NCBI GenBank assembly: GCA_030390025.1
Contig: CM059432.1
Coordinates: forward strand, 15,626,001-15,690,000
DNA: 64,000 bases
Reading direction: 5' to 3'
Source of the DNA: Squalus acanthias
Lineage: Eukaryota
The notes under the pieces were generated by a model, which worked only from the letters and a program-made list of their open reading frames with translations, was not told the DNA's origin and did no database searches. Shown one piece after another: positions 1 through 64,000 of the stretch. How positions within the stretch are numbered: the first letter of the stretch is position 1; every line of letters begins with the position of its first letter. The position numbers were made by a program, and so were the translations under genes.

Positions 1-1
1 G

Positions 2-1438
2 GGACTTATCGACCCTCAGGTTCTTCAAAATTGCTAAAACATCTTCCCTCAGAACATCTACCTCCTCCAGCCTATCCACCTTTATCACACTCTCATCCTC
101 AAAAACATGGCCCCTCTCCTCGGTGAACACTGACGAAAAGTATTCATTCATCACCTCTCCTATCTCTTCTGACTCCATGCACAAGTTCCCACTACTGTCC
201 TTGACCGGCCCTACCCTCACCCTGGTCATTCTTTTATTTCTCACATAAGAGTAAAAAGCCTTGGGGTTTTTCTTGATCCGACCCGCCAAGGACTTCTCAT
301 GCCCCCTCCTAGCTCTCCTAAGCTCTTTTTTTAGCTCATTCCTTGCTACCTTGTACCCCTCAATCGACCCAACTGAACCTTGTTTTCTCATCCTTACATA
401 CGCTTCCTTTTTCCTCTTGACTAGACATTCAACCTCTTTTGTGAACCATGGTTCTCTCACTTGGCCATTTCCTCCCTGCCTGACAGGGACATACCTATCA
501 AGGACACACAGTAATTGCTCCATGAAAAAGCTCCACTTTTCGTTTGTGCCTTTCCCTGATAGTTTCTGTTCCCATCTTATGCTCCCTAATTCTTGCCTAA
601 TCGCATCATAATTACCCCTCCCCCAATTATAAACCCTGCCCTGCCGTATGGCCCTATCCCTCTCCATTGCAATAGTGAAAGTCACCGAATTGTGGTCGCT
701 ATCTCCAAAGTGCTCTCCCACATACAAATCAAACACTTGGCCCGGTTCATTACCCAGTACCAAATCCAATGTGGCCCCACCTCTTGTCGGCCTATCCACA
801 TATTGTGTCAGGAAACCCTCCTGCACACACTGTGCAAAAACTATCCCATCCGAACTGTTTGACCTATAAAGGTTCCAATCAATATTTGGAAAGTTGAAGT
901 CACCCATGACAACTACTCTGTGACCTCCACACCTATTCATAATCTGCTTTGCAATTTCTTCCTCCACATCTCTATTACTATTTGGGGGCCTGTAGAAAAC
1001 TCCTAACAACGTGACCGCTCCTTTCCTATTTCTAACTTCAGCCCATATTACCTCAGACGGCAGATCCCCCTCGAACTGCCTTTCTGCCGCTGTTAAACTA
1101 TCCTTGATTAACAATGCTACTCCTCCACCTTTTTTACCACCTTCCCTACTCTTACTGAAACATCTATACCCCGGAACTTCCAACAACCATTCCTGTCCCT
1201 GTTCTAACCATGTCTCCGTAATGGCCACCACATCGTAGTCCCAAGTACCAATCCACGCTCCAAGTTCTCCTACCTTATTCCGGATGCTCCTTGCATTGAA
1301 GTAGACACACTTCAAGCCATCTTCCTGTCTGCTGGTACATTCCTGCGACCTTGATACCCTCCTCAGTACCTCCCTACACTCACCACTGGCTCCTGGACTA
1401 CAGCCCTTTTTCCCATCCCCCTGACAAATTAGTTTAAA
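2..1438 (-). CDS. CR1 ORF2 N-terminal part: APE endonuclease plus linker, 479 open codons running off the window (absent from the ORF track)
   Basis: Manual translation gives YFNARSIRNK, VAITETW, GGGVALL, FYRPP, VMGDFNFP, TLDLVL, GDSDHN, PWFT, KNPKAFYSYV, NEYFSSVFT, DKSP with no stop or frameshift. Confidence 0.92.
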
Positions 1439-1973
1439 CCCTCCCGAAGAGCCGTAGCAAATTTCCCTCCCAGGATATTGGTGCTCCTCTGGTTCAGGTG
1501 CAAACCGTCCTGTTTGTACAGGTCCCACCTTCCCCAGAATGTGCTCCAATTATCCACATAACTGAAACTCTCCCCCCTACACCATCCCTGCAGCCACGTG
1601 TTTATCTGCACTCTCTCCCTGTTCCTCAACTCACTAGCACGTGGCACCGGCAACAAACCAGAAATTACAACATGGTTTGTACTGGCTCTCAGCTTCCAAC
1701 CTAGCTCCCTAAATTCCTGTTTTAAATCCCCGTTCCTTCTCCTACCTATGTCGTTGGTACCGACGTGTACCACGACTTGTGATTGTTCCCCCTCCCCCTT
1801 GAGGATTCTGAAAACACGGTCCGAGACGTCACGGACCCTGGCACCCGGGAGGCAACATACCATCCGTGAGTCTCCTTTGCTGCCACAGAACCTCCTATCT
1901 GTCCCTCTGACTATTGAGTCCCCAATAACTATTGCTCTCCTGCTCTCCCCCCTTCCCTTCTGAGCCACAGGGA
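1429..1973 (-). CDS. CR1 ORF1 C-terminal SGNH/GDSL esterase domain (partial; the N-terminal ~15 aa of the listed 196-aa ORF come from flanking DNA)
   Basis: Blocks IVIGDSIVRG, CLPGA, VHVGTNDIG and DGLHLN contain all SGNH catalytic residues. Confidence 0.92.
1432..1438 (-). promoter_or_regulatory. Candidate -1 ribosomal frameshift slippery heptamer U_UUA_AAC at the ORF1/ORF2 junction
   Basis: Minus strand reads GAG GGT TTA AAC TAA. The heptamer is in X_XXY_YYZ phase, and the -1 frame (TTT AAA CTA ATT TGT CAG) is ORF2. Confidence 0.6.
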
Positions 1974-2635
1974 TGTTAGAATATTTGGCGATAATGCCAT
2001 TGAGTATTCTTTTAAACAATCGATATTAGAGATAAAGAAATCTTCAGACAATAAAACATTTGTTTGCTGCTTTGTGCTACTGAGCCACGTAGCCCAGAAG
2101 GTCTGAGCTTTGAATCCAAATTTGTGCTGAGTTAGGTACATATATACAAAAATATATCAAAACAATGAAAATGTGCAAAACGCAGAGACACACACTCGTC
2201 CGTGAGTATGAAATAATCTACAAGTGTGTGGTAAATACACAGAATGACAAGCTCTTTTGAGATGAAAATGTGCCGGCCAGGATACTCCAAAACCATGGCT
2301 CTGAACTGAAGCTGATTTTTTTTAACACTCATCATTGTTTATGTCACCATACCTTTTGCCTTCAAAATGTGTCCTGTTATTGTGACAAAAATTGTCTATC
2401 TTAATTTTTTTGAGACGACCATTGGGGTGTTACAGTGGCTTGCGTGCACTGCAGGAACTTGTGCTTCTATGGATATTGCACGAGAACATGATTTGGCTTG
2501 ATGTTCTGAAGAATTCGGCAGATATTCACTCTACAGCTTATAAATAAAAAAACGGCCACTTGGGTGATATGCCAGAGGGCTTCCAGCGTCCCAAAGAATA
2601 GCACCTTCAAACAACAGTCTGACTTTTGTACAGCA

Positions 2636-3350
2636 TCTTTAATGTAGCAAAGCATCCCAAGGTGCTCTACAGAGGAGAAATGAACGGCGGGTGGTGTGAA
2701 AAACGTTAGGAGAGAGGATCAAAAAAAAGCTTGGTTGGGATGATGTACTTTGAGGAGGTTTGTCAAGGTGGGGACAGAAGCAGAAAAGCACAGGGGTTGA
2801 AGGAGAGGGTGTCAGTGAAGTGTGGGTGGGACAGTAGGCTAGAGATAGGATTGAAGGGTGAAGACTGGAACATAGGGCTGGAAGAGACGGAGTCAGTGAA
2901 GGCCAGCAAACACAGGCTGAAGGGTGATGGGAACTAGTGTGGGACAGGAAGCTATTGGCAGAGTCTTGGAAAACCTGGAGTTTGTGTCGGGTGGATCTCA
3001 AGAGGCCAGTAAGAAGGATGTTGGCGATGTCAAGTCTGGACGTGGCAGCATATGATTTTGGTGGTGGGGTTTGAAGGTCAGCTGAGGGTCAAACAATCGT
3101 CTGGTTGATCCTGAGCAAGTAACTAGGGAAGGGGCTGGTGTCAGGCGCAAGGGGATGGAGTTGTTGGTGGGAACCAAATAAGATGGCTTTGGTCTTGATA
3201 CACAGTTGAAAGCAGGTCTGGTTCACCCACGACTTAATGCATGACAAAAGAAGTCTGACATTATGGGCATGGAGTCGAAGGTGGTGGTGGTGGAGAGGTA
3301 GAGCTGGGCGTCAGCAGTGCGCATGTACAACTGACCCCATGCAAATAGAG
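2636..3350 (-). mobile_element. Old degenerate L2-clade LINE 3' fragment
   Basis: Decayed match to the L2 tail and RT-region sequence seen in better copies (52905-54150, 61493-62050). Confidence 0.6.
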
Positions 3351-3410
3351 ACTGAGGGTGTAAACGACATCGGTGGTATTATCCATTCAAGCAGTTTAAC
3401 ACAATGTAGG

Positions 3411-3754
3411 GAGGAGTTTGCATATTCTCCCCGTGTCTGCGTGGGTTTCCTCCGGGTGCTCCGGTTTCCTCCCACAGTCCAAAAATGTGCGGGTTAGGTT
3501 GATTTGGCTATGATAAATTGACCCTTAGTGTTAGGGGGGGATTAAATATGTGGGGTTATGGGGATAGGATGGGATATGTTAGGGGGAATTAAATACGTGG
3601 GGTTACGGGGGTAGGGTGGGATATGTGTACTGTGGGGATTAAAGCAGGGACAGGGTACTGGATTTGAATGATCAGCCATGATCGTATTGAATGGTGGAGC
3701 AGGCTCGACGGGCCGAATGGCCTACTCCTGCTCCTAGATTCTATGTTTCTATGT
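3411..3754 (+). mobile_element. 5'-truncated HE1-like V-SINE with an internal ~48-bp tandem duplication, followed by a CR1 3' tail
   Basis: V-domain ggagtttgcatattctccccgtgtctgcgtgggtttcctccgggtgctccggtttcctcccacagtcc; duplicated gttagggg..attaaata..gggatatg; CR1 tail ending ttctatgtttctatg. Confidence 0.85.
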
Positions 3755-3816
3755 AAGTGGCAAACATGCTTAATACAGTGAATTCTTTACAAGGTGTGCC
3801 TGATCTCTCTTACCTT

Positions 3817-3996
3817 AGAAACATCGAACATAGAAAAATAGGAGCAGGAGTCGGCCATTTGGCCCTTCGCGCCTGCTCCGCCATTCAATATGATCATGGC
3901 TGATCCTCTATCTCAATACCATATTCCCCCTCTCTCCCCATACCCCTTGATGCCTTTTGTGTCTAGAAATCTATCTATCTCCTTCTTAAATATATT
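3817..3996 (-). mobile_element. CR1 LINE 3' end
   Basis: Reverse complement of the CR1 tail (gatcagccatgatc...ggagcaggcgcgaagggccaaatggccgactcctgctcc). Confidence 0.85.
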
Positions 3997-4439
3997 CTTA
4001 AATATACCTTGCGTGATCTAGTAAGATCATTAAGCTTCTTCCAGCATTGAGTGACAGTGCATTGGATGGTTGCATTAGCACAGCTCTGTCCACCTATCAC
4101 CACCAGCTTTCTGCCTATCCATGCCAAACACTACTTTTCTCCCGCCACTACCCTCCTACACGAGCATTTTGACATTTGCACCTTTGAACTTCCCGGTTTG
4201 CGGCAGAAATACTTTTTAGGTGATGTCTGGTCTTCTAAGCTGCCATTCCCTGCTTCCAAATGGGCAAGGTTCCAATAAGAGGTGTTTCCAACACCCGGAG
4301 CTCGCCCTCATTGTTCAAATGAAGCTGACCCCGGATATTATGGTGGGGTTCGTGCTTGTGATGTCAGCTGGAGAGAAGTCCCGGGACGGCCCACCACACT
4401 TCTGGCAGGGATAACGCTCCCATGGAAAATCTAGGCTTG

Positions 4440-4880
4440 TGCGCCACTAGGTGGGGACTGTTGTCGGAGGCAGAAGCAAGGGAATTGTTTATCAGGTCGA
4501 CAGAGGCAGTGGTATCTTAGCAGATGGAGAGCCATAGGAAAGGGACTTGGGAGTTAGTATGTTAGTGAGGGAGCTGGGGAAGAATTTTTTTTTCCAGGAA
4601 TGGAGGGTGATGGTAGTGGTGAGACCTCACCTCATGGCAAAGGTAAGGGGATGTCTTTGGGTGGGGGATTTATGTGCAGGATAAGGTTGAGTCAAAACAG
4701 CAGTGAAGTTAGAATAGACAATGCCAGGCTAATTTAGGTGAAGTTTGAAATGCACCAAGGTTGCAGAGTCAGCGGGGTGATCGACCGGGGGAGAGATGGG
4801 AGTGGAAGAGGCTGACATGCTCCAATGAGAAAAAGTTGCCAAAGGTGTAGGGACAGAGACTACGATGGGGCTTCTCACCT
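4440..4880 (-). mobile_element. Very old LINE (probably L2) internal fragment
   Basis: Purine-rich decayed sequence resembling antisense L2 endonuclease/linker region; weak. Confidence 0.35.
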
Positions 4881-5145
4881 GAAAAAGCTATTAACTGTCT
4901 TGTATGTTTTAAAATGCACCAAGCACCAAGCCTAAGATTTCCATTTTAAAAAGAATCCCATTTATAAAAATTTGAAGAAGTAATAATTCCAGTGAAATCG
5001 TGCGCTCAGTGGTTTAACATCCATTAACAAGTACCAGCAGCAGCACAACACATCTATTTACCACAGAATGTATCTTCTCAACTGGATTTTAAATGGATTT
5101 GGTGTGAATTTAGTAGATATTAAGTCATTTTGCACTAAAGTTTAA

Positions 5146-5987
5146 GGGGGAAAAATTCGGTTGATTAGCGCCTCCTGTTAGCGCCCAAAGAGGGTAAAGC
5201 AACTAGCCGCTCGTGAAATTGACCAGACATTTTGCGGTGGCGCTAAACACTACTGCCACGATCTCCTGCGCCGGCAGATCGTGACGTCAGTCGAGCGTGC
5301 AACGCCCCGGACCGGATATTGAGTGGCGCCCCCTGCCTTACTGCCTGCCGCTAGCAACGACAAGTAGAGGGGAACGTTTTGCAGTCGGGAAGGGACTGGG
5401 GGAGCGCTATTTAAAGGCGGTCGTTTCCTGCCTTTTTTTGTCGGCAACATTTTTGTACCACGCATTCTGAGAGAGAGTGAGATACTTCTGGAGAGATTCA
5501 ACGCTGTGTGAAGGAGTTTTGGGTACTGAGCAGCACTTTGCAGGTTCATTTTGATTTGACCTTCCTTGCATCGATTTAGAAGAAACTATAGGGCTGCACT
5601 CTGAGCTCTTTCCTGGGCCTCTCCATTGTTCTTTCCAGCAGAATTGATGTACAGGTCTCTCCAGGCCGAGATTCAAGGCTGCAATGAGCAGGATGTGGAT
5701 GGAAAGCAAGATCGACCCTCCCCTTTAAGAACTGGCCAGCGCCAGTGTGTGTGTGTTCCATTGCTGACTGACATCACATGAGCTTCGCCAGCGCTCTGAG
5801 GTAGCGCCTCGCTCCTCGGCGTTAGCGCCTTAAGAGAGGTGTGTAGCGCCTGATTTAGCACTCAAATCATCTCTAGGGGCGATAGAAGCCAAGTTTGCAG
5901 TCGGAGGCGATAATTAGCGCCAGGCGCTAATCTTTGCGCCCGGCCGATAATTGCGCCCCAAACGGGGCGATACTGAATTTCTCCCCC
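5146..5987. mobile_element. GC-rich non-autonomous DNA transposon (MITE family A), PIF/Harbinger-like
   Basis: TIRs gggggaaaaattcgg / ctgaatttctccccc; flanking TAA...TAA 3-bp TSD; homologous in opposite orientation to 28131-28946. Confidence 0.85.
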
Positions 5988-7199
5988 TAAATGTCAGCAT
6001 ATTTTGTGGCGGTTGCTGTTCTACTTAAGGGGTAATATATCGATGGCAAGAAATTATATCCCTAAAAGGTGAGGGAATCTGTTTCATATTGGTCCTCAAA
6101 AGCATTTCCTTGTGTGTTTTTGTAGCTTTTGAAATGCTTGCATTATCACGTTTTTCTCTGACATTTTATTTTGGAATTTTCTGCGTTAAAAGTTAAGTGG
6201 AATTGGACAGACCTAAAAATGCTGCTTAATTTGACGCACTAAGAATGAGCAAAATGTATTTTTGAGTTTACCTCTGAAATCATATTGCAGTTCTCAAGGC
6301 AGTTTCATATTAATAGTGTTCCTTTGGTAGCAGATGCTTTGCCATCCCATCACCAACAGTAAGGCAAAGAAGGCGAACTCATATCTGTTGTGACGCAAAT
6401 GTTTTTGAGTCCTGAGAGTCTGGAGGTATGGAAAACGCGATCCCCTTCTTACTGACCCTCCAAATGGGGACAAGCAGCATACAGATGTATGCGGAAAGGG
6501 AGAGCAGTTGTTTCAAGGTTGCAGGACCCTGCTTGAGCACCACTGCAGATCTCGGGCGACAATATAAAAGCACCTCGAGAGTTGATGCATGTCATGTTTG
6601 GATGTGTGGCTGATGCTTAATAAAATTAATCTGATCCTTGAATATTTCGAAGGGTCTTTTTGGGGAAAAATGCATAGTTGACAACTCCTACTAGCAATCT
6701 GCTGCTTTTAACAGATTATCATATGATACGAGGATTATATTGACATCTTTTTGCTCCTAGCAGGGTTCAAATTTTAATGATTTGCGAGACTGTCTTTGTG
6801 TATAGAGAGGAATTTATAATTTCTGTCACAGCATTGTCACGTGTCAAAATTGACACTGTTACGGGTTACAAGGCTCAAAATGCTTGTGTCTCAAAGCTTC
6901 TAATTACGATGAGCATTCAGTAGATTACTATCCCGATGTGAACTATTTGGAATGATTTGTCAGTGCCTTTCACACTGCAATACAGCTACATTTGGATTTT
7001 CTAATTGTTGCAACTGCCAGGTGTACGTAAAAAAAAAAAAAAAATTAAAAAAATTGAATAAATCTGAAAGCCAATTCTGGTAGAGAAATGCAAAGTCACA
7101 AAGCTGGGAAAGGAAAACCAAACAGTGGAAGTACAAAATAAAATGGAACAGTCTGCAGGAAACAACACAGGAGAGCGATTTGGGATTTTCGTGGAAAAT

Positions 7200-7835
7200 G
7201 GCCCTAAACCATTAGTACGATGTATCCCAGTAGTGATATAGCAAACAGGTTATTGGGATAAAGCACTGGTCTGCCCCACCTTGAGTATTGAGTACAGTTC
7301 TGGACACTTTTGTTGGGGGAGAAAGGACATCCTGCCCTTACAAGGGATACAAAGAACTGATAAATGGGATTGGACATCTATGCTATGAGGAAAGACTACA
7401 GATATTAGGGATGTTCATTTTGGAGGTGATTTTATTGAAATATTTAACATCCTAAAGAGAATTGGTAAATTGGATCCAGAAAGAAAAAAGACTTGCATTT
7501 ATATAGTGCCTTTCATGACCTCTGAACGTCCCGAGGCGCTTTACAGCCAATGAAGTACCTTTTGAAGTGTAGTCGCTGTTGTAATGTTCAATATTAACAC
7601 AAGCTGTAGGACCAGGTGACATGGATTCAAGCTTAGATAAGAAAAGGTCACTGGACACTTAAAATTAAAAATTTTATGTACAGGATGGTTACTATGTGGA
7701 ATTGGGAGGCAGTGGAAGCAGAGAATAGTATTAAGAGGTGATGGATACATTTTTTGCAGACAGGACTACAGAAGGGTATGAGAGATATTGTAGGGAATAA
7801 AGTAATTGACCTTTGGTACTGGCCTGATGGATCGA
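7200..7835 (+). mobile_element. Old CR1 RT/3' fragment interrupted by a DeuSINE tail (7481-7590, minus)
   Basis: ccccaccttgagtattgagtacagttctgg (PHLEY.VQFW-like) and later CR1 motifs; SINE tail agacttgcatttatatagtgcctttcatgacc. Confidence 0.7.
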
Positions 7836-8392
7836 ATTCCTGAGGACATTGCGACATACTGGGGGCAGGGTGATTAGTTAAGTGTGTCTCATGATGCATC
7901 ATAGATAAGCACGGTCTCTTGGAATTTGTTCGATTGTTTTATAACGTCTGGATAACATCCCAGAGGTTGTCCTGAAATTGGCAGTTGCTTTGCTCTTTGT
8001 TCCCCCTCCCCAGGAGTTGGCATTACTGGTGAGTTGGGAAAGGTTTTTCATGAGGCTGTACCGTCGAATGGACAGGGTAAACATTAATGGGGCCGATATT
8101 TCCTTTTCTTTTTATATGTTCATATGTGAACGGAATTCTAGGGCACACAAGCAGCTTTGTTTTTTAATTGGAGCAGGAAATGCCTAACTGGAATATTTTC
8201 CCTCAATTCCAGGTTGATTGTAACCCACATGTTTCATCATCTCTCAGGAGTTAGTTGGCAGCATGGTACTGAATACTAGGATGCTGTATCGTTCTGCTGA
8301 CCAGGAAGTATATGCCCCCCCCCCCACTAATACACTTCTCAGTGCTGACACTACTGAATAGGATCAAATTGTAGGGATTTTTCTTTGAAGTG

Positions 8393-8833
8393 CAACAACT
8401 TGTATTTATATAGCGCCCTTAATGTAGTAAAACGTCCCAAGGCGCTCCACAGGAGTTGTTATAAAACAAAATTTGACACCGAGCCACATAGGAGAAATAA
8501 GGGCAGATGGCCAAAAGCTTGGTCAAAGAGGTAGGTTTTAAGGAGCGTCTTAAAGGAGGAAAGAGAGGCGGAGAGGTTTAGGGAGGGAATTCCAGAGCTT
8601 AGGACCTTGACAGCTGAGGGCACGGTCGCCGATGGTTGAGCGATTTATAATCAGAGATGCTCAAGAGGGCAGAATTAGAGGAGCGCAGATATCTTGGGGG
8701 TGGGGGTGGGGGCTGGAGGAGATTACAGAGATAGGGAGGGGCGAGGCCATGGAGGGATTTGAAAACAAGGATGTGAATTTTAAAATCAAAGCGTTGCCGG
8801 ACCAGGTGCCAATGTCGGTCAGCGAGCACAGGA
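8393..8833 (-). mobile_element. L2-clade LINE 3' fragment
   Basis: Encodes HWHLVRQRFDFKIHILVFKSLHGLAPPYL; tail ggcgctatataaatacaagttgttg. Confidence 0.9.
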
Positions 8834-8864
8834 CCCCCCTCACATTGCTGACATTACTGAATAG

Positions 8865-9072
8865 AAGTGAGAAGTCGCACAACACCAGGTTATAGTCCAA
8901 CAGCTTTATTTGAAATCACAAGCTTTCGGAGCGGCTGCTCCTTCGTCCGCTGACGAAGGAGCAGCGCTCCGAAAGCTTGTGATTTCAAATAAAACTGTTG
9001 GACTATAACCTGGTGTTGTGCGACTTCTCACTTTTGTCCACCCCAGTCCAACACCGGCATCTCCGCATCATG
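8865..9072 (+). mobile_element. Penelope-like element family 1, fold-back palindromic 3'-end copy
   Basis: ~80-bp inverted arms around 8947-8950, a ~38-bp unpaired tail ending catcatg, and a 12-bp TSD ATTACTGAATAG (8853-8864, 9073-9084). Confidence 0.85.
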
Positions 9073-9774
9073 ATTACTGAATAGGATCACATTGTCGGGA
9101 TTTTTCTTTGAATGAAGTACAGGGATTGTGGAAGTTTTCGCTGGGTATATTAGTAATAATCGTTTACCCAATTGCTGCCATTTTGTAACTGCCTGTAGTG
9201 ACTACCACCAGCCCCGGACGTTATTTTTGCTCTGTATTTTGTGCATGAGTAGTTGCTGCCCTTATCTAAGCCTTTACAATGAATAGTCCGACACTCTTTG
9301 TTCAAAGGTGGCTAAACAGCTGCTGCCCCCCCAGGGTATTCTGTGCCTTACCCGTGTGCTGCCCCAGTGACTGCAAGAATAACAATGAGGAATAGTGTAG
9401 ATGTCACGTTAAAAGGCCAGTAACAGTAAACGGCATTGTTCTGAAGTTTAGTGGGGTTTCACCATTTTATTTCCATAATGTGTCCCCAAGATGTTATAAC
9501 CAAGGCTGACTCACTTAGAACAGACAGAGCCTTGTAGAATGGGCTTCGAACTGATTGGAACAAAGGGAATGTAAAATTAACTCAACAGCGTTACGGGATG
9601 TGGAATTTTAATAGTTTATAAACTCAGTCTTTTTTAAACTTCTAAGGGATTTTATAAGTATGAATGCTCAAAATGTCTGAACATTAAAGACACTTTACAT
9701 GGCTGTATTATATTAGTGATATCATGATAATCCATTCTGATGTTTGCTTGAGGACCCCATGACAGAATTATAAG

Positions 9775-10385
9775 AAGAAAGAAGTTGCATTTATATAGCG
9801 TCTTTTACAACACCAGGATGTCCCAAATGCTTTGCAGCCAATGAAGTACTTTTTAAAGTGTAGTCATTGTTGTAATGTAGGAAGTACGGCAGCCAATTTG
9901 TGCACAGTAAACTCTCTAATGGGCATAGTCTCAGGATAAGGGGTCGGCCATTTAGGACTGAGATGAGGAGAAATTTCTTCACTCAGAGGGTGGTGAATCT
10001 TTGGAATTCTTTACCCCAGAGGGCTGTGGAGGCTCAGTCGGTGAGTATATTCAAGGCTTAGATGGATAGATTTTTGGACTAGGGGAATCAAGGGATATGC
10101 GGATCGTGCAAAAAAAAGTGGAGTTGAGGTCAAAGATCAGCCATGATCTTATTGAATGGCGGAGCAGGCTCGAGAGGCCTACTCCTGCTGCGGTTTCTTA
10201 TGTTCTTATGTTCCCAGAAACAGCAATGTGATAATGACCAGATATTCATTTTTTAGTGATGTTGGTTAAGGGATAAATATTGGTCAGGACACAGGGAGAA
10301 CTCCCCTGCGCCTCTTCGACACAGTGCCCTGGGATCTTTTATGTCCATCTGAGAGAGCAGTTGGGGCTCGGTTTAACGTCTCATT
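9775..10385 (-). mobile_element. DeuSINE (SacSINE1/AmnSINE1-like) split by a plus-strand CR1 3' end at 9917-10213
   Basis: Deu-domain sequence on both sides (gtgcacagtaaactc|ccagaaacagcaatgtgataatgacc); the insert encodes GHSLRIRGRPFRTEMRRNFFTQRVVNLWNSLP. Confidence 0.88.
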
Positions 10386-10544
10386 CGATTTTTAATAAGG
10401 CTTTTTTAGCATGGTTTCAGTTCAAATTAACAGTTAATTTTAATTAAGCAACTTTGAACTAAGTAGAATGTAAGTTTAAAAAAGAGGATTATACGTTAAA
10501 TGGAACAGTAATGTCAGATGGTCATCGGGAGAGAGATCTAATAT

Positions 10545-10800
10545 ACTTGGACTTGCATAGCGTCTTATGGTGCATTGAAACGTTTTGTTCTGTTTTACAC
10601 GATGATTTACATTTATGGAGCGCAGTGACTTGGTATGTAGGCAAACCTGGCAGCCTTTCTGACTCGGCAATTCATTGTCTTTTGGTTTTTATTGGTTGAG
10701 GGAAGAATATTGGCTAAGATCTGCTCTTTTGCAAATAATATCTTGGGATCTTTAGTGTCCACCTGAATAAACAGACGGGATCTCGGTTTAATGTCGACAA
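10545..10800 (-). mobile_element. Degenerate DeuSINE
   Basis: Decayed ggttgagggaagaatattggc, gggatctttagtgtccacctga, ctcggtttaatgtc. Confidence 0.65.
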
Positions 10801-11946
10801 GGATTGATCTGGACAAATTTCATACGTCTGGAGTTTCTACAGGGCTCTTCAGCGAAGCCCCTGAGAAAGGACGCAAGCGGCTAAAAACGGCCCCTTCCCT
10901 GGGGCTTCTGCCGAAGTTATGGCAGGAGATCGGGAGAAGTCCGCGGAGGTTCAGGACACCACAGTCCTCGGGGCCCGAGCGTGGCTGCAGTAAAACCAAG
11001 GGGGGAATTAGACAGCCCGCCTCTGCCTATTTACCATTAACGAAGGGTCAGCGCCACCACCCGAAGGCAGTGGAAGGTCCGTTCCAGAGGCGCAGTGGGG
11101 CCATTGGAGTTTTGGGCCCCTTTCTGTTCCTATGAACACCGCATTTCCCCAGTTAGTTTGAGTGAAGTCTGATCCAGAAGTAATCTCTTTAATTTAGATT
11201 TAGTCAGCTTCTCTGTGAAGAGCCGAAAAACTTGCCAGCAAATGATTTCATATTTTCTGTATAAAGTTTAGAGACCATTTTCCATTTAATTTCAGTGGCA
11301 TCGCAAATTGATTATCTTCTCCATTGGTCCTATTTCCCTTTTCTGGACCTTTTTGTTTCTAACAGCAAGACTTTCCAGTAAAACTACAGGTTGGTTCTGT
11401 GTAAGAAAACAATCATAACATCTAAGCTGGCTGAACCAGTCGAAATTGCTCTGAAGTTAGTGCCCTTTGACTTTGTCTGCATTGCTGTTGTACTGTTTGA
11501 TAATTGCTTTTTTTCCACTTTCTGCTGTCTTTTTGAAGTGGGCAGGGACAGGAAAATGATGATGATTCTCTCCCAGCTGTGGATTCAGCTGAAACCGTCG
11601 CACCTGCAACAACAACAGCGCTGTATTCATAGGGAGTGTATTCCCACCGGAGTTCTCCTGACTGGTCGCTGTAGCTTTGGTGGAACAGCTGCGGGAATCC
11701 TGGAAAAACGGCGGGAGAATCTGCGCAGAAGTACACCCGCAGAAACTCTTGGATCACAGAAGGAGGCCATTTGGCCCACCAAGCCTGTGCCAGCTCTCTG
11801 AAAGAGCTACCCACTTAACTACAATCCCTGCCATTCCCCGTAGCCTTTAAAATTGTTTCTTTTCAAATGTATGTCCACTTCTATCCAATTCTCCGTTGTT
11901 TCTGTGTTGATCTTAAATTTAAGCCTTCTAGTTAGTGACTCACTGA

Positions 11947-12275
11947 CCAACAACAACTTGTATTTATATAGCACCTTTAACGTAGTAAAACGTCTCAAAG
12001 TGCTTCACAGGAGTATTGTAAGACAAAAAAATTTGACACGAGCCACATAAGGAGAAATTAGGGCAGGTGACCAAATGCTTGGTCAAGGAGGTAGGTTTTA
12101 AGGAGCGTCTTAAAGGAGGAGAGAGAGGTTTAGGCAGGGAATTCCAGAGCTTAGGGCCCAGGCAACAGAAGGCACGGCCACCAATGGTTGAGCGATTATA
12201 ATCATGGATGCTCAAGAGGGCAGAATTAGAGGAGCGCAGCTATCTCGAGGGGGCGGGGGGGTGGTTGTGGGTGGA
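11947..12275 (-). mobile_element. L2-clade LINE 3' end
   Basis: Encodes RSTIGGRAFCCLGPKLWNSLP; L2 tail with (ttg)n. Confidence 0.9.
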
Positions 12276-12462
12276 CCAGTGCAAATACTTCTTCCCAATA
12301 TACGTTATCAAAGCCTGTCAATATTTTAAACATCTCTATCAGATTTTCTCTTAACTTTCTATGTTCTGATGAAAAGGACCCAGTTTCTCTTGTCTCTCAC
12401 ACCTGGTATCATCTTCGTGAATCTCTTCTGCACCCTCTCCATGACCTTGACATCCGTCCTAA

Positions 12463-13075
12463 AGTATTGTGGACAGTTCTGGTCTCCATATTATAAAATC
12501 ATAGAGGCAGGTGCAAAAAAGATTTACAAGTGTGATACCAGAACTGAGAGATTATACCTATCGGGAAAGATTGAACAGCCTTCTTTCGAAAAGGAAAGGC
12601 TGAGAGGGGACCTGATCGAGGTCTTTATGAAAGGGTTTGATAGGGTAGATGTAGAGAAGATTTTTCCATTTGTGGGGAAGACCAAAACTAGGGAACATAA
12701 ATATTAAATAATCACTAATAAATCCAATAGGGAATTTAGGAGAAACTTCCTTTACCCAGAGAGTGGTGAGAATGTGGAACTTGCTACCCCAAGGAGTGGT
12801 TGAGGCGAATAGCAGAGATACATTTAAGGGGAAGCTAGATAAATACATGAGGGAGAAAGGAATAGAAGGTTATGCTTAATAACAACAGAAAATGTTGGAA
12901 GCACTCAGCAGGCCAGGCAGCATCCGTGGAGGGAGAAGCAGAGTTAACGTTTCAGGTCTGGGACCCTTATTGGGTTAGATGCAGAGGGTGGCTGGAGCCT
13001 CCTGTGGAGCATAAACACCGGCATCGACCTGTTGGGCTGAATGGCCTGGTCTTGTGCTGTAAATTCTATGTAACA
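12463..13075 (+). mobile_element. Degenerate CR1 3' fragment carrying a Penelope family-2 3' fragment (12880-12970, minus)
   Basis: YCGQFWSPYY, RLRGDLIEVF motifs; insert acagaaaatgttggaagcactcagcaggccaggcagcatccgtggag...gttaacgtttcaggtc. Confidence 0.8.
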
Positions 13076-13094
13076 CCATCAGAAACATAAAATC

Positions 13095-13260
13095 TTGTCA
13101 TTTATCTCATTGCTGTTTGTGGGATCATGCTATGTGCATATTAGCTGCTGTATTTCCCTACATTACAACAGTGACTAGGCTTCCAAAGTATGTAATTGGC
13201 TGTGAAGCGCTTTGGGATGTCCTGAGATTGTGAAAGGCGCTATATAAATGTTTTTCTTCC
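13095..13260 (+). mobile_element. DeuSINE 3' half
   Basis: cattgctgtttgtggga...cattacaacagtgact...gtgaaaggcgctatataaatg. Confidence 0.8.
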
Positions 13261-13464
13261 TTTCCTTTTTCTCACCTTATTCTTGCTCCCAGAATATATC
13301 ACCCCACATTTTTCTGCACTACATTTTATTTGACATTCATCTGCCCAAACTACTAACTTTTTGATGTCCTCCTGAAGTTGTTCACAGTTAACCACGCTCC
13401 CTATTTTTGTGTCTCCTGCATATTTTGATCCAGCAGCCCCATACGCAAGTCTAGTTCATTGAGT

Positions 13465-13830
13465 TATATAGCACCTTTAATGTAATCAATGTTCATGGCA
13501 TTTCAAATCGAAGATAATGGACACCGAGTAGAAATGCTCGGAGAGTTGGCCGAAAGCTGGTTGGAAAGATAGATTTCGAGGAAGCTTTTAAAGGCAGAGA
13601 AATACAAAGCAAAGCACTGAAGTTTAGGAAGGCCGTTCTAAGAGAGCAGGGCAGAGGTAGCTGAAGGCTTTGTCACTGGTGAATGAGCAGGAGGGGGTGG
13701 GGGGCAGAACAGAGGACTAAAGGGTGAAGGCTGGGACGGAGGATCGGAAGGAGGTTTCAAAGGTAGGACAGGGTGAGGCCATGAAGGGATTGGAAAACCA
13801 GGACAAAGATTTTGAATTCAGTGCATTAAA
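13465..13830 (-). mobile_element. Old L2 3' fragment
   Basis: gaggccatgaagggattggaaaaccaggacaaagattttgaatt matches the younger L2 copies. Confidence 0.65.
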
Positions 13831-14179
13831 TAAACATTTAAACAAAAAAAGCACTCCAGCCGTTCGGGGGATGAGGGGAAGATTGCATTTTTTGTAACAT
13901 TTCAAAATTGTAAATGTCATTTCACATTTAATATGTTGCTGTAATCACCCATCCACTCGGGAATCAGCTTCAGTACAGCTTTAGCTAGGGTTCTTCTCCT
14001 TTTGTAAAATACAAATGCAGTTCATTTGAACATTAAAAAACAATACTCTTGTGGGGTGCAGAACATTCAAGCTTTGTTGGCAGCCGGTTTTGATAGTCCA
14101 ATATGATGCCACTACGATGTATATCTGTATTACTGCCTAGTTTGGGCGTAGATAATCAGTGCAGTTGGACATATACCAG

Positions 14180-14370
14180 CATTCCTTCATTGTCACGGTC
14201 AAAATCCTGGAATTCACTACCTAACACCATTATGGGAGCAACATCACTACAAGGACTGCAGTTGTTCAAGAAGGCGGCCCACCACCTTCTCAAGGCAACT
14301 GGGGATGGACAATAAATGCAGTGTTGTCAGTGTCAACCACATCCTGAGAACAAATAAATTAAACAAAAAA
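14180..14370 (+). mobile_element. 3' end of a third LINE family (CR1-group, distinct tail)
   Basis: tcaaaatcctggaattcactacctaac...ttcaagaaggcggcccaccaccttctcaagg, same family as 14990-15510 and 48555-48935. Confidence 0.75.
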
Positions 14371-14989
14371 CTTGGTGCTAAGGCTAATGTGCAGGCAGCA
14401 TAGTGACGCTCACAATGGCGTTGGCTGATTTTTCTTTTATCCCTATTGTTAACATTGTCCTCTTTCTCTCTTTACCCAACCTCCTAACATCATTTACCCT
14501 CTGTGAGCTGGGAAGGTCAACTTGTATGGGTCAGGTTAGTGACATCCATCATAAAGCAGCAAAACGTTCCCGGTCTGAGGAATTGTATTATTGCTAGATT
14601 AAATATGAAACCATGCCATAAAATTAGTATGCAACACTCCACCATTAAAATGCCTTTGTTATCTCTAGACTTGATTATTCCAACGCACTCCTGGCTGGCC
14701 TCCCATGTTCCACCCTACGTAAACTTGAGCTCATCCAAAACTCGGCTGCCCGTGTCCTAACTTGCACCAAGACCCGTTCACCCATCACCCCTGTGCTCGC
14801 TGACCTACACTGGCTCCCAGTTAAGCAACGCCTTGATTTCAAAATTCTCATCCTTGTTTTCAAATCCCTCCATGGCCTCGCCCCTCCCTATCTTTGTAAT
14901 CTCCTCCAGCCTCGCAACCCTCCGAGATATCTACGATCCTCTAATTCATCCCTCTAGAGGTTCCCTGATTCCATGATTATAAGTAAGGA

Positions 14990-15510
14990 GCATGATGGAA
15001 TACTCTCCACTTGCCTGGATGAGTGAAGCTCCAACAACACTCAAGAAGCTCGACACCATCCAGGACAAAGCAGCCCACTTGATTGGCACCCCATCCACCT
15101 CCTTAAACATTCACTCCCTCCACCACCAGCGTACCGTGTCTGCAGTGTGTAACCTCTACAAGATGCACTGCAGCAACTCGCCAAGGCTTCTTCGGCAGCA
15201 CCTCCCAAACCCGCGACCTCTTCCACCTAGAAGGACAAGGGCAGCAGGCGCATGGGAACAGTACCACCTCCAAGTTGCCCCTCCAAGTCACGCACCATCC
15301 TGACTTAGAAGTATATCGCTGTTCCTTCATCGTCGCTGGGTCAAAATCCTGGAATTCCCTACCTAACAGCACTGTGGGAGTACCTTCACCGCACGGACTG
15401 CAGTGGTTCAAGAAGGCGGCTCACCACCACCTTCTCAAGGGCAATTAGGGAGGGGCAATAAATACTGGCCTTGCCAGCGACGCCCAAATCCCATAAATTA
15501 ATTTTTAAAA
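14990..15510 (+). mobile_element. Third LINE family (CR1-group) RT C-terminus plus 3' UTR, inserted in L2
   Basis: MEYSPLAWMSEAPTTLKKLDTIQDKAAHLIG...HSLHHQRTV; tail gggcaattagggaggggcaataaatactggccttgccagcgacgccc. Confidence 0.85.
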
Positions 15511-15611
15511 ATCGCTCAACCATTGGTGGCTGTGCCTTCTGTTGCCTCGGCCCTTAGCTCTGGAATTCCCTGCCTAAACCTCTCCGCCTTTCTACCTCTC
15601 TTTCCTCTTTT

Positions 15612-15681
15612 AAAAATGAGAAGTCGCACAACACCAGGTTATAGTCCAACAGTTTTACTTAAAGTTACGAGCTTTCGGAGC
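15612..15681 (-). mobile_element. Short Penelope family-1 terminal fragment
   Basis: aaaaatgagaagtcgcacaacaccaggttatagtccaacagtttt...gagctttcggagc. Confidence 0.75.
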
Positions 15682-15920
15682 TCCTTTTAAGACACAGTTT
15701 AAAACATAACTCTTTGCCCAAGCAGGGTATGTAGCATAGTGGTTCTGTTACTGGACTAGTAATCCAGAGGCCTGGACTAATGATCTGGAGATGTGTGTTC
15801 AAATCTCATCATGGCAGCTGGGGATTTTAACTTCAGTTAATTAAATAAAATCTGGAATATAAAAAATACATTTGGATTGTTGTAAAAATCCATCTGGCTC
15901 ATTAATGCCCTTCAGGGAAG

Positions 15921-17297
15921 TTCTGGGTGTATATGTGTGCAAATCGTTGAAGGTAGCCGGGCAGCTTGAGAAAGCAGTTAAAAAAAGTTTATGAATAGAG
16001 GTGGAGAGAGGAAAAATTGGGTTGCTTTGCGTTTTCCCCCAAGTAGCGCTGCTAACGCCTCCCGTGAAATTCAGCAGGAGGTTAGTGGCGGCGGTAGCAC
16101 CCCACGGTGACTGCGCCTCCGGCCATGACATCATCACCGTGCACAGCGCCCGGCCGCACACTTCGCTCGCGCCCCTTGACCTACCGCCGGACATGATATT
16201 TCAGCTTCTACCTTAACCCCATGTGTATGTCCCAATCTTTAGTTCGCTTTCTGTAGAATAATGAAAAAGTGAATTATAATCTGTACTTTCTACTTCCTGC
16301 TTTGCTGTCTTTAAGAATTCTTCAATCTGATTGGTGGATCTGCCCCCTTTCGCCTCCTCCTGCGGGGTGCTGGCTGCGATCGGTCAGGCCGGCACTCTTG
16401 AATGCCGGGCTCTTTTGCCGGCATCCCGCTCCCCGGTGCTGTGCAGGGCCCCTCCCGTTTAATCAGGGGAGGGAGGCCTGTAGTACCACGGCGCTGCGAG
16501 CTGACACACGTGGTGCTGTTACATGTAGCACCGCGATATTGAATGGTAACGCCCCAAGAGGGAGGGGGAGCGCTTCCAGTAGCCTCCTGCTTGGGGGCGC
16601 AACCATTCAATTTCCGACGGGGGCGCTAACTTAAAAGTAGCGTCCCGGCGAAGTTAGCGCCCCAAGGGGGGGCGCAACCTAATTTTTTTCCCCTTGAAGT
16701 ATAAAAGCGTGGAAGTTAAGATGAACCTTTATAAAACATTGGTTTGGCCTCAACTGGAGTATTGTGTCCATTTCTGGGCACCGAATTTTAGGAAGGATGT
16801 GAAGGCCTTAGAGAGGATGCAGAAAAGATTAACGAGAATGATTCCAGGGATGAGGGACTTCAGTTACATAGATAGACTGGAGAAGCTGGGGTTGTTCTCT
16901 TTAGAGCAGAGAAGATTGAGAAGAGGTTTGATAGAGGTGTTCAAAATCATGAGGGGTCTGGACAGAGTAGATAGAGATAAACTGTTCCCATTGGCAGAAG
17001 GGTCGAGAACCAAAGGACACAGATTTAAGATGATTGGCAAAAGAACCAAAGGCGACATAAGAAAAAACTTTTTTACTCAGCGAGTGGTTAGGATCTGGAA
17101 TGCAGTTCCTGAAAGGTTGGTGGAGGCAGACTCAATCGCGGCTTTCAAAAGGAAGTTGGATAAGTACCTGAAAGAAAAACATTTGCAGGGCTCCAGGGAA
17201 AGTTCGGGAGAGTGGGACTAGCTGAGGTGCTCTTGCAGAGAGCTGGCACGGGCTCGATGGGCCGAATGGCCGCCTTCCGTGCTGTAACCATTCTATG
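15921..17297 (+). mobile_element. CR1 RT C-terminus plus 3' UTR, split by a MITE
   Basis: ORF 16694-17221 LYKTLVWPQLEYCVHFWAP...RKNFFTQRVVRIWN; tail gggccgaatggcc...ccattctatg. Confidence 0.92.
16007..16693. mobile_element. GC-rich MITE family B (Harbinger-like)
   Basis: TIR-like ends ggaaaaattgggttgc / gcaacctaatttttttccc; internal homology to 55370-55973; interrupts CR1 coding sequence. Confidence 0.8.
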
Positions 17298-17721
17298 CAG
17301 GAAATCTGCCATCCTTACCTGGTCTGGCCTATATGTGACTCCAGACCCCACAGCAATGTGGTTGACCCTTAACTGCCCTCTGAAATGGCAGCTCACCACC
17401 ACCTTCTCGAGGGCAATTAGGGATGGGCAATAAATGCTGGCCTTGCTGGCGATGCCCACATCCCATGAACAAATAAAAAAAAAAAGCTTTCCTTTTGTGG
17501 CTTGGTGTCAAATTTTTTGTCTTATCATACTCCTGTGAAACGCCTTGGGACGTTTTACTACATTAAAGGCGCTATATAAATACAAGATGATATTGTAAAA
17601 CCACATTTGAAAATTCGGGAGTAGGTAGCAGGCCTTCTTCCAGACTTCTGCCCGTGCTGCCAAGGACTAGTGAAATCTTGCCTACCTGCTCCAGCCTCTT
17701 CATAACCAAATACTGTAGCTG

Positions 17722-18167
17722 AAGAAAGAAACACTTGCATTTATATAGCGCCTAATGTCCCAAAGCGCTTTACAGCCAATGAAGTACTTTTTGAAGTGTA
17801 GTCACTGTTGTAATGCAGTAAATGCAGCCAATTTGCGCACAGCAACCTCCCACAAACAGCAATGACCATATAATCTGTTGTAGTGATGTTGATTGAGGGA
17901 TAAATATTGGCTATAACACCAGGGATAACTCCCCTGCTCTTCTTCGAAATAGTGCCATGGGATCTTTTACGTCTGCTTGAATGAGCAGTCGGGGCCTCGG
18001 TTTAACATCTTACCCAAAAGACGGCACCTCCAATAGTGCAGCGCTCCTTCAGTACTGCACTGGAGTGTCAGCTTAGATGTTTGTGTTCAAGTCCCTGGAG
18101 TGGGACTTGAACCCACAACCTTGTGACTCTGAGGCGAGGGTGCTATCCACTGAGCCACAGCTGACAC
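17722..18167 (-). mobile_element. Full-length DeuSINE (tRNA head, Deu domain, L2-like tail)
   Basis: A-box tggctcagtgg, B-box ggttcaagtcc, Deu core, tail ggcgctatataaatgcaagt. Confidence 0.92.
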
Positions 18168-18521
18168 ACAGTACTGTAGAAAAATCCTTACTTTTAGTCT
18201 GTTTAAATTTTGCATCATTTTTTGAAGTTCAAACTGGTTTGGAAAACCAGACACTAAAATCATTAAACTTGCTATTTCTGAACAAATGCATGAGGGCTGT
18301 TAATCAAACACAATCTCCTTGCCTGTAGGTCAGCTAGCTTGTTCATAAACTTGTCTTGTAGTCCCGCACAATAATTAGTTCTATCCCTGTTGGAGCGAGC
18401 ACTGTGTATTTTGTAACCCAATATTTATCAGTAGTATAAAAGTAGGTGAACGATTAAAACCGGTGAAGGCATCACAAGCCTTTTTTAAACAAGGGATGGG
18501 AGACTGCAATGGAAAATTAAT

Positions 18522-19660
18522 TGAGGGTGAAACTGTACCTCATTGCGCCCATTTTCCAGGTATAAAATGGGTGTAAAGTGGTCCAATTTAGGAGGACTTC
18601 CCGCGCCCAATTAGAGTCGGAAAGGCGTCCGCTACTATATTGGCTCGGGCGCTGTTGAGGCGCCCCTGGCAGCCGCCTAAAACGGACGTTAAGCCCCTTG
18701 GATGTGCCTGTTTTAGGACCCAATCCAGAAATTGGTTTGCCCTGATTGGAGCAGGCGTCTGTCGCCCTGTGGTCAGGATGACCTGGTCTATGTGCGGCCT
18801 AACCAGCAGTCCTTAAAGGAAGCCCCAAAAAGGTACGTTTAAAAAGAAAAATCTAAAATACCTGGCCTGAATGCATAGAATCATAGAAGATAGGAGCAGG
18901 AGTAGGCCATTCGGCCCCTCTAGCCTGCTCCGCCATTCAATGCAATCATGGCTGATCATCCAAATTCAGAACCCTGTCCCTGCTTTCTCCCCATATCCCT
19001 TGATCCCTTTAGCCTTAAGAAATATATCCAACGCCTTCTTGAATTTATTTAATGAATTGGCCTCTACTGCCTTCTGTGGTAGAGAATTCCACAGGTTCAC
19101 CACTCTCTGGGTGAAGAAATTCCTCCTCATTTCTGTCCTAAATGGCTTACCCCTTATCCTTAGACTGTGACCCCTGGTTCTGGACTCCCCGACCATCGGG
19201 AACATCCTTCCTGCATCTAGTCTGTCCAGTCCTGTCAGAATTTTATAAGTTTCAATGAGATCCCCTCTCATTCTTCTAAACTCCAGCGAGTATAAGCCCA
19301 ATCGACCCAATCTCTCCTCATACGTCATTCCTGCCATCCCAGGTATCAGCCTGGTGAATCTTCGCTGAACTCCTTCCATGGCAAGAACCTCCTTCCTCAG
19401 ATAAGGCGACCAAAACTGCACACAATACTCAAGATGTGGTCTCACCAAGGCCCTGTACAACTGCAGCTGAGCTGAGAGGATCAGGAATGCTCCTCCTGGC
19501 TTCACATTCAAACTGTTAAATCCCCATGTGAGTGGCGAGCTGCCTCTGGGGCCGTGACAGGCGCCTACAGCTCGCCGGTACGCTACTGATAAAGCCGGCG
19601 GGTCAAGTGGCCGCGGTCCTGTGGACGGCCTCGTTCGGCGCGTGCAGATCGCCCTTCCCC

Positions 19661-19695
<35 letters not shown>

Positions 19696-19777
19696 ATCCG
19701 ATCCCCGGCCACCGTGCCCAGCTGGATTCCTCTGGGTAAAACTGTAACCGTGATATCGGGCAGTACAAGTGACCTCA
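18522..19777. mobile_element. GC-rich non-autonomous element split by a CR1 at 18875-19466
   Basis: GC/CpG-rich blocks on either side of the CR1; weak TIR-like ends tgagggtgaaactgtac / gtacaagtgacctca. Confidence 0.5.
18875..19466 (-). mobile_element. Young CR1 3' end
   Basis: Intact frame LQLYRALVRPHLEYCVQFWSPYLRK...KGYGEKAGTGF; nearly identical to 51508-51955. Confidence 0.95.
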
Positions 19778-20751
19778 TGTCTGCTGCCATAAATTAAAGA
19801 AGATAAATGGTGACAGGAGCTGATGATTGATTTTTGTCAGCTGCTTGAAGTTGGTGGTGTGGACAGTGCAACCCGAATAAGGGCTCTCTGATGATCTGTC
19901 ACCACTGTCAGTCCTTAAGACCCCCTGTCTCCTCTTCTACTGCCTGGATGCCAATTGAGGTTTTAGGGATGTAAGTACTGTACTTACATTCTTTCTCTAA
20001 AAGCATTATAGGGGATATTTTTTCCAGTTTAATTTAGATGGTCGCAGCACGTGCCTGATTTCTGATTGTGAGGCACCCCCGGTAGCACCAATCGGAAAAT
20101 TCTCCCCAATTTGTCCTACTGATTTCCAGGAATTCTTTCAACTTTAGATCTTAATATAAATGTGTGTGTGTGTGTTTGTGCACATGTGTGCATTGCTTAA
20201 CCCATTGAATGCCAAAATAAAAAGAAAAGCTTGTGTAAATTTTTACATAGTTACAAATGAGAATAACAGAGGCATAAATAGCTTTTGGCTTGTGTGGTTC
20301 AGTGGTTAGATGTTGGGCTTTCAGCCAGGGATTACTTGTTTGGACCGCCCCCCCCCCCCTTGCTTAAATTTAACAACATTCCCATCTCCTGTAGCGTGTC
20401 CTCATGACTAATTTGCCTAATCCAAGATAACAGATTAATTGTGCCAGCTATCTTTCTCATAATACGGTGACCAAATCTGTGTACAGAGTTCCAGGTGGGA
20501 CTGGACCAGTGCCCTGTACAGACTCGGAGTCACTTCCTAAGATTTGTGCTCTAATCCTCTGGCCATACAGCCAAGATCCCATTTTATGCTCTTTATTGTT
20601 GCTGCACACTGATGGATTTAGGGGTCTATCCACTATACCTCTTCTGTATTGTGTCCTGTCGAATAATACCATTTAACTTGCATTGCGATGATTATTATGC
20701 TGTCCCAAGCTCATGACTTTACATTTTGTCCACATTAAGTGACATCTGTCA

Positions 20752-21780
20752 CTGGCTGTAACTAGTGGGGTGCCGCAAGGATCAGTGCTTGGGCCTTGGC
20801 TATTTACAATCTATATTAATGACCTAGATGAAGGGACCGAGTGTAATGTATCCAAGTTTGCTGACAATACAAAGCTAGCTGGGAAAGTAAGCTGTGAGGA
20901 GAACGCAAAGTGTCTGCAAAGGGATATAGATAGACTAAGTGAGTGGGCAGTAAGGTGGCAGATGGAGTATAATGTAGGGAAATGTGAGGTTATTCACTTT
21001 GGTAGGAAGAATAGAAAAACAGAATATTTTTTAAATGGTGAGAAACTTTCAAATGTTGGTGTTCAGGGAGATTTGGGTGTCCTCATGCAAGAAACACAGA
21101 AGCTAGCATGCAGGTACAGCAAGCAATAAGGAAGGCAAATGGCATGTTGGCCTTTATTGCAAGAGGGTTGGAGTATAAGAGTAAGGAAGTCTTGCTACAA
21201 TTGTACAGGGCCTTGGTGAGACCACACCCGGAGTACTGTGCATAGTTTTGGTCTCCTTATCTAAGGAAGGATATACTTGCCTTGGAGGCGGTGCAACGAA
21301 GGTTCACTAGATTGATTCATGGGATGAGAGAGCTGTCCTATGATGAGAGATTGTGTAGAATGGGCTTATACTCTCTGGAGTTTAGAAGAATGAGAGGTGA
21401 TCTCATTGAAACATACACGATTCTGAAGGGGATTGACAGGGTAGATGCTGAGAGGTTGTTTCCCCTGGCTGGAGTGTCTCGAACTAGGGGGCATAGTCTC
21501 AGGATAAGGGGTAGGTCATTTAAGACCAGAGATGAGGAGGAATTTCTTCACTCAGAGAGTTGTGAATCTTTGGAATTCTCTGCCCCAGAGGGCTGTGAAT
21601 GCTGAGTCTTTGAGTATATTCAAGGCTGAGATAGATAAATTTTTGGACTCTAGGGGAATCAAGGGATATGGAGATCAGGCAGGAAAGTGGTGTTGAGGTC
21701 AAAGATCAGCCATGATCTTATTGAATGGTGGAGCAGGCAAGAGGGGGCTCCTAATTCTTATGTTCTTATTATGTTCTTAT
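20752..21780 (+). mobile_element. CR1 RT domain plus 3' UTR (frameshifted), inside an older minus-strand CR1 remnant
   Basis: SGVPQGSVLGP, YINDLD, KFADNTKL, WQMEYN motifs; CR1 tail. Confidence 0.95.
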
Positions 21781-22418
21781 CCCGGTCCTTTTCTGTTTGA
21801 TGAGGCTTTTCCCCATTACCTGTAGTCCCTCCCAATTTGTTATCATCTGCAGAAAAGAGTTTTGGTTCTTTCTGATCCAGCTTCCAAGCTATTTATGTTC
21901 ATTGTAAATGCAACAGGCCCAGCACTGACCCAGTAGTTATCTCCTTCACTGCTGATCCAGCTCCACAGTCTGTGCTTCCTCTGCTTCAGCAGGTTTTCAA
22001 TCCATCTCGGAAGCATCGACTTAGGTATTGGGTGGAGACCCTGGGTCAGAGCTGAGAGACTGGAAGGTGGGTGAGCCCCACTCGAGACAGAAAGCTGTCC
22101 CTTACTCAGCCGAAGACTGGGATTAGACACACCAGAAAGTAGCAAATGAGAAAAGGCCAACCTGCCTATCAATCTCCTTCCTTCCGCCGACCATCTGTTC
22201 TATTATAGATTTAATCTCCTGAGGAAACATTATTCAGAGTTAAGCAGCTAATGAAGGTTCTTTTGTTGAGCTGGATCGCTCTCTGAGAATTGTTCTCCTG
22301 TCCAACATAGAGGACTTCATTATAACTACTTTATATCAAGCAGCCCAGCAATTTTTAATCGGTTTAACCACAACCGTGCAATCTCTTTTGCGGGACTAAT
22401 TTGAATTTTGGTGGTAAG

Positions 22419-23368
22419 ATAGAATCATAGAAAGTTACAGCACGGAAGGAGGCCATTTCGGCCCATCATGTCCGCGCCGGCCAACAAAGAGCTATCCAGC
22501 CTAATCCCACTTCCCAGCTCTTGGTCCGTAGCCCTGCAGGTTAGAGCATCCCAAGTGCACATCCAAGTACTTTTTAAATGTGGTTAGGGTTCCTGCCTCT
22601 ACCACCCTTTCAGGCAGTGAGTTCCAGACCCCCACAACCCTCTGGGTGAAGAAATTTCCCCTCAAATCCCCTCTAAACCTTCCACCAATTACTTTAAATC
22701 TGTGCCCACTGGTTTTTGACCCCTCTGTTAAGGGAAATAGGTCCTTTCTATCCACTTTATCTAGGCCCCTCATAATTTTATACACCTCAATAAGGTCTCC
22801 CCTCAGCCTCCTCTGTTCCAAGGAAAACAGACCCAGCCTATCCAGTCTTTCCTCATAGCTAAGATTCCCTACTCCCAGCAACATCCTTGTAAATCTCCTC
22901 TGTACCCTCTCTAGTGCAATCACATCATTCCTGTAATGTGGTGACCAGAACTGCACGCACTACTCTAGCTGAGGCCTAACTAGTGTTTTATACAGTTCAA
23001 GCATAACCCCCCTGCTCTTGTATTCTATACCACGGCTAATAAAGGCAAGCATTCCGTATGCCTTCTTAACCACCTTATCTACCTGGCCTGCTACCTTCAG
23101 GGATCTGTGGGCATGCACTCCAAGGTCCCTTTGTTCCTCTACACTACTCAGTGTCCTATCATTTAATGTGTATTCCCTTTCCTTGTTAGCCCTCCCCAAA
23201 TGCATTACCTCACACTTCTCCGGATTGAATTCCATTTGCCACTGTTCTGCCCACCTGACCAATTTATTGATATCTTCCTGCAGTCTACAGCTTCCTTCTT
23301 CAGTATCAACCACACAGCCGATTTTAGTATCATCTGCAAACTTCTTAATCATACCCCCTATATTCATA
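22419..23368 (-). mobile_element. CR1 RT C-terminal part plus 3' UTR (different subfamily)
   Basis: KFADDTKIG, WQMEFNPEKC, LYKTLVRPQLE, QFWSPHYR, NFFTQRVV; tail (tctatgat)n. Confidence 0.95.
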
Positions 23369-23734
23369 TGGGGTGGGGGGGAGCGGATGGAAGATTCTGC
23401 CAATCATGTAGCTGTTAATCTGCTGCCCAGAATTTCTGAGGTACTCTGGAAATCAAGTAAAGGTCTATTCATTTGGATATTTATGCTTTGGCTAGCTGTG
23501 AAAAAGTTTACCGTTTATACTGGCTGCAACTCACTGAAGCACTTGAACAAAAAATATGAGAAATTGTCTGGACAAAGTAGTCTAAATTCTGCAGACATGA
23601 AAGCTTTTCTTGGAATTCATGACTAACAGTTTGATACCGGACAATATAATAACTTTCATTCAAATTCAGCAGATGAATTGTCTGACTGAGACAATGGCCT
23701 ATTATCTGCTTGAGTCAGCTTTTCAGGCATCGGG

Positions 23735-24105
23735 AACAATGTGGATTTATATAGCGCCTTTAGCGTGAAACATCCCAAGGCGCTTCACAGGGGTGTAATC
23801 AGACTAATCAAGCTAAAGCAAGAGACATTAGGTCAAGCTTGGTCAAAGGGGTACATTTTAAGGAGCATCCAGCAGGGACAGGGTACTGAATTTGGATGAT
23901 CAGCCATGATCTCATTAAATGGCGGAGCAGGCTCGAGGGGCCGAATGGCCTACTCCTGCTCCTATCTTCTATGTTTCTATCTGAAAGGTCTAGAGAGAAG
24001 TGGAGAGGTTAAGGGAGGAAGTTCCAAAGCTTGGGGCCTAGCCAGCTGAAGGCACGGCCGCCAATGGTGGAGCGAAGGAATTTGGGGGATACACAAGAGG
24101 CAGGC
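23735..24105 (-). mobile_element. L2 3' end with a plus-strand CR1 tail inserted at 23872-23980
   Basis: atttatatagcgcc...tttaaggagcatc|cagcagggacagggtactg...ttctatgtttctat|ctgaaagg. Confidence 0.8.
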
Positions 24106-24320
24106 TTTATCCTACCTGGCCTATCACCTGTGCTTTAAATTTACATTTTATATATTTAGATATTTTTTGGTGCTCCTCAACGTGAGGGATGTCCATGCTG
24201 GCGAGTGGAACACTTGCCCACTCGTTGCACCCAGTGCCAGCGTCCATTAAACCTTTTTCCTCAACAATGTGCCTTAACTCTAGTCTCGGAAGAGCTGCTC
24301 TGCATCAGTCTGAACTATGC

Positions 24321-25540
24321 AGTTCTGGCATGGGTGGAGGATTGGTTATCTAACAGGAAGCAGAGAGTTGGGATAAATGGTTCATTCTCGGACTGGCAAC
24401 CAGTAGCCAGTGGTGTTCCGCAGGGGTCGGTGCTGGGTCCCCAACTCTTTACAATCTATATTAACGATTTGGAGGAGGGGACCGAGTGTAACATGTCAAA
24501 GTTTGCAGATGATACAAAGATGGGAGGGAAAGTAGAAAGTGCGGAGGACATAAAAAACCTACAAGGGGATATAGACAAGCTGGGTGAGTGGGCGGAGATT
24601 TGGCAGATGCAATACAATATTGGAAAATGTGAGGTTATGCACTTTGGCAGGAAAAATCAGAGAGCAACTTATTATCTTAATGGCGAGAAACTGGAAAGTA
24701 CTGCAGTACAAAGGGAACTGGGGGTCCTAGTGCAAGAAAATCAAAAAGTTAGTATGCAGGTGCAGCAGGTGATCAAGAAGGCCAACGGAATGTTGGCTTT
24801 TATTGCTAGGGGGATAGATTATAAAAACAGGGAGGTATTGCTGCAGTTATATAAGGTATTGGTGAGACCGCATCTGGAATACTGCATACAGTTTTGGTGT
24901 CCATACTTAAGAAAAGACATACTTGCTCTCGAGGCAGTACAAAGAAGGTTCACTCGGTTAATCCCGGGGATGAGGGGGTGGACATACGAGGAGAGGTTGA
25001 GTAGATTGGGACTCTACTCATTGGAGTTCAGAAGAATGAGAGGCGATCTTATTGAAACATATAAGATTGTGAAGGGGCTTGATCGGGTGGATGCGGTAAG
25101 GATGTTCCCAAGGATGGGTGAAACTAGAACTAGGGGGCATAATCTTAGAATAAGGGGCTGCTCTTTCAAAACTGAGATGAGGAGAAACTTCTTCACTCAG
25201 AGGGTAGTGGGTCTGTGGAATTTGCTGCCCCAGGAAGCTGTGGAAGCTACATCATTAAATAAATTTAAAACAGAAATAGACAGTTTCCTAGAAGTAAAGG
25301 GAATTAGGGGTTACGGGGAGCGGGCAGGAAATTGGACATGAGGCTGAGTTCGGATCGGTCGAGGCCCTGTGGGTGGCATAGCGGGCCCAGGGGCTGAGTG
25401 GCCGGGTCCTGCTCCTACTTCTTGTGTTCTTTAGATTTGAGGTGAGGATCAGATCAGCCATGATCTTATTGAATGGCGGAGCAGGCTCGAAGAGCCGATT
25501 GGCCTACTCCTGCTCCTATTTCGTATGTTCCTATTTCTTA
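24321..25540 (+). mobile_element. Young CR1: open RT C-terminal frame to the stop at 25341, with a double 3' tail
   Basis: WLSNRKQRV, SGVPQGSVLGP, YINDL, KFADDTK through to NWT*; candidate TSD tatgca on both sides. Confidence 0.95.
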
Positions 25541-25619
25541 TGCACTGGTCATCCTAGTCAGCTGAGTGAGATGGGCAGCCAATTATTATCTGGCCCAAGT
25601 GAAGATAGTTCTGCAAGAA

Positions 25620-25715
25620 AAACCTTAAATGCTGAAATTTGCAGCAGGTCAGTCAGCATCTGTAAAGAGAAGGCAGGTTACTGATGTTTGAGGTGTTTAA
25701 CCCTTCGTCAGAACA
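25620..25715 (-). mobile_element. Old Penelope family-2 3' fragment with decayed hammerhead motif
   Basis: Minus strand gttctgacgaagggttaaacacctcaaac...acagatgctgactgacctgctg. Confidence 0.6.
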
Positions 25716-25770
25716 GCAGCTACTTTTGTATTGTGACCAGAACAACTTCTGCAGTATAGAGAATCAGAGT

Positions 25771-25939
25771 GGGGGTCATTTTAACCTTGGCCGACAGCAG
25801 ATCGGCTGCCCATGATGCAGCCCATGATTTTCACCCCCATTGACTTCAGTGGAAAGCAAAAATGGGGCGAGGTGTGTAATGGGCGGGCAGCCCCCCTATC
25901 GGCCATTTTACACCATCGGTCAAAATTAAAATGACCGCC
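25771..25939. mobile_element. Short imperfect-palindromic MITE
   Basis: TIRs gggggtcattttaa / ttaaaatgaccgcc; central ccattgacttcagtgg; related copy at 60031-60191. Confidence 0.7.
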
Positions 25940-26841
25940 GGTGATCCTGAATCCCTCACAGCTTTTGTACGCCTGCAGCGCTGGTGTAGTATTGGTGTCA
26001 TCAACCAAATTCATCCAGGTGGATTTTCCAAGCGGTGCTGTGTATGCATGGACACATTGGCCGAGAAATCCGATCGAGCTGGGCCCGTTTTACAGGAACA
26101 AGCAAATTTCGAGGCCATTCGGTCTGTTGTTAAACAGTGTCATGAAATGAGGGGTGGGGGGAGGGGGAGCAAGGAGAAATAAATGAAAGCTTCAGTATGG
26201 GCTTATTGAAAATCCAGGAAAAGGAGGTTACTGCAGCTTCACCACATTACTACCGTTGGGTATCTAGAAAATGCAAAGTTCACCGTGTGGTGTATGTGGC
26301 TCTTTTTGTAAATAGAGGTTATCAAAGGTTGAGAGAGAACATTTTTGTAATCTCCCAGACGTTTAAGGAATAACGGTTGCTATATAAAAAAAATTATGAA
26401 GCGCACCACGAGAAAAAAGGCCTCGATAGACGCGGGAGGGCTTTAGGATCGTGAAGGAGTGGAGCCGCCCACTTTGCCTTGGATAATGAGCGATCTCCCA
26501 AGTGTTCTTTGTGCAACTCATCAGGTGCACTTAGAATTTCTAAACAGCACCGAGGGTGAATTCCATCTGCTTAAACTGATGCTTATTTCTCTCACCTTTG
26601 TCCACACGTTCCTTAAGAATGCAATCACCTAAATATTTTCAGATGCCCTTGAGCAATTGTCCGGGGCTGATGGAAAGAGAGAAAGATGATAATGAAATAG
26701 CTCTTGTGTGACACACTTTTTTTCCTTCCGTGCACAAGGGATCATTTTCCAGCTCCACGTCACTGATAGGGAGCCTCACCCATCGAGAGCAGCTTGCAGA
26801 AACTGGACCACGCAGCGCCCTCGGTTTTTGGACTCTTCAAT

Positions 26842-27155
26842 AATCACAGAATCCCCACAGTGCAGATAGAGGCCATTTCGGCCCATCGAGCCTGCACCGA
26901 CACACATCCCACCCTATCCCCGTAACCCCACGTATTTAATCCTCCCTAACACTAAGGGTCAATTTATCATAGCCAAATCAACCTAACCCGCACATCTTTG
27001 GACTGTGGGAGAAAACCGGAGCACCCGGAGGAAACCCACGCAGACACAGGGAGACTGTGCAAACTCCACACAGACAGTCACCCAAGGCCGGATTTGAACC
27101 CGGGTCCCTGGCGCTGTGAGGCAACAGTGCTAACCACTGTGCCACCGTGTTGCCC
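26842..27155 (-). mobile_element. Full-length HE1-like V-SINE (tRNA head, V domain, CR1-derived tail)
   Basis: Near-identical to 58017-58328; A/B boxes tggcacagtgg and ggttcaaatcc. Confidence 0.93.
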
Positions 27156-27336
27156 ATATAATGGTCAGGAAATCGTGGGCAATGTGCACCCAAATTTCCA
27201 ATATTTGCTCTCCGTGGGCAAAGTTGGAATATCACCCCTTCCTGTATTATTCAGACCTGACAATATCTGTAACAAGAACCAAGTCATTTGCTTCATTGAC
27301 AATTATAAATACGAAAATAAACACACCTGGTTCATA

Positions 27337-27787
27337 GTGTCAGCTGTGACTCAGTGGGTAGCACTCCTTGCCTCTGAGTCTGAAGGTTGTGGGTTCCAAG
27401 TCCCACTCGAGCACAAAAATCTAGGCTGACACTCCAGTGCAGCACTGAGGGAGTGCTGCACTGTCAGAGGTGTCGTCTTTCGGATGAGACATTAAACCAA
27501 GGCCCTGCCTGCTCCCTCAGGCGAATGTAAAAGATCCCATATTTTGAAGAAGAGCAGGGGAGTTCTCCCCGGTTTCCTGGCCAATATTTATCCCTCAATC
27601 AACATCACAAAAACAGATTATCTGGTCATTATCACATTGCTGTTTGTGGGAGCTTGCTGTGCGCAATTGGCTGCCGCGTTTCCTACATTACAACAGTGAC
27701 TGCACTTCAAAAAGTACTTCATTGGCTGTAAAACGCTTTGGGACGTCCAGTGGTTGTGAAAGGTGCTATAGAAATGCAAGTCTTTCT
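27337..27787 (+). mobile_element. Full-length DeuSINE
   Basis: gtgtcagctgtgactcagtgggtagc...Deu core...gtgaaaggtgctatagaaatgcaagtctttc. Confidence 0.92.
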
Positions 27788-27789
27788 TA

Positions 27790-29030
27790 ATAAGAACATA
27801 AAATAAGACTTAGGAGCAGGAGTAGGTCATTTGACCCCTCGAGACTGCTCCGCTTCCACTTCCCTGCCCGCTCCCCATAACCCTTGACTCCCTTACCATT
27901 CAAAAATCTGTCTATCTCCACCTTAAATATATTAAATGACCCAGCCTCCACAGCTCTCTGGGGAAGAGAATTCCAAAGATTCACGACCCTCTGAGAGAAG
28001 AAATTCCTCCTCATTTTCGTTTTAAATGGGTGCCCCCTTATTCTGAAATTATGTCACCCAGTTCTAGATTCCCCCACGAGGGGAAACATCCTCTCTGCAT
28101 CTACTCTGTCAAGCTCCTTCAGAATCTTATGGGGGAAAAATTCGGCATCGCCCATTTTGGGGCACTAATATTGGCCGGGCGCAAAGTATAGTGCCCAGCG
28201 CTAATCATCGCCTCCGACTGCAAAATTCGCCTCTATTGCCCCTGGAGGTGATTTGAGCGTTAAATCAGGCGCTACACACCTCTCTTAAGGCGCAAACGTC
28301 GGGGAGCGAGGCGCTACCTCAGAACGCTACCGAAGCTCAGGCGATGCCAATTACCATGGAATCCAGACAGACTGGCGCCATCCAGTTCTTAAAGGGGAGG
28401 GGCCATCTTGCTGGCCAGCCACACCCTGCTCATTGCAGCCTTGAATTTCAGCCTGAAGAGACCTCTAAAGTAATTGTGTTGGAAGCACTAATGGATAGGC
28501 CCAGGGAAAGAGCTCGGTGCTTAGGAACCTCAAAAGTGGTGCTGAGGGCCAAAACTCCTTAGGACAGTGTTAAAACCAAAAATTTTGCCAACAAGGAAAG
28601 GCAGGAAGCGCCCGCCTTTAAATAGCGCTCCCCCAGCCCCTTCCCGACTTAAAAACGTTCCCCTCTACCTGTCGTTCCTAGCGGCAGGCGTTAAGGCAGG
28701 GGGCGCGACTCAATATCTGGTCTGGGGTGCTACCGGGGCGTTGCACGCTTGACTGACGTCATGATCTGCGGGCGCAGGAGATCATGGCGGTAGTGTTTAG
28801 CGCTGGCGCAAAACGACTGGTCAATTTCGCGAGGTGCGCTAAAATCGCCGCGCTCGGGCGCTAAGTTCCTTGCGCCCCATTAGCCCCCCCCCCCCCCCCC
28901 CCCGGAGGCGCTAAGAGAAGGTGCTAACCAACTGAAATTTTCCCCCAATATGTTTCAATAAGATCCCCTCTCATTCTTCTAAACTCCAATGAGTATAGGC
29001 TCAACCTTCATAAGACAGCCCCTTCATCTT
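27790..29030 (-). mobile_element. CR1 3' end split by MITE family A
   Basis: MRRNFFSQRVVNLWNSLP; CR1 resumes collinearly (agaatcttat|atgtttcaataag) after the MITE. Confidence 0.9.
28131..28946. mobile_element. GC-rich MITE family A, second copy
   Basis: TIRs gggggaaaaattcgg / ctgaaattttccccc; 3-bp TSD TAT/AAT deduced from the interrupted CR1. Confidence 0.85.
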
Positions 29031-29274
29031 ATATACACTAATTGCAGGAAAAGCTCTGGACTATTTTCTACTAAGTTTAAACCCTCTCAGCGCATTTTTA
29101 TATGATTCAAATGAGACTAACTGTGCACTCGCAGATGCCACACTGCTGGCGAATCTGCCCATCTTTAAACATTCAGCACCAATGGGAACTGGCACTGTAA
29201 TGTCAAAGGTGTTTATTGTTGCACTAATACTTGTGTCACCTGGACTCATCAGTCACCTGCGAACTCATTTTTAA

Positions 29275-29322
29275 TGTGGAAGCAAGTCATCCTCGGTTCC
29301 GAGGGACTGCCTAAGAAGAAGA
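29275..29322 (+). mobile_element. Probable RTE-clade LINE extreme 3' tail
   Basis: gtggaagcaagtcatcctcggttccgagggactgcctaagaagaag resembles RTE 3' ends with a trinucleotide tail (recalled, not searched). Confidence 0.45.
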
Positions 29323-30449
29323 GAAGGCAGTGAAACCCTATCCCAGTATAAGGCCGTGCCTTCAGAAGAGGAGATGATATTAGAAAATTGGAGGAGAAAG
29401 AAAGATCTTAAAAGTCGGCACTGTATTCTTGACTCAAGAACCTGCAACACCGAATGTGGCTTGTCGCCTACTTTATTGGATCCAACTGCTCCCAAGCAAA
29501 ATGTTAGCTGAAGGCAACAAGTTAACCTGACAGTAGGGTTATAAAAAAAATTGCTCCTGTAATGGATTGAAGAGTTTGGGATTTGCTTATCTGCCCGATT
29601 GACAGTGCTTCAAGCCAGACAGGTTTGATCTGCGGTTCTTTTGACTGTAGAAGGGAGGTCTCTGTTGCAGTTTAAGCTTTTATAAGGAAAGGTCCAGCTT
29701 TCACTGGCTTTATTTACATAAAACCCACAAGTGAGACTCCTGGGGGGGGAGGGGGGGGGGGGGGAAGATAAGAGGCCTGATTCCTCGGGGTTTTTGTGAC
29801 TGGAATTAATCTCGTGTTCACGTGTGTTACTGTCTGCTACTTTGTAATTATAATCGTAGTTCCTCTTCCTTGCAATCTTGGAAAAATATGTGCCTGTGGA
29901 GACATACAAAACTGTTCAAATTACTGGTCCATTTCGCAGTTTTGAAACTGTTTTCCTCTTGGAGTCTTGACTGTAGCTTTAAGTTAAGTTAGAATTTCCT
30001 CAACTGATGCATGCTGCAGACTTTGAATCCATATCGAGAGTTAGTTTTACTGCTTTTGTCTTAAATTCAAACCATCGCTTTGTTTTATACAGTTTGCTAT
30101 ATCCTTATAAATTAAAGTAAATGAAACAATTTTTTGATTTATGAGATGAGGGAAAGAGCTCGCTTGAGCATCGTAAATGAGATGGTCGCCAATGCTCTCC
30201 TCAGACTTTCACAGCCTGAAGGAGGGACGCTGCAGAATGCCTTTGTTTGAATTTGCATGAATGGTTGCAGCAAAGCAGTTAAAGCAAAGCCTGTTGTGAT
30301 TGTCTCCTGCCAGTGTTGTGTGACAGACTGACAATGAAAACAGAGAAATGCATTATAAATGGATTCCAGTAATTCAGACCAATGTATCTGCAGTTGAATG
30401 AGTCTGAACCATGAGAAGGGTATAATGCTTTCTTTTTAGTGCGGTAATT

Positions 30450-30930
30450 GGGCTGGATTTCGCGGTTAATGCATTATGGTCTGGAAATTGGACTGCGCTG
30501 TGCCGGTTTTACAGGCATCAAATGGCCGCCTAAGGGTCCCACTATGGCGGGTTGACGTGCGCGCAGTCATTCCGCGCCAGAAGTGCGCCGCCCACCATAT
30601 TGAATCGGGCTGCTCATTAGGCATCGAGGGCGGGGGCGCCCGAAATTGCATATGTAAAATGGGGGGGGGCCTAACACGTGCTTCAAGCCCCGCTGTGAAA
30701 GTGGTTGGCGTCATGCTGCGGTCAGTTGCTTCAGGCACACAGCAGACAAACCAGCGGGAGGGCGGCACCTAAAATATAAGTTTCTCAAGTTTATATTACT
30801 TCCCGTAATGTGGAGCGAGGAGGAGCGGGATTGCACTTGCTGTGCGGGACAGGCGTGCGGACGCCACCCGTCATATTGAACACTTGGGGCACCCGTAAAA
30901 TGATTGTGGGGCCGATGAATTGCTAGGCCG
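30450..30930. mobile_element. GC-rich non-autonomous DNA transposon remnant
   Basis: Sharp CpG-rich block; ends ggtctggaaattg / gaattgctaggcc. Confidence 0.55.
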
Positions 30931-30934
30931 AGAT

Positions 30935-31260
30935 TTCAGAAGGCTTGTGAAGGGGGTAAAAGAGGTCGAGGCAGACAGAGTGAGAGAGGGCGGGAGTTCT
31001 AGAGGGTCGGGCTGATGTAGCTGAAGGCTGGACCGCTAATAGTGGCTGACTGGAGGGGAGATGTACCGAAGGTCAAGAGTCAGAGGACTGCAGAGCACGG
31101 TCAGGGATGTAAAACCGGAGGAGTTTGGAGAGGTTGTGCGGAGTGAGGCCATGAGGGGGGGGGGGGGGGCGGGATTTGTAGATTAGGATTTTAAATTTGA
31201 TCCATTGAAAATCGGGGAGCTGGTGTCAGTTAGTGAGGATATAGCAGGTTAAGTGTTCAT
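30935..31260 (-). mobile_element. Old L2 fragment
   Basis: gtgaggccatgaggg...ggatttgtagattaggattttaaatttga. Confidence 0.6.
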
Positions 31261-32057
31261 CTGCTGATGTCACCAATGGCAATTTCTAAACTCTTTTGTT
31301 TGTAAATCATGTTCCAGCACTTACGTGATGATGGATTGCTAATGCTATTGTACTGGAGAATTAAGGATTGACCTGTCCTTTTTTTCTCAAGAAGACAATA
31401 TTATTGCTGCCCAAGCACTTTTAGGTACTGTTACAGCCACTTTGATGTCCCAGCCCAAATGGTAAGTTACTGGAGGAATCCTCCGTTGCCACCGATGACA
31501 ATGCTAGGAAAGAGGAGAACTTAGCTTGTTGGCAACTTGGTTGAAGGTCTGTCAGAATATCCTCTAATTGGGTTTGACTAATTACACTCTGTGAAATTTG
31601 AAGATTCAAGTCCGACAATGAAAATGGTGCTCTGTTAAATGTGGAGCGGACTTCAATCATATGTGCCACATCCTGCATGACAAATATGCAAAGTGTAATT
31701 AAAAAAGACACAAAATTGTGAGGAGAGGAAGTTTAGTTCGAATTGTCACTTTGTCTTTTGGTGGTTACAGTTTTATTACTTGAATGATCTGGTGACAAGT
31801 TGATCGCTTTTTTACTTTCTAATCTGTGGTACATTGTAGTTTTTAGCATTGAAATTTGAAAGGGGTAGAGAGAATACCATTTATCTGCCTGTGAGAAAAA
31901 TAAACACACGATCTATACATTTGGCTGAATTAATGAAGTGTCATTTTTAAAGAGTACGGTCCATATATTCTTGTACAATTAACCTTTTGAAAATTTATGT
32001 AGCTGTTTCAATGTAGGTTTTATGGTGAAACAGCAATTTACTTATACTTGTAATTTA

Positions 32058-32685
32058 GTATGCTGTATTCGCTGCTCACGATGCGGTCTCCCAACGCTGA
32101 TTGGGTGACCGCTTTGCGGAACAACTCCGTTCAGTCCGTAAGCGTGACCCCGAGCTTCCGGTCGCCTGTCACTTTAATTCTCCGGACCACTCCCACTCTG
32201 ATCTCTCTGTCCTCGGCCTCCGACACTGTTCCGATGAAGCTCAACGTAAGCTCGAGGAACAGCACCTCATCGTTCGATTAGGCACTTTACAGCCTTCTGG
32301 CCTCAACATTGAGTTCAACAATTTCAGACTATAATCTCTGCCTCCAATTTTCGGACAGCAGCTGTTGATGATTCTGCTATTCCCATCTACACCCATATTT
32401 TGTTCCTTTACTTGTCCCATTATCATCTCCTTTTGCCCTGCACCATCATCCCTTTTTGTCATTTAATCTCTCCTGCCTTCCACCCTATCACCGACCTTCC
32501 CTTTTGTTCTTTCCTCCCTCCCCCCTTTCCCTGCCTCTACACTTGCTTAAAATCTGTTATGTCTCAAACTTTTTCCAGTTCTGACGAAGACCTGAAACGT
32601 TAACTCTGTTTCTCTCTCCACAGATGCTGCCTGACCTGCTGTGCATTTCCAGCATTTTCTGTTTTTTATTTCAGATTTCCGGCAG
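32058..32685 (+). mobile_element. Penelope-like element family 2: GIY-YIG endonuclease C-terminus plus 3' terminal repeat
   Basis: CIRCSRCGL (YIG codons deleted), GDRFAEQLRSVR, PVACHFNS, RKLEEQHLIVRLGTLQPSGLNIEF*; hammerhead-like motif at 32577-32605. Confidence 0.9.
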
Positions 32686-32968
32686 TATTTTGTTATTCTA
32701 TTTGGTTTTATGGTCCCCGCTTTTTTCCTTTGTAAATAAAAACCTATTGTGTCATTTGATGGTGGGAAGTGTTGCTAAGTACATACAAAAACTAGAAATG
32801 TTGTTCTTTCTGAATACAAATTGATCAGTAAAATATAAAAGAAGTAACCGTTCATCTACGTACTTCTTCAATGCTTTGTAGCTTTCCTGCAATGGTAAAC
32901 TAGTTGAGTTATGCTTAAGTATGAGCTAGTTTTAGTAGTAACAGTCATTCCTCTTTGTCAGCAGTCTG

Positions 32969-34330
32969 CTAGTTCAAGCTCCACTCCTGGACTTGAGCAC
33001 ATAATATAGACTGACAGTTCAGCTCAGTATTTATCTCATTGAAACATATAAGATTCTGAGGGGGATTGACAGGGTAGATGCGGAGAGGTTGTTTCCCCCT
33101 GGCTGGAGAGTCTAGAACTAGGGGGCATCGTCTCAGCATAAGGGGTCGGCCATTTAAGACTGAGATGAGGAGGAATTTCTTCACTGAGAGGGTTAAGAAT
33201 CTTTGGAATTCTCTGCCCCAGAGGGCTGTGAATGCTGAATCGTTGAGTATATTCAAGGCTGAGATCGATAGATTTTTGGACTCTAGGGGAATCAAGGGAT
33301 ATGGAGATAGGGCGGGAAAGCGGGGTTGAGGTCAAGAGCAGCCATGATCTTATTGAATGGCGGAGCAGGCTCGAGGGGCCATATGGCCGACTCCTGCTCT
33401 TATTTCTTATGTTCTTGTGTATTAAGGGGGTGCTGCATTGTCGGAGATAGCGGCTGGATTTGAACCCTACCCGCCGGACGGTTACAAACAAGCAGATTAC
33501 TTACCCGCTTGGAACTGACCCTTTCCCACCACCATCTCCGATATTAACCTGCTGGAGGAGGCGCCTAGCTAAAGCAGGCAGGAGCTTCCTGAATTTATGG
33601 GACTCGGGATCCTAACATGTGGCTCGGACCCCGATGGCGTTTTAACCGAGGCCGGAGTGGAGAGGCTGCCGCGGCGCTCCCGCTCGGGTGAAGCAGGTCG
33701 TCGGCTAGTGGGAAGTACGATGGGTTCCTCCCTGCTAAGTCAGAAAATGTCCTTGTGGGGTCAGGGGGAGCGGGAGTGCACCTGTGGTCCCCAGAAAGAG
33801 AGTCGCAGCCTCCCCTGCGCTGGCCTTCCCACACACCCCCCACCCCTGTTCCCTTCAGCGAGAGCCTCCCGAAACCTCCAGCCCGCCACTTCCCTAGAAA
33901 TAGGTGGGCGGCCAAGTGCCACCTCACCTTCCCCTGCTGGCAGCTGCTCTGCGCCCTCCTCCTGCCCAGAATGGACCATTGGCATTGAAATGAGGCCCAG
34001 CGGTTAAAAATGCCAGGGTGGAAAATTAACTCTCTGGAGCAGTTTCCCGCTGGAATCCCGCTGCGAGTTAAAATCCACCCCATGCCTTTCGGATGAGATG
34101 TTGAACTGAGGCCCTGCCTGCCTGCTCAAATAGCTGTAAAAGATCCCATGATACTATTTCAAAAAGAGTAAGGGGCAGTTCTCCCGGTGTCCTGGCCAAC
34201 ATTTATCCCTCGACCAACATCACAGAAAACAGATTACCTGGTCATTATTACATTGCTGTCTGTGGGAGCTTGCTGTGCGCAAATTGTCTTTCCTTCCTTC
34301 CTTCTTTCCATCCTGAGGTTGTGAAAGGCT
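32969..34330 (+). mobile_element. DeuSINE split twice, by a CR1 3' end (33032-33420) and a GC-rich MITE (33450-34081)
   Basis: Collinear pieces ...ctcagtatt|attaagggggtgctgcattgtcggagata|tgcctttcggatgagatg...; CR1 flanked by gtatt. Confidence 0.85.
33450..34081. mobile_element. GC-rich MITE family C (Harbinger-like)
   Basis: Ends gcggctggatttgaac / gttaaaatccacccc; 3-bp flanks ATA/ATG. Confidence 0.75.
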
Positions 34331-35377
34331 TCTCTCTTTTTCAACAACTATGTTTGGGCACCCGCTGGGCATTCGTGCAGGAAAAGTGGTGCACGGCTCT
34401 AGAAGAGCACTCTTGCATCATTAACCTTACCGTCCTACACTTATGCATGCCTCAGGCATAAGCATTCCACCACCATGGGCAACGTTAAGGAGTGGGCCGC
34501 TGTCCCTTTACCCTCTCCTTTGCGCTGAGTGTTCCCCAGCCATATAGGTGAGGAAAACCTGCTCCAAGATTTATAGCTTTCTCCCCACATGACTACTTGC
34601 ACAAGATAAGATCACATACCTTTAATCACTTTAAGGAAAAACATTTTTTGGATTGTCCATAAATGGTTTTATGTGGAAAAGACAATGATCTGACTCTTAA
34701 CATGTCTGAGAACTTGATAGTAAGTCTGCAATTTGACCAGTGACAGCATAATGTGTGTTTTAATCACCCATTATTGGAAACATTCTCATTTGTTCTTGGG
34801 GGCCGATTCATGTATTTTTGACATTGTAATTGGTATTTTAATGATTTTATCAATGAAAGTTTAACCATTCTTGTCAATCTTGTTTGTGCTTAGAGTGCAC
34901 ATGAATCATTTGCAATGATCCTAAAAATGTATGGTGTGATTGACGCTGTTTTTATCGGTGGCATTTGCTTGTCCCAATGCTCGATCAGCCAATGCACATG
35001 CCGCTGGTTGCAAACTCTACGAAAAAGTTTGCAAATATTGACTTTCAGATTAGAAACAAATTGCCATTCTGTATAATTGCGTAAATCTTTTTACGGTTGG
35101 AAGGTATAAACTGCTTATTTCCCTGGTTTAAATGAAGAGCGCCAACCGACTGCCCAGCGCAACAACTCTGTAATTATCAGCCTAAGCTCTTTAAGTGTGT
35201 CCAGAAGGGTTTCAGGTGGTGTCTGTGTGAGATGTTTGAGGCTTGCTGTTAACCCCCTCTCTGAAACATTTGAGTTTCCATACTAGATTTACTGCTGAGA
35301 AAAAGGTTGTTCTTGAGGATACACTTATAAGTTTAGATCAGTGCAAAGTGATTTTGTGTAGCGTACATGAGCTTCTT

Positions 35378-35768
35378 TTCTCATCCTTGTTTTCAAATCC
35401 CTCCATGGCCTTGCTCCTCCCGATCTCTGCAATCTCCTCCAGCTCCACATCGCCCCCCCCAAGATCTCTGCGCTCCTCTAATTCTGGCCTCTTGAACATC
35501 TCCAATTTTAATCCTTCCACCATTGGTGGCCGTGCCTTCAGTTGCCTCGGCCCTAAGCTCTGGAATTCCCTGCCTAAACCTCTCTGCCTCTCTTTCCTCC
35601 TTTTAAGATGCTCCTTAAAACCCACCTCTTTGACCAAGCTTTTGGTCACCTGCCCTAATACCTCCTTCTGTGGCTTGGTGTCAAATTCTGTTTGATAATC
35701 GCTCCTGTCAAGCGCCTCGGGATGTTTTACGTTAAAGGCGCTATATATAAATGCAAGTTGTTGTTGTC
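35378..35768 (+). mobile_element. L2 3' end
   Basis: RSSNSGLLNISNFNPSTIGGRAFSCLGPKLWNSLP; tail aatgcaagttgttgttg. Confidence 0.9.
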
Positions 35769-35958
35769 GAGCCCCGAACTGGCTCCAAGGCGGAGTGACG
35801 GACTCTGCCTCATTCTGATGTCAGATCGGTTTCTGACTCTGGATTCAAACTGCATTCCCACTCTAACCGCTTCGCACCAGTTGCAGTGTAAGCGTACCCT
35901 GGGGATATCTTAAAACTATGATCCTTCAAAAATACAATTTAGTGCATCAGTTAAAAAT

Positions 35959-36240
35959 AGCAAAATACTGCGGATGCTGGAAATCTGAAATAACAGCAGA
36001 AAATGTTGGAAACACTCGGCAGGTCAGGCAGCCTCCGTGGAGAGAGAAACAGAGTTAACGTTTCTAACTCTGTTTCTCTCTCCACGGATGCTGCCTGACC
36101 TGCCGAGTGTTTTCAGCATTTTCTGTAGTTAAAAAAAAAATAGATCTGCTTATAACAGAAAACGCTGGAAAAACTCAGCAGGCCAGGCAGCATCCGTGGA
36201 GAGAGAAAGAGAGTTAACGTTTCAGGTCGATGACCTTTCA
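35959..36240 (-). mobile_element. Two adjacent Penelope family-2 3'-end insertions: a fold-back hairpin (35959-36126) and a linear copy (36152-36239)
   Basis: ~60-bp inverted arms around acgtttc (36058-36064); second copy flanked by a 13-bp TSD AATAGATCTGCTT (36139-36151, 36240-36252). Confidence 0.85.
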
Positions 36241-37132
36241 ATAGATCTGCTTGTTGCTTTGTATCTGGTTACAAAGAGTGCAGTTGGTGACCAGGAGAAA
36301 AAAATTTACATGAAAAGTTCCCTTTAACAGAAAGTTGGGTTGAGTTAAATTTGGCATTTCCTACCAAGTCTGGATTTCTGCTAATCTTTTTATATACTGA
36401 AGTTTGGCGATCTTTCCTTAAAAATCTGAAATCTGTTCACAGTAACCCACTCTAATCCATTATAGGCAAAGGTTTAGATGAAAAAGTTGACTGTTGTGGC
36501 GAATTTCAAAATGTAACTAATAATAGTTCTGTACAGTCCACACGTAGAATTTATGAAGTGTGAATTCAGGTTGGCCTGCCAAGAATAAGCACATTGTCGA
36601 TAAAACGTGTAATTACAAGGTCAGATTTCAACAACGGTGCAATATTTTTTGTGCAGTTGGGTGCTCGTGTTTTTATGGACATCTCGAGCATTGTGTGCAC
36701 AAGTATTAGACGTGGTGTTGAGTTACTTTTTGTAGGTCTTGGAAGGTCCGTTCTCCTCCAGAGGAAATGTATTCATTCATCCGTCTCCCCATCTGGCTGT
36801 GAAGGTTGCTTTGATGCCCACTTTTACAGAGCGCTGGATAAAGCAGCATTCTGTGAAAGGGGCCTTTCATTTCCTCCGAGGGTCTTCCCGAGGAGGGTCA
36901 GGTTCCCTGAACAAAAGAGCAGGCCCATTGCTTCATGTCGGCTGAGCAGCCTCTCGCTGCGACAGAAGATGGACTGTACGTACTTCAGCCACACAACCTC
37001 TGGACCTAGAACCTGATCTTTCAGCAAAACAGAAACTCAACTTACAACAAACAGCTTCCCTGAGACTCTTGTTTGCTTAAGCCTGAAATTTCAGCACTTG
37101 GCTGCATGTATTGAGTAAGGGTTATTTATTTT

Positions 37133-37612
37133 TCATAGGTTCATAGAAACTTGCAGCACAGGAGGAGGCCATTCGGCCCGTCATGCCTGTGCTGGCTCTT
37201 TGAAGGAGCAGTTGTGCTTAGTCCCACGTCCCCGCTATTTGTCCGTAACCCTGTAAGTTCCTCATCCTCAAGTAACCTGTTCAACTCCCTTTTTAAAATT
37301 ATTTATGGAACGGCTTCCACCACCTTTTCAGGTAGAGCGTTCCAGATCCTGACAACTCTGAGTCGAAAAAAATTCTCTTCATCGGCCCTCTAGATCTTTT
37401 TCCAATGATTTTGAATCTGTGACCTCTGGTTATTGACCCACCCGCCAGAGGGAATATTTTTTCTCTCTCTACTCAATCAAAATCTCTCATCATCTTGAAA
37501 ACCTCTATTAGGTCACCTCTTAACCTTCTCTGTTCCATGGAGAACAGTCCTAACTTTTCCAACCTCTCCTCATAACTGAATTCCCTCATCCCTGGTAACA
37601 CACTGGTAAACC
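37133..37612 (-). mobile_element. CR1 3' end
   Basis: Antisense CR1 RT C-terminus (LFSMEQRRLRGDLIEVFKMM) and tail. Confidence 0.88.
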
Positions 37613-38369
37613 TGGATACAAAGGTCAAAATTGTGTTTCATTTATGTGTGCACTTTAAGGGCTAATTTTTTTCTCTGTGGCTAAGGTTAATGAACAACAG
37701 ATGCAGTAAACCGGTGAGCAGGCCCAGTAGAAAGCTAATGTAGTTTCCTTCTGTTATTTTCTCCACTTATAGTGTTGTGTCTGCAAAAGTTGCTTGTTAG
37801 ACTATGTGAGGGGTGGGAGATGGTGGTGGGTGAATTGTATGTTTCTAAGGAATGGTGAGCTAGATGGGCTGAATAGTCTCCCTCATCTGAACTTCCCATT
37901 GTTAGTCTGCATCCCCATAACATGGGTGCAGCAGCCAGTGATTAGGGTGAGGATGATTATTAGCAGGAAGACGAACAAAAGGCAGCCTCCAGTGCGAAGG
38001 ACACAACACAACAGAACCAGCAACCGCGACAAGCACAGCTACCTGGACATCACCGAGGAGCAGTGCCCGATGGGGTTGAGGTTGGATGTGTGCAGGACAG
38101 TGAACCCTCTGCACTATCAGTGGCAGTGAAGGCCACTAACTGTCCTCCAACATTTATGCCACTAGATCCTTCCAGGCATCCACCGGGGCCTTCCCTGGAA
38201 TCAGTCCCATGCGCCATCTTCTGCTACATCAAACAGATTTATCCCCCACATCCATGTTCATAAAGTTTAGCCTGGACCACCACCAGTAGTTACGGATAGA
38301 CCTTTATCAGACTGCTTGCTTTCCCAAGGTAGAGAGGCTCATAAACCACACACTTGTATTCTTTTATGC

Positions 38370-38812
38370 CGTGGCTCAGTGGGTAGCACACTTGCCTCTG
38401 AGTCAGAAGGTTGTGGGTTCAAGTCCCACTCCAGAAACTGGAGCACAAAAATCTGGGCTGAGGGAGTGCTGCACTATCGGAGGAGCCATCTTTCAGATGA
38501 GACGTTAAACCGAGGCCCTGTCTGCCCTCTCAGGTGGACGTAAAAGATCCTATAGCACTATTTTGAAGATGAGCAGGGGGAGTTATCACCGGTGTCCTGG
38601 CCAATATTTATCCCTCAATCCACATCACTAAAAGAGATTATCTGGTCATTTGCGGTTTGTGGGAGCTTGCTGTGTGCAAATTGGCTGCCGCGTTTCCTAC
38701 ATTACAACAGTGACCACATTTTTAAAAAAAAAAGTACTACTGTACTTTGGCTGTAAAGCGCTTTGGGACATCTGGTGGTCTTGAAAGACACTACATAAAT
38801 GCAAATCTGTCT
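38370..38812 (+). mobile_element. DeuSINE inserted in the Harbinger relic
   Basis: Full head-core-tail; flanked by ct(t)ttatgc direct repeats. Confidence 0.9.
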
Positions 38813-39030
38813 TTATGCACCTATAAACAATTCTGTGGCAGACCTAAATGGGAATATCAACATACAAACGGTCAGTGACCTTGGCCAGAAAATAATACAT
38901 GGCCCTGGGGAGTATCTGTCACACATTCAATTCCGCACAGCATTTTGAAACAGTAGGACGGCTGGCTCCTTGAAGATGTGAGCTACGTAGTTCAATCCTG
39001 GCTGATGACACCTCTGTGTAACCTCTGTAC

Positions 39031-39302
39031 ATGATGCGGAGATGCCGGTGTTGGACTGGGGTGGACAAAATTGAGAGGTCGCACAACACCAGGTTATAGT
39101 CCAACAGTTTTATTTTAAATCACAAGCTTTCGGAGTTACAACTCCTTCGTCGGGTGAAGTGAGGAGATACAGAATCGTCAAAAGCTTTTGACGATTCTGT
39201 ATCTCCTCACTTCACCCGACGAAGGAGTTGTAACTCCGAAAGCTTGTGATTTAAAATAAAACTGTTGGACTATAACCTGGTGTTGTGCGACCTCTCAATT
39301 TT
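39031..39302 (-). mobile_element. Penelope family-1 insertion forming a perfect 236-bp palindrome (39067-39302) plus a 36-bp tail
   Basis: Arms are exact reverse complements about AAAAG|CTTTT (39184/39185); TSD AACCTCTGTAC at 39020-39030 and 39303-39313. Confidence 0.92.
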
Positions 39303-39649
39303 AACCTCTGTACTCCAGCAAAGATCTAATACACACTGAGCAACCAGTTGCTTGGGAAAGTCTGGGGGGCGGGGGGAGGGGGACGGATTAACAATAAAGG
39401 TAAGCAACATTGGATTAGCATAGTGAATGCTGTACGCAGAGCCCTCACAATGGGCTTGGATGAGGAGCAGCAGCGAGGCATTTTGGGCAAAGACCATGTG
39501 CAGATGCCAGCAGTAATGAGCCGTTGTAACCAGGGGCGACAGGTGTGGACGGCGCACGATAGCTAGCACTTGCAGGGAGCTCTACAGCTTTTCCACTGTG
39601 ACTTTCTAATGAACACGTTTACAGTCTGGGAGCTGCTAGCTGCTTTACC

Positions 39650-39855
39650 TGTTTTCTTTACCCAGAGAGTGGAACTCGCGACCTCCCGGAGTAGTTGAAG
39701 CGACTAGTATAATTGCATGTAAGGGGAAGCTAGATAAGCATATCGAAGGTTATGCTGATAGAGTTCGATGAGGAAGGATGGGGGGGGAGGCTCGAGTGGA
39801 GCGTAAACTGATCGGGCCGAATGGTCTGTTTATGTGCTGTATAGTCTATGTTATG
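39650..39855 (+). mobile_element. Degenerate CR1 3' end
   Basis: ctttacccagagagtgg...aaggggaagctagataagca...gggccgaatggtctg. Confidence 0.7.
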
Positions 39856-40692
39856 CCGCAAAGCACCATTCTGTTCACTTTGGTCCACTTTTGGAAAAAT
39901 GACAGTTCCTTTTCAAAAGATTCTTGACTACAGGATATATTAAAGTGCCATTTTTATTTAGCACCTGAGGTGTTTGAGTGCGTTGGTTTTTAAGCGTATT
40001 TAATGTCACTCTTCAAGGTGAAGTGCTCTCCGAGCTGAGGGAGTGGCCATGTTAGTCTGTTGCTGCCTGGGATTCAGATGCCCAGCTACCTGCATTGTAA
40101 CTAAGTGATACACCTGAAACAGAAGTGCCTTGTACAACAGATGTCCGCTCCTGTGTTTCTGTGCGTGCAATTGCTGGGTCCATCTCCTCATGAGGACGAG
40201 TTATCTGTCTGAGCCTAAAATACTAGGCCGCACCGAAGTTTTTGAACCTCTCCCCCTTAAGATTTTGTTTGTTACCTGTTAATGTTTGATGAAATAGGAC
40301 TTGCAGAGTTGTATAGTTTTATCGTCTTGCTTTACTTTAATCATGCAGTGTACACAATTAGTAGAAAAGATTGCTTTATAAGGAACATTTGACCCTGACT
40401 GTTTGGAAGAAAGTACCTTTTTAATGATGATTTGGCTCCTGTTGTGAGATTAGAGCGTTTGCTGATTAAACTGGGTTGGATTTCATTGTTTTCTCCTTCA
40501 GACCGGTTTGTATATTGGCAGCAACATCTGGGGTATTACAAAGGTCGATTTTCTTGTAGATAATGCTATTTCTAATCAGGAGGCACGTGTGGTTATTGGA
40601 AAGAATTTGTTCATGTAAACTATCTTATCTCAGTGAAAGCTTTTGTTAAAAATTACCCCAATGAAAGCAATGTCACTGCCTTTTCATTTCTT

Positions 40693-40897
40693 GAGAAGTC
40701 GCACAACACCAGGTTATAGTCCAACAGTTTTATTTGAAATCACAAGCTTTCGGAGCGGCTGCTCCTTCGTCAGGTGAAGTGAAGGAGCAGCCACTCCGAA
40801 AGCTTGTGATTTCAAATAAAGCTGTTGGACTATAACCTGGTGTTGTGCGACTTCTCACTTTTGTCCACCCCAGTCCAACACCGGCATCTCCGCATCA
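40693..40897 (+). mobile_element. Penelope family-1 fold-back copy
   Basis: ~77-bp inverted arms with a 12-nt spacer, tail ending cgcatca; 12-bp TSD TTTTCATTTCTT (40681-40692, 40898-40909). Confidence 0.88.
40740..40777 (-). ncRNA. Minimal type-I hammerhead ribozyme motif (Penelope-type)
   Basis: Minus strand UCAC-CUGACGA-A-GGAGC-AGCC-GCUCC-GAA-AGCU-U-GUGA: stem I UCAC/GUGA, stem II GGAGC/GCUCC, loopless palindromic stem III. Confidence 0.7.
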
Positions 40898-41339
40898 TTT
40901 TCATTTCTTAGCCTGTAGTTTGGAAATTCCGCTGTGCGACTTCCTTGTACTAACACTTACCATGTTCGTATTATACGCCTCTTTCAGCTGTTTTAACGTA
41001 GGCACGGATTTTTTTGTTTTTTATTCATTCATGGGATGTGGGCGGCACTAGCAAGGCCAGCATTCATTAGCCTTGAGAAGGTGGTGGTGAAAATAATACT
41101 TCCATTAAAATAGCGGACGTAGGAATTTGAAAAGAATGTGTTGAGCATTCATGTTATAATATAGCACAGCATAATTTTGAAGCTCATAAGTCAAATTAAC
41201 ATTTGTTTCCCCTGTCAAATAGTTTTTAAAGAACTTTCAATGCTGGTTTTAAAAAAAAAAAACCACAAGTACTTTTAGAAGACCTGGGGGACACATTTTG
41301 AGAAACCTATTGTTCAAATCTGTTGTCTTCATGGACTGA

Positions 41340-41845
41340 TAGCCCCTGCAATAGCGAGAGAGCACCTGGGGCGGGAGTGCTGTGTGTAGGGGCTGGGGTG
41401 GGAATGTTGGGTGGGGCTCCATGGTCTGCGGGGGGAGTGGGGAAGCCTGGGGTCAGGGGAGGTCCAAAGTTTCCTTGCAGGCCCTGGAGAAATGCTCCTT
41501 CTGCTCCTAGCTCACAAGGATTAAAAAATAATCAAGAACTTACCCGGGCCTCTTCTGGCCAGGATTCCGCCTGCCACTAGGTTTCCTCGGAGGCTCCAGC
41601 CCTGGGCATTGCAGCCACAATTCCCAGTTGTGATTGCGCCGGGGTCCGAATGATGTCATCAGATCCTGCAATTCAATATTAATGAGGCCCCCACTTGCCT
41701 GTGGCGGGCAGATTGGCGCTTGCAAAACCCGGGAGCTAAAATAACGTGGGCACAAACGCGGGGGGAACGCAGTGTGTAGTGCCTGACCGCCATTTTACCC
41801 CACCCACGCCATTCCCACCGAACGGGCAGGGTTAAAATCAGGACT
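41340..41845. mobile_element. GC-rich non-autonomous element remnant
   Basis: CpG-rich block ending gggttaaaatcaggac, like the other MITE termini. Confidence 0.5.
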
Positions 41846-42659
41846 GTAACCTTCATTCAGGGGCTCTTGAGTTCCGATCACAGTGCGATCGACTCAAGTT
41901 TTGTCAAGGGTCCACGAAAGTTCACTTTTTGGTTGTGCGTGCATTTTTGGAAGAAAGGGATAGGAATGTGCGTGCTGTACTGCAGAACTATGTCATCCAC
42001 CATCTGCTCCGTGACATAGTTGACATCATCAGGTCTGTGGTCCATATGGCCTTCCTCTCCCAGGCGAAAGACGTGGGTGGTTAGCAATAGCAGGCACTGT
42101 GAGCAAACATGGTGTAAAAGATAAATAAAAGGGATATTGTACCCCTGTTGACTTTCCTGTGAGAACAGAAATGGTTTGTGGTGCGTTGGTAGATCTTCAG
42201 ATGTGTTCCCAAGCATGGTGCTCATTCCACTCCACTTCAGTCTGCCTGTTGAGAAATGTTCATTTAAATTGTTAATCTGTATACAGTCGGGATTGGAGCA
42301 GCTGTCTTTAATAAATAGTCTGACAATAGTCTGATTCTGTTCATTCAAAGTTTCTTTTTGCTTGAAAAAAATCAAAGGATCTGGTTGTTCGAATTTGAAT
42401 CAAAGCACAGGAGTGGTTTTTTTCCCGGAGGATTTCAAACAGATAATTCAAATGAAGAAAGACAACCGTCCATGTCTCGAAAGACGATGGTATGAGTGCT
42501 GAAGCAGTCCAGTTACTTTGCCATGCAGCGACATTGTGCAATTCAAATTAAGAGGAGTAGATGCAAAGTAAATTAACTGTTGGTCAGATCAAGATAAAAT
42601 GCCTTTGTGGAATTCCTCATTGCAGATTGCAGTTCAGACCTTGATGTGCATCAGTTCAG

Positions 42660-43200
42660 TTCCTTATGTAAACTTGAGGTCATCCAAGACTTGGCTGCCC
42701 GTGTCCTAACTCGCACCAAGTCCCGTTCGCCCATCACCTCCGTGCTCGCTGACCTACATTGGCTCCCGGTTAAGAAAACGCCTTGATTTTAAAATTCTCA
42801 TTCCGGCACAGACACGATGGGCCGAATGGTCTCCTTCTGTGACGTAAATTTCTATGATTCATCCTTGTTTTCAAATCCCTCCCTGGGCTCGCCCCTCCCT
42901 ATCTCTGTAATCTCCAGCCCAACAACCCTCCCAGATATTTGCGCTTCAGTTCTGGCCTCTTGCGCATCCCGATTTTAATCGCTGCACCATTGGCGGCCGT
43001 GCCTTCAGCTGCCTCGGCCCTTAAGCTCTGGAATTCCCTCCCTAAACCTCTCCGCCTCTCTACCTCTCTCCTCCTTTAAGACGCTCTTTGACCAAGCTTT
43101 TGGTCATCTGTCCCAGGTCGGTGTCAAATTTTGTTTGCTAACGCTCCTGTGAAGCGCCTTGGGACATTTTACTATGTTAAAGGCGCTATATATGTGTATA
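42660..43200 (+). mobile_element. L2 3' end with a short CR1 tail inserted at 42803-42860
   Basis: aaacttgaggtcatccaagac...aaaattctcatt|ccggcacagacacgatgggccgaatgg..ctatgattc|atccttgttttc. Confidence 0.88.
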
Positions 43201-44145
43201 TATAATTGATGTATATTGTACACAACCTGCTTGAAAAATCAAGCATTAGTGAAACAGCCATATTAAAGTTCATAACAATGTAGATTTGGTGTTGCATCAA
43301 CGTTAAAAATTGTAGTAAAACCACAAGTGAAGTTGCCAGACTTGCAGCAGATCATATTTTGACACAAAGTGCAAGACAACAACAACTACTTGCATTTATA
43401 CAGCGCCTCTAACATAGTAAAACGTCCCGATTCGCATGTTTAACCAGCCTTCTCCCGGCCTGTTTCAGGCAGGCTGCCTGCCCATTGCGTCAGCTGAGCT
43501 TTAGGATTACTGGGGGGTGGCTGAGGCGGCCCCGACCCTGATTTTTCAATTGCTGGCCGCCTGTCTCTCAGGTGAGAAATCGCCCCCAACATGCTGGTTC
43601 TCTCCACAGGTGCTGACTGACCTGCTGACTGTCTCCAGCATTTTCTTTGTTTATATGAGTTATTTTGCCTTCTTTTGAAACTTTGCTTGGCTAATGAAAA
43701 GCCTTTGTGGAATTTTTATTGAGTGTGTGATAATGATCTGCCCTCAAGAATGTTTTGTGGCTTTGGCTTAAGAACCATCAACATAGTAGACTGTCTGCTT
43801 CATTTTATTGAAGTGGTTTACAGTGACTCAACGGTAATTGTTTTGACTAGGCTCCAACTGAAGCTAACTTGGTATTTTTGATGTATTTTAAATCAACTCA
43901 AATTGGTTCTTAGATTGATCTTCTAATATTCTTGTGTGCTGTGATTTTTAGAATTTGCTTAAATTCATTGTGGTCATTTTCTTTAATGTGATAAATATTC
44001 TGTTGTACACTTTCAAATGCTATTAGATAACCTAAATCCTAATGAATATATAATTTTCCCGCGTGTGAGTGTGCGTGTGTATACTGGGAGTCTTGTGCAT
44101 TGTCAGAGCCAGCATATTTTCCACAAATGTGTCACCTTGTACAAC

Positions 44146-44600
44146 GTGATGCGGAGATGCTGGTGTTGGACTGGGGTGGACAAAAATGAGAAGTTGCACA
44201 ACACCAGGTTATAGTCCAACAGTTTTATTTGAAATCACGAGCTTTCGGAGCGCTGCTCCTTCGTCAGGTAAAGTGAGGGAATACAAATCAGCAAAGCATA
44301 TATAGACAGAGAACAATGTGTTTCTGACTGCCCTCCATCACACCTCGGCAGAGATACAATCAGTCAGGAAGGCATTACATCAAAGACACAGCAAAATACA
44401 GCTAAGACAATGAGGTGGGGTCACAGGGGGTCCAACATGTCAAATGCTGCAGTCTGCAGTTAAGCTTTTTACTTTTTTTTAAAAACTGGAAATCACATCT
44501 GTGAACAAGACAATGACGACTCGAGTCTGGATGACTTTACGTCATGTAGCGTGACATGAAACCAAGATCCCGGTTGAGGCCGTCCTCATGGACGGCCTCA
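44146..44600 (-). mobile_element. Penelope family-1 copy: last ORF codons, 3' UTR and terminal repeat, with a short 5' fold-back
   Basis: Minus strand encodes HEDGLNRDLGFMSRYMT* (GIY-YIG PLE C-terminus); 14-bp hairpin at 44572-44603; 12-bp TSD ACCTTGTACAAC (44134-44145, 44601-44612). Confidence 0.9.
44235..44271 (-). ncRNA. Minimal type-I hammerhead ribozyme motif with CUC cleavage triplet
   Basis: Minus strand UUAC-CUGACGA-A-GGAGC-AGC-GCUCC-GAA-AGCU-C-GUGA. Confidence 0.7.
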
Positions 44601-44825
44601 ACCTTGTACAACAACAAGGAATGTGCCCCTTTTTGTCGATTTGAAGAAGGTTAGCATTCTCTGAGCATGTGTCGGCTGACGTGCAGAATAGGACAGTCCA
44701 GCTGGCTCCTAATCTACTACCCTCTAGTCTTTCAGCATTGCCACTTGCCTTCAGTGTTTCATCTATTCTAATGTCATCTGTGGTTTTAAAATTGCACAGC
44801 TAAGCTGGGTAGCAGTAACTATAAT

Positions 44826-45553
44826 GGCCCAGATATTCCGATCGCAGGCCTCCCGCGGGCGGAGGACTGCGATCTGGAAAAATCTGCGCCCTTACCTGAG
44901 GGCTCCCGGGACGCGCACAATTCCGATGCTGGGCCTCTCCAAACTGCGAGTGCGCAGGGCCCACATATCCCAGAGGCGCAGGTAGTTCGCAGCGTCCCTG
45001 GGATCACGTGGGCCATGGGGAGCCAATCACAGAAGGGAATCTCCCTTCATACACTTGACAGGAAGACCTGTCAAATATATGAATGGAGATCACCCCCAAA
45101 ACATAGTAAAACTTTAAATAAATAAAAAAAAACCATTACATTTTTAAAATGACTTGAAATTACAATAAATGAACTACTTTAAACAAAAATTTAAATTTTT
45201 GAAAAAATAATTAAAGTTTTTTACGGGGCTAAAAATAAACTTACCATTTTTTAAAGTATTTTAAATGATAAATCAGTTTTAAAAAAAAAAAAAAAAAAAT
45301 TTTTTTTGGTACTTTTTTTTCAACTCTTATCCTGGTAAAAGCAGGCCTTACGCCTGCTTTTACCAGGCGCAAGAATTGTAAGGGTTTTCTGCAGGTGGAG
45401 GGTCTCCAAAAAGCGGAACTATCCGCCCGCAGAGGCCCTTCTCCAGGGCAGCCGGAGGATCTGTCAAGTGCATGCCCGAAACCGGCATTTCCGATGTCCC
45501 TACGGGTGGGTACACAGCGCGTACCCACCCGTAGGGATCGGAATATCTGGCCC
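44826..45553. mobile_element. MITE family D (Harbinger-like) with GC-rich arms and an AT-rich centre
   Basis: 18-bp TIRs ggcccagatattccgatc / gatcggaatatctggccc (1 mismatch); AAT...AAT TSD; subterminal 16-bp stem at 45498-45536. Confidence 0.88.
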
Positions 45554-46734
45554 AATGTGTGCTAAATAATTGCAAAACTTTGAGCTGCGAGATTCTGTAT
45601 TTTCTCCCCAAGTGTTCAGACGTTACGTCGTCTTTGGGGTACGACGACACACTATAACCACTTCAGAAAGACTTGCCTTGCAAATGGCTTGCTGCGGAGA
45701 TGTTTGTCTATTTGAGCGCGTGTCATAAATGGTGATTAGTATTTCAGTGTTAAAGCGGTTAAGTGCGACCTATTGTGGAAAATAAAACCATACTATTTTC
45801 AGCTCAAGAAACTAGCAAAGAGCAAATTCAGGATCGCTATATGAAAGGTCCTGAAATGAGGTTAGTCATATGAAACTATTGTGACAGAGGTGTTTTAATG
45901 AGTTTATCAGTGTGTGTATTAAAATAGCAGAGAAAGAAAGAACTTGCAATTAAATAGCACCTTTCACAACCTCAGGATTTTCCATGGTGCTTTACAGCCA
46001 TTGAAGTACTTTTTGAAGTGTAGTCACTGTTGTAATGTAGGAAATGAATTCCATACAGACTCTTATTGAGCTCATATGCTAGTATCCCATGCTGTTACTT
46101 TAAGGCCAGTGTTCACCACACAAAGAGTGACCTATCTGTAGAATGGACATCCTGATAAGATTTTAGAGGCAAAATCCCTGAAATCAGATAGAAACCAGTT
46201 GGATGACGTGATCGGGGAGCTGGATGTTCTTCGAGACGAATGAGTTAGCGTGGGCTGATTGACTGTCCTCATCCATATCTGTTTTGTGATCTTGTATTGA
46301 TTCTCATTTAAGCAAAGTAATCGGTACTGATGTCTGAGAAAATACCCTTAATGAAACAAATGTTTCCATTCAATGTATCCTCATTAATGGTTGTCAGTTC
46401 TGATTTGGCATCTGGGGGGAGCTGCGCAGTAATTGAAGTTGTGTTGAAGTGTCACAGAGAACTAATCTTTCACAGCATTAACAACAACATCTTGCATTTA
46501 TATTAGCGCCTTTAATGTCGTAAAACATTCCAAGGTGCGTAACCAGACAAAAACGGACGAGATTTGTGATTGTCCGTCATTGGAGCCTACCTGTCCCTCT
46601 TGGGAGCAAATTTTGTTAGTTTGCAGCTGAGCCACCAGACGGAGCATAAAATCATTGGAGCACGAACATTGCGACTGCTCTGGGGACGGGGTGGGGGAGC
46701 ACCAAGTGAATTAGAAGAAAAATGGGAACATCCA

Positions 46735-47520
46735 GATGCTCCGATGGCTCAATGAGATTATCCAGTAAGTCACTGAGCCACAAAGTCTGGACTCTCTTAA
46801 GTTTGATCTCTGGTCTTTGGTGAGCTAGCTGTTCTCAGCTGGGGCACTGGTGGTGAAGGGGCTACAATTAGTATAAAGAAAGAAAGACTTGCATTTATAT
46901 CGTGCTTTTCACGTCCCCAAGCGCTTTACAGCCAATGAAATACTTTTGGAGTGTAATCACTGTTGTAATGTAGGAAACGCGGCAGCCACTTTGCACACAG
47001 CAAGCTCCCACAAGCAGCAATGTGCTAATGACCAGATAATCTGTTTTAGTGATGTCGATTGAGGGATAAATATTGGCCAGGACACCGGGGATAACTCCCC
47101 TGCTCTTCTTTGAAATAGTGCCATAGGTTTTTTTTTGCGTCCACCTAAGAGGGCAGACGGGACCTCAGTTTAGCATCTCACCCGAATGATGGCATCTCCG
47201 ACAATGCAGCACATCCTCAGCACTGCACTGGAGTGTCAGCCGAGATTTTTGTGCTCCAGTCCCTGGCGTGGGACTTGAACCCACAACCGTCTGACTCAGA
47301 GGCGAGTGTGCTACCCACTGAGCCACAGCTGACACTCCTAATCACTGGTTTAGGATGTGGGAACGCAGCAAGGGCTCTGGTTCCAGATCCTACTCAGACA
47401 ATCTGATACAAATAATTGCCACTTTGGCAAATTATCAGGAGGCATCAAGGGTCCATGGCACCATATCCCAGAGCCTTCAGGGCAGGAGGGGAAGAGAGAA
47501 AATTGGTGAAGCAAATGAAG
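46735..47520 (+). mobile_element. Old SINE family (distinct from DeuSINE and V-SINE) split by a full-length minus-strand DeuSINE at 46876-47336
   Basis: actgagccac..tgagctagctgttctcagctgggg..gctacaatt and the end gccttcagggcaggaggggaagagagaaaattgg recur at 52195-54470 and 62230-62740. Confidence 0.7.
46876..47336 (-). mobile_element. Full-length DeuSINE
   Basis: Complete head, Deu core and tail (agtctttctttc). Confidence 0.92.
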
Positions 47521-48269
47521 ATATGGGGACAGCCATTTGGCTCCACCTGCCTTAAGAGCTCCTGTTGACTCATCAGAATGGCATTGACAATAGTCTGAAG
47601 CAGCAATTCCCCCCTTCAGTTCCTGATGGAGACTACCTGCTTTTCATTTTTCTTTTAGAGATAAAGTACAATATATCCAGCAATAAAGCTAAGACAGCTT
47701 AATAAGATACAGTTGATAAAATACCATACAAAACATTAATCTGCATGGGTCCAGAACAAATTAATAAATTGCACTCGACAAAATACCATCCCAAACTTAA
47801 ATTGAACCCTCCATCTGTAATTGTGGAAACAAAATAACCTGGGCGCTGAAACTGTAGAAAGAAAAGTGTTGCATTTTTGCTGGTTGGAGATGTTCCCTTC
47901 AAAAATCTTAATAAAACTTGATATCCATATTGGAATGGTAAATGTGTGAAAAGGATATGAAACCCTGGAATGGGAGCAGGGTTGTTTCTTGTATAGACTG
48001 GCTGGCTGGAGTTTCCCATTTGTAGATTTGCCAGGTTACAATTTTCCCCCCATTCATTTTAATGGACTGGAAAATTGCAGGCTGACGAGCACACAGCGGA
48101 TGATAAGCCAGGCTGCCGTTTCACTTTCATCACATCTCATTTCCCATCCTGTCTGTTGTAGCCACGTATTGATTGCTGCAGCGTTAATAACAATAACCGA
48201 AGCGAGCAGTTTCATGTCTTCTCACTGGTCAAGTTTGATTGAAAGTTATTTCACAAAAAAAAAGTAAAA

Positions 48270-49100
48270 GGATTCGATAGAAACTATTTCCTCTGGCTAG
48301 TGTCAAATTCTGTTTGATAACGCTCCTGTGAAGCGCCTTGGGGCGTTTTACTATGTTAGAGGCGCTGTATAAATGCAAGAAGTTGTTGTTGGTGGTGGTG
48401 GTGGTGGGAGGAGTCCAGCACAAGCCAGGGGCATAATCTGAAAATTAGAGCCAGGCCGTTTACGAGTGAAACCAGGAAGCATTTTCTTTACGCAGAGGGT
48501 AGTGGATATCTGGAACTCTCCCATCCCAAAAAGGCTGTGAATTCTGGGTCAATTTTTATTTGTTTATGGGATGTGGGCGTCGCTGGCAAGGCCAGCATTT
48601 ATTGCCCATCCCTAGTTGCCCTTGAGAAGGTGGTGGTGAGCCGTCTTCTTGAACCGCTGCAGTCCGTGTGGTGAAGGTACTCCCACAGTGCTGTTAGGTA
48701 GGCAGTTCCAGGATTTTGACCCAGTGACGATGAAGGAATGGCGATATACTTCTAAGTCAAGATGGTGTGTGACTTGGAGGGGAACTTGGAGGCGGTGGTG
48801 TTCCCATGCGCCTGCTGCCCTTGTCTTTCTAGGTGGTAGAGGTCGCGGGTTTGCGAGTTGCTGCTGTGCATCTTGCAGATGGTACACACTGCAGCCACGG
48901 TGCGCCGGTGGTGGAGGGGGTGAATGTTTAAGGGGGCGAAATTTACAAAACTGAAACCGGTAGATTTTTGTTAGGTAAAGGAATCCAGGGATATGGAGCA
49001 AAGACGGGTAAACAGGGTTGAGAGACAGATCAGTCATGATCTAACTGAATGACTGAACCAGTTCAAGGGGCTGAATGGACTATTTCTGATCCTATGTTCC
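48270..49100 (+). mobile_element. Old CR1 3' end interrupted by an L2 tail (48299-48405, plus) and a third-family LINE 3' end (48555-48935, minus)
   Basis: Collinear CR1 pieces (tttcctctggc|gggagtccagcac..ggggcataatctg..tgggtcaatt|aaatttacaaaactga). Confidence 0.8.
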
Positions 49101-50659
49101 TCTGCTCCCACGCAGATGGGGCAGCTTGGGTATTTATATTATTGAACATAAGCAGCTGATTTTGTGCCTCTATTAATAGTCTTAACACTGAAATGTTGAT
49201 GTACAAATGCATTTGCAATTTCATTCATATGGAGATTTGGCCAGACTTGAAGCAGCGACTTTCAATGACAACTATTTTAGTCACGAATTTTCCAACCATG
49301 GTCTTGCTGCTATGAAAAGAATACATGCACTTAAACGCTGTCTTCATTAAAAGGGCACTGATCGAATCGAACATCTTCAAACAGTATTTTCAAATCTTCA
49401 AACAAGATGGTTGCTAGATATGAAAATCACTAGAGATCTGACTGGAAAGTGGAATATAAAATCTTTCACCAGCAATGCAACTTCTTGTGACTGTTGTAGT
49501 AAAGGCATGTCCTTGTACTAAAAAAAACCTCACCAAACTTGTTACCCATTGAGTATCTTTACTCAGTCACTTTGCATTTTAACAGCTGTCTTTTGTGCGT
49601 CTCTCCCCACTTCACATTACACTGCACAAGGATTTCCCGGTGTCATGTTTTATTCAGTTGTCCCGTGTTGGCATCCTTTGACGTTCTTAATCTTTTTTAG
49701 TGTTTTTGAATGGACTCTGCTGTTTGGTTTAATCCTTTTTGGAAGTTACCGAAACCCTGGTAGCGTCGTTTTTGATTAGTAATCGAGAAGGAGAAAATTG
49801 CAACTTTATCTCGTATGCAATGGATTTTCATGCATTCAGATTGTGCATCAGCTGGACGTTAAGAAATGCTTGGTTGGATTGGCGGGGTCGACGAACTGCA
49901 AATCAGTTTGGAACAAATCTCTGTGCCACAACCTATTTAACCATTGATTCAGTAATTCAGCCCAAATTGAAAGTAGGAAACAATTAACATTTTACATCAA
50001 AAGTTGTTATTAGCAGTTGGTCTGCCTGGTGCAAGTGATCTGCCCACTGCTTGGTAACTTAGCAACATCATTTGATTTGATCCGATTTGCATTCAAATAT
50101 GCAGTGTTGTTTCTTTAACATTACTAAATAATAATTATTTTTGCATTTTACTTAAAATCAGAGACTGCTTACACATACCTCGGCCCTAGTCCCACCTTCA
50201 ACACATTGACTGGAGCTTAACTACATGGACAGAAAACTTTTCCACCAACTACTACATCACTCTAAATGTGCCTCAGCTGTGAACCTCTCGTTTCCCCTCC
50301 CCTATAGTCAAACAATCTACTGGTGCTCACTGACTAGGTATGCACATGATCGGCGTTTGTGTGAAATATTCGAGAGTGGAAAATGTTCTTCAATGCCTTC
50401 AGGAAAGCCAATGCCTTCAGGAAAAGAGTAGGACGAAAAACTGAAATACAAAATTAATTAAAGAAAGCCCTTAGAAAACCATTTAATTAAAAAAAAACTT
50501 CTATAATGCAATTTTTTTTAGATTGAGGAGCTGATTAATTTCTGCTCAATCCGTCTCTTGGCTACTTGATAAAATATTACTCTTCTAGAAGAGTTAGTCT
50601 CACAATAAATTGGTGCTAATAGGATTTTTTTTCCCACTGAGAGGCAGTAGGAGGCATAG

Positions 50660-51977
50660 GAAAACAACCAGGGCATTAATGGGCCACAGTCCCGGTGATT
50701 ACACAAGGATCATCAAAGTGGCCATTAACTGGTCCAGGCAGCAGTCGGTCGAGGGGGTCGTTCGGCCTAACTGCCTGCCTCTCTTCCGCAGCCACGTTCG
50801 CGCCCGGGTGGCACTGGAGATGGAGCACGCGGTGTCCGCCGGCACGCTCGAGGCCTTCTGCGACCGGGGACTGGAGTGCATCATCACCCCGGCCAACAAA
50901 ATTTTAATTTAATTTGTTAAGTTTCACTTAAAGTTTTATTAGTTACAGTTTATTTGTTTTAGTGGGCACCCAACCAAAAGAGTACACCAGGATCATGCCC
51001 CTGCCCCTACCGGAGTTTGTGGGGTCAGTGGGAGGGGACCTGATTTGCATGGGGTCAGTGGGTAGCCGCGCCACCACAATGTCATTCCCAGCATCTGCCT
51101 GCCCCCAGGCGGCCAGAAAATCTAACACCCTGTCCATTACTGATGGGGAGGAGGAACTGCCCAAGCCCCTTCCCGCAAGACTCCATTATCTCGCTGTGAA
51201 TGGGGGCCAACACTAAAAAAAAATAACCATTCTTCAGAGATCCAGGCAGTTTCCCGGGCCTGGACCCTTCCCAGTTGTGGGCAGTGGACGGTGATACACC
51301 TCATCTCTTGGCATACGGGCCTTCAGTAATACCCAGGGTCCCTTTCTGAGCACAGACGAGCCTTGCTCACCAGCTCAGCCTCCTTGGTGTCATTGCTCTT
51401 GTAAAGGGTGGACAGAGGTTCTGCCTCTTACAAGGCAGACTGGGAACTCCTGGTCCTGGATTCCTGCCTTTTCCGATGGTTCTGGTGGACTCCCACCGGA
51501 GCTGTGACAGGAGAGATTGGGTCGATTAGGCTTATATTCGCTAGAGTTTAGAAGAATGAGAGGGGATCTCATTGAAACTTATAAAATTCTAACAGGACTA
51601 GACAGACTAGATGCAGGAGGGATGTTCCCGATGGCCGGGGAGTCCAGAACCAGGGGTCACAGTCTAAGGATAAGGGGTAGGCCATTTAGGACTGAGATGA
51701 GGAGGAATTTCTTCACCCAGAGAGTGGTGAACCTGTGGAATTCTCTACCACAGAAGGCAGTAGAGGCCAATTCATTAAATATATTCAAGAAGGAGTTCGA
51801 TATATTTCTTAAAGCTAAAGGGATCAAGGGATATGGAGAGAGGGCAGGGACAGGGTACTGAATTTGGATGATCAGCCATGATCTCATTGAATGGCGGAGC
51901 AGGCTCGAGGGGCTGAATGGCCTGCTCCTGCTCCTATCTTCTATGTTTCTATGTAACCCTTAAGTAAATTCCGGGCC
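50660..51977. mobile_element. GC-rich element(s) interrupted by a young CR1 3' end (51508-51955, plus)
   Basis: CpG-rich blocks; right end aaattccgggcc followed by TAA; the CR1 encodes LGLYSLEFRRMRGDLIETYK...KGYGERAGTGY*. Confidence 0.6.
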
Positions 51978-52331
51978 TAAAGCTTAGCTTGAATAACTCG
52001 AATTGAAAAATTGCTCAATGAGAAAGCTCTTTTAATGATGTATCATTTACCCTCTTCCGAACATAACTTTCAATTTTGACGTCACTTTTAAGTTAACGCT
52101 TTCATTGGCACTACCTCTAAATTTATTATGCTCAGTTTTTCCTTGAAGAAAATTAATAAAGAATAATCCCAATAGCTGATTTGTAAAGCCAGCATGTAAC
52201 TGAGTCACACAGAACGGAAGATCTCAAATTCAGTTCCTGGTCCGAGTTAGCTAATCCCAACCAGTAGCAGCAGTGCAGTGTCCTTCAGCAATTCTGGGCT
52301 AGGAAGGAGAAAATCAGTCAGAGTTCTCTTT

Positions 52332-52795
52332 CAGTTGTGGCTCAGTTGGTAGCACTCTTGCTCTCTGATGTCAGAAGGTTGTGGGTTCAAGTCCCACTTC
52401 ATGAAACTGGAGCACAAAAATCTGTGACTGACACTCCTAGTGCAGTGCTGAGGGAGTGCCGCACTGTCTGAGGTGCCGTCTTTCAGATGAGTCATTAAAC
52501 CGAGGCCCCGTCTGCTCTCTCAGGTGGACGTAAAATGACCCCTTGTCACTATTTCGAAGAGCAGCAGGGGGAGTTATCCCCGGTGTCCTGGCCAATATTT
52601 ATCCCTCAATCAACATCACAGATGATCTGGTCATTATCACATTGCTGTTTGTGGGAGCTTGCTGTGCGCAAATTGGCTGCCGCGTTTCCTTTATTACAAC
52701 AGTGACTGCACGCCAAAAGTACTTCATTGGCTGTAAAGCACTTTGGAAAGTCCTGAGGTCATGAAAGGCGCTATATAAATGCAAGTTTTTCTTTC
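52332..52795 (+). mobile_element. Full-length DeuSINE
   Basis: tggctcagttggtagc...ggttcaagtcc...gaaaggcgctatataaatgcaag. Confidence 0.9.
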
Positions 52796-52904
52796 CTCAT
52801 TGCAGTCCTGTGATCCTGCTGGCAAGTGAACGTTCATTGGTATCGGGCAGGATTGGGCTCACCTGTGATAACTCACGTGGTCAAATAGTCAGCTGGCAGT
52901 TACA

Positions 52905-54150
52905 CTACAATAACAACAACTTGCATTTATATAGTGCCTTTAACATAGAAAAACATTCCAAGGCGCTTCACAGCGGCATAATCAGAAAAAAGTGGAAATC
53001 AAGCAAAGGTGAGAAATTAGGACGGGGTGACCAACAGGTTAGTCAAAGATGTGGGCTTTAAGGAGCGTCTTAAAGGAAGAGAGGGAGGTGGGGCAGTACA
53101 CTGAGGGGATTCCAAAGCGTGGTCGGTAGGTCGCTGAAGACACGACCACCATTGGTGGGACAAAGGGAGGAAAGGAGTCACAGGAACGGCACATTCTGAG
53201 GTGGGGTTGTAGGACTGGAGGAGGTTACATAAACGGGCAGGGGGCAAAGCCATAAACGGATTTAAACACAAAGATGAGAATTTTAAATTTGAGGCTCTGG
53301 TCGGCCAGAGGGGACAGGTGTGATTGGTTAGCAGGACTTGGTGAGGATAGGATCTGGGTAGCAGAGTTTTGAATGAGTTGAAGTGTACAGAGGATGGGAG
53401 GCTGGCCAGTCGAGCATTGGAATAGTTGAGACTGGCGGTGACGAAGGCGTGGATGAGGGTTTCAATAGCAGTAGGGGTGGAAGTGGACAATGTTACGGAA
53501 GTGGAAATAGGTGGTTACTGGTATTGGAGAGGTCACGGGGTCGGATGCTCCGCTCGGAGTTGAATATGATGGCGAGGTTGCAAACAGTTTGGTTCAGCCT
53601 GAGACGATAGTTGGGGAGGGCGGTGGAATTAGTGGCAAAGGCACAGCATTTATGGTGGGGCTGAAGGCGATGGCTTCTGTCTTCCCAATGTTAAACCGGG
53701 GGAAATTGAGGTCCATTGACGACTGCATGCGGGACAAGCGCAGAGGTCGTAGAGGGTTTAAGAGAGGTGGTGGAGAGGTAGAACTGTGTGTCGTCAGCGT
53801 ACATGTGGAAGCTGACCCCATGTCTATAGATGATATCACCAAGGGGCAGAAGAGGAAGGGACAAAGGATAAACTCTGGAGGTAACTGTGCAGGGGCAGGC
53901 AGAGAAGCCATTATTGCAGATGCTGTAGCCACTATTTGAGAGGTAAGAGTAGAACCAAGCGAGGGCAGTCCCACTGAGCTGGACAGCAGAGGAGAGGCGC
54001 TGGAGGAGAATGGTGTGGACGACCATGTTAAAGGCTCGAGGAGGCAACACGGTCACAATCACCGAGGATGTCGTTTGTGAGTTTGGTTAGGGCTGTTTCG
54101 GTACTGCGGTAGAGGCGGAAACCGGATTGGAAATATTCAAACAGAAATGT
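52905..54150 (-). mobile_element. L2-clade LINE RT fragment plus 3' tail
   Basis: AFNMVVHTILLQRL, GTALAWFYSYLSN, PLGDIIYRHGVSFHMYADDTQFYLS, ETLIHAFVTASLNYSN. Confidence 0.92.
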
Positions 54151-54228
54151 GTGATTTTTTTTTTTTAATGTCTAGTTGAAGAAACAGTGAAGACTGGCTA
54201 TTTGGGTGAGACACTGGAGGATGCCCAG

Positions 54229-54392
54229 CAATGACACCACCCCCCCCCCCCCCCCCCCCGCCCCCAAGGTGCGCGGCCGTGCACCAATCCGGAGGTCCCA
54301 CGCAGGCAGCTCACCAGCTGTTGACGCTGGAAAACAAACCGCGCAACAAATTTAAAGGGACCGCGCACCAAAAAAATTAGAGGGGAACGTTG
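54229..54392. mobile_element. Short hAT-like MITE
   Basis: Ends caatg... / ttagaggggaacgttg; 8-bp flanks ATGCCCAG / GTGCCCAG. Confidence 0.65.
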
Positions 54393-55369
54393 GTGCCCAG
54401 CAGCCTCGCAATTGTAGTCCAGCAGGAATCAGTGCCTTTCAGGAGGAGCTCGGCAGGAAATTGGCAAAGAAAGAAAAATTATTGGAGTCCACCAAAATAG
54501 GCAAAGGAGACGTAGTACAGATTGCCTTTTCAAGATCTTCAGAATCCAGCCAAACAGACATAAAAAAAAATTGCATGTTTCTGTTTTGAACAAAATTGTT
54601 AGTCTTCTGTTGGCTTAGTGCCTTGCTGGTATCCTTTCTAGTGTATTTTTGTTGTCTTTCTAAGTTCCATCTACTATTTGCTGTCAGCCAGCATATAAAG
54701 CCTTCTTAACAATCTATTATGGATCTTTATCAACCCCTATTGCATTCACCAGCTCCGCCTCATTTGCTGCTAACAGTTGCTGCTCTGGCTGCTCGTCTAA
54801 TGTAATCCAAACCAGTCTTATCTGTGTTACTCCGTTAAAGGTGCTATATAAATGCAAGTTGTTGTTGTTGTAGTTGGGTTGGTATAGATCGACATGGGTG
54901 ATCAGTGGAACTTTTTTTGCTTTGTTTTAGTTTAGGGATCTGTAAAGAAATCCTTAATGCAATTGTTGCTGCTTATTCTGCTGTTTAATAGCAACCGACC
55001 GCTAGCGCAACCTTTGGTGAAAATAAGCTCAGAGATGGGGACCGGCAAAAAAGATTCATTTGCTGCAGGGATTATGTCTTGTGTGTGTAAAAGTTTGGTT
55101 TTAAAGGTACTGATAAATGCTGCAATAATCTAGACAGTCCTGGTGCTATATTACTAGTTTATTCTTTGAAGGAGTCATGGGGATTACAATATTTCCTGCA
55201 TGTAGTATGCTTTTTTAATTTTATGCAAAAAAGTTAAACTAAACTTTTTGAATATTACAATTTGTGCTGGGCAATGTATATTGCATCCAATGTTTGATGC
55301 ATAAACCAATCCTACGTAAACCTTTTGAGAGAAATTTGAATCAAAAAGTCAATTGTTTTAATATATATA

Positions 55370-55973
55370 GGGGGCTAAATTCGGTTGATTTGCACCTCCC
55401 GATAGCGCCGTAAGAGGGCGCTAACGGGGCGCAAATCAACTGGCGCCTGGGCGCGGCGCCGCTAACGCCTCCCGCAAAATTCAGCGGGAGGGCAGCGTTA
55501 ACCGTTGGCGCCGCCGGCCATGTCGTCATCAACGTGTGCAGCGGCCCGCTCGCGCCCCGCCCCGGCTGTAATATTGGGTGGCACCCCCCCCCCCGACTTA
55601 CCGCCAGATGCTGTGTCCGCCGGGGTCAGGGGGACCTACCTGCGGCCGGGGTGGCGCTAGTTAAAGGGGAGGTGGCGGCTGGCCATTTTAGTTGCTGGCC
55701 ACCTGCCCCTCCGTTGCTGTCCCCGGCCCCTTTGAAGCCCCCCCCCCCGCGGGGTGCTGGCTGCTCTCCGGAGCCCGGCACTCCCCTTGAGTGCCGGGCT
55801 CGTTTGCCGGCACTCCCGATCCCTGGTGGCCCAGCTGGGCACCGGGACGCGCTGCGCCAGGCCCCTCCCCTTTAAGAAGGGGAGGAAGGCCTGCAGTACC
55901 GCGGCACATAGCGCCGCGATATTGGCTCGCAGCGCCCCAAGAGGGACGCGGGGCGCTACCCAATTTTTACCCC
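55370..55973. mobile_element. GC-rich MITE family B, second copy
   Basis: Ends gggggctaaattcgg / cccaatttttacccc; ATA...ATA flanks; homologous to 16007-16693. Confidence 0.82.
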
Positions 55974-56112
55974 ATAAAATTTAGATTTTCCAATGCCTGA
56001 CCTGCTGGATTAGATAGTGCAGGCACAAGATTAATGTGCCAAGGATCCAAGATTCATTATTTCAAAATCATAAAAGCAATTCAAACTAACAGCAGCAGTT
56101 CTGCAATTCCTT

Positions 56113-56750
56113 GGGGGTGATTTTAACCAGTCTTCCCGTTAATTTTTTTTGGGGTGCGTGGCCCCTTTAAACGGCTGCGCGGTCCATTCAAAACACCGCG
56201 CATGCGCGGTTTTCTCCATTTGAAAAGCCGGCTGCGCGTGAGGCCCAGAGAGCTGCGATGCCGCGCAGCTTAAAGGGAACAATTGATTTTTTAACCCTTC
56301 CTGCCTGGCGGACACTGGGCGGGTGGGCAGTTAAAATGGCCCGTGTTACTTACCTGCCCTGGAGCCCCTGCTGGATTTTCCTGATCTCCCCCCATCCTCC
56401 CCCCCCCCCCCAGCCCCCCTACAGAGTTAGGGTGAGCCTTCTGCCCACCACACCGACTCTGCCATGACCCCATCCCAGTTTCCTGGGTCAGGGTGGTGGG
56501 AGTGGGAGAGTGGGGGGGGGGGGGGGGGGGGCGGTCATTTTTATTCTTGCTGGGCTCCGGGCGAGATTCCGGCCAGCGAGCAGGAGCTTCCCCCCCCCCG
56601 CCCCCCCTGCAGAATAGTCAACACGGCGCTGATGCAGATCAGTGCTGCGGCACCCGAAGAGGCAGGAGGCGCCATTAAAGTGACCGCAGTATCCCCCAAG
56701 ACTGGGCCAGTTCATTTTGTGAAGGCTTTGGCTGAGACCGAGCCCATCAA
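56113..56750. mobile_element. GC-rich MITE remnant whose left terminus is interrupted by a hAT-like MITE (56128-56285)
   Basis: gggggtgattttaac|cagtcttcccgttaa...ttaaagggaacaattg|attttttaacccttcc. Confidence 0.6.
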
Positions 56751-58016
56751 CAGATAAGCAGATCGGAGGGTGAGGGAGGCTGTACTCGGCCTTCTCCCTC
56801 CACTTGGACCGCTTGAGTTCGTTCCTGCTGCTACCCCAGGCGCCGGCAGTGGCCCTGCATTATTCTGAAGGCCACAGCAGGAGAGGTGACTTTTTATGTT
56901 GAATCCTGAGCACGTTCCACAGAAAAGGTACGCTTGATGGTTTGATCGACATAATGGCCAAGCATTCATTGCCACGGAGATAACAACACATTTTGTTGTG
57001 TCAGTTGAACCACCTTCATTGGAATTTTGTCACCTTGCTGTTACCAGTTCTAATAGATTCAAAGAGGCCTGTCACAAACACATCCTAATTATCTCCTGGT
57101 CCAGGGGGTGCCGTTTGTTTATTCTCCAGTAAGTAGATTGCTTTTCATTTATCCATCACTTGTGATCAGCCTTTCTGCTCTAATACGCAAAGTGTGTCTC
57201 GGAGCAGGATGGCCTTCTGATCTAATCATTTCTTACAAAGATAATGATGGGCTTTGGGTACAATCTATCAAAATAACCAGTTTTCAAAGATTGCCACTGC
57301 CTTTCAAACATTGTTTTGCTATTGTTGGAAGTGACAGATGTAGTCATATGTACACAAGGCAATACCGTCCTGATCTCTCCCCCCCCCCCCCCCCCCCCAC
57401 ACACCTACACATAAGTTAGAACATGTGTCTCCCATCTCGTTGAAAGACAATAGTTCATTCTGTCATTCAGTCTCCTGAAAGGCCTGCGAGCTGTGCTTAT
57501 CTGAATTAATAAAGAAGCTCTTATCTGGCTAAAGCTCATAACACAGCCTGTTTTCATTACAATTTAAATCTTTCCTGTACTCCCACCATCCGGGGTCAGT
57601 TTTTAACTCTGTTGGGTACTCAGTAACAAGAGACACTTCTTTCACCACAGTTAAGTGTTCGGCCAGTGGCATGGCAGTTCTGAAAGTGATGCAGCCGTTC
57701 TGGCTTAACATGGAATGAGCCCCTAAGTCCTTTTGAGCTCTTCTGTTAACGTCTGGAGCATTGCTTCAGAAATGAGTAGTCCTTCCTTGCTGATGTCCAT
57801 GAGCAATCGAGATGTGCGAAGCAAAGTCCAGAACACCATTGCTTGCCGTTTTGTTCATTCTTTCCAAACAGCAGATTCAGCATCCTCTACAAAATGATGA
57901 AGATTGGCTTTGACTGTGAGCCAATCATGAATGCAGACTCTGTGATATGCAGTCCCTTTGAGACAGCGACTTGTATTTTTCCCTTTTCCACTTCATTCAC
58001 TGCATAAAGCTTGTTA

Positions 58017-58328
58017 GGGCAACACGGTGGCATAGTGGTTAGCACTGTTGCCTCACAGCGCCAGGGACCCGGGTTCGATCCGGCCTCGGGTGACTGTCTG
58101 TGTGGAGTTTGCACATTCTCCCCGTGTCTGCGTGGGTTTCCTCCGGGTCCTCCGGTTTCCTCCCACAGTCCAAAGATGTGCGAGTTAGGTTGACTTGGCT
58201 ATGATAAATTGACCCTTAGTGTTAAGGGGATTAAATACGTGGGGTTACGGGGATAGGGTGGGATATGTGTCGGTGCAGGCTCGATGGGCCGAAATGGCCT
58301 CTATCTGCACAGTGGGGATTCTGTGATT
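58017..58328 (+). mobile_element. Full-length HE1-like V-SINE
   Basis: tRNA head ggtggcatagtggttagc..ggttcgatcc, V domain, CR1 tail gggccgaaatggcct..gattctgtgatt. Confidence 0.93.
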
Positions 58329-59221
58329 CAGTGGTGAATGGAATTGTTGTTTAAACACCTGACATTTCCGACCCCTTTTGTGGACAATGGCCATAACTGA
58401 CAGTGGGTGAGGGGGGTCGATGGGGGAGGGGAAGAATCTGTGCTATAGGTTCCCCAGTGTTTCGGAACGTAAACATTGTTGACCTATTGTGGAGTGCCAA
58501 CTCTGGAGGCAGTTCTGAGTGAAGCACTTAACTGTGTCCAAGGCGTTCTGGGGCAGAATGGACAAGGTGTATCGGGAGGTTGAAACACAAGCTGTTTTTT
58601 CTTTTATAAACCATGCCATTTCCTGGGAGATAAACCTGTTCAATTATTATATATTCCACAAGTCTCTCAAAGATTTATATGGTGTTGTCAAGTAGTAAGA
58701 TTAGATGAAACCACTTAATGTAGCATGAGAAGATTTGTATTTTCTGTTTGTAAGTGCTTACAAATGTGATTTACTTAACTGTCATGTCTCGCTAAAATGA
58801 ACACATAAAAGACAATCTATTTGCTAAAAGAATTGTGGGTATCCAATTTAAAACACTGCCAATTGAGCATGTATACTTTGCAAGTTAGATTGCACTCACT
58901 TTGTTCATCTACAAATGTATACCTAGAAGCAGAATCTTTCGGTTAAAACACCCAGATGAAATATCCTCTTGCACAGCTATTAACGCATTATTCCTTGTGG
59001 ATTCTTGCAAATTTCCTGAGGGATGACCGTGGTGGCTGCTTCACCTTTTCAGCTGAGCACAATTGCAGGATTGCAAAGTGAGTTTGTTGGGTCGGGAGCT
59101 GGCTGTCGCTGTTCACCAGGACTGCATTCCCCCTTTTGGTTGCACAGTGGAGTGTCACATTCCAGTGAGCCCTCCCTTCTGATGGAGGCTGCAGGGGGAG
59201 TAACTATCCATCTCTGCAGAT

Positions 59222-59555
59222 AGATATCACAGAACGGCACAGCACAGCAGGAGGCCCATCGAGTCTGTGCTGGCTCTTTCGCAGAGTTAGTCCCACTCCC
59301 CTCCCCCCGCTCTTTCCCCATATCCCTGCAATTTTTTCTCCTTCAAGTATTTATCCAATTCCCTTTTGAAGGCTACTATTGAATCGGTTTCCACCACCCT
59401 ATCGGGCAGTGCATTCCAAATCCTAACCACTCGCTGCGTAAAAAAAGTTTTCCCTCATGTCACCTCTGGTTCTTTTGCCAATCACCTTAAATCTGTGCCC
59501 TCTGGTTATCGATCCTTCAGCCGTTGGAAACCGTTTCTCTTTAGTTACTCTCTCT
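59222..59555 (-). mobile_element. CR1 3' end
   Basis: Antisense tttacgcagcgagtggttaggatttggaatgcactgcc and tail. Confidence 0.85.
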
Positions 59556-59804
59556 GAGACAATGGGGACTGTTGTACAGTGAATGATGAGGATAGTTAGC
59601 CGTGCCTGGCTCAGTGAAGTCTCTGTTGCTTTAATTTATCGAATTCCAGAATCTTTGTACAATTCGGTTTAGTTGAAGATTGGTAGCCAATGCTCTGTTT
59701 TAGGCTGCAAGCAATGGTTTGAGCAGTCAGCTTGTTGCTATTTTTGCTGGAGTACCTTAACATGGGAACTTCCTAGCGACCATTTGTATCATCTGGTTAA
59801 TACT

Positions 59805-60340
59805 GCTTGCATTTATACAGTGTTAAAACATCTCAAAACACTTCACTTTTGGAGTGCAGTGACTTGTTATGTGGGTAACATAGCTGCTGCACTTCACCAG
59901 CAACGCTCCACAGACAGCAATGAGATGAATACGCAGTCAGCCAGTGTTTGTGTTCTATGTTGTTAGCTAAAGGAGATATGTGGCCAACAGACCAGGAAAA
60001 TGATAGCATCCATCTGAATAGACACAGAAGAGGTGATTTATCTTTTGGCGGTGGTTGAAGACGGGCAGTAACAGATCGGCCGCCTGTTCTACACCCTGAA
60101 CTCCACGGAAAGGAAAATCACCCGGGGCGTACAACAGCGGCCAGTCTGCTATCGCCTGTTTACCGCCACCTTCGCAAGGTAAAATCAGCCCTACAGGATC
60201 CTGGTTTAATGTCTCATCTGATAATGCATCACTCGCTCAGTGCTCCCTCGCTGCAGTGGTAACTGAGATTATTGCCTGAAGTGGGGCTTAAACCAATAAC
60301 CTCCTCACTCCAAGTGTGAGGGTGGCACCAACTGAGGAAA
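59805..60340 (-). mobile_element. Highly degenerate DeuSINE split by a short palindromic MITE (60031-60191)
   Basis: cttgcatttatacagtg...ctccacagacagcaatgagatga...ggtttaatgtctcatctga. Confidence 0.6.
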
Positions 60341-60585
60341 GCTGACCAGCATACCCATGGTGAACTGCATTGCTGCTGTGCACTACAGTGAAATCCAAAC
60401 ATAGACCATCCTGCTCTTAAATCAGTTAAAGAAAATGTCCCAACTGGGTTCAAATCTGGAGAAATTGTTTTCTGGACTCCATATTGTTCCCTACGAAGCA
60501 AGTAATGTTGCACAGTAAATGCATCATTCTAACCAAAGTGTTTGTCTATTTGTACCTTTTGCATAAGAGAATTACGCTCGTCGCT

Positions 60586-61053
60586 GTGTCAGCCAGTGGC
60601 TCAGTGGGTAGCACCCTCACCTCTGAGTCAGAAGGTTGTGGGTTCAAGTCCCACTCCAGACACTTGAGCACAAAAATCTAGGCTGACACTCCAGTGCAGC
60701 ACACCCTCAGCACTGCACTGTCGGAGGTGCCGTCTTTTGGATGAGGCATTAAACCGAGGCCCCGTCTGCTCTCTCAGGCGAATGTAAAAGATCCCATGAA
60801 ACTATTTTGAAGAAGAGCAGGGGAGTTATCCCCGGTGTCCTGGCCAATATTTATCCCTCAATCAACATCATTAAAAAATAAACAGATTATCTGGTCATTA
60901 TAACATTGCTGTTTGTGGGAGCTTGCTGTGCCCAAATTAGCTACCGCGTTTCCTACATTACAACAACAGTGACTGCACTTCAAAAAGTACTTAATTGGCT
61001 GTAAAGTGCTTTGGCACGTCCTGAGGCTGTGAGTGGCGCTATATAAATGCAAG
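60586..61053 (+). mobile_element. Full-length DeuSINE
   Basis: Complete head, core and tail. Confidence 0.92.
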
Positions 61054-61492
61054 CCTTCTACTAAATATTTCTATGAAACAGGGAATACAATCCAGTATTT
61101 AATGTATAGTGTTGTAGAACATAATACCAAAAAAAAATTTGATGGCAGCATGAACAGTGACTTTTGCATAATACATTATCTTTTACATGGTTCATCAACA
61201 AAGGCTGTTGGTGATGATTTTACTTGTCTCAGATTGTCAGATAAGCCAAGAACCCTTCTGTAAGACTAGTGAAGTTGCTGGTTGGGTCTGATCCAGAAGG
61301 TGAGGGATGTGGAAAAGAATCACTCCAGAGGGGCTAATGTACCAACAGCGATATTCAATGTTAAGTTATTTTTTTTGGGGGTGGTGCTGATTTAATTTTT
61401 TGTGGAAGGGGTGACTCCCTGCTCCTCCTGACTATGTAATTGAGTTTACAGCTTTCCAATGACCCGATCACAAAGTGTTTGCACTGTTTGTT

Positions 61493-62050
61493 CTCCTGGC
61501 TGGCCTCCCACATTCTACCCTCCATAAACTTGAGGTCATCCAAAACTCGGCTGCCCGTGTCCTCACTCGCACCAAGTCCCGTTCACCCATCACCCCTGTG
61601 CTTGCCAACCTACATTGGCTCCCAGTTAAACAACGCCTCGATTTTAAAATTCTCATCCTTGTTTCCAAATCCCTCCATGGCCTCGCCCCTCCCTATCTCT
61701 GTAATCTCCTCCAGCCCCACAACCCTCCGAGATATCTGCGCATCTCTAATTCTGGCCTCTTGAGCATCCCCGATTTTAATCGCTCAACCATTGGTGGACG
61801 TGCCTTCAGCTGCCAAGGCCTTAAGCTCTGGAATTCCCTGCCTAAACCTCTCTGCCTCTCTACCTCTCTTTCCTCCTTTAAGACGCTCCTTAAGACCTAC
61901 CTCTTTGACCAAGCTTTTGGTCATTTGCCCTAATTTCTCCTTGTGTGGCTCGGTGTCAAATTTTGCTTTATCACACTTCTGTGCAGCGCTTCAGAAAGTT
62001 TTACTATGTTAAAGGAGCTATATAAATACAAGTTGTTGTTGTTGTTGTTG
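61493..62050 (+). mobile_element. L2 LINE C-terminus plus 3' UTR
   Basis: Open frame LEVIQNSAARVLTRTK..LHWLPVKQRLDFK..GGRAFS..LWNSLP..FKTLLKTYLFDQAF; (gtt)n tail. Confidence 0.95.
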
Positions 62051-62229
62051 GAACAACTCTGGATGTGATTGTAACACTTTCCTTTGAAAAGTATTCATTT
62101 TTACAGCACTGCCGTTCCTCGGTATTACCATTCCTGACAGGTTGTTTGTTAAGAAATAAAAAAAATAATAAAAGCAATAGAAGTAGAACTCTCCCAAAGT
62201 ACGTTTGGTGGTGAGTGCATTGTCCAGTG

Positions 62230-62740
62230 TGGAACTGAGCAATACAGACCAGGACGTATAATCTCTGGTCAGTATGAAGTTAGTTGTTCTCAGCTTGGGC
62301 TCCATTAGAACTTGTTGCAATTGGCCACAAAGTTCTTGGGTTGGGAGGAGAAAAATCCAGTCAGGGTTCCCACTTCTAATTACTATCCAGTGATCTTATG
62401 TTGGTTAGTGCTTGGGTATCATAGTTGGATAAAGACTGCAATGTCTGTGATAACTCTCTTGATCAAGTAGTCTGCTCATGCCCACTGACAGAGGTAGAGG
62501 AGTACTGATGACATCTGGAATATATGTGGTAGAACAAATGCAGGACAGAGACACCAGTTGCTAGTTCATGAGCTTGCTTTACTAGGCCAGAGCGAACTGA
62601 GCATGCTCATACTAAACCATGTGACAAACCATGTGCTAATACATTACAACACCCATAGAACTGTGCCCGTGGAGCTGTACCGATAGTACTGTGCCTGTGA
62701 AACTGTGCCCATAGGAGAGGAAGAGAGAAAATTGGAGAAA
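62230..62740 (+). mobile_element. Old SINE family, third copy
   Basis: actgagcaatacagaccagga..gttagttgttctcagc..ggaggagaaaaatccagtcagggttccc..aggagaggaagagagaaaattgg. Confidence 0.65.
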
Positions 62741-63141
62741 TAAGAAGCAACAAGAGTTTCATATTTTTCTATCTGTTTATAGAAGTGACTCCCTCTCTAG
62801 TGTCTAGACGGCTATTGACCACTTTAATCCAGACAATTGCAATCTTTCTCAAAACCAGGTCAGGGAAACTGGTAAAGGTGATGGTGGTTGTTATGTGTAA
62901 CATTGTGTACAATGTGTAACAAATGCATTAGTAAAGATATCCTTTGTTTGCTATTTCTAACAAAATCATAACTCCTACACATAGCGAACAGAGGGATCCT
63001 TACCCCCAGGTTTTTACTTTTATTAAGCATGTCATCGTAGATCATTATAGATTGTAGCCGAGGTTTGATATCGGCTAGAGACTTGGACCCCCCTCCCCCC
63101 GCCCCAAACCGTTTAAAGATTGACTCTTTTCTTTTCATCAG

Positions 63142-63312
63142 GTCTTTTCCCAGCCATCCTGAATCTTGCCAGCAATGCTGTGATCTCCACCAACGCAACC
63201 TGCGGTGAAAATGGCCCCGAGATGTACTGTAAGCTGGTTGAACATGTTCCTGGGCGGCCAATACGCAACCCGCAGTGTCGTATTTGTGACTTGAACAGTG
63301 CAAATCGTAAAG
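63142..63312 (+). CDS. LAMA1: Internal coding exon (exon 2 equivalent) of a laminin alpha chain, start of the laminin N-terminal (LN) domain; most similar to alpha-1
   Basis: Encodes GLFPAILNLASNAVISTNATCGENGPEMYCKLVEHVPGRPIRNPQCRICDLNSANRK, matching the LAMA1/LAMA2 N-terminus. AIL, ISTN, GRP and DxNSAN favour LAMA1 over LAMA2 (AVL, ITTN, GQP, NQNSSN). Polypyrimidine tract plus AG at 63140-63141, GT donor at 63313; 171 bp, phase 1 at both ends. Confidence 0.88.
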
Positions 63313-63345
63313 GTAAATAACTTATGAAGTGTGTTTGTGACATAT

Positions 63346-63745
63346 TGGGCGCGATCTTGCCAGCCCTGGGGAGGCGGGACTGCCGGGAAAATGGCAGAAT
63401 CTGGGGGCGGGTACCCATCCCGCCCCCAACCTGCCTCCGTGCCATCTTCCCAGGAGGTGGGTACCCGACCTGTGCCGGGTCCCGTCTCCTGGAGGCGGGA
63501 AGGGGATTACAGCCACTTAGCTACCTGTTAACAGGTAATTAACAGGTAGTTAAGAGGATTATCCCCATTTTTCCAGCAGAGGTGTGGGCTTCCCGACGTT
63601 GGGAAACCCCACCGGGGTCACCGAGGCGAGCAGTGGGTCTGCGGGGTTCGGAGGGGTGCTAAAGTGCGCTGTGGAGGTGAGTGATGGGTGCAAGTGTGGA
63701 GAGGTAAGTAGGTGAGGTGAGTGAAAAGCGATAGAAAATGTTTAC
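63346..63745. mobile_element. GC-rich MITE-like element just downstream of the laminin exon
   Basis: Abrupt CpG-rich block beginning gggcgcgatcttgcc, with internal inverted repeats (tacctgttaacaggta; cccgacgttggg). Confidence 0.55.
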
Positions 63746-64000
63746 TTACCTTTGTTTCTTCCTGCAGACTTCAACAGTTGGGGATGCGGAGAGTCTCGCA
63801 TCTCACTGGCAGAGATGACAGATGGCTGCTGCATTCTCCGATGCAACAGCCATCTAATTTCTGCTCACAAAAGAGGTTTAATGAGTCTTGAATACAAGGA
63901 CTGATCAAACAACAGAGAATGTCAGTGTCTGACAGCTTCACAGAGCTGTCAAACGATGACAATTCATCTGTCAAAGTTTTTGACAGATGAAACATCATAC

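What the first reader, a model, noticed from the sequence alone, without database searches (positions are those of the whole stretch)
8853..44612. Recurrent architecture TSD-[inverted arm]-[terminal repeat + hammerhead]-[~37-nt tail]-TSD: a possible palindromic ribozyme mini-retroelement family
Seen: four independent insertions (8865-9072, 39031-39302, 40693-40897, 44146-44600) each have an 11-12 bp TSD and a 5' inversion. In three, the inverted arm stops within a few bases of the same point (..cttctcactttt), leaving the same tail ending CATCA(TG). Turn-around points differ, and two lie in the hammerhead core. The 44146 copy links the repeat to a GIY-YIG C-terminus (GLNRDLGF). Established: Penelope-like elements have pseudo-LTRs that can be inverted, a short 3' extension, and minimal hammerheads. 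Inference: either a stereotyped fold-back integration mechanism or a non-autonomous, MITE-mimicking retroelement. Such copies could be misannotated as DNA MITEs.
Basis: partly seen in the sequence, partly recalled or inferred. Interest (0 to 1): 0.72.

Follow-up and report, generated by a model that had tools for sequence, protein, structure and literature searches.

The report
Short Penelope retrotransposon insertions, shark-type
These small mirror-image insertions are stumps of a known kind of jumping gene (a Penelope-like retrotransposon), not a new self-copying mini-element, but the small differences between their two halves hint that each half is copied from a separate RNA molecule as the element lands.

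Summary
In detail: four insertions with exact 12-bp target duplications, one shown as an empty site in a related organism. They are ends of a high-copy Penelope-like element of Neptune/Nematis type. The copy-4 peptide matches the C-terminus of shark RT+GIY-YIG proteins (15/16), and the tail ATG is the ORF start codon. The layout (inverted tail-less pLTR, 30-40 bp tail, TSD, junction palindrome) is already described (PMC3846280, PMC8557442, PMC2377424). A self-propagating palindromic mini-element is not supported. All four junctions differ. A fifth copy ends at the arm end-point with no tail or inversion. An unrelated family in the window has the same layout. The tail-bearing arm has an intact hammerhead in only 1 of 4 copies. 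What is new is a mechanistic hint: in 2 of 3 palindromes the arms differ at the same common family variant, in opposite arms, and one junction cannot come from fold-back of a single cDNA. Both target nicks probably prime separate RNAs at the two start sites that bound the tail (inferred). The scan reported de novo arms before, in another genome.

The parts
8853..8864 (+). c1 left target-site duplication (12 bp)
8865..8947 (-). c1 inverted tail-less arm; ends at site 1 (c4 coordinate 44184); carries the G allele at the 44223-equivalent site and the 4-nt loop II
8950..9033 (+). c1 direct pLTR arm, beginning at C3 of the hammerhead core (8950-8982; helix I 5' strand missing); A allele, 3-nt loop II
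9034..9072 (+). c1 tail (39 nt): acceptor-like CAG at 9044-9046, ending in the ORF start ATG (9070-9072)
9073..9084 (+). c1 right target-site duplication
15612..15681 (-). c5: solo copy of the same family, no tail, no inversion, 3' end at site 1 (44182); 7-bp duplication-like flanks 15607-15613/15684-15690, overlapping the element end
39019..39030 (+). c2 left target-site duplication
39031..39067 (-). c2 tail (37 nt)
39068..39184 (-). c2 direct arm, divergent subfamily; hammerhead core from 39153 with U4C and one compensated stem II pair
39185..39301 (+). c2 inverted tail-less arm, identical to the direct arm (117/117); zero-spacer junction at 39184/39185; ends at site 1 (44183)
39302..39313 (+). 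c2 right target-site duplication
40681..40692 (+). c3 left target-site duplication
40693..40782 (-). c3 inverted tail-less arm; ends at site 1 (44188); holds the full hammerhead and the 12-nt spacer 40769-40780; A allele; 2-nt microhomology at 40781-40782
40781..40856 (+). c3 direct arm, begins inside the hammerhead core; G allele
40857..40897 (+). c3 tail (41 nt), acceptor-like CAG at 40871
40898..40909 (+). c3 right target-site duplication
44134..44145 (+). c4 target-site duplication (single copy at the empty site in organism B)
44146..44183 (-). c4 tail; 147 (X1), 122 (X5) and 21 (X15) contigs leave the element at 44147
   Evidence: table 7
44235..44271 (-). c4 minimal type I hammerhead (helix I, CUGACGA, 5-bp helix II, GAAA, palindromic 2-nt helix III insert, UC)
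   Evidence: layout as in PMC4209133; cleavage not tested
44272..44536 (-). c4 3' untranslated region
44537..44590 (-). last 17 codons and stop of the RT/GIY-YIG ORF
   Evidence: 15/16 identical to the C-terminus of P0011; tblastn E 1.5e-4
44575..44600 (-). c4 5' hairpin: 11-bp stem, 4-nt loop; 3 further nt shared with the target duplication
44601..44612 (+). c4 second target-site duplication
35961..36126 (.). comparison: unrelated second Penelope-like family with the same layout (tail-bearing arm on -, tail-less inverted arm on +, flanking duplication with an expanded A run)

Best explanation
These are insertion products of an endonuclease-positive Penelope-like retrotransposon of Neptune/Nematis type, very abundant in a shark-type genome (shown). 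The pLTR carries a minimal hammerhead and is followed by a ~40-nt tail that holds a splice-acceptor-like site and ends at the ORF start codon (shown by homology). The element has two 3' ends: site 2 at the ATG and site 1 about 40 nt upstream (shown). These are read as the two reverse-transcription start sites (inferred from the anole element, PMC11167929). The endonuclease nicks both target strands 12 nt apart. One nick primes an RNA at site 2, the other primes a second RNA, or a second pLTR of the transcript, at site 1. The two short cDNAs are joined head to head through microhomology or a short native palindrome (inferred). Each palindrome is therefore built afresh and is not itself the template. 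Copies are short because priming near the RNA's 5' end leaves little to copy (inferred, weakest step). c4 is a longer cDNA ending in a small local fold-back; c5 is a single priming at site 1.
For: Identity: (RT YIDD and ADKG motifs, CX4CxxC linker, Cys pair inside GIY-YIG in P0011). Tail ATG: P0135 holds the tail in frame, 7 of 9 residues identical; the next best of 92,812 nine-residue windows in 141 proteins is 5 of 9; its Met aligns with the first Met of P0136 and P0020. De novo: 4 of 4 junctions differ. c5 and family-2 copy 36152-36239 end at site 1 with no partner. The 3 opposite-strand joints listed have depths of 5-135 against summed repeat depths of about 1-6 million. Two templates: the c1 arms differ at 2 of 83 positions and the c3 arms at 2 of 76. 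One difference in each is the same site, 44223 T>C, a common family variant (22% X1, 31% X5, 63% X6 by summed contig depth), lying in the short arm of c1 but the long arm of c3. The c1 indel also segregates among window copies. Rough post-hoc chance 0.002. In c3 the spacer belongs to the tail-less arm, so neither arm can be a fold-back copy of the other. Both strands cut and extended, two start sites bounding the tail, and a predicted dimer are reported for the anole element (PMC11167929).
Against: Only three palindromes were read whole. The c2 arms are identical (117/117) while c2 is a divergent subfamily, which one template or fold-back explains more simply. c4's hairpin is not at site 1 and shows that local fold-back happens. 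c1 and c2 have near-perfect symmetric centres, which fold-back gives naturally. Gene conversion from other copies, or a mutation-prone site, could produce the arm differences. A later deletion at the centre could produce the c3 asymmetry. The contig data are insensitive to palindrome centres, and 647 loose-end rows and 14 variant rows were not shown. The in vitro data come from a Poseidon-clade element whose start sites lie 111-118 nt inside the ORF, not at the ATG. The pieces linking pLTR, tail and full ORF come from other sharks; no intact copy from this genome was seen.
Confidence: 0.58

Rival explanations
1. Same element, but the inverted arm arises by fold-back or self-priming of one nucleic acid at a short palindrome. 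The copy is then trimmed or stops about 40 nt short of the tail end by endonuclease-mediated resolution. This is the published view: self-priming in PMC3846280, resolution by the endonuclease in PMC8557442.
For: c4's 11-bp hairpin has a 4-nt loop and two seed pairs. c2 has identical arms and a zero-spacer centre. The c1 centre sits on a native quasi-palindrome at the hammerhead start. Junction palindromes are described in rotifer elements.
Against: It does not give arms that differ at common family variants (c1, c3). It cannot make c3 without a later deletion. Site 1 is also used alone, with no arm to trim (c5; family-2 solo copy).
Confidence: 0.27
2. A self-propagating, non-autonomous palindromic ribozyme mini-retroelement that mimics a MITE, copied as a unit from palindromic master copies.
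For: The layout recurs in 3 of 5 window copies. The terminal ~120 nt is several-fold deeper than the upstream body in contigs. One opposite-strand joint has depth 135, above single-copy level (~17), so a few loci may share it. Non-autonomous pLTR derivatives exist (PMC8557442; bioRxiv 10.64898/2026.07.22.740005).
Against: No two junctions are alike. Orientation, arm length and allele phase differ between copies. The hammerhead is broken in the tail-bearing arm of all three palindromes. An unrelated family shows the same layout. No high-depth shared joint was listed.
Confidence: 0.06
3. The arms were identical at insertion, by either route. The differences and the c3 asymmetry arose later, by gene conversion from the many other copies and by deletion at the unstable palindrome centre. 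The arm alleles then say nothing about mechanism.
For: The very high copy number gives many donors. Instability of palindrome centres is general knowledge (recalled).
Against: It needs separate events in 2 of 3 copies at the same site, and palindrome arms would be expected to homogenise each other rather than diverge (inference).
Confidence: 0.09

Closest known systems
Penelope insertions of Adineta vaga (Pen2a_Av; PMC3846280) and Drosophila virilis (PMC2377424)
   Same: [quoted passage not shown]
   Different: Here the unit is cut down to the last 120-150 nt with no ORF between the arms, TSDs are 12 bp, and the copy number is very high.
Neptune/Nematis clades of endonuclease-positive Penelope-like elements (PMC8557442)
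   Same: RT followed by C-terminal GIY-YIG, CX2-5CxxC linker, two Cys inside GIY-YIG, hammerhead in the pLTR, 30-40 bp tail, adjacent inverted 5'-truncated copy, intron upstream of the ORF suggested.
   Different: No (TA)n targeting in these five copies. Neptune versus Nematis was not decided by a tree.
Poseidon element of Anolis carolinensis, PAc (PMC11167929)
   Same: Two 3' end-points bounding a tail; both target strands nicked and extended in vitro; hammerhead next to the ORF start.
   Different: Different clade. PAc start sites are 111-118 nt inside the ORF; here site 2 is at the ATG. In the parts read, the paper does not treat inverted pLTRs.
L1 twin priming (recalled; only listings seen)
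   Same: Second target nick primes a second cDNA, giving a 5' inversion joined by microhomology inside a TSD.
   Different: L1 arms usually do not overlap and the second site varies. Here the arms overlap, the second site is fixed, and two templates are suggested.
Non-LTR retrozymes (bioRxiv 10.64898/2026.07.22.740005)
   Same: Short pLTR-derived, hammerhead-bearing, non-coding.
   Different: Retrozymes are head-to-tail tandems with a hammerhead in each unit; these are dispersed head-to-head pairs, mostly with broken hammerheads.

Membership tests
Endonuclease-positive Penelope-like element | Terminus attached to an ORF with RT and C-terminal GIY-YIG | tested here: met
   c4 peptide 15/16 identical to the C-terminus of P0011 (RVT_1 E 5e-9; GIY-YIG motif with Cys pair). 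Shown through proteins of other sharks; only 17 codons are in the window.
Endonuclease-positive Penelope-like element | Optional 30-40 bp tail and inverted 5'-truncated pLTR | tested here: met
   Tails of 37-41 nt in c1-c3, tail present in c4, absent in c5; inverted arms in 3 of 5 copies.
Endonuclease-positive Penelope-like element | Target-site duplication | tested here: met
   12 bp in 4 of 5 copies (c5: 7 bp, uncertain); empty site for c4.
Endonuclease-positive Penelope-like element | Minimal hammerhead in the pLTR | tested here: met
   Core motifs and helices present in c4 and in the c3 short arm. 41 of 42 cells pair and slid controls reach 17-56%, but covariation is not above shuffles (163 of 500). 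No Rfam hammerhead hit at E up to 1. Activity not testable.
Endonuclease-positive Penelope-like element | Partial-tandem full-length copy (pLTR-ORF-pLTR) in this genome | not testable with these tools
   No genome is held. In another shark, P0135 shows the tail followed by the ORF start.
Neptune/Nematis clades | CX2-5CxxC linker between RT and endonuclease | tested here: met
   Present in P0011, P0020 and P0022; criterion from PMC8557442.
Neptune (as against Nematis) | Placement in an RT tree with reference elements | not tested
   No labelled reference sequences were held.
Non-autonomous self-propagating mini-element | Many copies with the same junction and arm ends | tested here: not met
   0 shared junctions among 4 window copies; no high-depth joint among the 3 opposite-strand joints listed (low sensitivity).
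MITE (DNA transposon derivative) | Inverted repeats reaching both termini, fixed short TSD | tested here: not met
   The inverted repeat stops 37-41 nt short of one end, TSDs are 12 bp, and the terminus belongs to an RT ORF.
Non-LTR retrozyme | Head-to-tail tandem units, each with a complete hammerhead | tested here: not met
   Head-to-head pairs; no tandem among the 5 copies.

The most novel reading that the evidence does not exclude
The inverted pLTR of Penelope-like elements is made by a double-ended priming reaction. A dimeric enzyme nicks both target strands and primes two different RNA molecules (or two different pLTRs) at two fixed internal start sites, one at the ORF start codon and one in the pyrimidine tract of the upstream splice acceptor. 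The two cDNAs are then joined head to head. The many tiny palindromes in shark genomes record this as arms with different family alleles, so one assembly could settle the open question of how PLE inverted repeats and tails form.
Probability: 0.45. Interest if true: 0.62.

Novelty: new member of a known kind. Interest (0 to 1): 0.33.

Why it matters
As a structure it is ordinary for Penelope-like elements, and it explains a large class of short palindromes that hairpin- or MITE-finders could mislabel (Rfam scored c1 as a microRNA-like hairpin below threshold). The value is as a test bed. How these elements make inverted pLTRs and tails is called undefined in PMC8557442, and the published suggestions (self-priming, endonuclease resolution) predict identical arms. 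Arms that differ at family-diagnostic sites point to two templates and can be counted genome-wide. The tail also appears to be the 5' leader of the ORF, with a splice acceptor that host gene models in sharks seem to use.

Tried and rejected
No whole genome was held, so the genome-wide plot of arm ends and turn-around points could not be made; one contig lay-on (4 of 24 listed runs, all contigs) stood in for it. Rfam gave no hammerhead family at E up to 1, only sub-threshold microRNA hairpins. Pfam on 150 frames (the 37-aa frame at c4 plus 149 of the 161 frames of 78 aa or more) found no Penelope domain, only CR1/L2-type domains. Of 3 hits, P0001 and P0003 are repetitive proteins matched through flank-derived residues and were dropped; only P0002 was used. 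Folding of the pLTR plus tail is no better than shuffles (z -0.4 to 0.3), so a 9-bp match between tail and upstream pLTR is not claimed as a structure. Stem II covariation is not significant. I first read the loose-end consensus beyond the tail (agreement 0.38-0.39) as the ORF start; a motif search of 134 proteins found nothing, and the homologues agree with it only for the first two codons, so that reading was dropped. No RNA holder was listed as such; X15 is only guessed to be RNA and is no evidence on expression. Summed contig depth was not taken as a copy number. A lariat-derived origin of site 1 was considered and left aside, since two start sites arise in vitro without splicing (PMC11167929). 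Supplement 2 of PMC11167929 is an image and gave no text; its other supplements and those of the other papers were not read and may show inverted junctions. PMC3681739 and PMC5753468 passages added nothing on the layout.
Full report
Observation. The four insertions are real. Each has an exact 12-bp direct repeat at its ends, which 3 of 20,000 random intervals reach. For copy 4 (c4), a contig of a related organism joins the two flanks with one copy of the 12-mer (run X6, depth 29), so it is an insertion with a target-site duplication. c1-c3 have a tail-bearing direct arm and a tail-less inverted arm. Mapped on c4, the short arms end at 44184, 44183 and 44188, leaving tails of 39, 37 and 41 nt. 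c4 has only an 11-bp hairpin at its 5' end, inside coding sequence. A fifth copy (15612-15681) has neither tail nor inversion and ends at 44182.

What the element is. The 17 codons before the stop in c4 led to P0002 (1 of 3 hits, the other two dropped as repetitive). P0002 led to 14 proteins, mostly from sharks. P0011 ends with 15 of 16 residues identical to the window peptide and has an RT domain, a CX4CxxC linker and a Cys pair inside the GIY-YIG motif. By the criteria quoted in PMC8557442 (passages) this is an endonuclease-positive Penelope-like element of Neptune or Nematis type; no tree was made. The host is called shark-type from these homologues only. The pLTR holds a minimal type I hammerhead of the kind described in PMC4209133 (abstract and passages). 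The pairing is near complete (41 of 42 cells), but covariation is not above shuffles (163 of 500) and Rfam gave no hammerhead hit. In the tail-bearing arm it is intact only in c4. The family is very abundant: summed contig depth is about 18 on the flanks, 3-5 million on the last 120 nt and 0.3-0.8 million upstream in X1 (not a copy number). 147, 122 and 21 contigs of X1, X5 and X15 leave the element at the tail end into varied flanks.

The tail. A search with the N-terminus of a full-length relative gave 7 proteins. P0135, a gene model of another shark, carries the tail in frame: 7 of 9 residues match the c1 reading that ends in the tail ATG, against a next best of 5 of 9 among 92,812 windows. 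That Met aligns with the first Met of P0136 and P0020, and P0136 overlaps P0011 at 82% over 84 residues. The likeness to P0135 begins at the codon spanning a CAG in the tail, which follows a pyrimidine tract and a branch-like motif. c1, c3 and c4 pass a simple rule met 47 times in 128 kb; c2 and the second family do not pass its branch part. This fits an intron upstream of the ORF, as PMC8557442 suggests; splicing was not observed here.

Is the palindrome a unit that copies itself? The evidence says no. All four junctions differ: c1 is centred at the start of the hammerhead core, c2 has no spacer and lies about 30 nt further upstream, c3 is asymmetric, and c4 lies in the ORF end. Site 1 is used alone by c5. 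An unrelated family in the window (local alignment score 16 against family 1; own GIY-YIG end at 32131-32307) shows the same layout at 35961-36126 and a tail-less solo with a 13-bp duplication at 36152-36239. The contig lay-on listed 12 joints, 3 of them between opposite strands, with depths 4.9-135. None is high, but contigs break at palindrome centres, so this test is weak, and the 135 row may be shared by a few loci.

How the arms are made. The c2 arms are identical (117/117). The c1 arms differ at 2 of 83 positions and the c3 arms at 2 of 76. One difference in each lies at the same site, equivalent to 44223, where T>C is a common family variant: 22% in X1, 31% in X5 and 63% in X6 by summed depth. 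It lies in the short arm of c1 and the long arm of c3. The c1 indel separates a 3-nt from a 4-nt loop II, and both forms occur in other window copies. The fourth difference is a CpG transition. A rough post-hoc chance for random mutation is 0.002 (uniform rates, 4 common sites taken from a table with 14 rows hidden, no conversion). In c3 the 12-nt spacer is native upstream sequence of the tail-less arm, and the arms overlap by 2 nt. The tail-less arm has no tail to copy and the tail-bearing arm lacks the spacer, so neither can be a fold-back copy of the other. PMC11167929 (parts 1-2 of 4 read; supplement 2 unreadable) reports that the anole element cuts and extends both target strands, starts at two internal sites that bound the tail, and is predicted to be a dimer. 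Together these suggest that the two nicks prime two templates, at site 2 and site 1, and that the cDNAs are joined by microhomology (inference, 0.58). Two joints of X5 (44183 to 44274 and 44186 to 44273) have shorter sides of 37 and 40 letters, exactly the distance to the tail end. They may be copies in which the tail alone is joined to an inverted upstream piece, but the table does not say which side is the short one. Against this reading stand c2's identical arms, the symmetric centres of c1 and c2, c4's local hairpin, the small sample, and possible later conversion or deletion. Fold-back with trimming keeps 0.27.

Comparison with what is known. PMC3846280 (passages and Discussion) describes Pen2a with an inverted pLTR 37 bp shorter than the direct ones, a 31-bp tail at one end, a 9-bp duplication and junction palindromes, and proposes self-priming. 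PMC8557442 (passages) calls an adjacent inverted 5'-truncated copy and a 30-40 bp tail typical and ascribes them to endonuclease resolution. PMC2377424 (passages) gives the 34-37 bp repeat at the ORF start and inverted repeats of variable size. PMC8969392 (passages) lists inverted pLTRs and 3' extensions for curators. The retrozyme preprint (part 1 of 5 and passages) concerns tandem derivatives. So the layout is known, and this is a further member in its shortest form. In eight paper searches and the papers read from them, I saw no statement that the two arms come from two templates, and nothing on this shark family. The library lacks most subscription journals, including Arkhipova 2006 and Evgen'ev and Arkhipova 2005, which I did not read, and Repbase/Dfam could not be searched. 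L1 twin priming is recalled; only listings were seen. Two earlier notes of this scan on another genome reached the same general reading. They appeared after my first statement of it and are not independent evidence.

Verdict. The insertions are real and well-defined products of a known class of retroelement. The new mini-element reading is unlikely (0.06). The allele discordance between arms is a small but testable lead on an open mechanistic question. Interest 0.33.

Noticed in passing
window 31900-32714, 35949-36252, 12878-12958, 43599-43646: Second, unrelated Penelope-like family: GIY-YIG end at 32131-32307, hammerhead core near 32581, 11-bp duplication 32016-32026/32704-32714, a palindromic copy, a solo tail-less copy with a 13-bp duplication directly beside it, and two more fragments. 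Its tail also has a pyrimidine tract followed by CAG, and its short arms end in that tract.
   Followed up: partly
window 9044, 40871, 44173: Splice-acceptor-like site inside the tail; site 1 lies in its pyrimidine tract, a few nt after a branch-like motif. P0135 looks like a host exon spliced onto it.
   Followed up: partly
P0012, P0013, P0017, P0035, P0149, P0004: Several shark gene models (XRCC5, PPP1R12A-like, septin 5a, epn2, divergent protein kinase domain 2Ab, a PYRIN protein) contain pieces of this element's ORF, which suggests exonisation or annotation read-through.
   Followed up: no
window 44268-44269 (table 2): Summed contig depth falls about fourfold (elevenfold in X6) just upstream of the hammerhead core. 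Either 5' ends cluster there or subfamilies diverge upstream and stop being laid.
   Followed up: partly
joints 44183-44274 and 44186-44273: Opposite-strand joints at site 1 whose shorter sides equal the tail length; possibly the tail alone joined to an inverted upstream segment.
   Followed up: no
window 8996-9004 with 9045-9053: The tail has a perfect 9-nt complement in the pLTR about 45 nt upstream, which would put site 1 in a loop; overall folding is not better than shuffles.
   Followed up: partly
P0002: This unnamed 106-aa protein holds the GIY-YIG C-terminus twice, as a partial-tandem insertion would give.
   Followed up: no
window 2-2025 (-), 20743-25338: CR1/L2-type LINE pieces: esterase (GDSL) ORF1, AP endonuclease and RT domains.
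   Followed up: no
window 3684-3886: Long imperfect hairpin that scores below threshold as a microRNA precursor; it seems to be made of two repeat ends in opposite orientation.
   Followed up: no
window 15580-15720: c5 is inserted inside another interspersed repeat.
   Followed up: no

Follow-up and report, generated by a model that had tools for sequence, protein, structure and literature searches.

How does a retroelement come to leave behind a perfect palindrome with nothing between its arms? The locus described here, in a 64,000-nucleotide stretch of Squalus acanthias DNA (hereafter the window), carries such a structure, and raises the questions of whether the insertion is real, what kind of element produced it, and whether its two arms were copied from one another or reverse-transcribed separately.

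Structure of the palindrome and its family in the window

An exact reverse-complement palindrome reported at 39067-39302 in an initial annotation of this DNA was borne out: its arms are 118 bp long, there is no spacer, and they meet at AAAAG-CTTTT (39180-39189). The runner-up perfect palindrome in the window has arms of only 9 bp, and the longest palindromes in 10 base shuffles of the window have arms of 7-10. The accompanying 36-bp unpaired tail (39031-39066) is likewise present as described. The target-site duplication (TSD), first given as 11 bp, is longer: the flanking direct repeat extends, at its maximum, over 12 bp, TAACCTCTGTAC, at 39019-39030 and 39302-39313, and the first T of the right unit is also the last base of arm 2. 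The outer bases of TAACCTCTGTAC also match the element's own ends (T at 39302, C at 39030), an overlap that would correspond to one base of primer pairing per end. The features of the focal insertion and of its relatives in the window are as follows.

39019..39030, plus strand: left target-site duplication, 12 bp, TAACCTCTGTAC; contigs of two related organisms (B and C, below) cease matching at 39030
39031..39066, minus strand: one-sided 36-bp tail, element sense on the minus strand; the 8.9-kb and 40.7-kb copies have the identical tail; loose ends of the family cluster at 39029-39032 in 4/4 sequencing runs
39067..39184, minus strand: arm 1, a 5'-truncated pseudo-LTR end that runs on from the tail
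39120..39157, minus strand: minimal hammerhead motif in arm 1, U4C core; mirror of 39212-39249
39180..39189, no strand: loopless inversion junction AAAAG-CTTTT, probably a 2-nt GC overlap of both cDNA ends
39185..39302, plus strand: arm 2, a tail-less pseudo-LTR end identical to arm 1 (0 differences, 77 core columns)
39212..39249, plus strand: minimal hammerhead motif in arm 2, from alignment and structure
39302..39313, plus strand: right target-site duplication
8865..9072, no strand: inverted sister of the focal copy, 12-bp duplication; GTC-CGCT-GAC at the centre; 2/77 core sites differ between the arms
40693..40897, no strand: second inverted sister, 12-bp duplication; GA microhomology at an asymmetric junction; 2/77 core sites differ between the arms
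44146..44600, minus strand: tailed single-orientation copy, 12-bp duplication, 14-bp hairpin at the 5' junction
15612..15680, minus strand: short tail-less single copy, degraded duplication, inside what we take to be an L2-type 3' end

The perfect double-stranded RNA of 118 bp first proposed for a transcript of this locus stands as regards a long stem and needs amending in its dimensions, the folded strand being a 116-bp stem with a 4-nt loop. The predicted folding energy of a single strand is -225.5 kcal/mol as RNA, including the tail, and -147.3 as DNA. Within 39031-39110 (minus strand, element sense), the tail itself folds back on the arm (TGTTGGACT/AGTCCAACA, -16.2 kcal/mol). Read in element sense, the tail contains a pyrimidine run ending in CAG that resembles a splice acceptor, and it terminates at a candidate ATG.

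A search of the window identified five copies of the focal repeat, three of which (the focal copy, 8865-9072 and 40693-40897) are head-to-head inverted pairs with the tail on one arm. The duplication is exactly 12 bp in four of the five; the fifth (15.6 kb), which is degraded, has 7 bp. Three arrangements are represented: a tailed single copy (44 kb), a tail-less single copy (15.6 kb), and a tailed arm inverted against a tail-less one (3/5). Because all three occur, the tail-less end seems to be an independent start site. The centre of the 8.9-kb copy, GTC-CGCT-GAC, is one mismatch short of loopless. At the place that matches the focal centre, the 44-kb copy reads CAAAGC and then ATATATAG, and the focal subfamily would presumably have read likewise.

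No element ORF was found in any of the five window copies (the 44-kb copy is closed in all three sense frames), nor did the window contain reverse transcriptase (RT) or GIY-YIG sequence of the focal family. Exact-pattern scans for further family copies returned 0 loci in metagenome contigs, viral contigs and genome contigs.

Some smaller features of the family deserve mention. A 14-bp hairpin with a 4-nt loop at 44572-44603 overlaps the duplication of the 44-kb copy and has the look of a short fold-back. Just upstream of the hammerhead, TATATAT is followed about 21 nt later by TCACT (44270-44310, minus strand; 40770-40776), resembling the TATA/initiator pair of the rotifer Pen2a. In the 40.7-kb copy the longer arm stops at TCACT, as though copied to the transcript start, and the focal arms extend about 23 nt further upstream than TCACT.

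Reality, age and surroundings of the insertion

Contigs of four public runs were compared with 38800-39199, a segment that runs from the left flank through the tail and arm 1 to the fifteenth base of arm 2. Two of the runs, X1 and X5, represent two samples of organism A, the same species; X6 and X8 come from related organisms, B and C, respectively. X5 is a second sample, from another study; one of its contigs aligns to 38800-39053 without a single difference and extends 23 letters into the tail, short of the 31-letter bridging threshold. Over the same span (254 bases) the X1 contig shows three substitutions and 11 gap letters; since it crosses the left junction with these differences, a second haplotype also carries that junction. 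The left flank contains an imperfect 11-bp tandem at 39008-39030 (ACCTCTGT twice), and the 11 gap letters of X1 may represent the loss of one ACCTCTGT unit. In bin 39192-39199, which lies 8-15 bases past the centre, depth is 13 in X1 (flank depth 12) and 0 in X5, of which 55% of the run was read.

In organisms B and C, orthologous contigs align as far as 39030, with 18 and 21 differences over 229 letters, and then extend for another 43 letters that align nowhere in the stretch. To judge from these alignments, their break at the duplication would fit an empty site. It is probable that the insertion is genuine and that it arose after the divergence from B and C but before the two haplotypes separated.

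An assembly or library fold-back artefact would account for two observations: among the contigs listed, none spans the centre or the whole locus, and X5 has no depth past the centre in the 55% of the run that was read. Several findings nevertheless make it very improbable. The 12-bp duplication is perfect, as in three sister copies, and the tail is one-sided; two more inverted copies have arms that are not identical; and the left junction recurs at 0 differences in the second sample, while X1 depth past the centre is 13 versus 12 in the flank. The initial view that the palindrome is not an assembly artefact thus probably holds, on the strength of the 12-bp duplication, the one-sided tail, the sister inverted copies and the second-sample left junction.

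A further argument made at that stage, collinear transposase sequence on both sides, was not confirmed by Pfam: no transposase family was matched in six stop-free flank pieces or in four further pieces (three of which read through a stop), and the flank pieces yielded a single, sub-threshold match to a TGF-beta propeptide. We assume that a WLMTPL motif in the flank is Harbinger-like, and take 38140-39560 to be a decayed remnant of a Harbinger-like transposase. This remnant is broken by a SINE-like repeat at about 38360-38810 as well as by the focal insertion. Depth of several hundred at 38996-39023 in three of the four runs indicates that part of the flank is itself repeated, and nothing more.

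The assumption that the palindrome is part of a pre-mRNA is conjectural. Among the sequencing runs listed for this sequence there was none of RNA. On the plus strand, 24 kb further downstream, there is a laminin alpha-1-like exon (63142-63312; laminin N-terminal domain, Laminin_N, Pfam E 1.8e-10; laminin alpha-1 chain, E 1.1e-25), and two simple signal-peptide exon scans of the window gave no convincing candidate for the first exon of this gene. The palindrome may be situated inside a long first intron of the laminin alpha-1-like gene. Elsewhere in the window, imperfect head-to-head or tail-to-tail repeat pairs occur at 3684-3886 and 36082-36199; both give weak Rfam scores as miRNA-like hairpins, below gathering thresholds.

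Penelope-like identity and the hammerhead motif

The focal insertion is very likely an inverted terminus of the Penelope-like element (PLE) type, a placement that rests on structure: an inverted truncated end, a one-sided 30-40-bp tail, a duplication and a hammerhead. Traits described for PLEs include direct or inverted pseudo-LTRs (pLTRs), an inverted 5'-truncated copy adjoining the 5' end, and a one-sided 30-40-bp tail (PMC8557442). PLEs of the EN+ type encode a telomerase-like RT and a GIY-YIG endonuclease in a single ORF. In the window, three of the five copies have an inverted pLTR with a truncated copy, arranged head-to-head; the tail is found at one end only (36 bp in the focal copy, on a single arm in both sister inverted copies); a target-site duplication is present; and a hammerhead motif, read by eye in the alignment, lies in the pLTR. 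These structural features support the original description, in which a Penelope-type end bearing a minimal-hammerhead motif was duplicated head-to-head as it integrated. We also considered and rejected a MITE or the terminal inverted repeats of a DNA transposon: there is a 36-bp extension at one end, the inner junctions differ in all three inverted copies, and single-orientation copies have duplications of their own.

The motif consists of helix I (UCAC/GUGA), a CCGACGA core (U4C), an extra A, a 5-bp helix II (GGAGU/ACUCC), GAAA and a palindromic AAGCUU. It has the features of a minimal hammerhead, namely a short helix I, an extra base before G10.1-C11.1 and a palindromic helix III. The conserved core CUGANGA...GAAA...NUH is absent from the focal copy, whose CCGACGA (U4C) is a variant; CTGACGA is found in the tailed arm of the 8.9-kb copy, in the tail-less arm of the 40.7-kb copy and in the 44-kb copy. 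Helices I and II are 98% paired over 51 cells, with a two-sided change at one of nine pairs, and covariation is not significant (52 of 500 shuffles reach the observed level). The focal change in helix II includes a both-sided pair swap, from C-G to U-A. The Rfam hammerhead is absent among 15 window-wide matches; arm 2 gave 0 matches and the 44-kb copy one unrelated match.

U4C considerably lowers activity in vitro, yet sufficed in vivo for a viroid (PMC3088659); on the basis of its core, the focal hammerhead is probably weak. Its two copies lie on opposite strands, so that one transcript would have a single sense copy, placed by the predicted fold inside the long stem.

Origin of the two arms

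The variants that the initial annotation named as shared by both arms are indeed in both and absent from the other window copies. Its conclusion that the arms derive from one template fails, because many other copies have the helix-II variant as well. At 39140, contig depths add up to 271,252 in X1, 97,086 in X5, 276 in X6 and 0 in X8, against 12-20 in single-copy flank, and contigs without the focal helix-II variant clip at 39135. Summed depth is not copy number, but at about four orders above flank it marks the variant as belonging to a multi-copy subfamily of organism A. Identity of the focal arms is a sign of youth, not of self-copying. The contig variant table has no row at 39152, which suggests that U4C is also subfamily-wide; the table likewise has no rows for G at 39116 and C at 39108, both carried by window copies, making missing rows weak evidence. 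An opposite-strand joint, 39091/39128, occurs in X1 contigs and is not assignable to the focal locus.

Conversion between the arms, or hairpin repair, could have made the arms of an older insertion identical. The focal arms do match each other yet differ from the window majority at 9/87 sites, and some age is implied by the insertion's presence on two haplotypes, which over 254 bases show three substitutions and 11 gap letters between them. Against this, the tail and the duplication are unchanged (0/36 and 0/12, respectively; P about 0.005 at the arm's rate, or 0.02 for the tail alone), the helix-II change is a both-sided C-G to U-A swap shared by many copies, and the arms of the sister copies have not been homogenised. 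Arm-to-arm conversion, one of two origins originally proposed, is accordingly disfavoured, and we consider it quite unlikely.

The sister copies are informative about the birth of the arms. In each, 2/77 core sites distinguish the two arms, and every one of the four differences involves an allele that also occurs in a further insertion. A 1-nt indel is shared with the 44-kb copy, and a G/A difference with the focal copy (the latter equally explicable as CpG decay); an A/G difference is found in both sisters but in opposite arms, the variant lying in a tail-less arm in one sister and in a tailed arm in the other. Under simulated independent mutation, P was 0.0001-0.002 for four of four such differences and 0.003-0.025 for at least three of four, in a comparison that comprises two insertions and four differences and was devised post hoc, after the alignment had been seen. 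Because the sister arms differ at alleles of other insertions, two reverse transcriptions, one per target nick, are favoured, albeit on small numbers.

Taking together what is directly observed (the anatomy, the 12-bp duplications, the subfamily status of helix II and the arm heterogeneity of the sister copies), we favour, with moderate confidence, a young 5'-truncated Penelope-like insertion made by two-ended target-primed reverse transcription. As the duplications suggest, the element endonuclease would nick both target strands 12 nt apart. One 3' end would start its cDNA at the tail start site, and the other would start 36 nt deeper in, at a second site; in both cases roughly one base of the primer would be paired. 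Both cDNAs would halt after about 120-155 nt and be joined 3' end to 3' end, by a junction chemistry that is conjectural, as are the enzyme and the order of events. In the focal copy the joint would have fallen on a self-complementary GC, so that no loop remains, and the arms would be identical since a single young subfamily supplied both templates and the arms have had little time to diverge.

Several points count against two-ended priming. The focal copy alone cannot separate the models, its arms being identical. Recurrent mutation, or conversion from other copies, could yield the same allele pattern in the sisters. The 14-bp hairpin at the 5' junction of the 44-kb copy looks like real fold-back within the focal family. 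Lastly, a loopless joint requires that both cDNAs stop, or be trimmed, at the same place.

The other origin originally proposed was fold-back self-priming, in which a single cDNA, primed on the tail side, folds back through its 3' end and serves as its own template until some 36 nt remain before its start, after which it is joined to the other target end. As an account of the focal copy alone it is possible, and its arms are identical as this process would leave them; the asymmetric junction at 40.7 kb and the 14-bp hairpin at 44 kb also suit snap-back geometry, and fold-back was already proposed in 2013 for the junction palindromes of rotifer PLEs (PMC3846280). With AAGCTT in the template at that point, an AGCT loop would even result in a palindrome without a loop; AAGCTT is not what the 44-kb copy has at the centre, though the focal subfamily may differ from it there. 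Fold-back also needs a separate reason for stopping at the family-wide tail boundary, which is the end of the solo tail-less copy as well. Above all, it predicts arms that are identical at birth, whereas both sister inverted copies differ at alleles that segregate in the family. We therefore regard fold-back as an unlikely origin, though one with several observations in its favour.

A more specific form of two-ended priming, which we put forward tentatively, is that a dimeric enzyme primes both nicks on two RNA templates (or on two pLTRs of one transcript). Arms from different subfamilies would then be possible, and loopless palindromes would result from joining on a self-complementary word. 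This two-template reading was not found in the literature searched, although the PLE structure papers of 2004-2006 may contain it, and a search for shark PLE palindromes found no paper. The formation of inverted PLE ends has been described as still undefined (PMC8557442), and self-annealing of small hairpins has been invoked for inverted duplications at L1 sites (10.1101/2024.12.14.628481).

Known systems and biological significance

The closest structural counterparts are the inverted pseudo-LTRs of the Adineta vaga Penelope, described with junction palindromes of 18 and 38 bp, a 31-bp tail and a TSD of 8-10 bp (Arkhipova et al. 2013, PMC3846280). They share with the focal copy a head-to-head pLTR, a one-sided tail, a TSD and a junction palindrome. 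Unlike in that account, no ORF separates the focal ends, the palindrome occupies all 236 bp, the TSD measures 12 bp, and the sister copies argue for two templates.

PAc, a Poseidon PLE of Anolis carolinensis, cuts and extends both target strands; two RT start sites bound its tail, its protein is predicted to be a dimer, and ribozyme cleavage is dispensable for insertion in vitro (Frangieh et al. 2024, PMC11167929). That study treats neither inverted insertions nor TSDs. By analogy, two separate reverse transcriptions would agree with the activity of the PAc protein on both strands. The focal tail, too, appears to be bounded by two start sites. A hammerhead near the pLTR-ORF junction is a further point in common; the PAc tail lies about 111 nt or more into the ORF, whereas the focal tail would end at the candidate ATG.

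Pairs of hammerheads on opposite strands, 100-700 bp apart, have been reported in metazoan PLEs (Cervera and De la Pena 2014, PMC4209133). The focal motif agrees with the minimal hammerheads described there in its 4-bp helix I, its extra base between 9 and 10.1, G10.1-C11.1 and a palindromic 15.2-16.2; it differs in its CCGACGA (U4C) core and in a helix II of 5 bp, compared to 7-8 bp in the S. mansoni families. The available text of a 2026 preprint on vertebrate retrozymes does not treat palindromes (10.64898/2026.07.22.740005).

Twin priming by LINE-1 is the nearest named mechanism to the proposed two-ended priming. Both nicks prime cDNA there, the ends are joined by microcomplementarity, and two distinct 5'-truncated L1s have been seen joined at their 5' ends in head-to-head bridges (10.1101/2024.08.27.596794). 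As described, however, the second L1 cDNA starts at random internal sites of one RNA and the arms are mostly non-overlapping, whereas in the focal family both arms represent the same terminal segment, with two fixed start sites.

Inverted ends, tails, junction palindromes and hammerheads are already published PLE traits, and the focal locus is an ordinary element that offers a modest mechanistic lead. Cruciforms and breaks arise more readily at long palindromes that lack a spacer (PMC7999016); this insert persists on two haplotypes. The cruciform, ADAR and Dicer consequences suggested in the initial annotation may apply as generic possibilities.

Taken singly, the locus is of little consequence, a known class of element having left very many such remnants; its value is that of a pointer. 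With sharp 12-bp duplications, two start sites and arms marked by subfamily, fold-back and two-template origins become countable genome-wide. A very high-copy vertebrate family, with a species-specific subfamily that would have spread with a U4C core, would make both parts of the two-template reading testable from genomes alone. If the family makes many spacer-less palindromes longer than 200 bp, it would be a standing source of fragile sites and of intronic double-stranded RNA.
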